Shown: piece by piece, positions 1 to 64,000 of the stretch
How positions within the stretch are numbered: the first letter of the stretch is position 1
Layout: each line of letters opens with the position of its first letter
NCBI GenBank assembly: GCA_052327205.1
Contig: JBMRGM010000035.1
Coordinates: 130,138,001-130,202,000 of the forward strand
Source: Somniosus microcephalus
Taxonomy: Eukaryota
Length of the DNA: 64,000 bases
Direction of reading: 5' to 3'
Notes under the pieces: model-generated
Told to the model about the DNA's origin: nothing
The model's input: only the letters and a program-made list of their open reading frames with translations
The model's database searches: none
Made by a program: the position numbers and the translations under genes

Positions 1-813
1 ATGTTGAAGGAGGAATTGCAGTTGTGGTCACTTGTACTGTAGGCGGATGTTTCAACCCCAGATATCCTTGCCTGAAAGGGTTGCATCCTTCCATCTGCTC
101 CTCCTCGTCTGCTTCCTCTTCTTCTGCTTCTTTCAATTCTGCTCCCTCCTCTTCTGCTTCTTCCTCTTATTCTTCCTTTTTCCTCCGTCTTCCTCTTCCC
201 TCTGCAAATGGGATCTATAAATCTGAAATGAAAGCAGAAAATTCTGGGAATGCTCAGCAGGTCAGGAAGCATCTCGACTTTAAATGTAAACTCTGGTTCT
301 CTCTCCACGGATGCTGCATGACCTGCTGAGTATTTTCATCATTTTCTGTCTTCTCAGAAGCCTTGCTTTACAATCCGAGGTCTTCCAAACATCCATCAGC
401 ACTCCCTGAACTACCAGTACAATTTAAAAACTTTTAACATCTATTGCACAAAGCCACTACTTCAATAAACTATTAAATGCAAACTTAACTGAAAGATGTC
501 TGTCTCCTTTTAAAAAATGCTGACAGCGTGTCTGTCGGGCTGCTGCACGCTCGCTTTTCAGAGCAAGCTGAGCACTTAGCTAAACTCATGGCAAAGGTCC
601 AAGTTTGCAGAAGGTAGCGTTAAGTCGGCGTGCGCTTCATGCTCTCCAGATTTGCATGTCGAGCGAAGCTCTGCTACCAGCAGCACTATGGCCCATACCA
701 AAATGGCGACCGCCGAGTCTCACGCCAGCGGCTGGAATCAGACCGGTGGCTGACATTTACTTTTCAGGAATTTGCCGCTAATGGGTGGCGGTAAGTAGCC
801 CAATTTCTAGGCC
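1..813 (-). mobile_element. Degenerate PIF/Harbinger-like DNA transposon remnant (acidic C-terminal tail of a HARBI1-type transposase plus one terminus)
   Basis: Minus strand 26-200 reads EEEAEEEGAELKEAEEEEADEEEQ, then with a frameshift QPLSGKDIWG*NIRLQYK*, resembling the acidic tail and ...LIRLRF* end of Harbinger transposases. The segment ends at ...AATTTCTAGGCC, similar to other MITE termini in the window. Confidence 0.4.
231..350. repeat. Short hairpin (inverted-repeat) interspersed element
   Basis: CAGAAAATTCTGGGAATGCTCAGCAGGTCAGGAAGCATC pairs imperfectly with GATGCTGCATGACCTGCTGAGTATTTTCATCATTTTCTG; a motif I recognise as common in shark genomes. Confidence 0.65.
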
Positions 814-983
814 TTAGCGAGTTAGTAAATTCTTTGGAGATTATTTTGCTTCTGGAAGTGATAAAAAATATTTAATTCTGAATGACCCATGCGTGTTGGG
901 TCCATGTTTGCGCGGACCCTGTATGTGGAATCCGTGTGTGGGGGATCTGTCCGAGTGAGGTCTATGTGTGTATGTAAACGTAT

Positions 984-1070
984 GACACAAAAGCGAGTTC
1001 AGACTGGAGAGAGATGGTTTAACTGCTCCGTGTGTGAGAAGGGATTCACTAATCCATCCGATTTGGAGAA
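984..1070 (+). pseudogene. Isolated C2H2 zinc-finger gene fragment
   Basis: Translation QKRVQTGERWFNCSVCEKGFTNPSDL contains a TGEKP-type linker and CxxC...F motif. The histidines are missing and there are no adjacent fingers. Confidence 0.6.
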
Positions 1071-2477
1071 GGCTTTTGTTTAACTCACCGTCCTCATAAT
1101 GGCATCCCTCCTGGGAAGAGGCAACAGAACATGCCTCTTAACTATCGTCCAGTGTGGAAAAACCACTGGGATGAGCAAGGCACCTCAAGGGTGCCATGAA
1201 CTTCCACGGCTGGAGAAGAACCCCAGCAATTTCAGCGTTCAGTGCGTAAGAAATATACGTCGACTGAAAAACTTGACTGACAGACATTTAAATTAAAATG
1301 AAATCGAAAATATTCAAGGCCACTCGCACAAAATGACACCTAACAGAGCACTGATATTATAGACGAGACGCAAGAAGAAAAACAATAGAAAAGTTAAGTG
1401 GAAAAATGGAAAAAGGCTTGCAGGTGACATAAAGGGAAGTAGTAAAATATTTTATAAACTGAGAAAACGGTAAAATGATTTTAACGGAAATTTACAACCA
1501 ATTACAAATGGAGAATGAATAGACTCTAAGGGGTAAATTGTAACCAACTTGCCAGTCGAGAAATTGACGAGATCGGCTGCCACGTTGGTTATACACCTAC
1601 CCGATTTTACCCACCATTGAATTCAAAGAAGAGCAATATTGGATGAGGCGTGAAACCAGCGAGAGTAATTTATCTCAGTTGCTGGGCGGGAATCCCAAGA
1701 GGTCAGGTGGAACGCTATTGTTACACTATCAAAATGTGCAAACAATGCTAAATAGTTTAACTGCACGAAGAAAGGCTTCCTGAACGAAAGAACCCGCATT
1801 CGCAAAGCGCCTTTTGGATTAGATTTTGAATGATAGTCTCGTACATAAAGCTGGTGTGGCAAGCCTCCCATTATGGAAATGGCTCGATTCCGTTCCCATT
1901 GAAGTCAAGGAAAATGACTATCAGGTAGTTTCATTCCATAGTATCAGTTTTACACCTGAGTGGAAAGGTGGAAATCTACACGTCTTTGCTTTATGACTTT
2001 GGGGTTCGCAAACCGTTTCACAAGTAGTGAATTACTTTTGAAGGTTAGTTACTTTTATTATGTAGCAAAGTAAAACAGAAAATTTGTACACAGTAAGGTC
2101 CTCACACACTTACATGAAATACAAGAGGGATAAATCTAATAGAGGTTATTTAAAATGCTGAGAGGTTTGGATCAAATATGGTGGCGTAAAACATTTCCAT
2201 TGGTCGTTCAGTTAGTAAATACAATGCATCAATCCAGAAACATCACCAAGAGAGGTTACACAGAACTTTCCAGGGCACTGAAAACTGTAGAGGAAGCAAA
2301 AGTGGAATCTGATGGTCCAACAGTTATATATAGATCAATATTTAAAAGGATTTGGGGAAAAATAAGTATCTAGAACAGAAGCAATAGAAATGAAATAGGT
2401 GCAATCGTCCGATTTGCCTTTTTCCCAGCTAGAACATTCTATGATTTTCTATGGCATGGGTAAACATATTTATGTTA

Positions 2478-2918
2478 GAAAGACAGAAAGACTTGCATTT
2501 ATACAGGGCCTTTCACGACCGCCGGTTGTCCCAAGGCGCTTTATAGAGGAACGTTTTGATGTGTAATCACTGTTTTAATGTAGGAAACGCGGCAGCCAAT
2601 TTGGCACAGGAAGTTCCCAAAAACATCAATGTGATAATGAATAGATAATCTGTTTTTAGTGATGTTGATTGAGGGATAAATATTGGCCCAGGATACCGGC
2701 GATAATTCCACTACTCTGCTTCAAAATAGTGCCATGGGATCTTTTACGTCCACCTGAGAGGACAGACGGTTTACCGTCTCATCCAAAAGACGGCACCTGG
2801 CGACAGCACTGCACTGGAGCGTCAGTCTAGGATTTTGGTGCTCAAGTTCCTGGAGGAAAATTGAGCCCATAACCTTCAAATTCAGAGGCGAGGGTGCTAC
2901 CCACTAAGCCACAGCTGA
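2478..2918 (-). mobile_element. tRNA-derived DeuSINE (SacSINE1-like)
   Basis: Reverse complement has a tRNA-like head, the Deu-type core (AAATTGGCTGCCGCGTTTCCTACATT) and a tail ending TATAAATGCAAGTCTTTCT. Confidence 0.75.
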
Positions 2919-3129
2919 TACTAACCTGATATGCATCCCTTGTGAGCATTCTGGCCGAGGGATGGCACACCAACCCATAATGTTTCCACCTACTTATTTT
3001 ATCAAAAGTAATTATTTGGTTTTAATCTTTCAAAACGTTCTGAGCAGTAAATTAACAACACAATTTTAACTGAGTTCTATACCCCACATAACCCATGAAC
3101 TGCCGCATCAACTAGTAAATTAAAAAGCC

Positions 3130-5030
3130 AGGATTCATCTAAACCTATCAGCATATCCTTCTATTCCTTTCTCCCTCTTGTGTTCATCTAGCGTCTCCTT
3201 AGAAACATCTATACTGTTTGCGTTACCTATTCCACGTGGCAGGAAATTCCACATTTTCACTACTCTCTGGGTAAAAAAGATTCTCCTGAATTCTTTGTCG
3301 GATGTATTGGTGACTATCTTATATTTATGATGACTAGTTATGCACTCCCTACAAGTGGCAACATCTTCTCTACATCATCCAAAATTCTATAGACTCTGGA
3401 ACAGTTCCCATGGATTGGAGGATAGCTAATGTGACCCCACTATTTAAAAAGGGTGGTAGAGAGAAAACGAGGAATTATAGACTGGTAAGCCTGACATCGG
3501 TAGTGGGGAAAATGCTAGATAATGTCCATTATAAAAGATGTAATAGCAGAGCATTTGGAAAACAGTGACAGGATCGGATAAAGTCAACATGGATTTACAA
3601 AAGGTAGATCATGCTTGACTAATCTGCTGGAATTTTTTGAGGATGTAACTGGTAGAATAGCTAAGGGAGAACCAGTGGATGTGGTGTATTTGGACTTTCA
3701 GAAGGCTTTTGATAAGTTCCCGCATAAGAGATTAGCGTGTAAAGTTAAAGCACATGGGATTTGTGGTAAGGAACTGTCTTGGATAGAGAACTGTTTGGCA
3801 GGCAGGAAGCAAAGAGTTGGAATGAATGGGTCTTTTTCCGAGTGGCAGACAGTGACTAGTGGGGTACCGCAGGGATCGGTGCTAGGGCCCCAGCTATTCA
3901 CAATATATATAAATGATCTAGACGAGGGAACTAGATGTAATATCTCCAAGTTTGCAGACGACACAAAGCTGGGTGGGCGTGTGTGCTGTGAGGAGGATGC
4001 AGAGAAACTCCAGTACGATTTGGACAGGTTGGTTTATTAGGTAGATGCATGGCAAATGCATATAATGTGGAAAAATGCGAGGTTATCCACTTCGGTTGCA
4101 AAAACAGGAAGACAGATTATTATCTGAACGGCAATAGATTGGGAAAAGGGGAAGTGCAACGAGACCTGGGTGTCCTTGTGCACCAGTCGCTGAAGGTATG
4201 CATGCAGGTGCAGCAGGTGGTTAAGAAGGCAAATGGTATGTTGGCCTGCATAGCGAGAGGATTTGAGTACAGGAGCTAGGATGTCTTGCTGCTGTTATAC
4301 AGGGCCTTGGTGAGACCACACCTTGAGTATTGTGTGCAGTTTTGGTCGCCTTATCCGAGGAACGATGTTCTTGCCATGGAGAGAGTGCAGCGAAGATTCA
4401 ACAGACTGATACCTGGGATGGCAGGAATGACGTATGAGGAGAGATTGGGTCGATTAGGCTTATATTCGCTGGAGTTTAGAAGAATGAGAGGGGATCTCAT
4501 TGAAACGTATAAAATTCTAACAGGACTAGACAGACTAGATGCAGAAAGGATGTTCCCGATGGCGGGGGAGTCCAGAACCAGGGGTCACAGTCTAAGTATA
4601 AGGGGTAAGCCATTTAGGACTGAGATGAGGAGGAATTTCTTCACCCAGTGAGTGGTGAACCTATGGAATTCTCTACCACATAGGGCAGTTGAGGCCAATT
4701 CATTAAATATAAGCAAGAAGGAGTTGGATATTTTTCTGAGGCTAAAGGGGTTAAGGGATATGGGGAGAAGGCAGGGAAAGTGTACAGAATTTGGATGATC
4801 AGCCATGATCTCATTAAATGGCGGAGCGGGCTTGAGGGGCCGAATGGCCTACTCCTGCTCCCATCTACTATGTTTCTATGTTTAACCTATCGTACCGCTT
4901 CATCATATTGAGAATTATTATTAGGCTATCCCTCAGTCTTTTTTTCAAGAGCAAAGAGCCCCAGCCTGTTCAATTCTTCTTGATAGTAACAACCTATGAA
5001 TTCTGGTATCATACTTGTAAATTTTGTTTC
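3130..5030 (-). mobile_element. Old CR1 3' fragment split by a younger CR1 insertion
   Basis: CR1 3'-end sequence in minus orientation at ~3130-3378 resumes at ~4884-5030. Confidence 0.55.
3380..4883 (+). mobile_element. 5'-truncated CR1 LINE (RT pseudogene plus 3' tail)
   Basis: ORF pieces with [28 protein letters not shown] and LVRPHLEYCVQFWSP. Several in-frame stops; ends in CTATGTTTCTATGTTT. Confidence 0.95.
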
Positions 5031-5339
5031 CAACATTATGTATTTATTTATTATTTATATATTATCTTCATATATTTATTTAAATAATATTAGCAGTGTT
5101 TTGAAGAGTGCTCGATTGTACAGCAGTGTACATTTGATCATTAGCTGGAGCTGCCAAGTGCTAACCCGCACACCCTAACCCAACCTCGTGTTACTGCAAC
5201 CAGTGACGGGTCTGCAAATGGCTGCTGCATCGCCTTAAGGGCAGTATTTTCTACTTACCTGCTGGGTGCTGCCTTGCAGGGTTGGGATTACGTGTTGGAT
5301 ATGTAAATAAACTCTGCTGCCGCACACCTACCCCGTGGG

Positions 5340-5692
5340 ACAAGATTTCAAATCCTTTAGTGGCCCCATATCTCCCCATCTCTGTAAACTCTCAAACTAC
5401 AACTCCCCAAACTCTCTGTCCTCCTGCGCAATTCACTCCCTTTCACCCGAAATTGGTGGCTGTGCTTTCACTCACCGAAGACCCATGTTGTGGAATTACC
5501 TCCCTAAACACCTCCATCTCCTTCTCCTATTTTAGGACATTCTTGAAACCCACATATTTGTCATTGCTTTCGGCCACGCCTTCTAATATCCCCTTCATTG
5601 GCTCGCTGTCATTTAGTTCTGATTCTTGTGAGGCACCCGGTGTCACACTTCTAAGTTAAAGGTGTAATATAAATACAAGTTGTTGTTGTTGC
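5340..5692 (+). mobile_element. L2 LINE 3' fragment
   Basis: IGGCAFT..PMLWNYLP motif; tail TAATATAAATACAAGTTGTTGTTGTTG. Confidence 0.75.
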
Positions 5693-5714
5693 AAACAACA
5701 GTTCTGTATCTACC

Positions 5715-6530
5715 CAGTACTCCCCCTGCTGTACGAGAAGGTCGGTGTTGAGTCAAGATCTGCCCAGTGCTGGCCTCTGCATTGCAGGAGGGACTATATT
5801 GGGGCCGTCTCTGCACCGTGAAGCCCCTTGCCTTACCGTAGCATCAGTATCTGGCATCCTCCTAGACCTGCCCCCTGCAGTATCGGGGAGGGAAAATGTT
5901 TGGTACATACTGGGTGTTAGGCAATTACACCCTTCAGCAACAGAGGGTAACTGTGAGTTTTTATAGGCATAGTGCTGACCCCTGCAGTGCTGTAGGTTCA
6001 ATGCAGTATTTGTATGAGCCCAGTGTTGCCCCCTGGAATACTAGAGGTTTAATGGAGGTCTTTACTAGCCCTGTGTTGCCCATTGCAGTACCGGAGCGTC
6101 AGTGTCTGGTACCTCCCCGCGGCTGCCCCCTGCAGTACTGGAGGTTCAGGGGCTCTGTCTCCAACCGTTGTTAACCCCTACAGTGCCGGAGGGTCAAGGT
6201 GGGGTCTGAATCGGCGCCGTGCTGCTCTATGCAACACTGGAGGGTTATTGTGGTGTGGGAATCGTCCCTGTGTTGCTACTGCACTAAAAGAGTGTCAGTG
6301 TCTGTATCTACCCGATGCTGGCCACTGAATTACTGGAGAGCCAGTGTTGGAACTCTCTCTGTCCAGCGCTGCCCCCTGAATTACTGGAGGGTCAGTGTGA
6401 GTTTCTATTGGCCCGATGTTTCCCCCTGCAGTACTGGAAGTTCCGTGTCTGGTATCTGTCCGCTGCTGAGCCCTGCAGTATTATAGGGTCAGTGTGAGGT
6501 CTGCATCTACGATGTGCTGCCCCCTACAAG
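5715..6530. repeat. Degenerate minisatellite, unit about 47 bp
   Basis: Recurrent CCCCCTGCAGTACTGGAGGGTCAGTGTGAG-like unit, about 17 diverged copies. Confidence 0.8.
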
Positions 6531-6960
6531 GCCTCAACGCCAAACGCCCGCGCCATTGATTCCACCAGCCTGGCTTCCACTGTCGCTGAGAACCGAGTTC
6601 TTCGTCGCTCCCAGGCGGCACTCGCGTCTGACTCCGGGTCTATTGCGGCCGCTCCCTGACTCCCTCTCTCCCGGTATGTGTGCCGCAGGGAAACAAACGC
6701 CAAGACCTCGTCCGTGCTCCACGAAACGAAAATAAAATCAGTTTTGCAGAATGGAGCACGGCCATAGTGGGAGCGCTTCCGGATTACGGACAGGACATTA
6801 AAACTCCCCGGCGACCATTACGTTACGTGCCGCGCCTAGGTGTGGAGTATGTAATGGGGCACTTTCACTAGCGCTGTTCATTCTGGGAGAGACACGCGGC
6901 TGGTTGGACAGCGAGCGAAAGTCAATCACAACGGTTTCACAGGTAAAATTGCGAGCGATA
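6530..6960. promoter_or_regulatory. CpG-rich segment, candidate promoter or first exon
   Basis: Locally high CpG density in an otherwise CpG-poor window; not recognisably a repeat; possible donor CCG|GTATGT near 6673. Confidence 0.35.
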
Positions 6961-7019
6961 ACAGGTGAAATAAATTATGCTTTGACATGCAAGAGACTAA
7001 CAGTAAAATAAAAAGAGTG

Positions 7020-7390
7020 AATGATTAAATTAAGAGATTGTGCAAGGATTCAATAGTGTAGATAGAGAAAAGCTATTTCCTCTGGTGGGAAGTCCAGAAA
7101 AGGGGACATAACATTAAAATGAATTCTACGCCCTTCAGGGGTGATGTAAGGAAGCATTTCTTCATACAAAGAGTAATGGATATCTGAAATTCTCTCCCAA
7201 CAAAACGCGGTTCAGGCTAGGATAATTGAAAATCTCAACATTAAGATCGATAGGATTTTATTTGGTAATGGTATTATGGGATATGGAACCAAGATGGGTA
7301 AATTGAGTTGAAAAAATGAACAGACATGATCTAATTGAATGGCGGAACCGTCTCGAGGGGCCGAATGTCTTACACCTGCCCCTATGCTCC
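7020..7390 (+). mobile_element. CR1 3' fragment
   Basis: Similar to the CR1 3' end at 4500-4870, including the GAATGGCGG...GAGGGGCCGAATG tail. Confidence 0.8.
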
Positions 7391-8049
7391 AGTGTGTTTT
7401 ACGGAAGGATGAAGAACGTAGCGTAAAAAGGAGAGACAAAGCGTTAAGTGTATAGAGATAGGCCAAAATTGTTCAGCGCAGTTTTACATTACGTCTCTTT
7501 GTGTGAGATTAAATGTGTACATACCCCTGATCTTCAATTTCAAAGACAGCCCAAAACCTCATACGGGGATCGAGTTCAATCCAATTGTCTTCACCAGCAT
7601 ATTTGAGTCTGGACCTGTTGCCCTACCACCATCTCTCCCCAGACATTACAGCCGTGAATGGCTATGGAGTGGTTAGATTGCGTTCTAATGCTACTGTATA
7701 TCCCCAGGGATTCCCAACAGGTTGAGGGTGTTATGGATGGTGGGTATATAAGCATTATGTATGGCTGGGACACATTAAAAAGCAGCAAGTTTAATTTAGT
7801 TTGTACCGATCAGTTGTTTGGCAAATAACGCAGCCGTGCCATTGAAAGGTAGGGTAGATGTTCTGAGCCCTCGGCTGTGCTAAATTACCTGCCTGACCGC
7901 GAGCTGGGTAATAACTTCTCTGGTGCTTAAATGATGATTCATGTCCACAGTCATAGAGAATAATGAAACACCAGGCACCTTGTTAGTCTTACTCTGGTAA
8001 AATATCAAGCCAGTTCTGCATGGGAATAACATCTCAACTTTGTCTAGGA

Positions 8050-8190
8050 AGACAAAGGGATCAAGGGATATGGGGAGAAGGCAGGGACAGGGTACTGAAT
8101 CTGGATGATCAGCCATGATTGCATTGAATGGCGGAGCAGGCTCGAGGGGCCGAATGGCCTACTCCTGCTCCTATCTTCTATGTTTCTGTT
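8050..8190 (+). mobile_element. CR1 3' tail
   Basis: AAGGGATATGGGGAGAAGGCAGG...GGCCGAATGGCCTACTCCTGCTCCTATCTTCTATGTTTCT. Confidence 0.85.
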
Positions 8191-9685
8191 ATATTCAAGG
8201 AAAGAGTAAGCCTCTTCCAGACTTCTGTAAGACACTGTTTGGGATTTGGAGGCTGCTCGTCGAAAGGACAAGCTTGGGGTAATTTTAATTGCGGGCGACA
8301 GTGTAAAATGATATCGGATCGGGCGCCTGTTATCCGTCCGACCCGATCTTCCTTTCCATTGAACTTAATCATAGTATGGTCCATGAACACTGTTGGCAAA
8401 CGGTATAAATAAGCCGTGCAGCTGCGCCACTCAGTGGACGTCTTCGGTATAACAGGACAATCCAACTACATTGCAAACTGGTATGAAAAAAATCCGGCCG
8501 AATCAATGCCTGTATCACCGCCAAGCTGGTCGGAGCAAATTTGCCCAGAATGGGAATGAGACCTTATATTGCTTTGCATCACAAAAACCGTTGGATCTAA
8601 AGTGTTCACGCAGTATTATACAGGTGGCTCTTTGGTGTTGCCCGCTTTATGTTTCCCCTTTCCATCCCTGATGGGTAAGACTAGCCAATAGTCAATTTAA
8701 GTGTGATATTATCTGCACTTCATGGCTGAAGTGTGTTTTCTCTGTCAGTAATGCTGAAATTCACGTAAATTGTGTTTCAGTTTCCAGCTTGTTTCCTTTC
8801 CCAGTCCTGTCTTCAGAAGCGCAACTGCTTCACAATGACAGCTCATAGTTGCTTTTAATGACTTAGTGCTTCGCATTGACTGATCCATTGTGTGTGAGAG
8901 ACCTGCCACAATTTAATTCCATAGATTGACAACAGGATTTTTCTGGGTAAATAAACGGGGGCAATCTATCCCAACACAGGTAGCACCCTACAGTTGGCGT
9001 ATGATGTGCACAGGAACAGTAATTTTCAGATTTATAAGGCTATAGTTTAATGGTGTCGACATTGGCAAATAAAGGGAATGAAATTGGATATGGGTGGTGA
9101 AGAAAAAAATACTGCTTCGTTTGTCCATTATACGCCCTATCCGATATTCATTTCTATTGACTTCAATGGAACTTAATATCGGGCATGTTGTATAAGGGGC
9201 GCCAAATGCGATTCCGCCTGGTCTGCGATGCTGCCCATGTTCATTTTCACCCCCATACCAATGCAGGCATTTGTATTATTTTGAGGAAGCTGTTGACGCA
9301 CTTAAAATAAATTGGATAACGCCCACTGTTCAAATAGTGGATAGATGTTCGTCATAGAAACATGCTAAGCATTAATCTATTACAGCTAACATCATTTTCG
9401 AAGCTATAGTTTCACTTTGGCTTAGTTCGTGTCATCCTTGCCTCTGAGTTAGGAAGTTATGGTTTCAAAACACATTCCAGGAATTGAACATATAATCTAT
9501 ATTGACAATCCTGTGTAGTATTGTAGGACGGCTGTATTGCCCGAAGTGCTGACCTTTTGATGAGACACTAAACGGAGGTCCTGTGCATTATTTCCCAGTG
9601 GTGCAGGTGCATGTTAAGAATCCCATGACACTATTCGAAGCAGAGTACGGAGTTCTCCCAGTTGCCTGGCTAACATTCCTTCTTC

Positions 9686-9996
9686 CAGGGACCCGGGTTC
9701 GAATCCAGCCTCGGGTGACTGTCTGTGTGGAGTTTGCACATTCTCCCCGTGTTTGCGTGGGTTTCCTCCGGGTGCTCCGGTTTCCTCCCACAGTCCAAAG
9801 ATGTGCGGGTTAGGTTGATTGGCTATGATAAATTGACCCTTAGTGTTAGGGGGATTAAATACATGGGGTTACGGGGATAGGGTGGGATATGTGTTGGTGT
9901 AGGGGTTACGGGGATCGGGTGGGATATGTGTCGGTGCAGGCTCGATGGGCCGAAATGGCCTCTATCTGCACTGTGGGGTTTCTGTGATTCTGTGAC
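9686..9996 (+). mobile_element. HE1-like V-SINE inserted into an older DeuSINE (~9415-10090)
   Basis: B-box GGTTCGAATCC, V-domain TGTGTGGAGTTTGCACATTCTCCCCGTG...GGGTTTCCTCCGGGTGCTCCGGTTTCCTCCCACAGTCCAAAGA and a CR1-type tail. Confidence 0.9.
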
Positions 9997-10434
9997 TCTT
10001 ATTATTGTTGTAATCTTGCTGTGAGCAAAATGTCTACCATGTTTCTGAGAGATGCGATAAGTTGCTACAGAAATGAAAACCTTTTGTTCTATAGTTGCCC
10101 TGCATGTATATGATCAAACCAATATATCTGAGCAAAGTAGGTTCAAAGGCTCATAGAAACACACACACAATTAAAAGAGCTAAAATACTCTCGGATTCTA
10201 ATACATTTATAGTACGACCCGAGTCTAAGAAGTGTACTCCCATTTCAAAAAGATGGAACTTTACGCTGCGATTCTCACGATCGCGCTGCAACTCAAAAAT
10301 GTAGAGTATGCAGCAGAAACAGAAAATGTTACTCAATTCACGCAAAAGATTTTATTATAAACCCTTGGTGGCACATAAAGCAAAGTAAGAGAAATTGATA
10401 CATCATAGGTACACACCCGTGTACGTATGTACCA

Positions 10435-11135
10435 CGGAATGTGAGGTGATTACCATGGCATTTACAGTGATTACTATGGGATTGTAAGATGGGTATCATT
10501 TGAATGTGAGATCGCTATTATGAGATGGTAAAATAGTTATTATTGGATGTAAGATTGTTGTCATGGAATTGTAAGTTTGTTAGAATTGAATGTCCTGGCC
10601 AAAATCATCCCACCATCAATAAATCTAAAACAGATTATTTCGTCATTATCACGTTACTGTCTAAGGGAGCTTGCTGTGCGCAAATTGGCTGCTGTGTTTC
10701 CTACATTACAATAGTGACTACAATCCAAAAAGTGCTTTATTGGCTGTAAAGCGCTTTAGGACGTCAGGTGGTCGTGAAAGGCACTATATAAATGCAAATA
10801 TTTCTTTCTTCCAAGATGTTTATAATGAGGTCGTAAGATGTATAATATTCAATATAAGATGTTTATCGTGATAGCGTAAGACCGTTATCATTGAATGTCT
10901 CATGATTACCATAAGAAGGTAAGATGGTTATTATTGAATATAAGATGTTTGTCATAGAATGGTAAGACGGTTGTCATTGAATGCAAGTTTTTTATCCTGA
11001 GATGGTCAGGTGGTTAACATTGACCGTTAGATGAGGGTCATGAGGTTGTTACCATTGCGTGTAAGATGAAATTCCGACAATGTTAAGATGGTTGTCATTG
11101 ACTGTAAGATGTTTATCATGAGATGGCAAGATGCA
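10435..11135. repeat. Degenerate minisatellite with alternating 21/22-bp units, interrupted by a SINE
   Basis: Units of type GTAAGATGGTTATCATTGAAT alternate with GTAAGATGTTTATCATGAGATG. Confidence 0.8.
10594..10811 (+). mobile_element. DeuSINE 3' half
   Basis: GGGAGCTTGCTGTGCGCAAATTGGCTGCTGTGTTTCCTACATTACAA...GCACTATATAAATGCAAA. Confidence 0.8.
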
Positions 11136-11347
11136 GGTTGTATTCAGATTTCACCACATAAGAATTTCGTGATTCAATCAGTGAGATCATAAATGTTTCC
11201 AGATGTTGAACGGGAAAGGAAGCACAAGGATAGCAGTTGGGTTTTGTTCGCATGTTCCGCGGAGCCAAGCTTAAGCACGGTTTCAGTAGCATTGTGGAGG
11301 AGTTCATTTGATCAGCCAATGATTAAAACATTTTTTTTACATATAAT

Positions 11348-12342
11348 GTCCCGGATTTTGTGGTAAAGATAACAGAGAGGCTATCAGGGCTCACCGTTAT
11401 TAAAGTCTGAATTGGACAGGAATTTCCGGCGACTACACATGAACAGTTACACACGGAAATAAGGAAGTTGTCTTCGGAGTTACCCTGCTCCACCGCCATA
11501 ACAGTATCTCACCCAAAGGCTCAGCATTTAAACACATGGAACGCGTGAAGTTTCTGTACTTACGTGATAGATACACGCTAAACTGGCAATGAAAGGGTCC
11601 GGAATTTGCGGTACTAATAACGGTGAGCCTGTCAGCGCTCGCCTTTACTACTGTATGAATCTGGCAGCAACTTCCAGCTTCCGCACATGCGAGTTAAACG
11701 CGGAAATATGGAAGTTGCTTTCAGAGTTACTCCTGCTCCTCCGCAGGGTGTGCTATTGCAGTCTTCACCGATGGAATCAACACAGAAATCACTGTTAAGG
11801 AGTAAACTTGAATAATTACCCACCATTCTTTCTCTAAAGACTGATGAAAAATCTCAGCCTTATTCAACCAGAAGGAATACAGTTTTTATCGACGTACTAA
11901 ATCGTAATTACTGTTCATCAACATCTCTGGCCCTCAAAAACTGATTTTCCAAGTATGGAGACTTATTCCCTCATAAGAACAACAAGATGTTGCAGATTTT
12001 TTTTTAAGTGTTGTTTTTCATTTTGTCTATTGCATTTAAAATTCTTCCTAAATAACATGTGTATGTCTCAATCTTGGTTTCGCTTTCTGTCATTTATATT
12101 TCCTTCTTCTTACTTCCTCCTTTGCTCTCTGTAAGGATCATTCAATTTGCTTGGTTGATCAGCCTCCCTGCTGCGTGTCCTGTTGCTGGATACCACCGGT
12201 CCCCTGTAAAAAGCTCCGAATTCAAACTGACGTCGTAAAAGAAGGAGTCTGCCTTCTAGCGCCGGCTAAAACTTCGTAGGCAACTCTTTTCGAAGTGAAC
12301 GGCGAGAGCCGTTACTTCACTGCTGATCGCTAAATCCAGGCC
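11348..12342. mobile_element. Harbinger-like MITE (family B) with a nested or duplicated 5' part
   Basis: Termini GTCCCGGATTT and AAATCCAGGCC, flanked by AAT on both sides. The first ~200 bp recur from ~11597; a related copy starts at ~34441. Confidence 0.6.
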
Positions 12343-12382
12343 AATATTCATGTTTCACGCTCTGCAATGTTCAGTCACAAAG

Positions 12383-13855
12383 AATCATAGAAAGTTACAG
12401 CACGGAAGGAGGACATTTGGACCCATCGTGGCCGCACCGGCCAACAAAGAGCTATCCAGCCTAACACCACTTCCCAAATCTTGGTCCGTAGCCCTGCAGG
12501 TTACAGCATCCCAAGTGCAGATCCAAGTACTTTTCAAATGTGGTTAGGGTTTCTGCCTCTACCATACTTTCAGGCAGTGAGTTCCAGGCCCCCACAGCAC
12601 TCCGGCTGAAGAAATTTCTCCTCAAATCCCCTCTAAACCTTCCAACAATTACTTTAAATTTGTGCCCCCTGGTTTTTGACCCCTCTTCTAAGGGACATAG
12701 GACCTTTCTATCTACTTTATCTAGGCCCTCATAATTTTATACACCTCAATAAGGCCTCTGCTCACACCCCTCCCCCCCCTGCTCCAAGGAAAACAATCCC
12801 AGCCTATCCAGTCTTTCCTCATAGCTAAGATTCTCTACTCCCGGCTACATCCTTGTAAATCTCCTCTGTACCCTTCCTAGTGCAATCACATCTTTCCTGT
12901 AATGTGGTGACCAGAACTGCATGCAGTACTCTAGCTGCGGCCTAACTAGTGTTTGATATAGTTGAAGCATAACCCCCCTGCTCTTTCATTCTATGCCACG
13001 GATAATAAAGACAAGCATTCAGTATGCCTTCTTAACCACCTTATCTACCTGGCCTGCTACCATCAGGGATCTGTGGTCATGCACTCTAAGGTCCCTTTGT
13101 TCCTCTACACTACTCAGTGTCCTAGCATTTAATGTTTATTCCCTTTCCTTGTTAGCACTCCCCAAATGCATTACCTCACACTTCTTCGGATTGAATTCCA
13201 TTTGCCACTGTTCTGCCCACCTCACCAATTTATTGATATCTTCCTGCAGTCTACAGCTTCCTTCTTCAGTATCAACGACACATCAGATATCAGTATTATC
13301 TGCAAACTTCTTAATCATACCCCCTATATTCAAGTCTAGATCATTGATGTATACCACAAAAAGCAAGGGACCTAGTACTGAGCCCCGTGGAGCCCCACTG
13401 GAAACAGCCTTACAGTCACAAAAACACACATCAACCATTAAACTCTGCTTCCTGCCTCCGAGCCAGTTTTGAAACCAACTTGACACTTTGCCCTGGATCC
13501 CATAGGCTTTTAACTTTGTGACCAGTCTGCCATGTGGAACCTTATCAAAAGCCTTGCTAAAGTCCATATACACTACATCAAACGCACTACCCCCATCTAC
13601 CATTCTTGTTACTTCCTCAAAAAATTCAATCAAGTTTGTCAGACACGACTTTCCCTTAAAAAATCCGTGCTGGCTATCCTTGATTAATCTAAATGAAGAT
13701 TTACCCTGTCCTTCAGAATTCTTTCCAATAATTTTCCCACCACCGAGGTTAGGCGGACTGGCCTGTAATTACTCGGTCTATCCTATTCTCCCTTTTTAAA
13801 CAAGGGTACCACATTAGCAGTCCTCCAGTCCTCCGGCACCCCACCTGAAGCCAGA
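12383..13855 (-). mobile_element. 5'-truncated CR1 LINE
   Basis: Minus-strand ORF with VYMDFSKAFDKVPH, GSVLGPLLF and KFADNT; 3' tail at the left end. Confidence 0.95.
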
Positions 13856-15785
13856 GTGAATGCTTCAATCTGGTTGGTTAATGAAATTCACAAACGTCTG
13901 CCCGATTCACACAGCTCCCAAATCCCCTGTAGAAGGAGCTGGACCAAAACGTTCTTTCTAATCATAGCAACTTCCATTGCAAGAGCCGATAGACTCTCTT
14001 GGGTAAAATGAAATGTAACTATTAGTTGGCACTGTTCGTTCGCCATTGACGGCAAAACGCGGCCTAATAAGCAATGGCATGTAATACACGGACTAAAAGA
14101 GATAAATTAAGGTAAGGTAAGCGCTCAGATATTAAGGCTGGCCTCCACCACAAACTTCACGATTACAATAATTTCCTCCCATTAGCCTTGCATGTATCAC
14201 AGGACGCATTTGTAGAGGAACAAATCATTTTTTATTAAGAAAAGCACAAAGCAATTTCATCAACTAAATGCACTCGTTTCATGTGCAGTACATAAGCTAG
14301 TACTATGCAGGCACACCGTTTTGTGACACACACTTCACATTGATCAGTGTGATATGAAACAGCAAGGGTCAGTCTTCGACCTGAATCTCAGTTCTGACAC
14401 TATCGCATTCACTGAGCAGCTGCTACGCTACAGCTTCCGTGACAGAGTGAAAGAGGGAGAGAGTTGCAAAACATTTTTAACTAAAACTCAGGCAGGGAAG
14501 ATCTGCGCATTTATTTTGTTAAATGGCAGCATTTGTCTACTCCAATCGTGGCTGGGCTCCGCTTTACTTTCCCTGAATAAAACCAGAAGACCTTGAGGCT
14601 ACCTGGTGTGAATATTACCATGTGAACATTTATGCGCAACTACGTGCTCTCAGTGGGAACCTACGGATGCAGACGGCAGGTGTTGGAGCTAAGGGCTTTG
14701 TTTTAATGTAACTCGCCAGGCGGGAAGCCCACGAAATCAGATGGAACGCACCACCTAATATTACTCGCCACTGACTTCAATGGAGAGCTATATGCGGTGG
14801 TATGTTAAACTATCATCACACCCGATCCTTGGGTTTCTTGCCTGGCGAATAAGGTTCAAATAACCCCATGTGGATTGTGTAATTAACGTTTTAATGCATT
14901 CATGTGGGAGTCCTTAGACGGCTTTTAACCTGAGGCACCTTTAAATTAGAGTAAACAGTTTAACAAAGGAAGTCCATAAAATTGCGTTTGCAACCCAGTA
15001 CACATACACAACAATTTCAAGGACTTACTATATTGCCATAGGTGCAACGGAGCATAATCGACGTCCCCCTGAGAATAAGGTTGGTCTTTTCAAGAGGACC
15101 CGGCTGAGGACTTGCAGACAATGGGCAACTTATCACAAAATGATTACACACATTTTTCAGTCTATTGACATTACTGGACGGAAAATTGTAGGCAACGCAC
15201 CCGGCCACCGGGCCTTAGAAACCTCCACGCTGTATCTATACAATGCCACAAATGTAGGTGATAAAACCAGAGGACACCAAACGGATTTGCAGTACGTTTC
15301 TCTGCCTGCGTAAAAAAAAGCGGTTAAAGACCTGTATCAAAGTAGCAGACACGGGAATTACATATGAACAGGCATAGCACTACCTGTCAATATCATCACC
15401 AGTCTAATTTAAGGTCTAGAATCTATAGCCTTACAGGACTGACATTATTCCTTGGAGACTGTGGTTAATGATATATAAATCTCAAAATTGATTGTCGATT
15501 TAAGGTATTAGGTTCTAAATGTTCAGTTCCGAAACAAATTTACCAAGGATGAGGGAATTCAGTTATGAGGACAGATTAAAAAAGTTGGGATTGTTCAACA
15601 TGGAAAAAAGAAGATTAAGGTGAGATATAATAGAAGTGTTTATAATTATGAGCGATTCTGATAGAGCAGAGAGTGGGAAACTATTTCCATTGACAAGGGG
15701 GTCCTTATCCTGAGGATACAGATTTAAGACAAGTGGTAAGGTAATTGGCGAGTTGAGAAGAATTTTGCTTCCAATGATCATTATT

Positions 15786-16542
15786 GGGCCGGGCATTCCG
15801 ATCCCTACGGGTAGGTACACGCTGTGTACCCACCTGTACGGTCATTGGAAATGCCGGTTTCAGGTATGCACTGCGCACACGCTGGAATCTGGCATTTCCG
15901 ATCAGTCAAGAAAGCTCTTGACAGATCCTCCAGCTGTCCGGGAGAAGAGCCTCTGCAGGCGGATAGTACCGCTTTTTGGAGACACTCCGTCCGCAGAAAA
16001 CACTTACAATTCTTGCGCCTGGTAAAAGTAGGCGTAAGGCCTGCTTTAACCAGGATAAGAGTTGAGAAAAGTTTTTTTTTTAAATGTCCACTGATTTCTC
16101 ATTTAAAAATACGTTAAAGAAAGGTAAGGTTGTTTTTATACGCGTTAAAAATTTAATTAATTTTTTCAAAAATTTGAAGTTTTTGTTGAAAATATTAAAT
16201 TTATGTAATTTCAAGTCATTTTAAAAATGTGATGCTTCTTTTTTAATTTATTTGAAGTTTTACTATGTTTTGGGGGTGATCTCCAATCATATATTTGACA
16301 GGTCTTCCTGTCAAATGTATGACGGGAGATTCCCTTCTCTGATTGGCTCCCCATGGCCCACGTGATCCCAGGGATGCTGCGAACTACCTGCGCCTCTGGG
16401 ATAAATGGGCCCTGCACGCCGGCAGTTTGGAGAGGCCCAGCAGCGGAACTGTGCACCTCCGGGAGCCCTCAGGTAAAGGCACTGATTTCTCCAGATCGCA
16501 GCTCTCCGCCCGCGGGAATCATGCGATCGGAATATCTGGGCC
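15786..16542. mobile_element. Harbinger-like MITE (family A) inserted in a CR1 fragment (~15560-16750)
   Basis: TIRs GGGCCGGGCATTCCGATC and GATCGGAATATCTGGGCC; ATT on both flanks; internal hairpins and an AT-rich core. Confidence 0.8.
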
Positions 16543-17099
16543 ATTATGTTTTGGAGTGCACACCGTGAAAGGGTGGTTGAAGTGGATTCAAAATTTACCT
16601 TCAGCAGGGATGTGATAGACACTTAAAAAGTAAAGAAGTTCTGGGATATCGGTAAAGATTAGGGGAGTGGAACCAATTCAATAGCTCTTCCAAAGAGCCT
16701 GCACATGCAAGATGCACCGAATGGATTTGTTCTGTGCGGTACCATTTTATGATTCTAAATAGAAAATAGAACATTGCTAATCTATGTTCACACTTCTTTT
16801 TATTAGGTGCTGCAATTTCCTTGGAAAAGTCACGGAAAAGAACTTTGCTACAGTTGTTTTCCGAGTTTCCGGTGGAAATGAGTTGGCAGCATGTCTGTAT
16901 TTTCCGGATGAGCAGTGGGGGAGGCTCCTCCCCAGCACAATATATCATTCGAAAAATTGGCCCTATTAACACAAACTACAAATCATCAGGTCCAACCAAA
17001 GTATATGAGAAAGAAAGAAATAGACTGCGACGAAGGCAAAGGAATAGATAGTAAGGAAAGTATCATCCAGCGGTGCAAGGATGGTACTTCAGGTCTGAG

Positions 17100-17465
17100 A
17101 ACCCTTGGACCAATGGTTAATTTTCTCCAATTCTAGCACGGGTGCATGAGGCCAGTAAAAATCCCTTTTATTTTTGATCTTGTCACTTGGGTCAAGAATG
17201 TGACACCCATGTTTGTATTACCAAATCCAACTTCTTATACTGATGGGCAGATTGGCATACCAACAAAAACACAAGGGGCTAGCATTCAGATGACAGTTCT
17301 TGCTGACCGTCAAAGCATTGAAAGCGCCAAATGTAAAAGTGTCTTTTGCAAACTGCCGCTGTCTCCTGGCTGAGATCAGCTGCTTCAATCCCAACTGAAG
17401 GAATAAGCTTAGTGTGGCTCAGTAACACACTGTACAGTGCACCTGTTCACTGAATTAACGTCGGA
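17100..17465 (-). mobile_element. Old SINE, LF-SINE-like
   Basis: Reverse complement contains GCAGCTGATCTCAGCCAGGAGACAGCGGCAG after a tRNA-like head. Confidence 0.4.
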
Positions 17466-17469
17466 GGCA

Positions 17470-17971
17470 TTAGTTCATGGTGACTGTTTGATTTTTTGGA
17501 TTCAGAAATACAAAACTGAAGATAGGATAAATCCTGTCATGGAATTTCCGATCAGTCGAGTGGACTATGGAATCACCAGCGGATTTTCGTCAACCATTAC
17601 GTAAATCCTTATTTTTGGCAGTTCAACAAGTTTGACGGCGTTGCCAAAGGTCCTCGCCAAATATTTTTCTTTCTCCACATTCCACAGCAACACAGTGTAT
17701 AATCCACTGCTAGATAATTAACATAGCCATGTCTTCCATTTGTATGACTCTGCAGATACACCCACCAACCAGACAGATCCGCTCTCCAATTGCACCTCCC
17801 AATAATAACTTCCGGAGGTAAGCCCTTCAGCTTCCTTTACATGCCACGTGCTGAGGTGCATCTCCTGAGCATCCATGGGCTTCTGTGGCGCATTGTCCCA
17901 CGTGGTGCTGATCTGGTCTGCATTCACGGCGAATCGTGGCTCCGAGATGTACTCGTTGAATTTGACAGCAA
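17470..17971 (-). pseudogene. Terminal B30.2/PRY-SPRY exon of copy A
   Basis: Acceptor TTTTTCTAG, phase 1. Reads AVKFNEYISEPRFAV...GLTSGSYYWEVQLESGSVWLVGVSAES (compare GFTSGRHYWEV). TAA at 17718-17720, then GLYTVLLWN...PKIRIYV, a frameshift, and KFHDRIYPIF...TMN*. Confidence 0.88.
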
Positions 17972-19454
17972 CTAGAAAAATGGAAAGTAACAATAAATAT
18001 TGGCTGGTACCAACATTTTACAATCTCTTCCCATCTCTATGTCTATTTCCCTCTCCACACCACTGTCTCTCTCCCATCTCTGGCACTCCATCTATCTCTA
18101 ACTCTGCCTTTTTGTCCTGATTTCTATCTGTTCTAGCTCTCTGCCGGGAATGTTAACTTTGGGTAATCATGTAAAATGTGCGATATAATATTGAACGTCC
18201 CTTATACATCCCTCCCGATTATACCTTCTATCGAGCGTGGTGTTTTATGTGCAGCAAATTGGATATCGCCCAATTTGCACCATAGCCCAACGTAAAAATA
18301 ACTCCCTCTGGATGTCTCTCTATTTCCGTATCACTCTCTTGCTTTCTCTCTGCACGTGTTGTCCTCTTTCCATTTCTCCCTCTCCAGCGTTCTCCTTTTC
18401 TCTCTGACATTCTTTTTTCCATTTGTGCTCTGTCAATTCCGAAACTCGAAATATTAATAAGGGGGTGAAATTGGGCATGGGTAGCGATGGAAAATGGGCG
18501 GCTTTGTTTCGATCGCCTGATATACGCAGGGTCGATATTCAGTTCAATTCAATCAATAGAGCTGATTAGACCTGAATATCGATTATGTTGTATAACGGTC
18601 AGCAAATATGATTCCGCCTGTTTTACTTTACTGCCCATGTCCAATTTCACACCTTCTATATCCTAAGGTGATTTGACTTTGTTGATTTCTGTCTGGAGAA
18701 GTGAGTTCTGTGCAATGTGCTTGTCCCTTATTTTAAGGTTAGGTGCTGGTCAAGCTATTTCCTGCTCTGCATTTTGGTGCCAGAGCGATCAATTCTCATG
18801 GTTATCGCCAGACGTTAAATGGGTGGGTACGGATGGGCATCCCATTTTACACTGCACTTATTTTTCGTTTCTGTTTACTTCACTGGAACTAAAAATAGGG
18901 AGACGCTCAAAACCGGCTGTCGACTCGATATCGCTCGTTTTACGCTATCATACAAAGGCACGACCTACCGCACTGTTAATCTACCACCATCTGAATCGCT
19001 GCAATGCAGGGGTCAATTTTCACTCTGACTGATGAATTTCTACAAATTTGCTTCAGTGGCAACGGAAATCTAGCAGAATGTAGAACAGGCCGACCATCAT
19101 TTTTCCAGTACCATCTTTGTCTAGTCCACGGTGAAAGTGAAAATCCACCCCATACAAACACCCACCAGTATGCTTACATATTGGAAGCGGTTGTTCGAGA
19201 GTATACTGAAGGTGCCCACTTTTATGTTTTGGATGCTAAGGTATGAATATGGCCTGATATAATATGTAATGTGTATGATCTACTTTCATAGACAGTTCCT
19301 ACTGCATACTAAGCTTAATTCTGATCCTATATATGCCACAAGTTCATTGTGTAAAATGTTTCCCAATCAGAATCATAGTGAAGTCTTAATATGAGCTCAT
19401 TACCAAATCAAAACATTCAACATATGACGAATGGAACAGTCTATTCTCGTTTAC

Positions 19455-19472
19455 TTGAATTACTCTTCGGCT
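19455..19472 (-). CDS. Possible 18-nt microexon of copy A (KPKSNS)
   Basis: TTTAG|...|GTAAAC, phase 1-1, but a weak polypyrimidine tract. Confidence 0.3.
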
Positions 19473-19755
19473 CTAAATTAATTTGAATTAACCAATAATT
19501 TGAATTCCGAGAAACTGTCTGTATTCCCACTGGAAAGTTTGTCACTATATCACTGGAACTGGCACTTGAATTTGTGAGTTATTGTAAAATGGGCGATATT
19601 GGATCAGCTGCGCATTGCGGGAGATGCCACCAGTTGGCGGAACAGCGCCGGTCGCCGTTCATTCTACATTTCGTGATGGTAACGAGTGGCACAAACCACC
19701 ATAATTTCTACGTCTAAGATTCCTACTACCACCCATTACATGTCAAAACTCTTAC

Positions 19756-19782
19756 TTGTGGTATTCATTACTTTTCTCAGCC
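19756..19782 (-). CDS. Copy A 27-nt microexon (GLRKVMNTT)
   Basis: TTTATTCCAG|...|GTAAGA, phase 1-1. Confidence 0.75.
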
Positions 19783-19881
19783 CTGGAATAAACAAATAAT
19801 TAACAGAGTGGGGCAATTTTAACTTTTAGATGGCGTAAAGGGGCCTATTGCACAGCTCTCCCGATTTTTTTCAGTGGATTG

Positions 19882-20338
19882 CATAGCAGAGTACTTGGAA
19901 AACAGTGACAGGATTGGACAAAGTCAACATGGATTTACAAAAGGTAAATTATGCTTGACTAATCTGTTGGAATTTTTTGAGGATGTAACTGGTAGAATAG
20001 ATAAGGGAGAACCAGTGGATGTGGCGTATTTGGACTTTCAGAAGGCTTTCAATAAGGTCCCGCAATAGAGATTAGCATGCAAAGTTAAAGCACATGGGAT
20101 TGGAGGCAAGGTACAGACTTGGATAGAGAACTGGTTGGCGGACAAGAAGCAAAGAGTTGGAATAAGCAGGTCTTTTTCTGAGTGGCAGGCAGTGACTAGT
20201 GGGGTACCGCAGGGATCGGTGCTAGGACCCCAGCTATTCACAATATATATTGATGATCTACACGAGGGAACTAGATGTAATATCTCCAAGCTTGCAGATG
20301 ACACAAAGCTGGGTGGGCATGTGTGCTGTGAGGAGGAT
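19882..20338 (+). mobile_element. CR1 RT fragment fused to a truncated MITE
   Basis: Close match to ~3545-3998 (QHGFTKG...[10 protein letters not shown]...KLADDTKL). Confidence 0.9.
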
Positions 20339-21218
20339 GGCCTCTGTGGGTGGAGAGTTCCGCTTTCTGCAGAACCTTCGCCCGCTGAAATCACTTAACA
20401 ATCTTACGCCTGATCAAAGCAGGTGTAAGGCCTTCTTTTACCAGCATAAGAGGCTAAAAAGATTTTTTTAAATGTCACTCATTTAAAATTTAAAATTACT
20501 TTAAAAAAATAAGGTTATTTTTAGCCCCGTAAAAACTTTAATTTTTTTTTCAAAAAATTTAATTTTTGTTTAAAATATTTAACTTAATGTAATTGTAACT
20601 CATTTTAAAATGTGATGGTTTTTTCTAAGTTATTTAATGTTTTGATGTGTTTTTGGGCTGATCTCCATTTATACCTTTGACAGTTCTATCTGTCAAAAGT
20701 ATGAAGGAAAATTCCGTTCTCCTATTGGCTCGCCTGGCCCACGTGATCCCCAGGATGTTTGTGAACTGCATGCGCCCCTGGGATACGTGGGCCCTGCGCA
20801 TTTCAACTGTGGAGAGCCCCAGGATTGGAAGTGTCCGGACCTCGGGAGCCCTCAAGTAAGAGCGTAGATTTTTTTCTGATAGAAGGCATCCGCACGCAGG
20901 AAGCTTCCTATCGGAAATTACAATCCTGTATTTTTAAATTTGATCCCCATTCGTACTTTTGACAGATCTGTGCGTGGAGACGTGCCAAAAGTGTGAAGTG
21001 GGTTTCCCTTCTTTGATTGGTTCCCCATGGCCTTCATGATCCCAGGGCACTTGCGAACCTCATGTGCCCCTGGGATACCTGGGCCTCTGCGCATTTCGTA
21101 GAGCAGAGGCCCAGGATCGCAAGTCTCGGGGCCTATGGAGCCAGCAGGTAAGTGCGTAGATTTTTTTCCGATCGGAAGCATCCGCACGCAGGAAGCCTCC
21201 GATCCGAAATTCAGGGCC
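20339..21218. mobile_element. Two tandem partial family-A MITEs
   Basis: 3' halves similar to ~15950-16542; ends GATCCGAAATTCAGGGCC. Confidence 0.75.
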
Positions 21219-21243
21219 TACATATTTGGCTGTTTGGATTTAC

Positions 21244-21279
21244 CTGCAGCTTTCAGAATTTCATTCAAGTTTTCGATTT
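21244..21279 (-). CDS. Copy A 36-nt microexon (EIENLNEILKAA)
   Basis: GCTTTTCAG|...GCAG|GTAAAT, phase 1-1. Confidence 0.8.
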
Positions 21280-22657
21280 CTGAAAAGCGAACTAAAATTA
21301 ATGCCGGATATGATATTGATTCCAAACCTTTGATGACAATATTCTTATTCTACAGATTAGGACACGGATAGACGATAGAACTGCATGTGAATTGGCAAAT
21401 GGAGGTTCAAGATAGAAGAAAAGCAGACGACGACAATGAAAAGGTGAATCAGAGCAATTTACTGTCCAGCGAAAGCCTGTGCTGGCCCAAATTCAACTTG
21501 AAATACTTGCAGGATCTATCAATCACAATTTGAGACTGGTACATATTAGTGCAACGTTCCAGACTTAACCGGATGACAAATTTGTTAGTGTGCATTTGGC
21601 GAACATGTAGGTGTTTTTGAAGCTTGTCTAATTATTATTGGGACGTCGATGGTCGAGGTTAGTTTAATTTTGTATTTGTGTAAGAGGAACAATTGCAACT
21701 GAATAACATTTCATCGCCTTTGTTTCCAGAGCAAACACAATTAATGAATGGGTACTCGCTATGCAAGCTCAGAGCGAATGGGGCAGCAGTGGTATTACGT
21801 ATCCTAACTACTTTATTTCACAATGCATTTCCAATCTCACTAGGAATGACGAACAGAAAATCCCCAGGTCCACCATAATAGTTGCCAAATCGGTAAGCAC
21901 TGCGTTATGGAACCAAGAAAACAAGGATTGCGCCAGTAGAATTCAAAGCATTATTGCAGATAACCTGCCAAGGCTGCAGCTTGAGCGAGGGTCAACACTA
22001 TAGAGATAAACTAAAATGCCTTTATATGCCACTAAAACTAAAAAAAAACATATCACTTCACAATGTGTTAAAATAGATTTACACAGTAACATTATGAGTG
22101 CTACCTGCGTTGAGACACAGATTACTATCCCAATCATATTCTGCAGTTCCAGAGATTGGTAATTATTAACCTCGTCGCGTAAAACTTTGAACATTGGACA
22201 TTTTTATTTAAGTTTCAGTGCTCATTTATTGCTTCGATTGACATTCAAGCGATAACGGTATTACATCATGTCTGTTTTAGGCTTTTCAACACATGGAGAC
22301 ATATATGCAATCAAATCCGCATTGGACGCGTGAAATGAGTGCAAGTGCATCGGCTGCCATTTTGGATCTGACCATCGGGCAGGGCATATAACGGGCGTGC
22401 GCTGCGATACGGCCCATTTGGCGCTACTGCCAAAGAAGTATGACCATTGTAATATTTTGTTAAATACAAATGTTTAAAATATTAATGAGAGTAATCGCTT
22501 TTATATATTCCTTTGCAGAGTATTGTAGTAACAATGTAGCTGAAAATAATGCAAGGTTAGATTATAAATTACGAGGACTAATTTTGCATATTGATATTGA
22601 CCAATATTTAGGGATATTGCAATTGTAAAAATACAACTTTGTTTTTCTAACATTTAC

Positions 22658-22684
22658 CTTTCTCTTGGTCTCTGAGTTTTTTCT
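22658..22684 (-). CDS. Copy A 27-nt microexon (EKKLRDQEK)
   Basis: CCTGTATTAG|...GAAAG|GTAAAT, phase 1-1. Confidence 0.8.
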
Positions 22685-22883
22685 CTAATACAGGATAAGT
22701 GTTAATGACTTTTAGTAAACAGCAAATGTATTTGTTTCCTAACATGCATGAAACGAATCGAAGTAAACTCATCATAGGGTAAATCATGCTGTATGATGTG
22801 CAGTAGGGCTAATTAGCCATACTATCATATATTTTTAAACACAACTTTATGAATGAATAGAAACGCGATGGGGCAGATATTAT

Positions 22884-23618
22884 GGCCCAGAAATTCCGTT
22901 GGCAGCCCTCCCGCGGGCAGAGGGCTGCGATTTGGAAAAATCTCCGCCTGGACCGGAAGGACTCCCGGGAGGCAGAGAATTCCGTTGCTGTGCCTCTTCA
23001 AACTGCTGGTGTGCAGGGCACGCGTATCCTAGGGGCGCATGTAGTTCGCAGCATCCCTGGAATCACGTGGGCCATGGGAGCCAATCAGAGCAGGGAATCT
23101 CCATTCACAGATTTGACAGGAAGACCTGTCAAATCTATGAATAAAGATCAGCCCCAAAACATAAGTAAAACTTCAAATATTTTTTTTTAAATCACATTTT
23201 TAAAATGACTATACATTACATAAATTAACTATTTTAAACAAAAATTTAAATTTTTCAAAAAATAATTCACATTTTTAACGGGGCTAAAGATGAAGTTACC
23301 TTTCTTTAAAGTATTTTAAAATGATAAATCAGTGGGAAAATATTTTTATTTACTTTCTTCAACTCATAGCCTGGTAAAAGCAAGCCTTGCACCTGCTATT
23401 CTATGTGCAGCTGCTTCCGACTTACCTGGACAGAAGCAACTGTGAAAACAACGGAAGTTTCAGCTGTACGTGCTGCCGATTTGGCGCAGGCGTTTGACCT
23501 GATCGGAAGTTCCAGTTTCCAGCACATGCGCAGTGCATGCCTAATATCTGCATTTCTGTTGGCCCTACGGTTGAGTACACAGCGTGTACACACCCGTAGG
23601 GGACGGAATTTCTGGGCC
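22884..23618. mobile_element. Family-A MITE variant
   Basis: TIRs GGCCCAGAAATTCCGT and ACGGAATTTCTGGGCC. Confidence 0.8.
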
Positions 23619-24507
23619 ATTGTTCTGGGCGTAGCACGCGAACGATTCGAGAGGGCTCAGGATCGATGGAAATTAGTTCACCGCCCTCATTAGCGTTCGG
23701 GGCGAGCTGCTGGGACAGGTCCCGCCTCTACGGGCAGCTCGCCTCAGCAAACGCATCAATGTCAGACTGCCTGCATTAGCAGCAGAAGCCCTCGGGAATG
23801 TCCCGAAATGGGGGAATAGAGCCGGCTGTTGTGGGTGGACGGAGCGGGTTGGGGCGGGGAGGCGGGTGTCCCGCGCCTTACCGGATACAGGATTTTTTAC
23901 ACTTACCTATTGTTGGAGGCCTGGCTGCTGAGCAATCATTTGCTCCATATTTGCATCGCTCGAACTCAACTAATTTCTCAATAGGCTTCATTCTTTCTTT
24001 CTTCATTCCTATGTTTATTTTTTTTTCCCTCATTTTTCTTTTGCTTTCTTTCTAACTTTACTTCTTTCCTTCTCCCTTCATTTTTTAATTCTGTCTGTTT
24101 CTCTATGTATCTATGTATGTTGCAATCTATCTATCTATTTATCTCTCTGTCTATATCCATCACGATTTAAAAAATAATAATTTCTTTTTCTTTTCCCCCC
24201 TCATATTATTAACTTGATCCCTCCTCAAGAGGAAGAGCGGAGAATTGCAAGTTGATTAAGCTATAGAACTTCCCCTCGGTAACAGTGATTAGCTTTGCAT
24301 TGATGTTGTTATATTTTTGTCTCTCTGCAGAAAGCAAATACGCAGCAATGAACAGATCGTATTAGACATTGCTTCATATTCACACTAAACATTAAAACCA
24401 TGCTTCTGAGCTCCGACTACCCGTAAAGAATTGAATAAGAAATCGCCCATTTTTAAACTAAATGCTTCCATGAACATCTAAGTATTAAAGAAAGAAATGT
24501 ATCTCAC

Positions 24508-24543
24508 CTGCTTGTTCTAAAAAGTGGCTCAGTTTTTGAATCA
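24508..24543 (-). CDS. Copy A 36-nt microexon (VIQKLSHFLEQA)
   Basis: TTTGCTTTATTAG|...GCAG|GTGAGA, phase 1-1. Confidence 0.8.
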
Positions 24544-26029
24544 CTAATAAAGCAAAATTAAATCATTTCGGCTTTTATATTAAACTATATAGGCTACCAG
24601 CTTAGAATTTGAAGCTGTTTTTCTTTTCAGTCGAGATATTACAGCAACATTGCCAGTAACTGTAGAAATATTTTACTAACTATTTTTCTGAATAGTATAA
24701 CTGAATAAAAATGCATGTTTTTAAAACTTCAGCTAGCCAATATGATTCAAACTTTATTCTGCTTTGTCTGCCAGTATATGCAACGTACTTTAAATTTAGT
24801 TCCAGTAAATATTCATGTTAACCAACGCATGTTGTTCTTTGTAAATAACAAGCATGTGTGTAGCACGATCAGGAATAAAAAATCAACATTTTCAACTACA
24901 AAAATTTGAGAGACTGGGGATTAAAGAAACTAAATTATGACGCCCGTACTAATTATAGATACTAGACAGGCAGTTTGTAAAGTGGACTGTTGGATCACTT
25001 ATGTACTGCCAAATAAAACAAATGTCTCCCCAATAAGCATGCTAAAAAAGGTAAGGAATAAATAATAGAATTATGACAAAGGCAATGGCACATGGAATTA
25101 AAATACATTAAAATTAAAAGGCCAGCCTTTATATTATTCAATGGTGGAGCAAGCTCGAAGGGCTGAATGGCCTACTCCTTATCCTATTTCTTATTTCATA
25201 TGTTCTTATGAAGGCGGTCACCTGCAAACATAGATTGGTAGGTGGCAAAAAGCAAAGAGTAAAGGTTAATAGGGAAGTTAACTGTACTGGAAAAATGTTG
25301 CCATTGTTATTCCACAGTGGTCTGGGGCATGTATGATCCTTCTATATACTTAATTATTGTACACCGAACAATTGAGGGAACAATATAAAAATTGCTTTTG
25401 GCATCAGTTTGAATAATATACAAACTGTGACAAGGGTTGTGAAACGTTGCAAGAATACATAGAAGGATGAATAGATGGGTACCACTTTCAATTCCATGAA
25501 GAAGAATGCGAAGTAATGTGGCAAGTTAAGTAGATTAAGCCATAAAATGCCACATGCAATCTAAGGGTGTTGCATAACAAAAACAAGAAGATAATGTTGA
25601 ACTTGTGCAACATCTTAGTAAGGTCAAAGTGGGACTAGATGTCCGCGATTTCTACTTCAGTAAGCCTGGTGCAGTCTCAGCTTGCACTTGGGGAAGTTCT
25701 ATAGCCCAGCTGCCATTTTTGGAGAATAAGTGTGAACAGGCTGCTGTTGTTGGTGCCATTTGCCGGTGAAAGCTGTATTAAAGTCATATATCCAAAGTCA
25801 TTATGTGCAGATCGACATTCCATAGCATAGGAAGTTTATCAAAGTAATGGAAAGTTGCAAAAGATTCATCAGGATGTTACCATCTATTTCGAATTAGGTA
25901 AGAAGAGAAACTACAGCTGAAAAGATTATGGATAGAAATGATCAAGTACAGTCGTTCAAGATTCCAAAGCATTGCGTTGTGTAAAGTATAGACAGTTTCT
26001 ATTCATGTAGCAGATTGTTTCCACTGATG

Positions 26030-26558
26030 CCCTTGTTACCTCTTGACTTGAGTATTCCAATACTCTCGTGGCCAGCCTCCCATCTTCCCTACATAAACAT
26101 GAGCTCATCCAAAACTCTGCTGCCTGTATCCTAACACGCACCAAGTCGCATTCACCTATCACACCTGACCTACATTGGGTCCCCATTGACAATGCCTCGA
26201 TTTTAAAATTCTGATCCCTTTTTTCAAATTCCTCCAAGGTCCCGGCCCTCCTATCTCTGTAATCTCCTCCAGCCCTACAAACCTCCGAGAAGTCTGAGTA
26301 TCTCTAATCCTGGTGGATTTTATTCGCTGCACCATTGGTGGCCGTGCATAACGCTCTGTGAATTCCCTTCCTATACCTCTCCATCTCCTCCTTAAGATGC
26401 TCCATAAACCCTACCTCATTGAACAGCTTCTGGTCATCTGCCCTAATATCTCCTCATGTGGTTCAATGTCAAATTCTGTGTATTATCGCTCCTGTGAAGC
26501 GCCTTGGGCAGTTTACTACGTTAAAGGCGCTATATAAATGCACGTTGTTGTTTTTGAT
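26030..26558 (+). mobile_element. L2 LINE 3' fragment, left arm only
   Basis: ELIQNSAACILT-type sequence and tail GGCGCTATATAAATGCACGTTGTTG. The empty site is at ~62690 in the right arm. Confidence 0.85.
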
Positions 26559-26969
26559 GTTTTGTCAAACCGTAAGGACTGGGAACACATTTAAGATAAT
26601 GACAGCAAGATTTGAAAGGGGGCTTACAAAATTATTTACATAGAAGTTGGCCAGAATTGTTTTTATCTATTCCACACCCCGTTGGGTTCATATTTAATAT
26701 ATCAGCTTGGTAGGCACTATTGTCTATTTGGGGCAATTTTTCAGCAACTGTGAGATAAGCATTGACTGGGAGAATGCAGTGAGGACAATCTGTCGACGAG
26801 GCTCTCAGGCCACTAACTGAACCTGCCATTTATTTATTTATGCTCTCCGCCCACGTAGCTTCGATTAAAATCAGCCCTTTTGCATTCTATAATATCATAT
26901 AATTCTTCAAATAATATATCTCTTCCAAATAAAATATTTTATGAAGCGTTGAACATAATAAGCATTTAC

Positions 26970-26996
26970 CCGTGTCTTTCTGAATGACAGCTTTGT
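26970..26996 (-). CDS. Copy A 27-nt microexon (DKAVIQKDT)
   Basis: CCCCTTAACAG|...|GTAAAT; paralogue at 62211-62237. Confidence 0.85.
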
Positions 26997-27271
26997 CTGT
27001 TAAGGGGGAACATATTAGTTTATAACGTGCATCAAAGAATCTTGTGCTGAACTATGCTTTCACAAATTGCTTTTTGCAAGAGTAGATCCATAATGAGCAA
27101 AATGGCCCGAATATTTCACCAACAATGCATAGTTGCTAGCAAATACACAGAATAAGAAAAAAATTAATCGACTTCCGAATGTTTTCTTTAGCAAGTGAAA
27201 TGTAATGATTACCACAGTGCTATATTAATAACCATGTTGGATTATATATGAGTAATGTATTTCCTTCTCAC

Positions 27272-27307
27272 CTTTCTCAGACAGCGCTATTTCAGTAGTG
27301 CCTTTTT
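27272..27307 (-). CDS. Copy A 36-nt microexon (QKGTTEIALSEK)
   Basis: TGTTGTTTCAG|...GAAAG|GTGAGA; paralogue at 61894-61929. Confidence 0.85.
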
Positions 27308-30300
27308 CTGAAACAACAAAAACAAAACATTTCAGTTTCGTGTGCCTAGTTCAGTTTTCTGAGCTGCTCTATCTTTCAAGGCGATTTAATCTTGCCTCTT
27401 CTGCAAAAAAGCTCCATTTAGAGAGCTTTGCAGGTTAGTCCGTTCTAAAATTCCCCACGCCGAGTGGAAAAATGGAAGAAGTTGAGAAAGTAAGTCGTTT
27501 GCTGGTACTAAAGAAATATTAAATATTATAGCTCAATTGAAAGCAGAAAAGCTAGCTGCAAAATGTTGCATTGGATACTGGTGTTGGAAAGTTTATTACG
27601 TTTGTGTGAAATTACAAAGTGAAATGACGTTGGTGATAATAGTGGCTTAGAGACACTAGAGCAGTAGTGTTTTGACATTTGTTTATACGAGAAAAATACC
27701 TAACGAATGCTATGCTTAGCACATATATGTGAAGCACGCAAAGAGTGGTTTTACCACCTTTTGAAGCTGATTCAAAGTTCCTCAATTTACATTTTGTTCT
27801 AAGGGGAAAACGCAAGTAATCAGCAAACCGTAATTGCTCTCTGGCCGAAACAAACCTTGATAACAATAGTTTCAGCCGATTTCATGTCGGTGGTGTTACC
27901 TAGAGCAGATCAACTTTACGAGTTTGTTATCAACCCGTCGAAAAATAAATTTTCATGAAATGTGGGCAATGCAGTCTTAATCCCTTGGATTTTAGAAACA
28001 TAAAAATTGTAAGTAGAGACTCGTTTGTAACCCTGTCTATAGTTTTGAAGTACTGTAAATAATGGATTCGATTATCGATTTGAGAATTTGCATTGGTTAA
28101 TGAGAGCCTAGTCATGCCTAGGCTTTGACATACTTAGTGGAACTGGAGCAAGGAGGATTAAAAGCGTCGTGTAGAACTAGATACTTGAATCTTATAACAA
28201 GCGGAGTAGACATTTCAGAAGTGCACTGACCATAAAGCTTGGATGAACAACACATAAAACTTGGCAATTACACATAAAATGAGGAACAGCTTATCAGACA
28301 ACAGACGTGTCTTTCTGTTATAGATTCCTTTAATAAAGGAGACAGATTAGACAAACAAACAGCGTTATAACTAGTGCGGCTAATTGAATGGAGTGAGTGC
28401 CAATTGCGGACGATTCCAATTATATGCCTGCTGACGGGGAAAACAGCAGAGGGAATACTCAGAAGTCACCTTCCAGAATCAATGGAATTTTGGTTCGCAA
28501 CTTCGTTTCCGACACAACAAATGCAGCTATTTTGGTCATAAGAAGCTAGTATTTATATTAAATAATGATTAGGAGAACAAAAATATACAGGCAAATTGCA
28601 AACTTCCGGAGGGAACGGGTTCCGTCCTTAGACTTGGAACGTTAAGCATCACCAGAGCAGAGTGACCAAAGGAATCTCGGGCAGGGTCTATATTACGCTG
28701 GTGACTGGATCCGCCTCATTTTCCTTCCATTCAAATTAAGGAAAACCCTACAGTCTCTTCTTATCCAGGCCATGCTTAACGTCTAAACGATAAAGACGAA
28801 ATTATAGTCCTGAATAGAGTACAGTGAAGATAAGTGTAAAATGATTAGTATAGTAGATACTAAATGAAATCAAGAGCCCGATTTGAAAATGAGCGCTTCC
28901 ATATCGTGGGAGGGGGGAAGAGCTAGACTACAGTGTTCTAACGATCTCATGGTTGGAGTTCAATTGCGTTTTTGAACGAGCTGCTCACGCTTTCCAAAAG
29001 CAGCGTGCCCATGGAAAGTGCTGTAATTCGGGTGGCTCTAACGTTGAGCCCAGTCAACGAGCGGAGGGACGCGCATTGGGAGGGGGCGCATTCTTTGCGG
29101 CCAGGAAGAACAGATTATTTGAAAGTCCTTTTTTCTTTTCAAGTTTTTGCAGAGGCTTCAGATGGTGTCTTTAATTGGCTGAGTCTCTCAACGCCAAGTA
29201 GTAGGGTCCACCTGCCGGTACATTAAAATTGCACGGCGGTCCTATGGATATCACATGCCTCAGATTTGCATGGGTTAATGAGTATAGGGCCTGCTCGCCG
29301 TGAATGATGCGCCATCCATTTGAAGGTCCCTATGAAAAAGGGGAGCCCCCACGTCAGTGCAAAAGGGATGGGTAAAAACATTCTCATTTTCCTCACCCTA
29401 CCGCCCCGTTCCAACCCTACGGGGAAGAGAGGCGATTGGACATCGGCGTCAAAGAGTATGAATAATTATACAGCCTAGGTTAGGAAAAATATTTCAAACT
29501 GTCAGCCCGAAGCTAAGTGTCAGAAAGAGGAGCCAGCTTTATCTCTTTATCTGTACTATTTAGATAAGTCTAGAGCTTAACGTTGGTTTTATTCCTGTAC
29601 AAAGTATGGGATAGACCCATTTTGCAATACTTTATGAAGTTCCTGTCATTTTAGCATAGAATGCAGTTCTCTTTCAAAACCAAAAGCTTCAAGATAAATG
29701 GAAAGAAAATTCATGATCTCCCTTGCGATGAGCAACTGACAGCAGATTATATGACTTAAAGCTAAACAAGCTAATGCATTTGTCAAAACAACAAAGGAAT
29801 CTACTTTCAAAGCGTTAGAGAAACAATTTAATTGGCAGGGCCAAAGCAGCTAAAAAAGGAGACACAGATCTCCTATCCAGTAAATTTGTGAACTTCAATA
29901 ACTCAAAGGGGATCAACGCACACAGGACACCAGAAACACGAACGAACAAAGGTTTCGTACATGTCACTCAGTGCGGCAGCTATCCCTGTATAAATGGTGC
30001 AGTGAAATAAAGTACAACAGTTGCTGTCACTTATTTCTTCAGACCGGAATGGAAATGAGGCCACTGGGAAAATAAAATGTAACCATACTGGCTGCAATTA
30101 CTCGAAGGTTATCTTCTTCAATTAACATGTAGTGGACGAGGATGTGGTCAAATATTATTACAAAAGGGCAATTTTCAAATGCTGGTTAATATCTTAAAGT
30201 GTTCCGCATTAGTTTCAAAACAACCATAAACCAATGCGTTGCCTCATAATAACAACCTAAACAAATTCGTACTGAATGTTTAACTAATTAGAAACGAATG

Positions 30301-30311
30301 TTTTTGCTCAC

Positions 30312-30347
30312 GTATGCTTTTTAGGCTCTCCCTCAGATATTCCAGTT
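30312..30347 (-). CDS. Copy A 36-nt microexon (ELEYLRESLKSI)
   Basis: CTGCTTTTCAG|...|GTGAGC; the paralogue at 58887-58922 encodes the same peptide. Confidence 0.88.
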
Positions 30348-30893
30348 CTGAAAAGCAGATCAAAATAATTTTTATATATTTCACACTAATGGCTGAAAAG
30401 CAAATCATATTTTATATATTTCACACTAAATGGTTATAACATTATAATTCAATGGATGCCCCGAATAAAACGCAGAGGAGAGGTACAATAAGACCCATGC
30501 CTCAATCAGCATCATCATCATCCAGAATCGCGCTATAGCATTTTAATCTTGTGAGCGTACTGTTTGTATGTTTGTGAAAGGGTTGCAGTATAATTGCAGA
30601 ATCTGAAGAACGACCACGACATACTGTTTTGTTTACAGTGGTGTCCTGCAAAAGAGTCTTGGGTTTGCTATCTCGGACGAGGAAGGCATGGTGGGGATGG
30701 GACCACGAAAACTAGAGAAACAGAAACATCAGCAACGTTAGGAGTAAGAAACAATAAAAACAGAAATGGCCAGATGCAAGAGAAATTTGACAGCGCCATA
30801 TTTGAAACATCTTTTCAAATCAGTAAGTAAAGTCAGACACCTCTATTATGGCCTTAGAGTGCCGCCAACAATGCCCATTTTCGAAGTAGTCAC

Positions 30894-30920
30894 CTTTCTC
30901 TTGCAGACTGAGTTTATTTG
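30894..30920 (-). CDS. Copy A 27-nt microexon (ANKLSLQEK)
   Basis: TTCCTCAACAG|...GAAAG|GTGACT; paralogue at 53855-53881. Confidence 0.85.
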
Positions 30921-31207
30921 CTGTTGAGGAATAAAAAGTGATATAAATGCGCAGTATTGATGAGGTATGTATTCATGTTCAAACAGACATGAAATGAATT
31001 AAAGCAAGCCCTGTATGTAATGGAGTAATGTGGATGTATATTTGAATAATGATATTGCTGCAGAAAATATTGTATGCAACTCAGCCTTTTGTCCTTTATG
31101 CAATAATGGAATGCTGTTAAATTAAAGAGCCTCTTTGCAACAGAGTTAAACGCCCATAAAATATGTACATGAGTGTGCACAAGTTGCGAGCTATTTGTTT
31201 TTCTCAC

Positions 31208-31243
31208 CTTTCTCAGTTAGCATTCCAATGATGTTTTTCAGTT
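31208..31243 (-). CDS. Copy A 36-nt microexon (ELKNIIGMLTEK)
   Basis: TCATTCATTCAG|...GAAAG|GTGAGA; paralogue at 53515-53550. Confidence 0.85.
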
Positions 31244-31863
31244 CTGAATGAATGATCAAAAACTTGAGCTTTATTTTTCTACTGTGAATTCAGTTTGCTT
31301 CCACGTTTACTGCTTTCTTTCTTTCACTTTGTCCTTTAATAATTCCATATTCCTGTAGGCTGAAAATGATTACACGCAGTGCTACAGCTAATCTATCTAT
31401 ATGACGTTACTTTGTGCTTTATGGATTCGGTATGTTGGCTCAACAGTAAAGAACAGAACATTAAACAATAACTCGAACCTAACGCGCCCGGCATGACCTG
31501 GTGTTTTCGGATCAGACACCTATTTTACAGTGTAAGCGGATAATTTGAATTTCGAGCGATAATGCAAACTGGATGATATCGAACCAGCTGGCCGTTGTCA
31601 AATCGTTCGCTTTACACTATCGCTAAAAAATCTCAGATTTTACCCTCTATTGACTAAAAATTAAACGAAAATCTGGTAGCCTGTAAAATACTGGCAGATC
31701 CACTACGGCCTGTTTTCCACGCGGCAGTACAACTAAAAATTCACCCCAACATTTTACTTAACACACGCTGGGGTAGAGCATGGAACATTCCTACTCTCAT
31801 TGGCTGAGCTATGCTTTAGATAAACGGTCAAGCCATCTCCTGAGCTCTTCAGTTTTTATAATT

Positions 31864-32784
31864 GGCCTGAATTTTCCGATCGGAGGCTTCCTGCGGGCGG
31901 ATGCCTTCGATCAGAAAAAATCTATGCAATTACCTGCTGGCTCCGTAGTTCCCGAGACTTCCGATCCTGGGCTTCTCCACTACGAAATGCGCAGAGGCCA
32001 AGGTATCCCAGGGGCGCATGCGGGTCGCAAGCGTCCCTGGGATTACGTGGGACATGGGGAACCAATCAAAGAAGGGAATCCCCCTTCACACTTTTGACAG
32101 GCCTGTTCGCACAGATCTGTCAAAAGTATGAAAGGGGATCACATTTAAAAATACAGTTAAGCATAATTCTTTTTTAAATCACTTTTAAAATTAGTTAAAA
32201 ACTTGAGCTTTATTTTTCTACTGTGAATTCAGTTTGCTTCCACGTGTACTGCTTTCTTTCTTTCACTTTGTCCTTTAATAATTCCATATTCCTGTAGGCT
32301 GAAAATGATTACACGCAGTGCTACAGCTAATCTATCTATATGACGTTACTTTGTGCTTTGTGGATTCGGTATGTTGGCTCAACAGTAAAGAACAGAACAT
32401 TAAACAACAACTCGAACCTTTAAATAAATAAAATTCTTGAAAGAAATAACTAAAGTTTTTTACGGGGCTAAAAATAAACTTACCTTTTTAAAAGTATAAA
32501 TGAATGAAAACAACATTCTGTATTTTTTTAAACTCTTATGCTGGTAAAACCAGGCATAAGATTTGTAAAGGATTTCAGCGGGCGGAAGTTGTGCAGAACG
32601 CTCAACTCTGCCTGCGGAGGCCCTTTTCCCGGGCAGGCAGATAATCAGTCAAGAGGATCCTTGAAAGGTCGCAAGTGCCGATTTGTAGCGCATGCGCTTC
32701 GAATGCCTGAAACTGGCACTTGCCCGGCCCCTACGCGTGCGTACACACCTCGTACGCATCCGTGGGGGTCGGAAAATCCGGCCC
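31864..32784. mobile_element. Family-A MITE carrying a captured 223-bp host segment, left arm only
   Basis: TIRs GGCCTGAATTTTCCGA and TCGGAAAATCCGGCCC with ATT on both flanks; 32197-32419 duplicates 31258-31480. Confidence 0.85.
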
Positions 32785-32999
32785 ATTCTGCCACTCCATA
32801 TGCATATATATATTCTGCTACCAATTAGGAACGTTCAGTTGTTTCAAAGTGAAAATAATAATCTCCTTACGTCCCAGTGGAGAAAGGCGTCTAGTGTTAT
32901 GGTTTAAATGGATTCGTGCTCGATGTTCATGTAAGTGATTTCAATGCACACAGAAACTTGTTTTTCTTTGGTAAGTGTTCCATTTTTTCAAGAATGTAC

Positions 33000-33026
33000 C
33001 TTTCTCTTTTTCACGCAGCTTGCTTT
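33000..33026 (-). CDS. Copy A 27-nt microexon (ESKLREKEK)
   Basis: TTCCCCTATCAG|...GAAAG|GTACAT; paralogue at 52609-52635. Confidence 0.85.
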
Positions 33027-33340
33027 CTGATAGGGGAAGCAACACATATTTAAAATGAACATTGTAAACAAACAACGTGAGTTATTTTGCGTATTATGGA
33101 ATACGTCTATTCATGCTTTACATTAAGTATTGCGACATTGAGTAATCCGTTTCAAATTAGCGCAAACTGTGAATATTGCAGCACTTACACAGGGCTGTCT
33201 TTTGTTACACGACTCTTGATGAAAAGTGCTAAAAGCTGGTGCTGGTATTAGAAAACAACAGTTTTCATTATTATAATAGAGAAAATATGTTACGAGTGCA
33301 GCAATGTATTTTAATGGCTTCTTGTTTTTTTATTTCTTAC

Positions 33341-33376
33341 CTGCACGTCTTAAAGTTTCCACCAGTTTTGCTATTT
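33341..33376 (-). CDS. Copy A 36-nt microexon (EIAKLVETLRRA)
   Basis: TTTGCATTACAG|...GCAG|GTAAGA; paralogue at 52276-52311. Confidence 0.85.
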
Positions 33377-34284
33377 CTGTAATGCAAATATATGACACTG
33401 AAATCTCTTGGAATGTACATCAAATATTTTTCACTGTTTAAATTATGAATTTTTATTTCTAATGGTCGATGGGATGGATACTTAATCCACGATTTTCATA
33501 GCCCATATTTTGAACAGCTGTATTTGACTTATTCCCGAGATCTGGAAATGAAAATCGGGTAGCTTGTATAAAGGGCAGCGATCCACAACGCCAGTTTTAC
33601 GTCTGGCTGGCAAATTGAAAATACACCCTAAAGGAAATTAAAATGGTGTAATGCCTGTAACAGGCAACTGACCCGCAACGGCAGGTTTACCTCCAAGCAG
33701 CAACATGGAAATTTACCCATTGGCAATGGGAATAAAATCTTGCAGGTTCTATAAAGGGCTGATTTACTGCCCAAGTGGTGAAGGTGAAATTTACGTCCTA
33801 TGACCGAAAACAACAATAGTCGACTGGATTCAATGCCAGTTTACGTATTGTGTATTAAAATATATACACAAGACATGTTGGCAACTTTTGAGCAGCTTCA
33901 AACATCTAGCAATTGGCGAAGAACTAGCAAACTGTTACCAAACAAAGTTTAACAATGGAGGCTGGGGAGAGGAAAGCTTCTGATGCTCTTTGAAAAGTCA
34001 ACAGATATTACTGAAGCGTTGAATTATTTTGTACTGAAATAAAGCATAAATGCAGGAAGATGACATGGGTTGTGTAATTGCTGAAGATGCCTCTATTTTG
34101 CAATTGGAGTAAATTCAGTTCAGCAGACCTCCCTGACCCTGTGCCAACGCATTTTCAATGAAGCAGCACAATAATGCGAACCGAATTTCATTAATTGCAT
34201 ATACTGAACATATGCTATTAAATATTTTGGATATATTGAGGGTCACACAAAAATCCGTTCCCATTTGAACTTGGGCATTCTTAC

Positions 34285-34305
34285 CGCCAAACCAGCCCTC
34301 AAAAT
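34285..34305 (-). CDS. Copy A candidate 21-nt microexon (DFEGWFG)
   Basis: GTTATTTCAG|...GCG|GTAAGA, phase 1-1; no counterpart seen in the right arm. Confidence 0.5.
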
Positions 34306-34647
34306 CTGAAATAACGTATCCCAATAAATAACCTGATTGCGTAAATTCATATTAAGTACTTAACTAAAGATGAGTAAAAAAAATTAATTTCACTGATTTA
34401 TAAACCCTAATCTCCCTCCAGTCAGAAATTAACAAAACAAAGGGTCAGATTTTGTGGTAGAAATACCGGTAAGGCTAACAACGCTCACTGTTATTTAAGT
34501 GTAACTCAGACAGGAACTTGCGGTGACCACACGTGCTCAATTAAATGCTGAAATTAGGCAGTTGCTGTCAGAGTTGTCCTGCTTCTCCAGAAGCTGCGCT
34601 ACACCAGTAGGCGTGAAGTTGCTGTATTTACTAGATAGATAAACAAT

Positions 34648-35409
34648 GGCACGGATTTTACAGGTTCGATTCCGAAAGCTGTCGTAAGTGCTCAGAGTGG
34701 CACTGCAAGTTCCGGGGTTCCACATGCATTGGTATGCATGAAAACCCAGAAATTGCGATCTGTCAAAATTTGCATTGACAGATCCTTCGCATCCAGTGCA
34801 AAAACACTTTCGTTGATACAGAATTGGGCTATTTGCTCAACTACATCTCAGCAAATGCCCACGAAACCCTTACGCCTGGTAAAAGCAGGTGTAAGGCATT
34901 CTTTTACCAGCATAAGGGTTAAAATAAATGTTAAAATAACATTTTGAATATCATTTAAAAATACACATACATTTTCAATAGTTTAGGTCAATTTGGCCCG
35001 TTTAAAAAATGTTTCAATATATTTTTCAAAAAATATTTTTTATTTTAAATGCTTAATTAAAGGGTCTTTCAAATAATTTTGGACATGTGAACATTTATTT
35101 TTATATAAGTGGTGTGAATTCTTATTTATTTGGGGTTTTCTAATATGCTTATGGGGATTCTGTACGTAAATGGAACTCCCATAAGCATCATAGGAATCCC
35201 CTTTTTAATTGGTTGACCTGGCCCACGTGATCCCAGGGACACTTGCAAACCGCATCGGCCCCTGGGGTTCGTGGACCTTTAAGCAGGTGTACGTCTGCAG
35301 GCCCAGGACCCGAAGAGCCCGAAGTACGGGCGACACAAGGTACGTTCTGATGTTTTTTCGGTTCGGAGGCGTATTCTTCTGGTATGCCTCCAACCGCAAA
35401 TTCAGGGCC
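34648..35409. mobile_element. Family-A-related MITE nested in a family-B MITE (~34441-35630)
   Basis: Termini GGCACGGATTTT and AAATTCAGGGCC with AAT on both flanks; shared CCTGGTAAAAGCAGG...TTTTACCAG hairpin. Confidence 0.7.
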
Positions 35410-35634
35410 AATAAATTCGCCAGAAACAGTTAGGGTTTGTCTATTCCAGCGTAAGTAATTTTCTAACGTAATTACTGCCAAACAACCTCTAAAGCGCTCT
35501 AAATTTATTACTAAAACTGTGGAGTGTCATTCCTTCAGCTTTAATTATCTTTGGAGATTTAAACAATAAATGATTTTTTTACTTTTTCTTACTGTCACCT
35601 TTATCTCTCTCGTTCTCTCTCTTAATCCCACTTA

Positions 35635-36560
35635 TATGCCAGCAGAAGATGGTTTCAGACTGAAAAGAGCAGAAACATCTTGATATTGAGCTGGTCAACA
35701 TTAAAGCATGGGAGAAAGTTGATTCAATTAATTAAATCAGAATAGAATGAACAACATCGCTTATTAAAAGTATATTAGCGAAAGTATTCAGAAAGGAGCA
35801 TTAAATAAACATACCTGCGTTCTTCCAATGAACCCTGGATAAAAATGTGTGCAATCTGTATCCCGCCGATTCTTCTTCTGAAATGTATAAAATAAGAAAA
35901 GATTCTGCTCGAGTGAGTAATCAGATTAGGACTTTGTGGTGCATCACATTTTCCAAAGTTGAATACAAGTAGACTGTTTCTTTCAGGAAGGAGGCTGTTG
36001 ACTGCATCAAGTTGCGGATGATAACATTCATGGTCACTTCAATTGTGTTGCAATTGATATAATTCCAGAAATGTTGACACATTGTGTCTCCATCTATTAT
36101 CATTTCAAAAATGCTCTCTCAGCAGTTTTGATGGCAGAGGGGTTTAAGTCTGATAGTTTTGTTTTTGTTTGTCGCAAAATATTCCTGATATTTGTACCTC
36201 TGAGTATTCTGCAACTGTAAACGTATCAGGTTAACTGTACGTGAAATGTGAATCTGTACTGGACTTGAATATTATTTTTAAGACCACATAGCAGCTTTCT
36301 CGCAGCCCTGGACAGAATCGCCTCACAGGTGATCGCCTCCTCACCGCCAGCATCTACAATCCTCATTTATCGTGCACATGCTTTCTTGCGTTTCTCTACT
36401 TTTTAAAACAGCGATTAAAGTGTATTCTTCCACTTGAGATCAAATTTGACAGTCAAATTTGGTAGAGCTAGTGGCTTTCTTTTGAACAATACTTCTGGGC
36501 AAAAAAATCATTCAGTATTACCTCTGTTTATTCCTGTTTCTATAAAGTATCTTTTGCGCC
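35635..36560 (-). pseudogene. Possible heavily decayed NACHT (NLR) coding segment; mirrored at ~48700-49640 (+)
   Basis: Ordered motif-like pieces across frameshifts: LNDFF/LNDIF, ARKLL, YRFTF..SCR, MIIDG, VIIRNLM..LLPE, FIQGSLEER, LFSL..FCWHI. No Walker A; spacing imperfect. Confidence 0.3.
35815..35877 (-). CDS. Copy A candidate 63-nt exon (xEESAGYRLHTFLSRVHWKNA)
   Basis: Long pyrimidine tract ...CATTTCAG| and CAG|GTATGT, phase 1-1 and open. The right-arm equivalent has stops and has lost the GT. Confidence 0.35.
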
Positions 36561-39185
36561 AATGTCATATCCCACCTCTTGAATGGGTTGACCGTTTTGC
36601 GTAGTTCCGCTTGCAAATGCTCCACTTGCTTTCTGTTGCCCCCTTTACTGTTAGCCTCATGGCCTATGCTAGAGAATTGAAATGGAGAGTCCATTTGGCA
36701 GCATACAGCCCCATATTATTTTCAACCGATTCCCACATGTTTATACGTTCAGCTGGAACTGGTTTCCGTTCACTGACGTTATCTATAGTTTCCACATATT
36801 TTGAGAAACTCCTTCCAGGTACAAGGTGGCTACCTCAGCACCTACCAGTGATCAATGGCCTTGCATGGCAAATATACCTAAACAGGCACTACAGAAGCTT
36901 GCGGTGGAGGCGGGGGTGGAGCATGTGTCCTTTATCAGCAGTAAGCCTGGAATTTGTCGGTAGATTTGATAGTATTTTCATAAAATATAAAAAGAAAAAG
37001 GCAAAGGATACATATACCGCACTTGATAATTTTGAGGAAAATATTCAGAACAACACAATTAATTTAAATCTACTTCTTGGTGGTAATATTGGCGAAATCG
37101 CATGAGCTTTGGTGAAATTGCAAAAAAAAATTGCATGTTATGAACAACAGATTTCGAAAGCTGTAGAAGATATAAACGGAGGGAATCCTGCAATCTGAAT
37201 CCAGGCTCAAAAATAGAAATTCTGCAACAATTCTCAATATTTTAATTGCAGAAAAGAGCTGAAAACAGTCATTGTGAAAGCAAATAGGAAGCAATTCCCA
37301 GACAAAGTATGAAATATAACAAAAACAAAATTAATGATACTCCTTCTGAAAGCTTCACTGTAATTACTCATTGCTAATTGAGGAGACAGATTCTATCTTT
37401 ATATCAGAATAGTTGATAAGTTTTTCATGCTGTGATGCAGTGAGGCAGCGAACACCTCCGTCTAGAATTTTTTATCATGAGGTGGTGCAATACGGGTACG
37501 GGTGGTATCCGATCGACCACCTGTTTTACGCAGCGCCTGATGTTCAGTTCCATTTGGATCTGAACATCAAGCGCTGCGTAGAATGGGCGGCGGATCCGAT
37601 ATTAGCGGTTTGCGCCACCGCCCGAGAAGAACTTCTACGCCTAGGCGTCTTTTGAAATATCACTTTTTTTTTTACATCACCCAATATATTCTGAACATAT
37701 AAACGGTGGACCATATTTTGCAACTGAAAAATATTTTGGTAGGATATTGGCATAGACCTTGAATGTTTTTTCTGCGACATTGTAAAACGGGTGTTAGCGA
37801 GTCCACAGCTCATTTTACATCTCTCCCGCTTTTTTATTTCCATTGATGTCATGGAAGTAAAACTCAGGTGAGATGTTAAACGGACATACGACCCGCTATC
37901 ACCCGTTTTACACTGTCGCACAAAGTCAAGATCTGCCCCATTGGATTTAGCAATTTCTCGATAAGGCTGGATAAGAGAGTGCTGGAATTCCCAGGTGATA
38001 TTGTTTAAGTACATCTTGTCAATTATTTTTGAAGAATATATCCATCATGAACACATAACGTAAAATTATGTGCAGATAAACAAAAAAACAGAATTACCAG
38101 GACGGGCTGCTGGTCAATTCGCTTCCTACTCTGGAGCTGAGCTCTGAAAAACAATTCAGTCCCAGCTTTGATTCCTCCTCAATGCTAAGTGGCTTAACTT
38201 AGCTAGAGTGGAACCATAAGCGCTGTGGTTCAGTAAATAAGGAAATCAGGGTGGTTTATCGGTTTGAACATTTTTTCAGAGACTATTGCGAGAAAGTGCA
38301 CTTTTTTGAAGGGACATATATATTAGTCGAAGCTCGGTTGTATCTATGGTTTTATATTCCTAGCACACTTCCGCATATAATGAATGCAGTATAATCTTAT
38401 CCATAAAAGAGGCTGTGCTTTCACGAGAGGAACAGATTAAAGAAAAACAAATTCCTCGTGTTTAGTGTATCGGAATGACTTACAAAATGTCGATGCGAAT
38501 CGCCAAATGTAAACCAAACGTTTCAATAAAGTAAAAAATAATTAACCCAGAGCAGTGAATGAACTGGCAGCATGTTTCAACAAATTCAACAGTTACCACT
38601 TTAAAGGTGTCGGTTTTGTACCACAATTTTCAAGAGAAGACACCTGTTGGTGAAATTGATCTTGATCGGTAGCGCAAAATGGGCGATAACAAATCGGCAG
38701 CCGGTTTTGCACCTCGTCATGTTTTCGTCTCCGCGTTATCGTCCGTTTTGCACTAGCGACGTAAACCAATTTCACACCTGTAGTCAGCGTTGTCCAAATT
38801 GGTGTTGCACTTCCAGAAAAGCAACCCTCAAAATCCAACTCTCCAATCAGAGAAACGTCTACTCGCCTCCGGATTCGATTTTTGTATCTGGTCTCGTAAT
38901 AAAAATTAGCAACTACAGAGACAAAATGAACAAAAGATCAACTTAGCTTGAAACTATATCACATATGTGGTAGTGCAAGTGATAGCAACAGCATAAATAT
39001 ATAGAAACGAGGATCCATGACGTTTGATTCCTTAAGTATTAGGCGTGGTTTGGTAATGAAACCCCGAGATCAGCAAAGTCGAAAATTATTCCACCAACGG
39101 TGCTCAGCCACGTTCGTACTAAGAGATGCAAACGTTGGGCAGTGTAATCGACCTCACTCTTAGAAAAAGGGAAGGAGAACGACTG

Positions 39186-39614
39186 GCTTCGTGAGACAAA
39201 CTAGTTGTTGTATGTTTTGAGTTTTATTTTTGTTTTTATTTAAAAAGTGAAGAACTTGGCTAACAATTTCAGCATTCTTTACTAATCCATTCTTTTCTAA
39301 CTGGATTTTCTGAATTTCTATTTCCTTTGGCCTTCAGAAGAAGATCAGCTTTCAACGTTTGAGCTTCTGCTGGGAACGTTTGGTTCCTAGATGAGGACAA
39401 CACTAGGAAAGGTTATAATTGTCGCAATTCACTGTTTAAGGTTACAACCGACTAGGCAGGAAATCTGGTATTCAGTTGAAGCAGAAATACAAAATCAGAA
39501 AATCCATTAAAAAAGAGTGGATCAATAACGACATTCTGAAATTGTTAGCCAAGTTCTACACTTGTATGATAAACAAAAGCCAAGAATACAGCAATTAGTT
39601 TCTCTCATGAAGCT
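39186..39614. repeat. Local inverted repeat with ~130-140 bp arms
   Basis: AGAACTTGGCTAACAATTTCAG (~39251) is the reverse complement of CTGAAATTGTTAGCCAAGTTCT (~39536); similarity extends over 39186-39325 vs 39484-39614. Confidence 0.85.
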
Positions 39615-40059
39615 CGCCCCTCGTGCACACTAAATTCCCACTATAGCATCAAGCCTCATTCTGAATCTTTCTATACTGAGACAAGCTGACAGATTTTCCA
39701 AATGTCGGTCACATTTTCATGAAATAAATTCATTCCTAAATCTATCTTAGAATGAGCTAAATTTAGAGTATTTCGACTAGAGTTTTAAGTTGAACTAAAT
39801 TTATGGTTGGAGCCTCTCCGTACCACTTGGTTTATGGTATATATTCAGTATCTGTCCTTGGAAATGTAGTAACATTTCGTCACAGTCAAAAAGCAAAACA
39901 TATCTGGAGTGACAGCTCAAAGTGGTATTGCATCGGCCACCTGATTTACGCCCTGCCTGATACTGAGTTTATTGGGCCGTCTGTTTAACAGGTGGATAAT
40001 GTGGCATCACTCGTTTTGCGCTACGGCCCAAGAAGTTTTCTACCCCAAATTGCGTTTTG

Positions 40060-40510
40060 CCTTTGTGCACATACACACAAAGGTCCCTCTGTTCCTGCAC
40101 CCCCTTTAAAATTGAACCATTTAGTTCACATTGCCCCTCCTCATTCTTCCTATCAAAATGCATCGCGTCACAATTCTCTGCGTTAAATTTGATCTGGCGT
40201 CTGTCGCCCCATTTTACCACTCTATCTATGTCCTCCTGACGTTTGTTACTATCCTCCTCTAAGTTTACTACATTTCTGAGTTTCGTATATTCTGCAAACT
40301 ATGACATTATACCATTTATAACAAATGCAGGTTATTAATATATATCAAAAAGTGCAATGGTCCTAAACTGACCCCTGGGGAACACCACACTATACTTCCC
40401 TCCAGTCTGAAAAACAACAGTTCACCACTACTCTCTAGTTTCTGTCCCTTCGCCAATTTTGTATCTATGCTGCCACTGTCCCTGTAATCCCATGGGCTTT
40501 AATTTTGCTG
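40060..40510 (-). mobile_element. CR1 RT fragment, left arm only
   Basis: KFNAENCDAMHF...EQRDLCVYVH on the minus strand. Confidence 0.8.
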
Positions 40511-41400
40511 AAAAATAATCTACTAAAGGAAAGGCACGTGGGCCAGCAGTCATTCAGTGTGAGTTATCCTCGATCATCTAGGATATAAAAGATAACCTGA
40601 TTCGTTTCAATTTGAATCGCTAAAAATGTTGTCAAGGTCACACTGAAGTTAACACGATTTCTCTCCGGGGGGGAAATGTTAAATTGTTGCATTCGTTATC
40701 AATCTATTGGAATGCACTTTTCTCTCCCGGCACTGAGCACACAGTGAGACATTACTTTTATCAAATGTTCTTTCCGCTCTTGAAAGCGTTGGATCGTATT
40801 GGACCACGACTCTTCGGTTCTACTGGATTGCCTCCAAGCAAGATCATCAGTCATATGTGACCGGCAAAAGTTAGTGTCAACAAGCTTTGCGGCGATGGAG
40901 GTATTTTGCTCACATATAATCAGACGGGTGATTATTTTGTAGCAGCGTTCATTGGATAGTGAATCAGAAATCCTGACTTGTTTCTGCTCTTTTAATTCAG
41001 GAACATTAAAGCAATGTGTAAAGCTGTTACTGCTGCATGGTTTGAGGAAAGCGCACTCGGCACACATATGAAAAATAGAAGCGGGAGACTTCTGCGGTCC
41101 CTATGGCTCATTGTATGCTGTTTGGCATGAAATTGGTCATTGTAGCAGAAGGGTTAAGTTATATTTATGGAAATCATTGAGAAGCAAAATGAAATGGAAA
41201 GATATGAAGGGGGTGAGCTGCATTCACAAGAGCCCTATTCTGAAACATTATGCAGTTGTCACCTGTTTGCCACTGCTACCCTCCAGTCAGAGCAAATAAG
41301 GAAGTGTGCTTATTTTCCCTCGCTGGGAGTGGCAGCCCATTTTTTTTGAAAGGCTGGCCTTGAGGTAGATGAGCAATGGAAATACACGATCGGTTTCCCA

Positions 41401-42480
41401 CAACAACAACAACAATAACTTGATTCAAATAGCGCCTTTAATGTAGTAAAACGTGTCAAGGTGATTCACAGGATAAAAAAATTGACACCGAGACACATAA
41501 GGAGAAATTAGGGCAGGTGACCAAAAGCTTGGTCAAAGAGATAGGTTTTAAGGAGCATTGTAAAGCAGGAAAGAGGGGTAGGGAGGCGGAAAAGTTTAGG
41601 CAGGGATTTCCAGAGCTTAGGGCTTAGGAAACAGAAGGCACGGCCACCAATGATTGAGCAATTATAATCAGGGATGCTCAAGAGGACAGAATTAAAGGAG
41701 CACAGATATTTCGGGGGATTGTGGGGCAGGAGGAGATTACAGAGATAGGGAGGGGCGAGGCCATGGAGAGATTTGAATACAAGGATGAGAATTTTGAAAC
41801 TGAGGCATTGCTTAACTGGGAGCCACTGTAGGTCAGCGAGCACAGGGCTGATGGGTGAACGGGACTTGTTGCGAGTTAGGATACGTGCAGCCGAGTTTTG
41901 AATGACCTCAAGTTTACATAGCCAGCCAGGAGTGCGTTGGAATAGTCAAATCTAAAGGTAACAAAGGCATAGTTGAGGGTTTCAGCAGCGGATGAGCTGA
42001 GGCAAGGGTGGAGACAGGCGATGTTACGGAGGTGGAAATAGGGGTTTTTAGTTATGCTGCGGATATGTGGTTGGAAGCTTATTTCAGGGTCAAAGATGAC
42101 ACCAAGGTTGTGAACAGTGTGGTTCCACCTCAGACAGATGTTAGGGCGAGGGATGGAGTCAGTGGCTAGGGAACGGAGTTTGTGATGGGGACCAGAAACA
42201 ATGGCTTCGCACTTCCCAATATTTAATTGGGGAAAATTTCTGCTCATCCAGAACTGGATGCAGGACAAGCAGTCTGACAATTTCAAAACCATGGAGGTGT
42301 CGGGAGAAGTGGTGGTGCGGTAGAGCTGGGTGTTGTCAGCGTACATGTGGAACCTGACGTTGTGTTTTCCGGTGATGTTCCCAAGGGGCAGCATGTAGAT
42401 GAGAAACAGGAGGGGGCCAAGGATAGATCCTTGGAGGACACCAGAGGTAATGATGCGGGAGCGGAAAGAGAAGCCATTGA
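41401..42480 (-). mobile_element. 5'-truncated L2 LINE, left arm only
   Basis: HMYADNTQLY, LQWLPV, IGGRAF and LKTYLF motifs; (TTG)n tail. The empty site is at ~45760 in the right arm. Confidence 0.92.
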
Positions 42481-43239
42481 ATATACGTTAATACTTCAGT
42501 TGCGATTCTTCATCATAACCTTCACGTCCTAGCTTGTGTTTTTAACAGCTCAATGGATGACCCGAATTTAATCCTTCTTTTATTCTAACTCTGTAGTCTC
42601 AGCATCTAACTGTATATTGGATGATTCCTTTTTTTACTTCTGCTTCGCAGTTTAATCCAAGAATATATATAACGGTTTCAGTAAAGAAATTCCTTCTGAT
42701 ACCTGTTTCTGATTTACTTTTCATTAATATAAAATTATGTCCCCAGTCCTAAATTCCTGACTTACTTTGAAGCACCCCAGATTGGAAAAAAAACTTCAAG
42801 AAAGAATGAAACTCTGTATTTTTCATTAGGGATTGAAGGACCTGCTTATCCTTGCATGTATTATTAGAAACTGGACAGGTCTTAACTACATCCCCACCTT
42901 TACCAATGAAACCTGTGCATGGTCATACTTCAGTTATGTTCTGTATTAACATATAGAAACACTTATCTCTGTAAAGAGACAAAATACTATATTAAAGATG
43001 TAGGAAAAGGGCATTTACATCACATATTGTCCCACTGTTACTGGAAATCACGCGGTCTCGTATTCAACTATACTTTCAATGTCGTAATTTATTTCAATTA
43101 AATTTCAAGTCAGGTATTCTGTTCCACACGCTTATCCACCTCAGCGTATATTTAATTTTGTAAATCACTGTTTCTAATGCATTTCTCACTCATTTAGACT
43201 CATGCCATTATTGTTCTTATGTTGATATATCATCAGGCC

Positions 43240-43890
43240 TAGTTCTGGTCCAATTAAGCTATATAGTTTAGCAATTTATATATATCAAGAAGTTCCACCT
43301 TCACTTTTTTCTTTTAAGCCTCTCCATTATTCCCTCATCCCTTTGCTGTGAGTAAAAATTAGTTGTTCTTCAGGACACTTTTCCATATAAGTAGTGGAGA
43401 CAAAGTGTTCACACATTAGTTTAACTATGCTCTCAACAGTGCAGTATAAAGTTTTAGCATGTTATGCGTGCATGTATCCCTTACCATTACGATAAGCATA
43501 CAATTGTACAGCACAGAAGGAGGCCATTCGGCCTATCAGGCCTGTGCCCGCTGTTTGGTAGATCTACCCAATTAATTCTACTCCCTTTCTCTTTCCCCAT
43601 ATCCCTATATTTTCCCTTCAAGTTATTATCCGATTCCATTTTGAATGTTACTATTGAATTTGCTTCCATCACTCTTTCAGGCAGTGCATTCCAGATCACA
43701 ACAAATCGCTGTGTGAAAATATGTTTCCTCATGTCCCCTCTGATTTTTTTGCCAATCACCTTAAATCTGCATTCCCTGGTTACCGAAGCTTCTGCCACAG
43801 GAAACCATTTCTCCTTATTTACTGTATCAACGCCATTCATGACTTTGAACACCTCTTTCATAACGCCTCTTCACCTTCTCTGCTCCAAGG
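43240..43890 (-). mobile_element. CR1 fragments forming most of the palindrome spacer
   Basis: FTQRFVVIWNALPERV motif and CR1 3' tail. Confidence 0.8.
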
Positions 43891-44591
43891 AAACACTTAG
43901 GTCTGTAGTGCTGAACAATAGAGCGACATTGCTCCAGAATCAGACCAGATGGCTGAGTTTAAATTAGTGAGAAACGCATCATAAACAAAGATATGCAAAA
44001 ATAAAAGAAATCCGCAGTTCATAGGCATGTGGAACAGCACACCTGGTTAGGAATTCGAGTGAAATGAATCACAACAATCAAAACATAATTGAAAACAAGA
44101 CTGCATGATTACAGTAACAGCGGGTCAACCTTTGATGTGTAAATGCCCTTTCTGTATGTTATTAATTATATTTCTTTATTTTCACTACAGACCTAAGTGT
44201 GTTTATATGTTAATACAGAAGATAACTGATATATGGCCATGCGTACATTTTATAGCATCCACGGGAAAGATAGAGATGTAGTTCAAACCTGCCCAGTTTA
44301 TAAAAATATATATATAAAGAAGACACTGCACATCAGGTAGTTCAATCCCTTAGTGACAAACACGGGGCAACATTTTGTGTTGGAATTTTTTTCCCAATCT
44401 GGCGTGCTTCAAAAAAGTAATTAATTGAGGACTGGAGACATAAATTTATATTAATACAAAGTAAATCAGAAACAGGTATCTGAAATAATTTCTTCACTGA
44501 AAATATTATATATGCTTTGATTAATCTGCGAAGCAACAGCAGAAAAAATTGAGTCCATCAAAATATAGTTCGATGCTGAGGCTGAAGAGCT

Positions 44592-44850
44592 ATAGAAACA
44601 TAGAAACATAGAAGATAGGAGCAGGAGTGGGCCATTCGGCCCCTCGAGCCTACTCCGCCATTCAATGAGATCATGGCTGCTCATCCAAACTCTGTACCCT
44701 GTCCCTGCCTTATCCCCATATCCCTTGATCCCTTTAGCCGTAAGAAATATGTCTACCTCCTTCTTGAATATATTAAATGAATTGGCCTCAACTGCATTCT
44801 GTGGTAGAGAATTCCACAGGTTCACCACTCTCTGGGTGAAGAAATTCATA
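44592..44850 (-). mobile_element. CR1 3' end
   Basis: Starts with TAGAAACATAGAAACATAGAA (reverse complement of the tail); FFTQRVVNLWNSLP. Confidence 0.9.
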
Positions 44851-44852
44851 AT

Positions 44853-45660
44853 ACGAATGGCAAATGGAATTTAACCCTGAAAAGTGTGAGGTGATGCATT
44901 TTGGAAGGACTAAAAATGCAAGGGAATACACACTGAATGGTAGGACCCTAGGAAGGACAACGGATCAGAGAGAACTTGGTGCGCATGTACATAGATCCCT
45001 GAAGGCAGCAGGACAGGTAGATAAGGTGGTGAAGAAGGCATATGCGATACTTGCCTTCATTAGCCGAGGCATAGAATATAAGAGCAGGGAGGTTATGATG
45101 GAGCTGTACAAAACGCTAGTTAGGCCACAGCTGGAATACTGTGTGCAGTTCCAGTCGCCACACTATAGGAAGGATGTGATTGCATTAGGGAAGGTGCAGA
45201 GGAGATTCACCAGGATGTTACCTGGACTGGAGTGCTTCAGCTATGAAGGGAGACTGGACAGGCTGGGGTGTTTTCCTTAGAGCAGTGAAGGCTGAGGGGG
45301 GACCTGATTGAGGTGTACAAAATTATGAGGGGCATAGATAGGGTAGATAGAAAGGAACTTTTCCCCTTAGTAGAGGGGTCATTAACCAGGGGGCATAGTT
45401 TCAATGTAAGGGGCAGGAGGTTTAGAGGGGATTTGAGGAAAAACGCTTTCACCCAGAGGGTGGTTGGAATCTGCAACTCACTGCCTGAAAGGGTGGTAGA
45501 GGCAGGAACCCTCACAACATTCAAGAAGCATTTAGCTGAGCACTTGAAACGCCACAGCATACAAGGCTATGGACCAAGTGCTGGAAAATGGGATTAGAAT
45601 AGATAGGGCCTGATGGCCGGCCCAAACATGGTGGGCCAAAGGGCCTCTTTCTGTGCTGAA
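44853..45660 (+). mobile_element. 5'-truncated CR1 of a different subfamily
   Basis: MEFNPEKCEVMHFG...LVRPQLEYCVQF...FTQRVVGICNSLP. Confidence 0.92.
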
Positions 45661-46141
45661 TATGATACGAAGGATTTAATTTGATACATCCGTTGAGCTT
45701 TATCCTCCATGCCTTATGTTTTTATGATGAAGGATCGCAACTGAAGAATGAACGTATCTTTCTGTGGTAAACTGATCGTGTATTTCTACTGCTCTTCCGC
45801 CTCAAGGCCCGGTTTAAAAAAAAAGGGTTATCACTCCCTACGAGGCAAAATAGACACGCTTCCTTATTTACTCCGGCTGGAAGGAAAGCAACGAATAATA
45901 GGTGGCATCTGAGTTATGTTTCAGTATAGGACAATTGTGAATGCATTACAGCCCCCCTTATATATTTCCATAGACATTTGCTTCTCAGTGGCATCCAGAA
46001 ATGTAACTTAACGCTGATGCTACAGTGAACAATTGCATGTCACTCAGCAAACAATTAGCCATATGAACACGAAAGTCTCAGCTTCTATCATTAATATGTC
46101 CTGAGTTAGCTTTTCACAAAACATGCAGCAGTAACAACATT

Positions 46142-46847
46142 GGGCCGGATATTCCGATGCCTACGGGTGTGTACGCGCCGTGTACACACCTGTACAGACA
46201 TCGTAAATGTCGGATTCAGGCATGCACAGCACATGCGCTGAAAACCGGCATTTCCGATCTGTCAAGAATGCTCTTGACAGATCGGACGCCTGCCCTGGAG
46301 AAGGGCCTCTGTGTGCAGATAGTTCCGCTTTCTGGAGAACCTCCTCCCGCAGAGAGTCCTTAGCAATCTTACGCCTGGTAAAAGCAGCTGTAAGGCCTGC
46401 TTTTACGAGCATAAGATTTGAAAAAAAAATTAACTCATTTATCATTTTAAAATACTTTTAAAAATGTTAAGTTTATTTTTAGCCCCGTAAAAAACTTTAA
46501 TTTAATTTATTGTAAATTCAACTAATTTTAAAAATGAGATTTAAAAAAAAAGTATTTAATGTTTTAAAGTGTTTTGGGGTTGATCTCCATGCATATATTT
46601 GACAGGTCTATCTGTCAAGTGTATGAAGGAAGATTCCCTTGTTTGATTGGCTCCCCGTGGCCCACGTGATCCCAGGGACGCTTGCATTCCGCATTCGCCT
46701 CTTGGATACCTGGGCCCTGTGCACTTGGAGTTGGAGAGGCTCCGGATCGGAACTATACGCCCCTCGGGAGCCCTCAGGTAAGTGAGAAGATTTTTCAAGA
46801 TCGGAGACCTCCGCATGCGGAAAGCCTCCGATAGGAAAATACGGCCC
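46142..46847. mobile_element. Family-A MITE, right arm only
   Basis: TIRs GGGCCGGATATTCCGAT and ATAGGAAAATACGGCCC; empty site at ~41020. Confidence 0.85.
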
Positions 46848-49800
46848 TTTATAAATTGCTTCAGTGCTCCCGCATTAAGTGAGCGAAAAGATGTGAGGAT
46901 TGCTGATTAACTATCTAGTGGTCGCTGCTACAAACTAGTCCCCCGGCCTGACGTGAACACAAGGCCGCCATCGACAAATACTTGTTAGCTGAATATCGCA
47001 TTTCCTGCCTAGTCTGTTTTAAACCTAAACGGTAACTTGCGACAAGCAGACCCATTCCTGCTGTTGCCTTCATCTTAGAACCAAAGGTTTCCGGCAGAAG
47101 CTCGGGGGCTGGAAGCTGCCAGTTTTTCTCCTTCCTCTTGTAAAACTAAGATCGATTATAAATCATAACTTCTACCTCGCCTAGTACAATCGTGGCTGTG
47201 CACTGATGGTGGATCGATTTTCGAACCTGCTGATATATGAGCTTCTTTGGCAAAGCAAGCCCAATATTTAGTGAATCAAAGGTCATGGATACTCGTTTCT
47301 AATGCTTTTGCTCTAACTTGCACTATCATATATTTGTTGCTAGTTTCAAGGTAAGTTGTTCTTAGGTCCTTTTGATCTTAGCTTCTATTTTTAAGTCCCA
47401 GACCAGATACACAAGTCGCATCCAGTGTGAGTAAACGTGTCTCTGATTGGAGAGTCAGATTTTGAAGGATTCTTTACTCGGAGTGTAACACGAATTCAGA
47501 CAGCGCTGACTACAGGGGGTGAAATTGGTCTACGTCGGTAGCGCAAAATGGGCGATAACAATTCGGCAGCTGTCGTTGGAACGAAAACCTGTCGGAGTAC
47601 AACACGGGATGTGGACATGCAACCACCCGTTTTGCGCTACCGACCATGAGCAATTTCGCCCTGCTGTTGTCTTCTTTTGAAAATGATGGTATAAAACCGG
47701 CTCCTTTTAAAAGGGAACTGTTGCATTTGTTGAAAACCACGGCCAGTTCATTCACTGCTCTGGCTTAATTATTTTTTACTTTAATGGAACGTTTCGTTTA
47801 ATTTTGCTATTCGCATCGTCATTTTATGAGTCATTCCGAGTCACTGTGTTCATTGTCAACACGTGACATTTTAAAAGACGTGGTGTTTGCAGCCTCTGCG
47901 CGTCATGGATTGAAAAACTTACCAATTATTATTGAATAATTCGTTATTATAGAGAAGCTTTCAAGAGGAGTACACAGGTTCGTCCTTTTTTGGGGTTAAG
48001 GCTTATTTTGGAGGAAAATTACTCACTGTTGCTTACACGGTTATTATCTTCTGCTCTATTCTGCAGTTAGAACATTTAGAATTGTTGGAAGATCTCTATT
48101 TTGAGCCTGAATTGAGATGGCAGGTTTCCCCCCATTTTTATCTTCTGCTCCTTTTGTAATCTGTCTTTCGCAACTTCCATTATTTCTTGCAATTTCATCA
48201 AAAGTTATGCAAATTCGCCAATATTACTGGCTAGCAAGTAAAATTAACTTAATTGTGTCATTCTGAATATTTTCATAAAGAATAACAAATGCGGTATATT
48301 TATCCCGTGTTTTTCTCGTTGATATATTCCACGAAAAGACAACAAAATCTACCGACAAATTACAGGCTCGCTGCTCATAAAGGGCAAGGGAAATGAAATC
48401 TCATCCTCCCTCAATGGTTCGGTAGTGTACGTTAAAGTATGATTGCCATGCAAGCCCATTGATCCCTGGTGGATGATGAGTTAGCTATCTTGACCTTGAA
48501 GGATGTTTCCAAATTATATGAATATTTTAGATAACGTCAATAAAGGGGCCCCAGAGTCAGCTGAAAGTATGTAGATGCGGGAATCGGTAAGGAATGGTAT
48601 GGGTCTGTACGCTGTCGATTGCCTTTTCCATTTGAACTCTCTAGAATCGTCCCTGAGGAATAAGCATGGAACATTTTCAAACACACCTAGGCAAAAAGCC
48701 AACTCCTACAGAGGTGGGACAGATCATTGGCGAGAAATATTGCTTTCTAAAAAGTGGAATTTAAAACTGAATGATATTTTTGTCCAGAAATATGGTCCAC
48801 AAGCAACCCATTAGCGCTATCCAATTTGAATGCCAATGTGGATCTCAAGTGGAAGAAAATACTTCAGTCGTTGCTGAAAAAATGTAAAGAAACGCAAGAC
48901 ACCATCTGTGGATACGGATTATAGAGGCTGGAGGTGAAGAAACTATCTCGGGTGCGAGAAAATAGAACTGTGGGTCTGAAAAAAATATTCTTTTCCGAAA
49001 CAGATTTAGACTTAACGTATAGTTAACCTGATGTGTTTACAGTTGTAAATTAATCATTGGGATATATATCAGGAATGTTGTGGGACAAGCAAAAAAATAA
49101 ATATATAATTATCAGACTTAAACTTCTCTGTCATCAAAACTGCAGAGATAGCGTTCTTAAAATGATAATAGACGGGGACCAAAATGTGTCAGCATTTCTG
49201 CAGTTATACCAGTTGCAACACAATTGAAATGACCATGAATGTTATCATCTACAACTTGATACAGTCAACAGTTTCCTTCCTGAAAGAAACAATCCACTTG
49301 TATTAACCTTTGAAAATCTTGATGCACCACGACGTCCTAATCTGATGAATCAGTCGAGTGGAATCTGTTTTCCTTTTATATATTTCAGAATAAAAGTAAG
49401 CGGGAAACAGTCTTCTCTCATTTTTATCCAGAGATCCTTGGAGGAACTCAGATATATTTATTTAATGCTCCTTTATGAATATTTTCGCTAATTTACAGGT
49501 ACTATATGGCGGCATTACGTCTACTCTGATTTAAATAATCAAATCAACTTTCTCCTAAACTTTAATGTTGACAAGCACCATATCAAGATGTTTCGGCTCT
49601 TTTCAGTCTGAAACCCCCTTCTGTTGCCATATATTTCGCGTTCAGCCTACATAGCGATCGTAATGCCAAGGATATCACAATTTTAACGCCAACTTTCGCT
49701 AACAATGATGAGGTGCATTTCTATGAAGCCAAGTTTGCTGTGCGAGTTTAGTTCGATTATACTTCCTCCGATAGGATTGGGCCGTCCTAATCTAAGAACG

Positions 49801-50748
49801 CTGTACACATAAAAATGTAAAATGCTGTTGTAATTACACCAACCTGAAATCCCTTTGATTAGGGAAACAATTTAAGTTTGGATTCAGTTCTGGTAACAAT
49901 TAGGGGATACTTTAAAAATAGACTTTAAAATTCTAAAGCAAATTCAGATAATTGTGAAACATGCATATGGGATCTTACGCTTTATCGATAAGACAATATA
50001 ATATAAAAAGAAAAGAAAATAATGCTAAACTTATATAACTCATCACTTAGTTGTAGTAGAATATTGGAAGCTAGTTTGGCGAATCGGCAGCCCGTTTTAG
50101 ATCTCTCCTGATTTTTATTCCTATTGACTTCAATGGAAATCAAAAACGGGAGTAAGATATAACAAATGGATGATCCAATGTTCGCCTGTTTTACACTATC
50201 GCACAAAGTCAAAATTAACCACAGGAACTCATTTAACACGAAAAAGGAAGGTTATGAGAAGAACGATTTAAAATTCTATGGGGGTAAGTTTAACCCTTGG
50301 TGATTATGCACAAGCGATATCCGAAAGTTTTGCACAATTAACAAGAGTTTAAATACCACCTCATAATTTTAAGTTTATTCGAATTAACTGAGTTCTTATG
50401 GTTAAGTTTGACTTTGTGTGAGTGTAAAACAGGCGGTATCTGCCATTGAGAATACACCCTATTCGATTGTGCTTTCTAAATTCATTATTATATTGTTATT
50501 CTGTTATCACTCAATGTTAAAATTACCCCGAGAGGTAAATGGGACCCAATCCCAGATCATCCGCTATAAACTATCGCCAAAAGTTAAAATTACCACCATT
50601 TACTGTTTGTCGCTTTTCAGGTTCCTTGTCCATTAAAACTAATTGGAAGAAATTGGCCTCTGCAGAAAGGGAGAAATTCCGACCGATAGATCATATTAAC
50701 ACGATAAAAAATGTTTCCATTTTGTTTTGAGCAGTTGTTGATTTTGAA

Positions 50749-50866
50749 ATGGCGGCACCTGTTGATGAGTACATAAACATTGGAACAGAGCCCTTTGAAG
50801 AAAACAATTTGAGCCAAGTGTACGATGGCGAAGATAAAGCGAAGTACAAATCCATGAGTGCAAAAG
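50749..50866 (+). CDS. Copy B candidate first coding exon
   Basis: GAAATGG start context; donor AAAG|GTAATT in phase 1; acceptor CTTTTCAG ending at 50620; in-frame TGA at 50728-50730 upstream of the ATG. Confidence 0.6.
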
Positions 50867-53800
50867 GTAATTGCATACAGGAAACAAGTAAAATTCACTG
50901 GAAATCTGATATGTGAAAGAAAGTGTAAATGGGGTAAACTTTCAACTTGCGACCAGGGTTAAAACTGGCATTGGGGATGAATGGAAATAACAATCCAATA
51001 GTTTCTCGCATGATGATCCAGGAGGACGGTGAAGTTTAACTTCACCGGGGAGAAAACGGAGTAGCGGATCGGCTGTCATAGTGGCCCAGATATTCCGATC
51101 GCAGGCCTCCTGCGGGTGGAGGACTGCGATCTGGAAAAATCTGCGCCCTGACCTGAGGGCTCCTGTGAGGCGCACAATTCTGCTGCTGGGCCTCACCAAA
51201 CTTCCGGATTGCAGGGCCCACGTATCCCAGAGGCGCAGGTAGTTCGCAGCCTCCCTGGGATCACGTGGGCCATGGGGAGCCAATCAGAGAAGGGAATCTC
51301 CCTTCATACATTTGACCTGTCAAATATATGAATGAAGATCACCCCAAAACATAGTAAAACTTCAAATAAATTGAATAAAAAATCACATTTTTTAAATGAC
51401 TTGAAAGTCCAATGAATTAACTATTTTAAAAAAAACTTTTAATTTTTGAAAAAAATAATTTAAGTTTTTTACGGGACTAAAAATAAACTTACCTTTTCTT
51501 AAAGTATTTTTAAATGATAAATCAGTGGAAAAAAATTATTTCTTACCTTTTTCAACTCTTATCCTGGCAAAAGCAGGCCTTACGCCTGGTTTTACCAGGC
51601 GCAAGAATTGTAAGTGTTTCCTGCGGGCGGAGGGTCTCCAAAAAGCAGAACTCTCCGCCCGCAGAGGCCCTTCTTGACAGATCAAAAATGCCGGTTTCCA
51701 GCGCATGGGCAGTGCATGCCTGACACCGGCATTTCTGATGTCCCTCTGGGTGGGTAAACAGCGCGTACCCACCCATAGGGATCGCAATATACGGCCCTAT
51801 ATTTTGCCTTAAAAGGAAAATCAGGCGGGGTGTATAACAAACGGCCGTTGGGCTGCGTCCCGTTCTGCACCTCTGTCGAAATTGAATTTTACCCCACACA
51901 ACCCAGTTTCACGACCAGGCAGCAATTTAAACATGTAACCTATGCACCAACCATGCTTTGACATACATTCATTGCATTGATTTGTTATGAGGTCCTATAA
52001 CAGGCACCACAACAGTTTAATAGTCATCCAGGCACATTATCAGATTGGCACCGAGATGTAAAACAAGCATTGCGAATTAACGCCTTTTATACAAACTCTC
52101 TGATTTTAATTTCCATATTTTGTAAATAAATCGCTTACAACTCACTGTTCTCAATCTGGGGCAATGAAAATCGTGGATTAAGTATCACGCCCTTCGACCA
52201 ATAGAAATAAATATTAAAACGTTAAACGTGAAAATAATTGATATAACTACCTAGTGTCATATAAGTGCATTGCAGAAAGCGCAACACTAGTAGAAAGTTT
52301 AAAAATTGCTGGTAAGAACTAACAAATCGGTAGCCATTAAAAAAGACTGTTATGCTCTTAACATATTTTTCGCCATTATAATAATGAAAATGTTGTTTTC
52401 TAAAACTATTACCAGGTGTTAGCTCGTGTTAACAAAACTCCTGTAACAAAAGACAGTCCTGTATAGATGCTACAATATTCACAGTTTGTGCTAATTGGAA
52501 ACTCAGTACGCAATGTTGCATCATTTAACATATCATGAATAGATGTATTCCACAATGCGCAAAATAACTCACATTTATCGCTTTCATTTTTGTTGTTTGC
52601 TATACCAGAACGCATGCTTAAAGAAAAAGAGGAAGGTATACTCTTTAGCACATTCACCAACGTGAACCAATCCCTGCGTGTTCTCGAATCACTTAGCAAA
52701 ATGCGACCAAGAATACATTTGTGCTACAACACGAAGTCTTTTTCTATATCGGGCCTTATGGAGATACACATAGTCACTTTAATACAACTGAACGTTCCTA
52801 AATTGGTACCAGAAATACAATTGGAGAGTGGCAGAGTCCATTTATAAAAACTGAAGTGCTCCTCAGATGGCTTGGCCATCTATATAAAGCATAGCTCAGC
52901 CAATGAGAGCAGTTAAGTTCCAGGTTCTATCCCAGTATGTGTTGAGTGATATGATGGGGTGAATTTTCAAATTAACGGCCACGTGGAAAACAGGTGGCCG
53001 AGGTCTGCCCGCGATTTACACGCCGTTCAATTTAGTTGAACTTGTAGTCAATGAAGGGTATAATCTAAGGGGATAATGTTGTCTTCTAGCAACAGTGAAA
53101 AACTGCGATATCGGATTGCCCACCTAGTATACATCTCTCCCGATTTTCCTTTCTATTGCAGTACAATACACAGCTGATCCGACAACGTCCAGCTTACATT
53201 ATCGTCCAAAGTCAATATTATCCGTGGCACTGTAAAATGGGTGTATGGTCTGAAATCGCCCGTTCCTGCCGGGAGGGTTAGGTGAGAGTTACAGCTTAAT
53301 GTTCTGTTCTTTACTGTTGAGTCAAAATACCGAAACCATAGCGCACAACGCAATGTCATATAGATAGACTAGCTGCAGTACTGCAAGTTTTAATTTCCAC
53401 TCTGCAGGAATATCGGGTCATTAAAGTACAACACGTAAAAAGAAAGCAGTAAATGGAGAAACAAACTGAATTCACGGTAGATAATTAAACTCAAGTTTTT
53501 GATCTTTCATTCAGAATTGAAAAAAATAATTGAAACTCTAACTGATAAAGGTGAGTATAACAAATAGCTAGTATTTACTTTAACATTTGTGAAAACTTTT
53601 ATACATATTTAATGGGATTTAACGCTGCTTCAAGGAGGCTCTTTAAATTAATAAAATGTCTATTGCATAAATGGCAAAGGAGTGCGTTCAATACAGTATT
53701 TTCTGTAACAATTTCATTCAAATATATAATCACTGTATTAGCTGTAGGTTATGCAATCCACGTTATTCCATTAATTCGTTTCATGTCAGTTGGAAAATGT

Positions 53801-56800
53801 ATATATTCCCTGCCAATACTGTGCATTTATTGCTCTTTTATTATTCATCAACAGAAAATTTACTCAGTCTGCAAGAGAAAGGTGTCTACTTCAAAAATGG
53901 GTTGTGTTGGTTATACTGTAAGGCCATAACAGAGGTTTCTGCCTTTAGTTACCAGGTCGTAAATGTCTTGTTTTGCACACTTTGTACAAAACTAATAACT
54001 TGCAGGACAACGGAGCATTACAGTTTAAGTCTTTTAATAAGCATTAGGTCTGATCTTACTCATAACACCACCATGGGGAAAAACATGGCGTTAGGACCCC
54101 TAGCCTGGGTCTTCAAACAATAGTAGTCCTTACAGATGCCTGCAGGCCAATGACAACTCAGCATGTGATCACATGTGAATATAATAGGTATTCCTTACAG
54201 ATGCCTGCGGGCCAATGATAATTCAATATGCAAATGTGACATCCCCTTTCTTTTAAAAGAAAAATGTTATGCATTACTTTTAAACCTTTCTTCTACATAA
54301 TGTTCTCGGTAGCATAAACATATAAGTAAACTCAGCATTTAACTAGCACTGAAAACATCTCAACGTTTAAATAACGATGTAGTTTTTTTTTAGGGCAGCG
54401 ATCCGCCTACACCCTTTGACAGTACACAAGTCAAGGATAACTCTAGGCTTGACCTCTCGTCCCGACCTTGTGTGGTATGGAACTGAGCATGCTCCTGAAT
54501 CGGTCAACAATGCAGGTTCAGGTTTAGGTTCAGGTAAATATGATGTGTTTTGTGTATTGCTCTGTTCATCACACTCTGTTGAACTGATCCTCTCGTCGGA
54601 ATGACGGTGTTGTTCCTTGGTGTTCAGGCGGTGCCTGTGATTGCAGCGGTACACCTGTCCTTCTGGGGTGTGGATGTGATACGATCACTCAGTGTCAGCT
54701 GGCTGGATGACGACTGCTGGCTTCCAGTAGTCATGCTCCTGGATTCTGATGGATTCTCCATTGTGCAGCGACGGCAGTAGTCTAGCTCACCTGTCATCGT
54801 ATCGCTTTTGGTGTTGCTGTCTCTGTACATGTTTTGCATGCACTTGCTTGCAGGTGACGACCTCTGGCTGCAGCTGCTGGTTGGTGCTTGGAAGGATTGC
54901 GCGAAGTCTGTGGCTCATCAACAGCTGTGCTGGTGACTTCAAGTTGGCAACTGGAGTGTTGCGGTACTCAAGGAGACTGATGTAGGGGTCTCTGTTGTCT
55001 GCTTTGGCTTTGTCCATGAGTGTTTCTGCAATCTGGACAGTTTTTACAGCACGGCCATTACTTTGAGGGTAATGTGGGTTTGATGTGACATGTGTGAAAT
55101 CCCATGCCTTGGCAAATGACTCAAACTCTTTTGATTTGTATTGGGGGCCATTGCCTGAGACTAAAGTTCCTACCATGTCATGCCTGGCAAAGGCTGCCTT
55201 TAGCTTGTGGATCACAGCTGCAGATGTGGTGCTGTGAAGCTTGTCCAGTTCAAAAAACCTGCTCTAGTAATCAACAGTCACTATGTAGTCCTCGTTGTTC
55301 CATGTGCACAGATCCGTTGCCGCGACCTGCCAGGGCCTGTCTGGGATACGGTGAGGTATCATGGGCTCTTTGACATTTGCTGGGCGGTGTTCTAGGCAAA
55401 TGGAACATTTTCCGACAATGTCCTCAATGTGTTTGCACATTCCGGGCCAAAACATAAATTCACGTGCTCTTTGTTTGCATTTTTCTATACCCATATGTCC
55501 AGCAAGAATTTTTGTCAACATCTCTTCTCTGAGACTGGTAGGAATGGTGATTTTCTCCCGTTTGAAGACGATTCTGTTGTTTTGTGACTGTTCATCTCTG
55601 TGGTTCCAGAATTCAGATATGCTCTGAGGGCATTTCCTCCTTTCCTCAGGCCATCCTTCATGTATGACCTTGCTCAGCAATGTGAGTTGTGCATCTTTCT
55701 CTGTTCTTGCTCGGATCTCCTTCAGTTTTGTGTCACTCACAGGTAAGCTGTTGTAAACCATGTGCACCTGCACATCCATGCCTTCACTGCGGCTGCTGTC
55801 CTGGTAGCTAAGAGACTTTCTGGAGAGTGTGTCTGCGACAGGAATGTCTTTGCCTGGACGGTGAATGATTGTGAAGTCGTACTTCTGTAGCTGAAGGATC
55901 ATTCTCTGTAGCCTTGGTGGGGCTGCAGCTAGTGGTTTCCTCATGATTGACTCAAGGGGCTTGTGGTCGTATTCCACAATGACTTGTCGGCCATAGACAT
56001 ACTGGTGGAAACGCTTACATCCAATCAGAATTGCATATAGCTCTTTCTTGATTTGAGCATAGTTGATTCCACTGTCTGTGAGAGACCTGGAAGCGTAGCC
56101 AATGGGCTTTCCTTCTTGCAGTAATACTGCACCTAGTCCATACTTTGATGTGTCCACTTGAAGTCTCAGCTCTTTGTTGGGATCGAAATAGGCAAGAGCT
56201 GGTTCTGGTTCTCTGGTGATTAGGTGTTTCATTTTGTGAAATGCTGTGTCATGCTGTTTGTCCCACAGGAACTCATTGCATTGTTTGAGCAACTGACGCA
56301 TGGGTGCATTGATTTCGGAGAGGCTTGGGGCAAACTTGGCTGAATAGTTAACCATTCCTAGTACTGTCTCTCGCTCTGTGCGGTTCTTCGGCGGCTCCAC
56401 CTTCTTGATGGTGGAGATTTTCTCTGGATCCGGCTTAATGCCATCAGTTGAGAGGCGATGCCCGAAATAACTGATCTTGGTGGATCCGACTATGCTTTTC
56501 TCGGGGATGAGCCAGATACCTTTCTCCCGTGATCTTTGTAGTATCACACGGAGGTTCCTGTCATGTTCCTCTCTATTCCTGCCATAGATGAGGATGTCAT
56601 CTACGATTGTGACTACTCCGTCAAGGCCTTCATATGTTTTGTCGATCTTCCACTGGAATTCATCCTGAGCTGAGATAAGACCAAATGGTAAACGCAGAAA
56701 TCGGTAGCGGTCAAATGGTGTGTTGAACGTTGTTAGCTTAGATGACTCTTCCGTGAGCTTGATAGCCCAGTATCCTGATCGTGCGTCCATTACACTGAAG

Positions 56801-59800
56801 TAACGTGCTCCCACTAGCTTGGGTGTGATGTCATCTAACGTTGGTAGAGGGTAGTGAGGGCATTTGATAGCCTTGTTCAAATCTCTGGGGTCGAGACAGA
56901 CTCTCAGCTTGCCTGTACATGGTTTCTCAACCACTACTAACGCGTTTACCCACTCTGTCGGTTCTGTTTCCTGGACGATGATTCCTGTATTCTCCATGCT
57001 CTGCAGCTCCTCCTTCAGGCAACTGCGTAGAGCAAGGGGTATCCTTCTCAGTGGGCAAACCACAGGGGTTGCTGCCAGGTCAAGGTGAATAGTGCATTCA
57101 CCTGGGAATAGTCCGATTCCTTTGAAAACGTCAGCAAACTCCTCCATGACTGTCTGCTTCTCAAGTGGTGCTGTCAATGATAGCACTAGCTTGACGAGGT
57201 CCATGTCTAAACATGCCTTTAGACCTAGCACTGGAGGTGCTCGAGTGTCAACAATGTAAAAGTCCAACATCATGTCACTTTCTTTGTACTTGCATTTCAT
57301 CACGCATGTGCCTTTTACAATGAGCTGCTCACCCCCATAGCTGGTCAGTCTGCGTGAGGTGGGCTGTAGCTCACACTCATCCTTCAAGCTGTGATACTCA
57401 CTCAGAGGAATTACATGAGCCTGAGCTCCAGTGTCTAGTTTAAACCTAAGCTCTGTGCCCTGTTTCCTACCTCAATATCTGCAAAAGCTTGCTCAGTCTC
57501 TGAAATCTGTTTTTTCTGTGACACAGAATCAATAAACAGTTCCTCTGCATTTGACTATCTGGCATTTGGCTGTCACTCACTGTGTGTACTGCTCTTCAAA
57601 AAACAGTCCTGCAAACTTTAGCAAAGTGGTTTCGTTTACCACATTTAGCATATTGCCTTCTTTTGGCAGGGCAATGCTCCTTTTCTCCATGCCAGTTGTT
57701 TCCACAATATCCACAGTTTTTGAAGCGTTTTATGTCTGTGTCGCCCATTTTTAGAACTCTCTCTATTCTTTCTGTTCTGAAACACGCTCTCTGGGCGGTG
57801 TTCTTTGGTGTGTGTCTATTAACTGCGTGCACTGTCTGTTCCTGTGAGCTGCTTGTGGCGCTGGTTATGGTTTTCAACTGTGCTTGGGCTATCTCGTGCG
57901 ATCTAGCTATGTCCATAGCTTTGTCCAGTGTTAGCCCGGACCCAACATTCAAAAATTTCTCTCTCACTTTAGCTGAATGTATTCCAAACACGATGCGGTC
58001 TCTGACCATCTCATCTTTATCTGCATATTCACAGTCTTTTACCAGCAGTTTTAACTCAGTCACGAAATGTTCAAACGACTCACTAGCTCATTGTACTTTC
58101 TCCTGAAACTTGTATCCAGCGAATATCGTGTTTGTCTTGGGCATCACATATGCTTCAAAACGGTCAAAATAACTTTTCAGTACCTTTGCTTCATCCGCGG
58201 TGAGAGACCATGTGTTAAAAATGTCTCTCACTTTTTCTCCGATCCACAGGAGTAGGTAGCTGCATCTTTCTTCCTCCCCTTTGCTTTTCAGCGGACCCAA
58301 GAACATCAACTCTACGTGTTGCTTGAAGTTGCGCCATTCTACAGGTAAGTTCAAAGATTCCCAATCGGTTCGAGGCAAGGGAACTCCAACGATGTCCATT
58401 TGAAATCCCTGTTCTGACACCATGTCTTGTTTTGCACACTTTGTACAATGATAATTCAATATGTAAATGTTACAGTAAAGATGTCTCAAATATGGCGCTG
58501 TCAAAGCTAATTTGCCCCGATCCTTTCTGTTATTATTGTTTCTTACTCCTATTGCGGGTCTTGTTGCTGTCCCTCAATAGTCGTGGTCCCACTCCCACCT
58601 GACCTTTCTCATCAGTGATATCAAGCTCAAGACTCTTTTGCAGGTCTTCATTGTAAACAGAACAATACGCTGCAATCATTCTTCAGATTGTGCTATTGTA
58701 TTGCAACACGTTCACAACCATACAGACAGCAGACACGCACGGCTATAATGTGGTTTGAGATGATGCTGATGGGAGCATGGGTGCCACTGTAGCTCTTCTA
58801 TGCGTGTTATTGCAGCATCCAGACAGTTTTTATAAGCCATTAATATGGAGTATATCAACTAAATTTGTTTTTGATTGTCTTTTCAGAACTAGAATATCTG
58901 CGAGAAAGTTTAAAAAGCATAAGTGAGCAACAACACTAGTTGCTAATTACTTAAACATTCAGGATGAAATAGTTTAGCTTATTATTGCATGGTGACGTAT
59001 TGATTTATGGTTGTTGTCAAACGAATACAGAACGGTTTAAGATATTTACAATTTTATGAAAATTGCCCTTTTGTTGTAATATTGTTCTGTCTACATCCTG
59101 GTCAAATATAAGTAGCCTGTAAAAGATAATTGACGAGGGGTCGCAGCCGATATGATTAAACTTTGTTTGCCCTGTAGCCTCATTTCCTTTCCAGTGTGAA
59201 GTGATAAGTAGCAGCAACTGTTGTAGCTCATTGCACTGCACCACGCAGACATGTATTTACACAGGGGTAGCTGCAACAACATGATCTCTGAATAACATTT
59301 ATAGATGCTTTGTTCATTCTTGTTTCTGGTGTCCTGTATGATTTGATTCCCTTTGAGTTATTGAGGTTCACTCAATTACATAGTAGGATAACTGTGTCGA
59401 GCCCGTCTGCTGCTTTGAACCTGCAAATTAAGTTGTTCTGCTAATGCTTTGAAAGTAGATTCCTTAGTTATTTTGAAAAATGCATTGGTTTGTTTATCTT
59501 CCAATAATATTCTAGGCACGGCATAATATTCTGCACTTCTCAGTTGCTCACCATAAGGGAAATCATAATTTTTGTTTCCTTCAATATTGAAGCATTTTTT
59601 TAAAAATGCAATGGCCTCCATATGGTCAGATGGTAGGAACTACATAAAGTATTGCAAAATGCGCCTATCCCAGACCTTGTACTGGAATAAAACTACTGTT
59701 GAGCTGTAGACTAATCAAAATAGTACAGTTATATAGATATTGCTGGCTCCTCTTTGTGCTACTAAGCTTTGGGATGCCATTTTGAAAGATTTTCCTGCAA

Positions 59801-62237
59801 TGCATACGAAATATTGCTATCATTAGGCTGCATCATTTTTCATACTCTTTCGGTCGATTTTCATTCACCTCCCCTTTGCGTAGAGTGGCAAAAGGGAGCT
59901 AGCAGGATGAAAATGGGAGTGTATTACATCACTCCTTTTCCACTGATGTCAGTGTCTTCCCATTTTGCTGGGAGTCCTCAAATCCACGGCCCATCGCTCG
60001 TGGAAAGTGAGCCCAAGGCTCATTAGCTCCAGCAAATCGGAGCCCTATGAAGTCACTGAATCTCCTTCAATAAAGTTACAAAGAAAAATATTATTTCAAA
60101 TATTTTCTGCTTATCCTAGACGCACATAAATCGCCCCCTCCCAATGCGCGATGCACAGTGGCATCCCCTTTGGATTGCTCCACTCCGCTGACTGGCCTCC
60201 ATGGTATAGCCGCCCGACTTTCTGTCTTTTCATGGGCAGATTGCTTTTGGAAAGTGCCAGCTGCTGATTCATAAAAGCAATGCAAGTCCGGCCATGAGTT
60301 GGTTTGAACACGACAGTCTAGCTCTTCTCCCCGTCACCCTATGGAACCGTTCATTTGCATATCGTTCCCTTGACTTTATTTGATGACTCCATACTAATCA
60401 TCTTACGTTAATGTTCACGGTAGTGAATTGAGGAGTAGAATTTCATCTTTATTGTTTTGGCGGTAAGTGTGGCTTGGGCGAGCAAAGAAAGGAAAATCAA
60501 GCGAAGGGCACAGTGTGCCTCTAACAAAATCTATTGAATTTTCCTTAATTTCAATAGAAGGAAATTCAGACACCAGTGTGTGATAGACCCACCCAAGTTT
60601 CCTTCTTCACTCTGCGCTGGTGATGTTTAACGTTCCAAGTGTCAAGTGGAAACTTGGTGCCTCTGGAATGTTGCTCTCTTACTCATTATTTAATATACAT
60701 GCCAAAGTCATATGATCCATATAGCTGCATTCGTTGCTTCAGAATCTGATTTAGGAACGAAAACTGTATTTATTCCGGAAAGTGACTTCTTAGCATATCC
60801 TCAGCTATTTTCCCAGTCAATATATGTATAATTAGAAAATTCCATGGTCGGCATTCTGTTCATTGAATTAACTGTACTATCCAAGAATTGTTTACATGTG
60901 TATCCTATCCCTTTAATCCCAGGTATCCATAACAGAAAGACTTGTTTGTTGTCTGAAAAGCTGTTCCTCATTGTATTTGTAATTGCAACATTGTGTGACT
61001 TTTTTAATCCACGCTCCATGGTCAGTGCACCTCTAAAATTTCTTCTTTGTCATTCTAAGATTCAAGTAATGGCTGGGTTCGCATTGCCCATCGCACAGAC
61101 TCAAAGACATACTCTAACCTATTCCAGAACATCAAATCTATAGGTTAATACCCATACCTCTGTTCTACCCACAAGGTTCATGTTTCTAAAACCAAATGGG
61201 TTAAATCTGCACTACCAAAACTTGATGAAAACCTATTATTAGAAAGGTTGATAACAAACTCATGAATTTGATGCCCTCTAGGTTACACCACCGATATTAA
61301 ATAGGCTAAACCTATTGCAATCAAACTCTGTTTCGGCAGAAGAGCTGTTAAGTTCGTAATGATTTCTTGTGTATTACTCTTTTTTTTAATGGAAACTGAG
61401 GAACTTACAACTAACGTCAAAAGGTTGATGTAATCATCTCTGGGTGCTTCACTAAATTGTGCTAAGAATAGGTTTTATCAGGTACTTTTCTTATATCAAT
61501 AAATGTTACAATATTATTTAGTGACTGTAAGCCACTATTATCATTAACGTCATTTCATTATATCATTTCACACAGCACCAATAAATGTTTCGATACAGTA
61601 TTGGATCCAAAATTTCTAGGCTAATGTTTCTGCTTTCAATTAATCTATCATAGTCAATACTTGTTAAGTAACAGCAAAAGATTTACTTTCTCAAGTTCTT
61701 CCCTTTTTGCACCTGATGCGGGGAATTCGGCAGTGAGTTCCCTTTGAAGATTAGAACGGACTATTCTTCAAAGGTCTCCATTTGGAGCTTTTTGCAACAG
61801 AGACATTAAAATTAATTCCCCTTGAAGCATCGAACAGCTGTGAAATCTGAAGTAGGCACAGCATAACTGAAGTGTTTTGATTTTATTTTTTAGGAGAAGG
61901 TACTACTGAAATAGCGCTGTCTGAGAAAGGTGACGAACAAAATAATTTTCTCATATTTAATCCATCATGCTGATTAATATGGCACTGTGATAATGTGGTA
62001 CAGCCCATTTCACTTGCACAGGAACTTATTCGGAAGTCATTTAATTTGTTTCTTAACCTATGCATTTTGCCAGCAAGATGCATCGATGGTGAACTATTCT
62101 GGCCATTTTGTTCATTCTGGATCCACCTTTGCTCCAAAATTCATTTGTTAAAACATAATTCAACAAAAGATTTTTTGCACGTTATAAACTATTTTATTCC
62201 CCTTTAACAGACAAAGCTCTCACTCAGAAAGACACGG
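50749..62237 (+). CDS. Copy B: paralogous microexon coiled-coil gene, 3' end outside the window (spliced; overall span given)
   Basis: MAAPVDEYINIGTEPFEENNLSQVYDGEDKAKYKSMSAK-ESATLVESLKIA-ERMLKEKEE-ELKKIIETLTDK-ENLLSLQEK-ELEYLRESLKSI-REGTTEIALSEK-DKALTQKDT, all in frame with AG/GT boundaries. Confidence 0.78.
51083..51797. mobile_element. Family-A MITE, right arm only
   Basis: TIRs GGCCCAGATATTCCGATC and GATCGCAATATACGGCCC. Confidence 0.85.
52276..52311 (+). CDS. Copy B 36-nt microexon (ESATLVESLKIA)
   Basis: CATTGCAG|...CTG|GTAAGA. Confidence 0.82.
52609..52635 (+). CDS. Copy B 27-nt microexon (ERMLKEKEE)
   Basis: TTTGCTATACCAG|...GAAG|GTATAC. Confidence 0.82.
53515..53550 (+). CDS. Copy B 36-nt microexon (ELKKIIETLTDK)
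   Basis: TCTTTCATTCAG|...AAAG|GTGAGT. Confidence 0.85.
53855..53881 (+). CDS. Copy B 27-nt microexon (ENLLSLQEK)
   Basis: TTCATCAACAG|...GAAAG|GTGTCT. Confidence 0.8.
55264..57387 (-). pseudogene. Gypsy pol fragment (RT-RNase H-integrase N-terminus)
   Basis: 707-aa ORF with LRVCLDPRDLN, LPFGL, IVDDILI, YAQIKKELYA and the GHMGIEKC zinc-binding region. The integrase core continues after a break at 54787-55215. Confidence 0.92.
57596..58402 (-). pseudogene. Gypsy gag, interrupted
   Basis: WRNFKQHVELMF, MVRDRIVFGI and CGYCG...CAKCGKRNHFAKVC-type zinc knuckles; stop between the two ORF pieces. Confidence 0.88.
58887..58922 (+). CDS. Copy B 36-nt microexon (ELEYLRESLKSI)
   Basis: TGTCTTTTCAG|...|GTGAGC. 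Confidence 0.88.
61894..61929 (+). CDS. Copy B 36-nt microexon (REGTTEIALSEK)
   Basis: TTTTATTTTTTAG|...GAAAG|GTGACG. Confidence 0.85.
62211..62237 (+). CDS. Copy B 27-nt microexon (DKALTQKDT)
   Basis: CCCCTTTAACAG|...|GTAAAT. Confidence 0.85.
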
Positions 62238-62835
62238 GTAAATGCTTATTAAGTTCAGTGCTTCCGAACATACTTTATTTTAAAGAGATAAGTTATTTGA
62301 ATATATGATATTGCAGAGCACAAAAGGGCAGATTTTGATCAAAGCTGCATGGGCGGAGGGCAGAAAGGCAAAATTGGCAGTTTCGTTAGCGTGACCCTCG
62401 TCACCAGATTTTCCTACTGTGCTCTGCCCAGACAATGCTTAACGCGCTCCAGTGCTAAATGCAAAAAGTTACACCAAACAGCATATTGGGCCTAGTAAGT
62501 GGGTGTTTTAACCTAAGAACCCAATTCAAATTGACAAGCAACCAACAAATTTCCTTTGATGGGATCTGATTCAGCAACAGGTTGTGGCAAATCAAATTCT
62601 AGCCACCCTCTGTGTAAATATTTTTGTAAGTTCTCTTTTAAATCTAGTTTTAATTTTCTTAAATGTGCTCTCAGTCTTTACTGTTTGGCACATCAGTGGA
62701 AACACTCTGGCCCACTAATAGAATCAAATTGGTCTAGTTTCTGCTCTTTACTAATTAAAAATCCATGGTAACATCCTGATGAATCTATTGCAACTTTCCA
62801 TTATTTTGATAAACTGCTTATGATAAGGAACATAA

Positions 62836-64000
62836 TGTAGTGATCAATAGCATGTCATTCTATAGTGGACACTAGGTGGAGCCGTAGAGCTGTATATAGC
62901 TGTATGTATAAGACTACTCTACCCAGCTATATATTATATTAAGACTACATTACCCATGAGGCTAGGCTACCCACAAGGCAGCAGTCAAGATGGAAGCCTC
63001 TACAAGATGCTGTACAAGTCCACCTGTGCTCAATAAAAGTAGCTAGCAAAAGCTAGCTGTGTTCATAATAAGAATGTCTATTTATTAATGAACATAACAT
63101 GGTACCACGGTGGTGAAGATCTGCTGAAAATTGTGAAAAGCGACATGGAGAATTTGAAGCCACCAGAGTGTTTGAATCTCACGGAAAAAATTGACTACAA
63201 CTGGCAGACTTTTAAACAGCAATTCGAACTCTACATTGCAGCCATCGGATTCAGTACAAAGCCAGATGCAAGGAAGATAGCATTGCTGCTTACGGTTGCA
63301 GGCCCACAGGCGATAGAGGTATTTAATACATTTGTATTTAATCCAGTGGAGAACAGAGAAAAATTAGAAGATGCGCTAAAAAAATTTGATGCACATTGCT
63401 CTCCCAAAAAGAATGAGACCTATGAAAGATACATCTTCTGTTCTCGGACACAGCAGCAAAATGAGACTTTTGATAGCTTTATAACTGATCTGAAACTGAA
63501 AGCACAGACATGTCATTTCTCTGAGCTCAAAGCATCCATGATTCGTGACCAGATTGTGTTTGGTATTCATGATAAAAAAGTCAGGGAACGTCTGTTGCGA
63601 GAAACCGAACTACATTTGGGAAATGCGGTGAAAATATGCCAAGCCAGCGAGCTAGCTCGAAATCATGCGAAGACTTTCAGTGAAATCAATAATGATGCGA
63701 ATGTAATGATTGATAATGCTGCTATCGGTGCTGTGTCCTACAAGGGGAAGAATCGTGGGCAGAACAGAAATGAAAAGCAATCGGAGGATGAAATTTTTAA
63801 TTGTAAATGCTGTGGTTACAAACACCAGTTAAGACAATGCCCAGCGTTTGGAAAAATGTGCACAAAGTGTAATGGAAAGAATCACTTTGCCAAACAATGC
63901 TTTTCAAAAGTAAAAACGACGAAAGGGCAACGAGTTAATGTGATTGAGGACACTGACTTAAGTGAGACATTTTTTGTAGGAATGGTGTCATGTGACGATA
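62836..64000 (+). mobile_element. Second Gypsy LTR retrotransposon (5' LTR and gag), runs off the window
   Basis: TG...CA LTR at 62836-63099 containing AATAAA, followed by TGGTACC (PBS position) and gag. Confidence 0.9.
63145..64000 (+). CDS. Gypsy gag ORF, open to the window edge
   Basis: MENLKPPECL...WQTFKQQFELY...MIRDQIVFGI...CPAFGKMCTKCNGKNHFAKQC; no stop seen, which explains its absence from the ORF track. Confidence 0.9.
   Translation, partial: MENLKPPECLNLTEKIDYNWQTFKQQFELYIAAIGFSTKPDARKIALLLTVAGPQAIEVFNTFVFNPVENREKLEDALKKFDAHCSPKKNETYERYIFCSRTQQQNETFDSFITDLKLKAQTCHFSELKASMIRDQIVFGIHDKKVRERLLRETELHLGNAVKICQASELARNHAKTFSEINNDANVMIDNAAIGAVSYKGKNRGQNRNEKQSEDEIFNCKCCGYKHQLRQCPAFGKMCTKCNGKNHFAKQCFSKVKTTKGQRVNVIEDTDLSETFFVGMVSCDD

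Follow-up and report, generated by a model that had tools for sequence, protein, structure and literature searches.

On balance, the evidence laid out below somewhat favors a reading in which the plus-strand chain of microexons in the window (the whole 64,000-nt stretch of Somniosus microcephalus DNA analyzed here) would form the 5' end of a gene, B, that spans 514 kb and comprises about 100 microexons in frame, an intact B30.2 exon, and a product that is likely a soluble rod, while the minus-strand gene, A, would be a broken paralogue. The exon series, its phase, the open frame, the heptad pattern, the lesions of A, the gene cluster, its MHC linkage, and the B30.2 clade are observed directly in the sequence. 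The first-pass annotation of this DNA had proposed a functioning, divergently transcribed pair. That proposal does not hold: A is broken and internally deleted, and its 5' chain is nearer to another paralogue, D (79%), than to B (slightly lower, at 75%). Judging from the exon calls, the annotation missed how large B is, with about 100 exons spread across 514 kb, and that it belongs to a multigene cluster of the MHC chromosome.

Gene A, on the minus strand, has exactly 11 microexons in the window (33376 to 19756), and gene B, on the plus strand, has 7 (52276 to 62237), in line with the earlier counts of at least 11 and 7. As had also been claimed, all 18 are bounded by AG and GT and are phase 1-1; the phase-1 frame is free of stops in every one, the remaining frames carry stops in 11 and 8 of the 18, and the called end is in each case the top generic donor within 12 to 60 nt. 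Generic splice scans were too strict or too noisy, and exon profiles were used instead. Earlier profiles contained their own hits, which inflated the scores; the independent test is therefore that of held-out profiles (89 training exons, all far outside the window), which regained 16 of the 18 microexons at a score of >12 with zero extra calls, while 30 shuffles gave 0 to 2 hits each at that score. An antisense call at 52599 from an early profile scan overlaps a real exon and was dropped. The claimed head-to-head orientation of A and B is supported by an inverted homology (25818-43208 versus 62830-43949) with an identity of 67 to 85%.

Table 1. Features of genes A and B, in window positions unless a contig is given (C35 is the contig that bears A, B, and the MHC)
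Feature	Position	Strand	Remark
A terminal B30.2 (PRY-SPRY) exon	17470..17971	-	broken
A microexon 11	19756..19782	-	27 nt
A microexon 10	21244..21279	-	36 nt
A microexon 9	22658..22684	-	27 nt
A microexon 8	24508..24543	-	36 nt
Left arm of inverted homology	25818..43208	-	gene A 5' part, including introns
A microexon 7	26970..26996	-	27 nt
A microexon 6	27272..27307	-	36 nt
A microexon 5	30312..30347	-	36 nt
A microexon 4	30894..30920	-	27 nt
A microexon 3	31208..31243	-	36 nt
A microexon 2	33000..33026	-	27 nt
A microexon 1	33341..33376	-	36 nt
Exon candidate, phase 1-1	35815..35877	-	63 nt; uncertain
Signal-peptide-like relic in A	38947..39018	-	stop and lost donor; status uncertain
Right arm of inverted homology	43949..62830	+	gene B 5' part
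Signal-peptide-like relic in B	47285..47350	+	
B predicted first coding exon	50735..50866	+	132 nt; ATG 50749; phase-1 donor
B microexon 1	52276..52311	+	36 nt
B microexon 2	52609..52635	+	27 nt
B microexon 3	53515..53550	+	36 nt
B microexon 4	53855..53881	+	27 nt
B microexon 5	58887..58922	+	36 nt
B microexon 6	61894..61929	+	36 nt
B microexon 7	62211..62237	+	27 nt
B intact B30.2 exon	C35:130,702,273-130,702,793	+	~500 kb past window

The rest of gene B had been expected past position 64000, and it was found there, as 90 further microexons and then an intact B30.2 exon; the latter is not just beyond the window but some 500 kb on. The microexons are mostly of 27 and 36 nt (pairs coding for 21 aa), and none of the 100 exon calls in B contains a stop. 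When the 132-nt ATG exon, 97 microexons, and the B30.2 exon are joined in silico, the product is 1,154 aa long with 0 internal stops. Its rod (18% E, 18% K, 15% L, and 0.3% P) has a heptad periodicity with a peak at 3.5, and the true exon order outscores 200 of 200 order shuffles; the estimated rod length is up to about 940 residues, or about 140 nm if fully coiled. The B30.2 exon gives a SPRY match (E 6.5e-10), its top sequence match in the PDB is BTN3A1 (E 3.5e-22), and its fold agrees with the B30.2 domains of TRIM7 and BTN3A1; the ESM Atlas returned generic SPRY clusters only. At the other end, the ATG of the 132-nt exon sits in a good Kozak context, and this exon is intact in B and in copy D2, has a stop in C, and is frameshifted in D1.

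Gene A presents a different picture. The minus-strand chain does end in a B30.2-like exon from 17971, as first described, but the stop-free joining fails there: of its roughly 172 codons, number 84 is an in-frame TAA (17720-17718), and near 17585 the frame is shifted by a net loss of 19 nt. In addition, the 132-nt start exon is absent from A, and about 490 kb has been lost internally between microexon 11 (19756..19782), whose homologue in B and D is the last microexon, and position 21244. Because of these losses and lesions, A is probably a pseudogene, a broken and shortened paralogue whose B30.2 exon is 55% alike to that of B. The cluster extends further, with at least six more paralogues on C35 and a second contig, C32, and 36 of 37 MHC class I matches fall on C35. 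B and E are intact, A and C are broken, and D is doubtful, with a late frameshift (a 1-nt deletion) in its B30.2 exon and a dN/dS of 0.86 to 1.07 there. By its sequences, then, the cluster is one that evolves by birth and death. Exon dN/dS between paralogues is 0.36 to 0.65 over 10 to 24 exon pairs, a modest signal that is biased by the manner of exon picking and includes one mispaired C-B pair; D-B differences by codon position number 42/25/60. Pairwise identities are nearly star-like (71 to 79%) and do not uphold the idea of C plus A as a single inverted copy of D plus B. A DNA match on contig C6 is a purine simple repeat.

Is B itself still a working gene? Given that A and C are broken and that the B30.2 exon of D is frameshifted and near neutral, B might be decaying too, and the whole A-D subcluster could consist of decaying pseudogenes, with only E and the C32 genes at work. 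Two S. microcephalus RNA-seq runs (picked by species label, tissue not stated, 101-nt reads, 24% and 31% read) would be in keeping with such decay, as they show zero depth over the unique 5' bins of B, including the region of the 132-nt exon and the microexon bins, where exons of this size may fall below alignable length; coverage near the 5' end of B is on repeats only. Likewise, the upstream leader-like and 63-nt exons are closed in B. We nevertheless consider general decay unlikely: in B the ATG exon is preserved, 97 exons are free of stops, and the B30.2 exon is intact, while copies at 71 to 79% identity lost theirs, the heptad register of B is kept by exon order, dN/dS between the A and B B30.2 exons is 0.54, and orthologues of the B30.2 exon are present, at 59 to 61% identity, in three other sharks.

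A second question is whether the 514-kb chain is one unit or whether internal promoters drive the expression of short exon subsets close to the B30.2 exon. RefSeq relatives of 175 to 460 aa would suit such subsets and, because no relative in the databases exceeds 460 aa, the full 97-exon product is unattested. Short subsets are nonetheless distinctly unlikely, since a second B30.2 exon, a 5' block, or another ATG exon was looked for within B and none was found, the match of D to B extends to both ends and across the compared stretches, and the periodicity needs the full exon order; moreover, annotation blind to microexons would be expected to yield short models.

These relatives place B in a family of its own. 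In a quick tree with regex labels, built without segments shorter than 130 aa and without 14 rows that were isoforms or fragments, 16 family B30.2 rows form a separate clade (SH-aLRT 100), apart from 86 TRIM, BTN, and other rows, among which are the rows with Ig and TM. Members of the clade include short RefSeq proteins of sharks, rays, and a chimaera, with a coiled coil plus B30.2 (XP_043533988/9, XP_060706632, XP_078422387, XP_069775384-90, XP_038672306-10, XP_038668997, XP_042191566-8, and XP_055510696/7). The first-pass annotation had suggested that the family is unannotated; this holds only in part, since these short models exist, under automatic BTN-, TRIM39/58/69-, or A33-like names although they lack those domains. 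Pfam searches on five homologues (from Narcine, Scyliorhinus, Callorhinchus, and Hemiscyllium) gave SPRY/PRY hits only. Of 6 internal differences between isoforms, 4 are exactly 9 aa. The exon order of B is recognizable in catshark and ray proteins, where the score is equaled by 0 and 3 of 200 shuffles, respectively; conservation of the order is not significant in 4 of 6 homologues. Long RING-bearing database hits are ordinary TRIMs or fusions (62 to 125 bits per domain versus 166 to 258 for family members). A literature search of listings and abstract starts, with thin coverage of subscription journals, found no account of this family; some of these proteins may figure among the butyrophilins in the supplements of PMC12841164. 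The family thus appears, from its sequences, to be an undescribed chondrichthyan B30.2 subfamily.

That such a shark family should combine a coiled coil with B30.2 and lack Ig, RING, and B-box exons, as was first suggested, is backed by homologues of the same layout and by controlled probe searches. The Ig and RING/B-box probes found their control loci at E 1e-16 to 1e-63 but had no credible match in the 1.62 Mb and 0.2 Mb of DNA around the family genes (three inter-paralogue stretches aside). With fifteen RING/B-box probes, the two control TRIM loci were recovered (E 1e-59 and 1e-63) and nothing in the 1.62 Mb, and seven gave no match in further upstream DNA. Ig probes matched the control BTN locus and not the family loci, save for one weak intronic match on C32 (E 0.007); the two weak hits obtained (E 0.001 and 0.007) derive from a non-Ig N terminus and were rejected as Ig. 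None of 47 genome-wide hits to the BTN IgC domain (PF22705) lies within C35 107.5-151.2 Mb, and true BTN IgC exons are >20 Mb distant from the family genes.

Could a leader or TM exon nonetheless be spliced upstream of the 132-nt exon, making the family membrane-bound, as are BTN and BG, or secreted? Secreted B30.2 proteins of the vespryn type have a functional signal peptide. Each of the five 5' blocks carries, farther upstream, a signal-peptide-like relic, whose donor in D1 is phase 1, and the frame of the 132-nt exon, which has a phase-1 acceptor, is open ahead of the ATG; a hydrophobic N-terminal stretch in one skate homologue (Leucoraja) and the BTN3A1 structure match point the same way. 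Against this, all 5 copies of the relic are closed, and its differences by codon position (9/10/11) show no codon bias; in B its donor is intact, and a 7-nt deletion and stops close the ATG frame, so that it is likely 5' UTR or a dead exon. The 63-nt candidate is open in A and D2 and has stops in B and C; like the relic and a conserved block of B (49189-49326), it shows no third-position bias, and none of the three was counted as coding. In a scan run without a positive control, none of the genes A to D had a hydrophobic phase-1 TM-like exon ahead of it; no Ig exon was found there, and the homologues from Narcine, Scyliorhinus, and Callorhinchus have polar N termini. A membrane-bound or secreted product is therefore quite improbable.

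We thus return to a soluble product of B and posit the following. Translation would start at ATG 50749 and yield a protein, presumably cytoplasmic, in which a coiled-coil rod is tipped with a B30.2 binding domain; the rod may dimerize and so present two B30.2 domains. By analogy, such a product would resemble a butyrophilin or BG tail freed of its membrane anchor, or a TRIM that lacks RING and B-box. Class IV TRIMs form antiparallel dimers and have E3 ligase activity. We speculate that the B product could take part in innate immunity by binding ligands, as an adaptor or a decoy rather than as an E3 ligase. As all exons are symmetric phase 1-1 cassettes, rod length could be changed by exon skipping, which the isoforms of homologues suggest, and by unequal recombination, which is seen between paralogues. 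The least probable of the alternatives is that B encodes a structural or cytoskeletal rod of one tissue that docks through its B30.2 module and has no part in immunity, which the great rod length, the narrow expression that zero reads in two RNA runs would fit, and the regulation of actin-myosin interaction by a BG tail product (BG-derived zipper protein, in a passage of PMC4046983) would favor, but MHC linkage and fast gain and loss of copies suit immune multigene families, and a structural rod would be expected to hold its length.

How does the family compare with known systems? In butyrophilins, according to PMC8813856 and PMC4046983, a heptad region leads up to a B30.2 domain at the terminus, and part of PMC12841164 places shark BTNs on the MHC chromosome as well. 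The family shares this exon order, chromosome, and closest solved structure; it differs in that IgV, IgC2, and TM were not found, in the roughly 100 small exons of B versus a few heptads in BTN, and in its separate B30.2 clade. Chicken BG tails, as outlined in sections of PMC4046983, have 13 to 36 exons of 21 or 24 nt and undergo copy-number change, recombination, and alternative splicing, and a passage of PMC8813856 gives BG as IgV plus TM without B30.2. Like BG, the family is MHC-linked and has a long coiled-coil tail of many tiny exons; unlike BG, it has 27- and 36-nt exons, a B30.2 domain, and no Ig or TM found, and the ~100 symmetric microexons far exceed the BG range. TRIMs too form MHC-linked multigene expansions, according to portions of PMC3137616. 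The class IV members share with the family a coiled coil, a C-terminal B30.2, and, for TRIM7, the fold, whereas in the family RING and B-box were not found, the coiled coil is made of dozens of symmetric microexons, and the B30.2 clade is separate. Fish NLR-B30.2 proteins have NACHT and LRR; the family homologues show SPRY/PRY hits only in Pfam.

More tentatively, cartilaginous fish may possess a separate B30.2 architecture on the MHC chromosome, alongside TRIM, BTN, and NLR: a headless rod of about 100 cassettes, spliced combinatorially so that a single gene yields B30.2 sensors on stalks of up to about 140 nm, possibly as old as the chimaera-elasmobranch split, hidden by its microexons, and perhaps preserving an ancestral BTN/BG tail module. 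What had been taken for a pair in the window is more likely one giant gene and one dead copy. The findings point to a B30.2 subfamily of long standing, present throughout chondrichthyans, whose members have been shortened by annotation and misnamed BTN or TRIM. Such misnaming can mislead surveys of shark butyrophilins and of the partners of gamma-delta T cells. The family would also offer a testable model for the evolution of coiled-coil length, as exons are gained, lost, or skipped, and for the origin of BTN and BG tails.

Scanning with exon profiles yielded 11 microexons for the minus-strand gene A and 7 for the plus-strand gene B, in agreement with the counts of the first-pass annotation. 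The first profiles had learned from the exons that they themselves called; after retraining on 89 exons from well beyond the window, they recovered 16/18 at a score above 12 with zero extra calls, and shuffled sequences (n = 30) gave 0 to 2 hits each at that score. The exons are, as had been claimed, AG/GT bounded and phase 1-1: boundaries hold in 18/18, the called exon end coincides with the best generic donor in 18/18, and stops occur in 0/18 in the phase-1 frame versus 11/18 and 8/18 in the other two. Lengths are mostly 36 and 27 nt, and one such pair encodes 21 residues (i.e., three heptads).

The remainder of gene B, sought beyond position 64000 on the suggestion of that annotation, is present and ends in an intact but distant B30.2 exon. 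This exon matches SPRY (E 6.5e-10), and its fold matches the B30.2 of TRIM7 and BTN3A1. Joined in silico, the ATG exon (the predicted first coding exon), 97 microexons (100 calls, 0/100 with stops, minus two weak and one partial duplicate), and the B30.2 exon span 514 kb and encode 1,154 aa with zero internal stops, although, since the scan accepted only lengths divisible by three, part of this openness at junctions was built in. The ATG exon is 84% identical, versus 65 to 77% in its flanks, and its differences by codon position (10/8/15) have a weak third-position excess. The 941-aa middle is high in E, K, and L and has almost no proline; its hydrophobic period is 3.5 (power 2.91; none of ten other periods exceeds 0.49), and the true exon order outscores 200/200 order shuffles (0.441 versus 0.28 +/- 0.03). 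Among the best candidates scored, B contained neither a second B30.2 exon nor a further 5' block or ATG exon.

Features of the window (plain positions) and of assembly G000 (GCA_052327205.1); C35, contig JBMRGM010000035.1; C32, second contig with paralogues; C to F, further paralogues or chains on C35
Feature	Location	Strand	Description
Window	G000:C35:130,138,001-130,202,000		within 6.4-Gb assembly
A, B30.2 exon	starts 17971	minus	TAA at 17720-17718; net 19-nt deletion near 17585
B, ATG exon	50735-50866	plus	132 nt; ATG at 50749, conserved in four copies
B, B30.2 exon	G000:C35:130,702,273	plus	intact
C		minus	~30 exons; B30.2 with 7 stops
D	C35:129.37-129.86 Mb	plus	matches B in stretches compared; B30.2 with late 1-nt deletion
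D, 5' block	G000:C35:129,365,000-129,393,000		two tandem copies; ATG exon frameshifted in first, intact in second
E		plus	~34 exons; intact
F	G000:C35:128.69-129.35 Mb		microexon chain; chain end and middle 600 kb outside DNA examined
C32 genes			three B30.2 genes; two with microexons in DNA examined
C32 exon array	G000:C32:5,343,497-5,438,790		at least 18 near-identical alternating 36-/27-nt exons; 5' end beyond DNA examined
Inverted homology	25.8-43.2 kb vs 62.8-43.9 kb		introns included
Signal-peptide-like stretch	donor at 47350		closed in 5/5 copies; no codon bias
Conserved block	49189-49326		six copies, including distant F (72%); no codon bias
LTR-retroelement-like insertion	53953-58476		ORFs 54787-58573 (minus); within intron 4 of B; A lacks it
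LINE-type reverse transcriptase fragments	3582-4651, 12398-13768, 41508-42487, 44858-45660		
~750-nt repeat	15782-16548, 20316-20921, 22879-23624, 46136-46852, 51077-51803		at least 5 copies in window
Butyrophilin IgC exons	G000:C35:151.2-167.7 Mb and 107.5 Mb		~28 matches, interspersed with many B30.2 exons; MHC class I chromosome
MHC class I matches	G000:C35:77,509,783 and 77,528,064		inside open frames of 6,282 and 3,686 codons

Gene A is broken. The minus-strand microexons had been described as joining without stops and the chain as ending in a PRY-SPRY exon, but that exon carries the TAA and the deletion. A is without the ATG exon present in B, C, and D and passes from microexon 10 directly to its counterpart of B's final microexon (~490 kb lost relative to B), and its 5' chain is more identical to D (79%) than to B (75%) or C (71%). 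Together, these lesions, this loss, and the greater identity to D point to a rearranged cluster; the inverted orientation first reported is borne out by self-comparison, but the dedicated pair is not. Microexon dN/dS values (A-B, 0.36 [10 pairs]; A-C, 0.43 [10]; C-B, 0.56 [23]; D-B, 0.65 [24]) suggest purifying selection that is modest and biased by ascertainment; for the B30.2 exon, D versus B gives 0.86. For F, no B30.2 exon precedes D's 5' blocks among the matches listed, and F may lack one or continue into D. In one C32 gene, a near-perfect 36+27 exon pair has multiplied many times, independently; this array is a recent tandem expansion of a three-heptad module.

Could A to D all be dead? 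Of the rivals this one survives best, yet we consider it unlikely: damage in A, C, and D speaks for it, and B's ATG exon, open chain, and intact B30.2 exon speak against it. RNA-seq also speaks for it. Two S. microcephalus runs (101-nt reads, unspecified tissue, 24% and 31% of runs read), mapped to 44001-64000, covered repeats alone and left unique bins at zero depth, with the 27- to 36-nt exons perhaps too short for read mapping; this argues against B's 5' end being broadly expressed. Depth over the insertion in B's intron 4 reached 100 to 330, for the most part contributed by diverged copies located elsewhere; ORFs resembling gag, reverse transcriptase, and integrase were recognized there by eye, and we take the element to be Gypsy. 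An assembly artefact was ruled out because a second sample yields DNA contigs that cross 44001-64000 with few differences. The block at 49189-49326 is possibly a regulatory element.

Protein searches placed the window's closest relatives in sharks, and the proposed search for chondrichthyan relatives was fruitful. RefSeq relatives of 101 to 460 aa, whose models we infer to rest on transcripts, occur in Chiloscyllium, Hemiscyllium, Cetorhinus, Rhincodon, Scyliorhinus, Narcine, Leucoraja, and Callorhinchus under BTN-, TRIM-, or A33-like names; SPRY/PRY are the sole Pfam domains in the five scanned. A quick tree of 102 B30.2 domains groups 7 sequences of this genome with 9 RefSeq relatives in a single long-branched clade (SH-aLRT 100) that excludes every RING- or Ig-bearing row. 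Catshark and ray N termini follow the exon order of B (shuffles reaching the score, 0/200 and 3/200) and of E (0/200 and 0/200); for four shorter homologues, order conservation was not significant. Internal isoform differences are 9 residues, or one 27-nt exon, in 4/6 cases, and one in Chiloscyllium matches B's second-last exon at 7/9 residues. That only short exon subsets are used would fit the finding of no family member above 460 aa among 7,999 candidates scored; set beside B's ordered, stop-free chain, we give this reading somewhat less credence still.

The reported lack of Ig, transmembrane, RING, and B-box exons was upheld in the DNA searched. Eight Ig and 15 RING/B-box probes matched strongly at control loci; in the 1.62 Mb surrounding these genes (which does not include C35 128.74-129.34, 129.44-129.66, and 129.896-129.906 Mb), their matches were confined to B30.2 exons plus two weak ones that were not Ig. 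Probing another 200 kb, upstream of E and of one C32 gene, gave one weak intronic match. A scan without a positive control found no TM-like phase-1 exon upstream of A to D. A membrane or secreted form is thus improbable; the signal-peptide-like stretch that might favor it could be the remains of a leader or a coincidence. The family does not belong to BTN, BG, or TRIM, since tests for features that define them came out negative.

The setting is MHC linked. Contig C35 carries 36/37 MHC class I matches and most of the best-scoring B30.2 exons, and butyrophilin IgC exons lie at 107.5 and 151-168 Mb, with zero matches between 107.5 and 151.2 Mb; that IgC/B30.2 cluster is a much expanded shark BTN region. 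The long frames at two MHC class I matches are probably simple repeats beside the exon.

Published work describes B30.2 as a ligand-binding domain, MHC-linked expansion of genes that carry it (PMC3137616, PMC8813856), and, for BG tails, 13 to 36 small exons (PMC4046983); our search, with most subscription papers outside its scope, found no description of this family. Among coiled-coil plus B30.2 proteins, it stands as a variant whose gene structure is extreme. A structural role, which a long rod might suit, is the least probable reading. We lean toward a model in which B makes a soluble rod, in effect a BTN or BG tail minus its membrane anchor or a TRIM minus its ligase, that would dimerize, display its B30.2 domains, and serve as an adaptor or a decoy; its product would then be cytoplasmic, dimeric, ligand binding, and immune.

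Follow-up and report, generated by a model that had tools for sequence, protein, structure and literature searches.

A short, probably inactivated member of a micro-exon coiled-coil/B30.2 gene family of cartilaginous fish in Somniosus microcephalus

The window analysed here, 64,000 nucleotides of a contig of Somniosus microcephalus, contains a short gene copy made up of eleven micro-exons and a terminal B30.2 exon, and the beginning of a longer, inverted paralogue (table 1). In transcript order the micro-exons of the short copy, all of which lie on the minus strand, measure 36, 27, 36, 27, 36, 36, 27, 36, 27, 36 and 27 nt; each is bounded by AG and GT and all 11 are in phase 1-1, which bears out the sizes and the symmetry given in a preliminary description of the locus. 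When joined they form 351 nt, or 116 codons, without a stop. As to the peptide and end patterns of the same description, [IL]xx[LI]xxxL is present in 5 of the 6 36-nt exons (exon 6 is the misfit, and the first residue of exon 8 is Val instead of Glu) three of the five 27-nt exons end in EK, and 5 of the 11 exons have the ending GAGAAAG.

These short segments are not the product of chance, because three paralogues carry homologues of exons 1-10 and the 39 homologous copies examined all keep AG and GT and are free of stops, while the intron blocks between the copies are only ~67-78% identical. In the fourth copy, exon 10 came to light after this count. Comparison of the short copy with the three paralogues gave dN/dS values of 0.31, 0.43 and 0.42, and purifying selection on the micro-exons is shown by these ratios. 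With a splice-plus-composition model trained on other genes of the family, 8 of the 11 exons scored at least 17 bits. At the level of sequence, the earlier observation is thereby confirmed: all eleven are exons, conserved and flanked by splice sites. A further 27-nt AG..GT stretch (33235-33209) was rejected as an exon, as it has a weak donor and contains a stop in one paralogue.

Table 1. Positions of the features of the short copy and of its inverted paralogue in the window
Feature	Position	Strand	Remarks
Micro-exon 1	33376-33341	-	36 nt, starter type
Micro-exon 2	33026-33000	-	27 nt, partner type
Micro-exon 3	31243-31208	-	36 nt
Micro-exon 4	30920-30894	-	27 nt
Micro-exon 5	30347-30312	-	36 nt; end of first heptad register
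Likely decayed 27-nt partner exon	30115-30089	-	196 nt after exon 5
Micro-exon 6	27307-27272	-	36 nt; first half polar; at register break (inferred hinge)
Micro-exon 7	26996-26970	-	27 nt
Micro-exon 8	24543-24508	-	36 nt
Micro-exon 9	22684-22658	-	27 nt
Micro-exon 10	21279-21244	-	36 nt; last exon common to 5' part of long paralogues
Repeat-rich junction	20300-21220		similarity moves from intron 10 of long paralogues to their terminal intron
Micro-exon 11	19782-19756	-	27 nt; homologous to exon before B30.2 in long paralogues
Last exon, divergent PRY-SPRY (B30.2)	17971-17470	-	broken; intact paralogues match Pfam SPRY above cut-off
Conserved upstream element	35815..36130	-	candidate promoter or 5' exon; inconsistently open reading frames
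Inverted long paralogue, first seven micro-exons	52276..62237	+	starts 52276, 52609, 53515, 53855, 58887, 61894, 62211

The long paralogue runs for ~512 kb from position 52276 and reaches an intact B30.2 ~500 kb past the window. Along this distance there are 110 exon matches at ≥17 bits, versus 2 on the opposite strand. Its ~110 micro-exons, among them 66 of 27 nt, 28 of 36 nt and one of 21 nt, join into 1066 codons without a stop and with 0.3% proline, and 35 of 49 windows of the joined sequence peak at a period of 3.4-3.7 (shuffled mean, 9.8). We infer that this 512-kb series, whose region includes 1000 N, is a single transcript. The other two paralogues have at least 33 and at least 32 exons, and it is two intact paralogues that yield the SPRY match.

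The preliminary description had inferred that the stalk grew by tandem duplication of a two-exon unit of three heptads. In the mechanism that we propose, a starter exon of 36 or 27 nt would supply hydrophobic residues at positions 2, 5 and 9 and a partner exon of 27 nt would supply one at position 4; together they would give 21 residues (7+7+7) or 18 (11+7), both of which fit a continuous coiled coil. The two-exon unit is upheld by the long paralogue, where starters and partners alternate in 56 of the 64 classifiable neighbours (shuffles, 49%, 0 of 10000), a result to be read with the fact that the classes were defined on the data being tested and that duplicated neighbours are not independent. 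Growth by duplication is likewise supported by a 5.7-kb repeat, 98.3% identical, which carries one 36+27 pair and indicates a recent genomic duplication of this pair within the long paralogue. The three-heptad length is true of the 36+27 combination; the 18-residue combination of two 27-nt exons is also common, and 27-27 is the most frequent size transition (33 of 109).

The coiled-coil heptads proposed for the stalk are evident in exons 1-5 of the short copy, which keep an exact register with Ile or Leu at 8 of 8 a-positions and a hydrophobic period of 3.47 that was reached by 0 of 2000 shuffles; exons 6-11 taken alone show no significant heptad periodicity (294 of 2000 shuffles). Between the two blocks, the step from one 36-nt exon to the next shifts the register by the amount that one 27-nt exon would fill. 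The insertion of 9 dummy residues at this step raises the power at period 3.5 from 0.56 to 2.09, and 2, 6 or 13 residues restore the register about equally well. The top AG..GT candidate of the intron scores 8.7 bits, and its body score ranks 7 of 2977 in the short copy, while the ranks in the three paralogues are 44 of 2944, 405 of 4400 and 120 of 10698; it scores weakly in two of the four copies, its splice sites are weak or lost in all four and one contains a stop codon. A live 27-nt exon at the step was rejected, the best candidates attaining 8.7 and 8.8 bits as opposed to the ≥17 of typical exons. The step had been tentatively ascribed to either a conserved register break or an overlooked 27-nt exon; what was found is a register break with a likely remnant of a 27-nt exon and no live one. 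Most likely the step reflects the loss of such an exon, with what is probably its decayed remnant still in place (table 1), and the partner may have been lost in the common ancestor of the four copies.

At the other end of the short copy, the B30.2 exon has acquired a nonsense codon (codon 84) and two frameshifting deletions, of 19 nt and 1 nt. Between these lesions and the tenth micro-exon, at 21220-20690, there is a switch in similarity relative to the long paralogues, and the junction surrounding it is likely to represent a large deletion that shortened the copy. The later exon types that are missing here occur in an older paralogue that is shared with rays.

No start exon was found for the short copy or for the long paralogue. 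Two candidates ending at 35815, of 63 and 20 nt, have lost their donor in the long paralogue and have inconsistent frames, and the ORF-like stretches at 36900-36200 and 38920-38780 were rejected as coding since they contain many frame-breaking indels across the copies and have no Pfam match. In the short copy a 19-codon hydrophobic stretch beginning with ATG (39018-38960) resembles a signal peptide; the paralogues do not have this stretch open. Near 38946 the short copy has a mutation in a candidate upstream donor. The DNA examined contains no Ig, RING or B-box motif and no transmembrane exon that we could find, and 0 of 81 upstream ORFs gave an Ig-family match.

Relatives from a catshark (XP_038672306, Scyliorhinus canicula), an electric ray (XP_069775384, Narcine bancroftii) and a bamboo shark (XP_043533988, Chiloscyllium plagiosum) fall in the same B30.2 clades and have matching micro-exon peptides. 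By Pfam these RefSeq proteins contain PRY/SPRY only, with no match to TRIM_CC, RING or B-box; the catshark model has, at residue 22, a match to the older paralogue's first micro-exon. The automatically annotated models of the relatives are 316-460 aa long, and there is no form of 1000 residues among the close matches. SPRY protein clusters of 1277 and 1579 aa were also matched (0.92 and 0.88), and they could not be linked to the shark family. In an unrooted tree of 18 rows, none of them a butyrophilin, the B30.2 domains of the family form a branch of their own (100/99), separate from those TRIM-type sequences that the tree contained. Many TRIM-type B30.2 exons are present on the same contig.

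We consider it probable that the short copy is a deletion-shortened and recently inactivated member of a cartilaginous-fish family of micro-exon coiled-coil/B30.2 genes, whose products are predicted to be soluble rods with a B30.2 binding head; "soluble" here follows from the failure to find Ig and transmembrane exons and from the gene models of the relatives. An unlikely alternative is that the copy lives on as a headless coiled coil, which retains the shared N-terminal rod, pairs with its paralogues and so reduces how many B30.2 heads there are or redirects them, much as the butyrophilin BTN3A2, which has no B30.2, partners BTN3A1. Such a role fits nearly as well as recent death with the 0 lesions in the 348 coding and 44 splice nucleotides of the micro-exons, where 6.8 would be expected if the copy had been neutral over its whole branch (P = 0.064, given the three B30.2 lesions, if both parts died together). 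Of the changes that arose in the micro-exons on this lineage, 5 are synonymous and 4 non-synonymous, which is counted in its favour, as are two further paralogues in which a damaged B30.2 accompanies intact micro-exons and the placement of the stop in the last exon, where a stop codon usually does not trigger mRNA decay. The lesion test is nonetheless marginal and recent death gives the same pattern; furthermore, the copy has no reads, no start exon that was found, and the mutated donor mentioned above. It is appreciably less plausible that the micro-exons encode the cytoplasmic tail of a membrane receptor resembling butyrophilins or BG, with its signal, Ig and transmembrane exons far upstream or decayed. 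The layout of butyrophilins, according to the accessible parts of PMC6790196 and PMC4046983, places short heptad exons ahead of B30.2, one relative was automatically named butyrophilin-like, and the short copy has its signal-peptide-like stretch. But this stretch is closed in the paralogues, the blocks upstream are full of frame-breaking indels, the DNA examined has neither an Ig motif nor a Pfam Ig match, the head-to-head arrangement of the two genes leaves ~10 kb for each and the close database relatives are without Ig or RING domains.

The preliminary description had further proposed that exon pairs are skipped together and the stalk thus tuned in steps of three heptads, which we now regard as the least probable of the readings. 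Every exon is symmetric and a 36+27 pair preserves the heptad register, and there are precedents, in the available portions of the sources, in the skipping of heptad exons of macaque BTN3A (PMC6790196) and the alternative splicing of the cytoplasmic exons of chicken BG (PMC4046983). One catshark isoform also lacks its first 18 residues, perhaps two exons, or else an alternative start. Among 10 annotated isoforms of three shark and ray relatives, however, the four internal differences amount to 9, 9, 9 and 6 residues, none being 21 or 18; these isoforms are gene models, and the exon boundaries of the differences are deduced from size and peptide match. The members of a pair are 0.2-14 kb apart with no evident coupling mechanism. 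No RNA record was found among the listed sequences that contain the stretch, and two raw-read runs labelled as the same species (tissues unstated; ~24% and ~31% of the respective runs covered) gave no depth on the short copy within either 17200-19867 or 27205-31206, no GT-AG joint on it, and zero depth on the intact B30.2 exon as well. In these runs, reads fell on repeats only. The B30.2 of the short copy is, moreover, broken, and changes in the genome already account for the ten-fold range of lengths. Gene duplication and deletion, and not the splicing of exon pairs, seem to be what alters rod length. Under the preferred reading of a decaying member of a rod-forming family, duplication and deletion of exon blocks would generate the range from 11 to ~110 exons, and the rods, whose length if fully helical would be ~17 nm in the short copy as against ~160 nm in the long gene, would oligomerise through their coiled coil and hold the B30.2 heads at a set distance.

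The family shares features with several known systems. The PRY-SPRY TRIMs of the TRIM39/A33 kind, after which RefSeq names the relatives, resemble it in their soluble coiled coil and B30.2 (the soluble form being a prediction here), but they carry RING and B-box, which were found neither in the DNA examined nor in the relatives. Enterophilins of the guinea pig are cytosolic proteins that combine an extended leucine zipper with B30.2; they are mammalian, strictly heptad and butyrophilin-derived. An interaction of enterophilin-1 with SNX1 is described in part of PMC13749957. The family also resembles the tails of butyrophilins and chicken BG. BG genes, as the accessible parts of PMC4046983 and PMC8813856 present them, form a multigene family in tandem array, subject to expansion and contraction, with a long presumed coiled coil of variable tail length in many tiny repeated exons; they differ in their single-heptad exons of 21 nt, their IgV and transmembrane region and their lack of B30.2, whereas the shark family has 27/36-nt starter and partner exons, a terminal B30.2 and no Ig or transmembrane exon that was found. 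The butyrophilins (BTN1A1, BTN2A, BTN3A, BTNL) similarly have very short heptad exons directly before the terminal B30.2 exon, and single heptad-exon skipping and a member without B30.2 (BTN3A2) are on record (available text of PMC6790196); they possess IgV, IgC and transmembrane domains and only a few heptad exons, as opposed to 11 to ~110 and no ectodomain found. Among the open-licence papers that searches listed, supplements aside, none describes the shark family by its title or the start of its abstract.

Butyrophilins and chicken BG already illustrate the principle of a coiled coil encoded by very small symmetric exons that precede a B30.2 or stand in its place. What differs in the shark version is the 27/36-nt starter/partner code, its extent over about half a megabase, ~110 exons and ~1070 residues, and the apparent lack of an ectodomain. 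The short copy is probably decaying, and the idea of tuning by splicing is so far without support. A bolder proposal, to which we give little weight, is that sharks and rays have a family, for the most part unannotated, of rod-shaped B30.2 sensors or tethers of ~15 to 160 nm, built from up to more than 100 micro-exons by the starter/partner grammar, and that headless copies are selected as partners that tune head number. Database models capture only the short forms of the family. It offers a clean case in which to study how helical register constrains exon duplication, and it suggests that the B30.2 clusters of cartilaginous fish conceal further micro-exon genes.

The eleven micro-exons of the minus-strand gene in this window (C35:130138001-130202000, within the 6.4-Gb genome of Somniosus microcephalus) are a real feature. 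All 11 are there as the preliminary description had claimed; each has AG...GT borders and phase 1-1, and joined they give 116 codons with no stop. The closest protein relatives are found in sharks and rays, and exons 1-10 of the gene have homologues in an inverted long gene and in two further copies (see table), with an exon identity of 82-87% among copies; AG, GT and the open frame are kept in 39 of the 39 exon copies examined. The dN/dS values lie between 0.31 and 0.43 for the window gene against its three paralogues and are 0.41, 0.48 and 0.72 for the pairs that do not include it. Over its own branch of 0.089 changes per site, about 6.8 micro-exon lesions would be expected under neutrality, but none is observed.

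In the long gene, a splice-plus-composition model trained on 42 exons from other family genes finds 110 non-overlapping exons scoring at least 17 bits versus 2 on the opposite strand (124 versus 7 at 15 bits), a count that will include a few false exons and misses some real ones. These exons (66 of 27 nt, 28 of 36 nt and 16 of other sizes) join to 1066 codons with no stop and would form a single transcript. It had been proposed that 36- and 27-nt exons pair as a 21-residue module multiplied by tandem duplication. By size, the commonest transition in the long gene is 27-27 (33 of 109), followed by 36-27 (24) and 27-36 (23). When all 36-nt exons and the 27-nt exons hydrophobic at position 2 are classed as starters, and the 27-nt exons hydrophobic at position 4 as partners (30 of the 110 remaining unclassed), the two classes alternate in 56 of the 64 neighbour pairs with both members classed, versus 49% in shuffles (0/10000). 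One 36+27 pair has been duplicated by a 5.7-kb repeat, 98.3% identical, and larger exon blocks are duplicated at 86-92%. Alternation, repeat and duplicated blocks thus show that the unit does consist of two exons and that it has been duplicated in tandem; 21 residues is not its sole length, since a pair comprises either 21 residues (three heptads) or 18 (a hendecad plus a heptad), both accepted coiled-coil periodicities.

Exons 1-5 carry Ile or Leu in 8 of 8 a-positions, with a best period of 3.47 (0/2000 shuffles); for exons 6-11 alone the periodicity is not significant (294/2000 shuffles). The 36-36 step from exon 5 to exon 6 had been suspected of being either a register break or the site of an overlooked 27-nt exon. 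The break stands, the hydrophobic stripe shifting from a to f past the step. A live exon does not: the scan of 27308-30311 and 58923-61893 gave none, the best candidates reaching 8.7 and 8.8 bits. Adding 9 dummy residues at the step produces a single register and raises the power at 3.5 from 0.56 to 2.09, and insertions of 2, 6 or 13 residues perform similarly. The best candidate of the window gene, 30115-30089, lies 196 nt past exon 5 (the shortest 36-to-27 spacing seen is 203 nt), has a start resembling that of partner exons and ranks 7/2977 by 27-nt body profile, by which its counterparts in the paralogues rank 44/2944, 405/4400 and 120/10698. Among candidate and counterparts the splice sites are weak or lost and one has a stop; we infer that it is a partner exon lost before the four-copy split.

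Features of the family and of its surroundings (bare positions, window; C35, contig JBMRGM010000035.1; C32, second contig of the same genome)
Feature	Position	Strand	Remarks
Window gene, B30.2 exon	17971	-	after exon 11
Direct duplicate	31258-31480 and 32197-32419		223 bp, 98.7% identical; takes in the sequence directly before exon 3 but not exon 3 itself
Conserved element	~36130-35815		recurs upstream of another family gene
Hydrophobic ATG stretch	39018-38960	-	19 codons, resembles signal peptide; then mutated donor site
Long gene	52276 to C35:130702275	+	ends in intact B30.2 exon
LTR-retrotransposon-like insertion	53950-58480		intron 4 of long gene
735-aa ORF in insertion	55264-57471	-	matches RT, RNase H and integrase zinc-binding domains
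632-aa ORF	63043 to L018:938 (past window end)	+	gag-type aspartyl protease
Paralogue copy	C35:129.39-129.41 Mb	+	homologues of exons 1-10
Paralogue copy	C35:130.04-130.10 Mb	-	homologues of exons 1-10
Minus-strand copy	C35:130.10-129.92 Mb	-	longer span of the minus-strand copy in the row above; 33 micro-exons by model
Older gene	C35:128.49-128.63 Mb		32 micro-exons by model
Further micro-exon series	C35:128708356-128778206 and 129308598-129348554	+	no B30.2 in these two parts, which flank a 520-kb middle
Partial tandem duplicate of 5' region	C35:129370309-129380636		first micro-exon 1 nt short, second exon absent
TRIM-type cluster	C35:107-167 Mb		large; most of 70 B30.2-like matches on C35
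Related B30.2 exon	C32:2676001-2716000		region holding a family member; 2 micro-exons upstream of its B30.2 exon
Related B30.2 exon	C32:5451001-5491000		region holding a family member; 6 micro-exons upstream of its B30.2 exon
Third related B30.2 exon	C32:1.90 Mb		no micro-exon scored upstream

The further micro-exon series may be a gene of its own, or may continue into the 129.39-129.86 Mb gene. The 632-aa ORF changes at its end to a lysine-rich stretch, which we take to be RalBP1-like and which may come from part of an mRNA that was captured; a RhoGAP match was absent from the Pfam results.

The B30.2 exon of the window gene gives a weak SPRY match (E 0.018); codon 84 is a nonsense codon, and two deletions have removed 19 nt and 1 nt. 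A genome search with it returned 70 matches. Outside the window, the four best are all on C35; two of these are open, with Pfam SPRY above cut-off, the 129.86-Mb copy has a frameshift near its end and the 129.92-Mb copy a stop at codon 12. A B30.2 tree of 18 rows, with no butyrophilin rows and the frameshifted 129.92-Mb copy left out, sets the family apart from TRIM-type B30.2. One clade (100/99) unites a bamboo-shark protein with the window gene, the long gene and the 129.86-Mb copy; next to it stand the older gene, ray and catshark proteins and the three C32 exons. Most likely the window gene is recently dead. The main alternative, a live headless partner, draws on micro-exons that are lesion-free beside three lesions in the B30.2 exon (P = 0.064 if both parts had died together). 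Two RNA runs (tissues unstated) gave no reads on the exons of the window gene or on the intact B30.2 exon. Besides its probable recent death, the gene is probably shortened: its similarity to the long genes stops 24 nt past exon 10 and returns in their terminal intron, with repeats between. Since the older gene, which rays also have, contains the later exon types, about 100 exons were most likely lost by deletion.

It had been suggested that splicing could skip exon pairs in 21-residue steps. The annotated isoforms of three relatives (2 of the bamboo shark Chiloscyllium plagiosum, 5 of the electric ray Narcine bancroftii and 3 of the catshark Scyliorhinus canicula, all gene models) do not support this: their internal differences are 9, 9, 9 and 6 residues, none 21, and, being single-exon-sized, would break register. 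The remaining differences are N-terminal, one of 18 residues.

The window's two genes stand head to head around 43.6 kb. Their upstream blocks contain many frame-breaking indels and one well conserved element, and no start exon could be fixed in the upstream region. The ATG of the hydrophobic stretch is kept in 4 of 5 copies, the frame closing early in the others. No Ig, RING or B-box motif occurs in any genomic region examined, and Pfam, applied to 81 ORFs lying upstream (4 from the window and 77 of the 81 low-copy ORFs of the upstream blocks), gave one reverse transcriptase match and no Ig family. Close relatives among 1.84 billion representatives are 101-451 aa long, and those scanned have SPRY only.

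According to the cited papers, chicken BG genes combine many 21-nt heptad exons with IgV and TM, undergo expansion and contraction and splice their tail exons alternatively (PMC4046983, PMC8813856); BTN3A has short heptad exons before B30.2 and heptad skipping, BTN3A2 being without B30.2 (PMC6790196); cartilaginous fish have butyrophilins of variable heptad number (PMC12841164); and enterophilin-1 interacts with SNX1 (PMC13749957). Our literature search found no paper on a shark micro-exon/B30.2 family. Alongside the observed anatomy, selection, register, lesions and paralogue lengths of this family, we propose that its product would be a soluble, oligomeric rod that displays B30.2 heads, a domain type whose ligands are proteins or metabolites and whose roles are often immune, and that rod length may be set mainly by exon blocks gained or lost in the genome, subject to the need to keep register.

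Follow-up and report, generated by a model that had tools for sequence, protein, structure and literature searches.

A palindrome of at least 37 kb carrying diverged, outward-reading copies of a coiled-coil/B30.2 gene in a shark genome

The window analysed here, i.e. the whole stretch of 64,000 nt from a shark genome, contains an inverted segmental duplication, a palindrome with a spacer, each arm of which carries one copy of a gene for a coiled-coil/B30.2 protein. We consider it probable, at roughly 70%, that this arrangement reflects an ancient one-step inverted duplication of the gene, after which the arms diverged freely, the left copy became a pseudogene and the right copy was the likely survivor. 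On this account, a fold-back, or a template switch during replication, involving a loop some hundreds of bases long would have copied a cartilaginous-fish coiled-coil/B30.2 gene along with its upstream DNA, yielding paralogues that are read away from the centre. The arms have since diverged evenly, without gene conversion, and gained separate transposons; over most of that period purifying selection preserved reading frames and splice sites in both copies, as lesion statistics indicate; and the left copy more recently acquired the stop and frameshift in its B30.2 exon and probably lost its start exon.

Self-BLAST of the window gave a continuous anti-diagonal, running from 25818-25913/62830-62735 inward to 42575-43208/44605-43949, which bears out the ~37-kb palindrome proposed in the initial annotation. 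Twelve arm blocks, selected by us from 23 self-BLAST HSPs for their diagonal position, form a perfectly reversed series that starts at 25818/62830 and ends at 43208/43949 (Kendall tau -1, p 4e-9). The arm alignment comprises 9,799 columns with a mean identity of 76.5% (K2P 0.28). Only 312 of the 9,799 aligned left-arm columns also match another place in the window (97% single-partner), and 12,605 aligned nt between the left and right arms are on the opposite strand versus 1,706 on the same strand; the matches are thus not those of dispersed repeats only, and the collinear arms consist almost entirely of single-copy DNA. These collinear, non-repeat arms and the unduplicated spacer confirm the inverted segmental duplication (Table 1). 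Its size of ~37 kb is a lower limit, because the right arm runs into an LTR element and then the end of the window, and position 62830 is not established as the outer breakpoint, because another LTR-type element begins there (start at 62836-62853, with a gag-like frame and a primer-binding-like site at 63100). The segments 35633-33664 and 49633-51994 are without mutual homology except for one repeat family. The arms also contain private transposon insertions, as annotated initially, e.g. the Gypsy-type element, for which an empty site is present at the left-arm counterpart. Some off-diagonal self-matches come from repeats, and an old CR1 relic makes up the outermost 96-nt block.

Table 1. Features of the palindrome and of the two gene copies (positions in the 64-kb window)
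Feature	Position	Strand	Remarks
Left arm, inverted duplication	25818..43208		minimum extent
Right arm, inverted duplication	43949..62830		minimum extent; cut off by LTR-type element and window end
Unduplicated spacer	43209..43948		740 nt; contigs of a relative reach across both junctions
CR1 LINE 3' fragment	43494..43893	-	within spacer
Perfect inverted match (18 nt) to right-arm 44183-44200	43893..43910	-	at CR1 5' truncation point
Best-conserved block, left copy	35920..36081		candidate 5' regulatory or UTR element
Best-conserved block, right copy	49185..49346
Gypsy-type LTR retroelement	53964..58474	-	in right-copy intron; 5-bp target-site duplication
Probable second LTR element	62836..64000	+	interrupts right arm; weak zinc-knuckle matches
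Candidate first coding exon, right copy	50735..50866	+	acceptor, ATG 50749 in good context, phase-1 donor
Right mini-exon, 36 nt	52276..52311	+
Right mini-exon, 27 nt	52609..52635	+
Right mini-exon, 36 nt	53515..53550	+
Right mini-exon, 27 nt	53855..53881	+
Right mini-exon, 36 nt	58887..58922	+
Right mini-exon, 36 nt	61894..61929	+
Right mini-exon, 27 nt	62211..62237	+	last inside window
Left mini-exon, 36 nt	33341..33376	-	first identified coding exon of left copy
Left mini-exon, 27 nt	33000..33026	-
Left mini-exon, 36 nt	31208..31243	-
Left mini-exon, 27 nt	30894..30920	-
Left mini-exon, 36 nt	30312..30347	-
Left mini-exon, 36 nt	27272..27307	-
Left mini-exon, 27 nt	26970..26996	-
Left mini-exon, 36 nt	24508..24543	-	outside paired region
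Left mini-exon, 27 nt	22658..22684	-	outside paired region
Left mini-exon, 36 nt	21244..21279	-	48-nt form from 21291 also open
Left mini-exon, 27 nt	19756..19782	-	last before B30.2
Left terminal exon, B30.2 (PRY-SPRY)	17470..17971	-	broken; in-frame stop 17718-17720, frameshift near 17590

Divergence is even along the arms: K2P is 0.25-0.33 in all seven segments and does not change systematically along their length (rho 0.13, p 0.49), and the longest identical run between the arms is 32 nt (~29 expected), so that on these measures no gene conversion between the arms was seen. CpG content did not separate the left from the right arm. The age of the duplication is roughly 130-230 My. Sex-chromosome palindromes likewise have inverted arms with gene copies around a spacer, but their arms are >99% identical via arm-to-arm gene conversion; neither such identity nor conversion tracts were found here. 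The mouse SD12A1 duplication (PMC13688818) is similar in having inverted arms with gene copies and no ongoing conversion, but is of megabase scale, 93% identical and interrupted by a 530-kb gap, compared with 76% identity for the shark arms. The shark pair is an unusually legible old case, as its introns remain alignable up to no more than 740 bp from the centre after ~130-230 My without homogenisation, and it could be used for dating transposon insertions and for measuring neutral rates inside one shark genome.

Each arm contains one gene reading outward, in agreement with the head-to-head placement suggested initially, and in both copies a coiled coil is encoded by 36- and 27-nt mini-exons in phase 1, followed by a terminal B30.2 exon seen on the left copy. 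In the seven exon pairs, 28 of 28 splice bases are kept and no exon contains a stop or an indel, whereas 12.3 lesions are expected under neutrality, which indicates that both copies worked for a long time. If the right copy alone is counted, the expectation is about half (P about 0.002), and this halved value applies because the left exons were found by being intact. Differences between the mini-exons by codon position (11/13/15) show no third-position bias. In the left copy, the 11 identified mini-exons are all intact and both lesions are in the B30.2 exon; these two lesions imply neutrality for about the last eighth of the time, with a wide error. The left copy therefore looks to have turned into a pseudogene more recently, given its B30.2 lesions and the absence of a recognisable start exon, which was probably lost. 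DNA specific to the left arm upstream of 33376 is shared with a relative (6.7% differences; run X5 of a separate study; contig 33027-34503), so the asymmetry is old.

All mini-exons of the right copy are intact, and this copy, open within the window and with its 3' end outside it, is the likely survivor. Its candidate ATG exon (39 codons) had no counterpart in the left arm. Database searches, each a weak test, gave no homologue of it, and the same interval holds a second, chance ATG/donor candidate. RNA depth was zero in the bins containing this exon and the initial mini-exons of each copy in two RNA runs of unspecified tissue (24% and 31% read). Given the missing homologue, the second candidate and the zero depth, this copy may itself be silent or dead.

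The nearest relatives of the B30.2 domain, identified by an HMMER search (a word-index search with the exon gave no match), are named cartilaginous-fish proteins. In a quick tree of 102 rows, built without bootstrap and after omission of nine isoform or cluster-mate rows and two further redundant rows, the domain falls in an 11-row group with an SH-aLRT of 100; the branch of the left domain, which is broken, measures 0.88 versus 0.04-0.45 for the clade members. The domain thus belongs to a divergent cartilaginous-fish coiled-coil/B30.2 clade lacking Ig or RING/B-box domains, with XP_060706632.1, XP_078422387.1, XP_048472904.1, XP_069775385.1, XP_038672308.1, XP_055510696.1, and XP_042191567.1. 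Their B30.2 domains are 28-50% identical to that in the window, and like the window gene they have a coiled-coil N-terminus and no Ig or RING; coil lengths vary widely, and the proteins reach 945 aa. Isoforms of the relatives differ in 9-residue steps, as 27-nt exons predict; coiled-coil similarity to them hardly exceeds composition noise, if at all (an equally high score in 2-55 of 300 shuffles). Databases label the clade inconsistently as butyrophilin-, TRIM- or A33-like (source names 'BTN3A1-like', 'A33-like', 'TRIM39/58/69-like'), and no description of it was found in the literature searched, although gene-family tables of shark genome papers might list it. The gene is little studied, and its family is more interesting than the arrangement of the copies.

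Butyrophilin and BG genes are characterised by small heptad exons in phase 1. Butyrophilins also have a heptad-repeat region followed by B30.2, as seen in the left copy (domain broken), and chicken BG has a very long heptad tail (both PMC8813856), but the window gene has no IgV and IgC2 ectodomain, has at most a candidate membrane segment, and its B30.2 falls in a separate clade. With B30.2 TRIM proteins it has the coiled coil and C-terminal B30.2 in common, but it lacks a RING and a B-box, and its coil is built from 27/36-nt exons (TRIM features from the same source). As judged from domain content, the most likely product is a cytosolic dimer formed through the coiled coil and presenting B30.2 ligand-binding domains, comparable to a butyrophilin tail that lacks the ectodomain or to a TRIM that lacks RING/B-box. 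If expressed, the gene bears on the early assembly of butyrophilin and TRIM modules in jawed-vertebrate immunity.

Both copies could instead be pseudogenes of a once membrane-anchored butyrophilin-like gene, the 5' exons of which have decayed. Consistent with this, a 166-nt candidate exon (47185-47350/39118-38947) that could encode a hydrophobic membrane segment contains a stop in each copy and has lost its donor on the left, a 20-nt candidate exon has lost its donor on the right, the two RNA runs gave no reads, and the predicted proteins of two relatives (P0002 and P0114) start with a hydrophobic stretch. We regard this as unlikely, since no IgV, IgC or RING/B-box remnant was found anywhere in the 64-kb window by a scan that recovered degraded half-domain controls in 58/70, 57/80, and 51/70 trials, a scan of 11 named or clustered relatives revealed Ig domains in none of them, and every right mini-exon is intact. 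The 166-nt exon gave no significant codon signal (p 0.14), and none of 270 frame/segment coding tests stands after correction (best p 0.003). The only matches of this exon were to unrelated membrane helices (E 0.06-0.8). Ig exons guessed by eye at 43208-42480 and 41402-40879 were rejected.

An origin by one-step fold-back or template switch is plausible from the small spacer, a short single-copy segment whose 740 bp is near the bottom of the size range reported for such duplications; junction microhomology is unreadable because the spacer was altered later. The fold-back inverted duplications of Hermetz et al. (PMC3907307) likewise comprise two inverted copies and a short unduplicated spacer, of 766-70,466 bp (median 3,428) as against 740 bp here, or perhaps ~340 bp before the CR1 insertion, but those cases are new, of megabase scale and adjoin terminal deletions, whereas the shark pair is fixed and >100 My old. 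ODIRA (PMC4689423) also produces interstitial inverted copies around a small loop, and its secondary deletions make one arm asymmetric, cf. 35633-33664/49633-51994, but it predicts a triplication, and a third copy is not visible within the window. Head-to-head linked duplogs are also adjacent 3'-5' 5'-3' paralogues and make up 13 and 21% of linked duplication events in zebrafish and human, respectively (PMC3194840), so this type of rearrangement is ordinary; in the shark pair, by comparison, introns and upstream DNA align up to a sub-kilobase centre. A direct tandem duplication followed by inversion of one copy would reach the same end state, the junction being uninformative and orientation patterns alone being compatible with it (PMC3194840), but we find it rather improbable, as an inversion breakpoint would have to fall no more than a few hundred bases from the duplication junction and most inverted pairs, as that study argues, arise inverted.

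The intact left mini-exons, the confinement of both lesions to the B30.2 exon and the old asymmetry above 33376 would also suit a left copy that is still alive, with a coiled-coil-only product that pairs with the full-length paralogue and damps it. This is improbable: ordinary death of the whole gene would distribute the lesions in this way with P 0.17, decayed mini-exons would have escaped detection, and neither a left start exon nor RNA reads were found. Equally doubtful is a broader proposal, i.e. a cartilaginous-fish 'orphan' coiled-coil/B30.2 family with butyrophilin-style mini-exons but neither ectodomain nor RING, the members of which act as cytosolic partners of membrane butyrophilin tails or TRIMs, with the left paralogue, its B30.2 lost, kept in a regulatory pair as a coiled-coil-only dominant-negative of the right.

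The shared central regulatory region proposed in the initial annotation was not borne out. Bidirectional-promoter pairs have divergent starts within ~1 kb, usually on a CpG island; here, the first identified coding exons (33376 and 50735) are 17 kb apart, CpG o/e is 0.19-0.55 at 42500-45500 (window median 0.65), and no CpG island is present at the palindrome centre. The spacer is indeed ~0.74 kb long but barely 'mostly CR1', a single 3' fragment making up ~400 of its 740 nt (54%), and it was later remodelled. The sole perfect inverted match near it, the off-centre 18-nt piece, is younger than the arms, matches its left-arm counterpart at 14 of 18 positions and was probably a later templated insertion. 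RNA reads at the centre are mostly 90-95% alike, i.e. repeat reads, and neither run yielded unique reads there. The best-conserved block (35920/49346), with 21 differences in 162 columns, is real as first reported but is the best of an alignment averaging 76.5%; no coding frame was found in 35920-36081, and its presence once per arm suggests control DNA that was duplicated and not shared. A bidirectional promoter or enhancer at the centre, co-regulating both copies after the same duplication, would fit the head-to-head orientation and the ~5 kb of non-coding DNA still aligning between the centre and the first exons, but is very improbable on this evidence, the inner blocks (77-78% identical) being kept no better than introns. 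Comparison of the inner arms with CR1 as an ancient relic was not significant (scores 51 and 37 versus shuffle maxima of 56 and 45; spacer-left, 43 versus 40).

The great age of the palindrome, as opposed to an assembly fold-back, was correctly recognised at the outset. Run X1 is possibly the source of the assembly itself and is not independent. In the relative, eight contigs among the matches listed lie on both arms, and the contigs at 42450-43525 and 43741-44589 extend over one arm/spacer junction each, none of those listed spanning the whole spacer; an assembly fold-back is excluded because both arms and both junctions are present in this relative. Accordingly, despite the off-diagonal repeat matches and the outermost CR1 relic, an assembly fold-back or a set of dispersed repeats has virtually no probability, in view of the 24% divergence, the private insertions with an empty site, the 97% of columns with a single partner, and the arms and junctions present in another species.

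Comparing the window with itself at sensitive settings yielded 23 matches, 12 of which form a chain running from 25818/62830 to 43208/43949, and the remaining 11 are off-diagonal repeats, which were excluded from all chain counts. The chain places the reverse-complement diagonal where the initial annotation had drawn it and bears out the continuous similarity claimed there: block order is exactly reversed (tau -1, p 4e-9), and only 312 of the 9,799 ungapped columns (76.5% identity, K2P 0.28) have a second partner elsewhere in the window, i.e. an ordered, largely single-partner chain was found and not merely dispersed-repeat matches. The 162-nt block with 21 differences cited earlier is present at 35920/49346, though it is the best block in the whole alignment. 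The right arm stops at 62830, where an LTR-type element starts and continues to the window edge, and 37 kb is therefore a minimum extent. Segments 35633-33664 and 49633-51994 share one repeat family and nothing else.

Contigs of sequencing run X1, possibly the assembly's own source, match both arms with 0.4% differences over 8 listed pieces. Run X5 is independent of the assembly, originating from a separate study and a separate organism (the relative), and 8 listed contigs lie on both arms with 6.7% differences. Contigs 42450-43525 and 43741-44589 cross the left and right arm/spacer junctions, respectively; none of the X5 pieces listed covers the entire spacer. These independent contigs and the identity between the arms indicate that the duplication is real and old, and not an assembly fold-back. 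With an arm K2P of 0.28 against 6.7% differences in X5, it is approximately four times as old as the split between the two species. The scale of whale shark versus zebra shark (dS 0.061-0.111 after ~50 My, in the excerpt of PMC13100897) dates the separation of the arms to ~130-230 My ago and that of the relative to ~33-60 My ago, estimates that are rough because substitution rates vary among sharks (PMC9826928, excerpt) and the count is restricted to DNA that can be aligned. The arms have diverged evenly (K2P 0.25-0.33 across 7 segments, without a positional trend) and the longest identical run between the arms is 32 nt versus ~29 expected; thus, gene conversion has left no sign in segment divergence, positional trend or run length.

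The simplest account of this geometry would be one inverted event around a small loop, of the fold-back (PMC3907307) or ODIRA type (PMC4689423). Tandem duplication followed by inversion of one copy is less simple, as another breakpoint would have to fall at the junction; the junction itself no longer separates the two routes. The palindrome is of a known kind: in zebrafish, mouse and human, 13-21% of linked duplication events are head-to-head pairs (PMC3194840, excerpt), and inverted duplications that show no conversion are already on record (PMC13688818).

The 740-nt spacer contains a 400-nt CR1 fragment, at the 5' truncation point of which an 18-nt stretch (43893-43910) is a perfect inverted copy of right-arm 44183-44200, and agrees with the left-arm sequence at only 14 of its 18 positions. 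Since a copy as old as the arms is expected to be perfect <1% of the time, the spacer was probably remodelled after the duplication, from an original length of perhaps ~340 nt, and the 18-nt copy is likely a templated-insertion scar. Private TE insertions are exemplified by a Gypsy-type element in the right arm. Of the interpretation offered in the initial annotation, the real, old duplication stands, but the shared central regulatory region is unsupported: the spacer is LINE-derived, the centre is CpG-poor (CpG o/e 0.19-0.55 versus a window median of 0.65 and a true island at 6250-7000), and the inner blocks of the arms are conserved no better than introns. Also against it is the presence in each arm of the best-conserved non-coding block, which reaches an 84% bin versus 76.5% (marginal after 32 bins).

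Scanning both strands mechanically for short phase-1 exons returned 33 candidates, including exons of 36 and 27 nt that form a series reading outward on both arms; two further right-arm mini-exons were recovered via the arm alignment. The mini-exons translate into an uninterrupted heptad coil, and the terminal exon of the left copy encodes a B30.2 domain. All 7 exon pairs retain their splice bases (28/28) with zero stops or indels, where 12.3 lesions would be expected if both copies were neutral. As the left exons were detected by intactness, the fair neutrality test is the right copy alone, for which ~6 lesions are expected and 0 were observed. This deficit indicates that both copies long remained functional. 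The left B30.2 exon contains an in-frame stop and a frameshift. The boldest reading, in which the gene encodes an orphan adaptor of coiled coil and B30.2 and the paralogue serves as a decoy, appears improbable.

In the candidate first coding exon of the right arm, the only difference of the relative among the minority of differences listed (50775) is synonymous. Against this exon, two weak searches returned no homologue, and RNA depth is zero in the bins holding it and the first mini-exons (two RNA runs, 24% and 31% read, tissue unspecified), exons of 27-36 nt being hard to align. Upstream of it, a 166-nt candidate exon could once have encoded a membrane segment, but it has a stop in each copy and its codon signal is not significant. 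Each of the two upstream candidates retains its donor in one arm only, and the arm that lost it differs between the two; these may be UTR exons, relics or chance.

Coordinates and characteristics of features in and around the two arms
Feature	Coordinates	Remarks
Left mini-exons (n=11)	33376 -> 19756	In frame into terminal exon at 17971
Right mini-exons (n=7)	52276 -> 62237	Paired with first seven of left
Candidate first coding exon, right arm	50735-50866	Without left counterpart
Candidate upstream exon, 166 nt	47185-47350 / 39118-38947	Stop in each copy
Second candidate upstream exon	49432-49451 / 35834-35815	
Gypsy-type LTR element	53964-58474	5-bp target-site duplication; empty site in left arm; RT, RNase H and integrase frames, interrupted; one LTR internally deleted
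Non-coding 750-bp repeat family (~7 copies)	15782-16548, 20316-21215, 22879-23624, 31855-32785, 34869-35413, 46136-46855, 51077-51801	63-87% alike; both orientations; transcribed reads accumulate on copies
Recent 223-bp direct copy of left-arm intron DNA	31258-31480 + 32197-32419	98.7%; within MITE-like repeat, 940 bp from source
Local 140-bp inverted repeat	39186-39324 + 39484-39613	77%; left arm only; flanks block single in right arm
CpG island	6250-7000	GC 0.55; highest o/e 1.08; probable promoter of a neighbouring gene
Degenerate tandem-like repeats	5700-6520	GC-rich; upstream of CpG island

Among 106 matches, the closest relatives of the window's B30.2 are proteins of bamboo/epaulette, basking, whale and cat sharks, a ray, a skate and a chimaera; they have a coiled-coil N-terminus without Ig, RING or B-box (Pfam), and their isoforms vary in 9-residue steps. 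A quick tree built from 102 domains places the window's domain in an 11-row group (SH-aLRT 100; 2 of the 11 rows without a species name of their own) separate from butyrophilin and TRIM matches. Neither IgV, IgC nor RING/B-box gave a profile match in six frames of the window, and controls recovered degraded half-domains in 58/70, 57/80 and 51/70 trials. Because both copies start at the centre, there is no space elsewhere for such exons, and the gene fits the definition of neither a butyrophilin nor a TRIM (PMC8813856, excerpt): its coiled coil plus B30.2 resembles a butyrophilin tail, but neither ectodomain Ig exons nor the RING/B-box that defines TRIM were found in the window. The main texts of the open-access literature yielded no description of the gene clade or locus. 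The catshark relative P0120 (945 aa) has ~770 residues of coiled coil ahead of a B30.2 of the same type, a coil indicating great length variation within the family.
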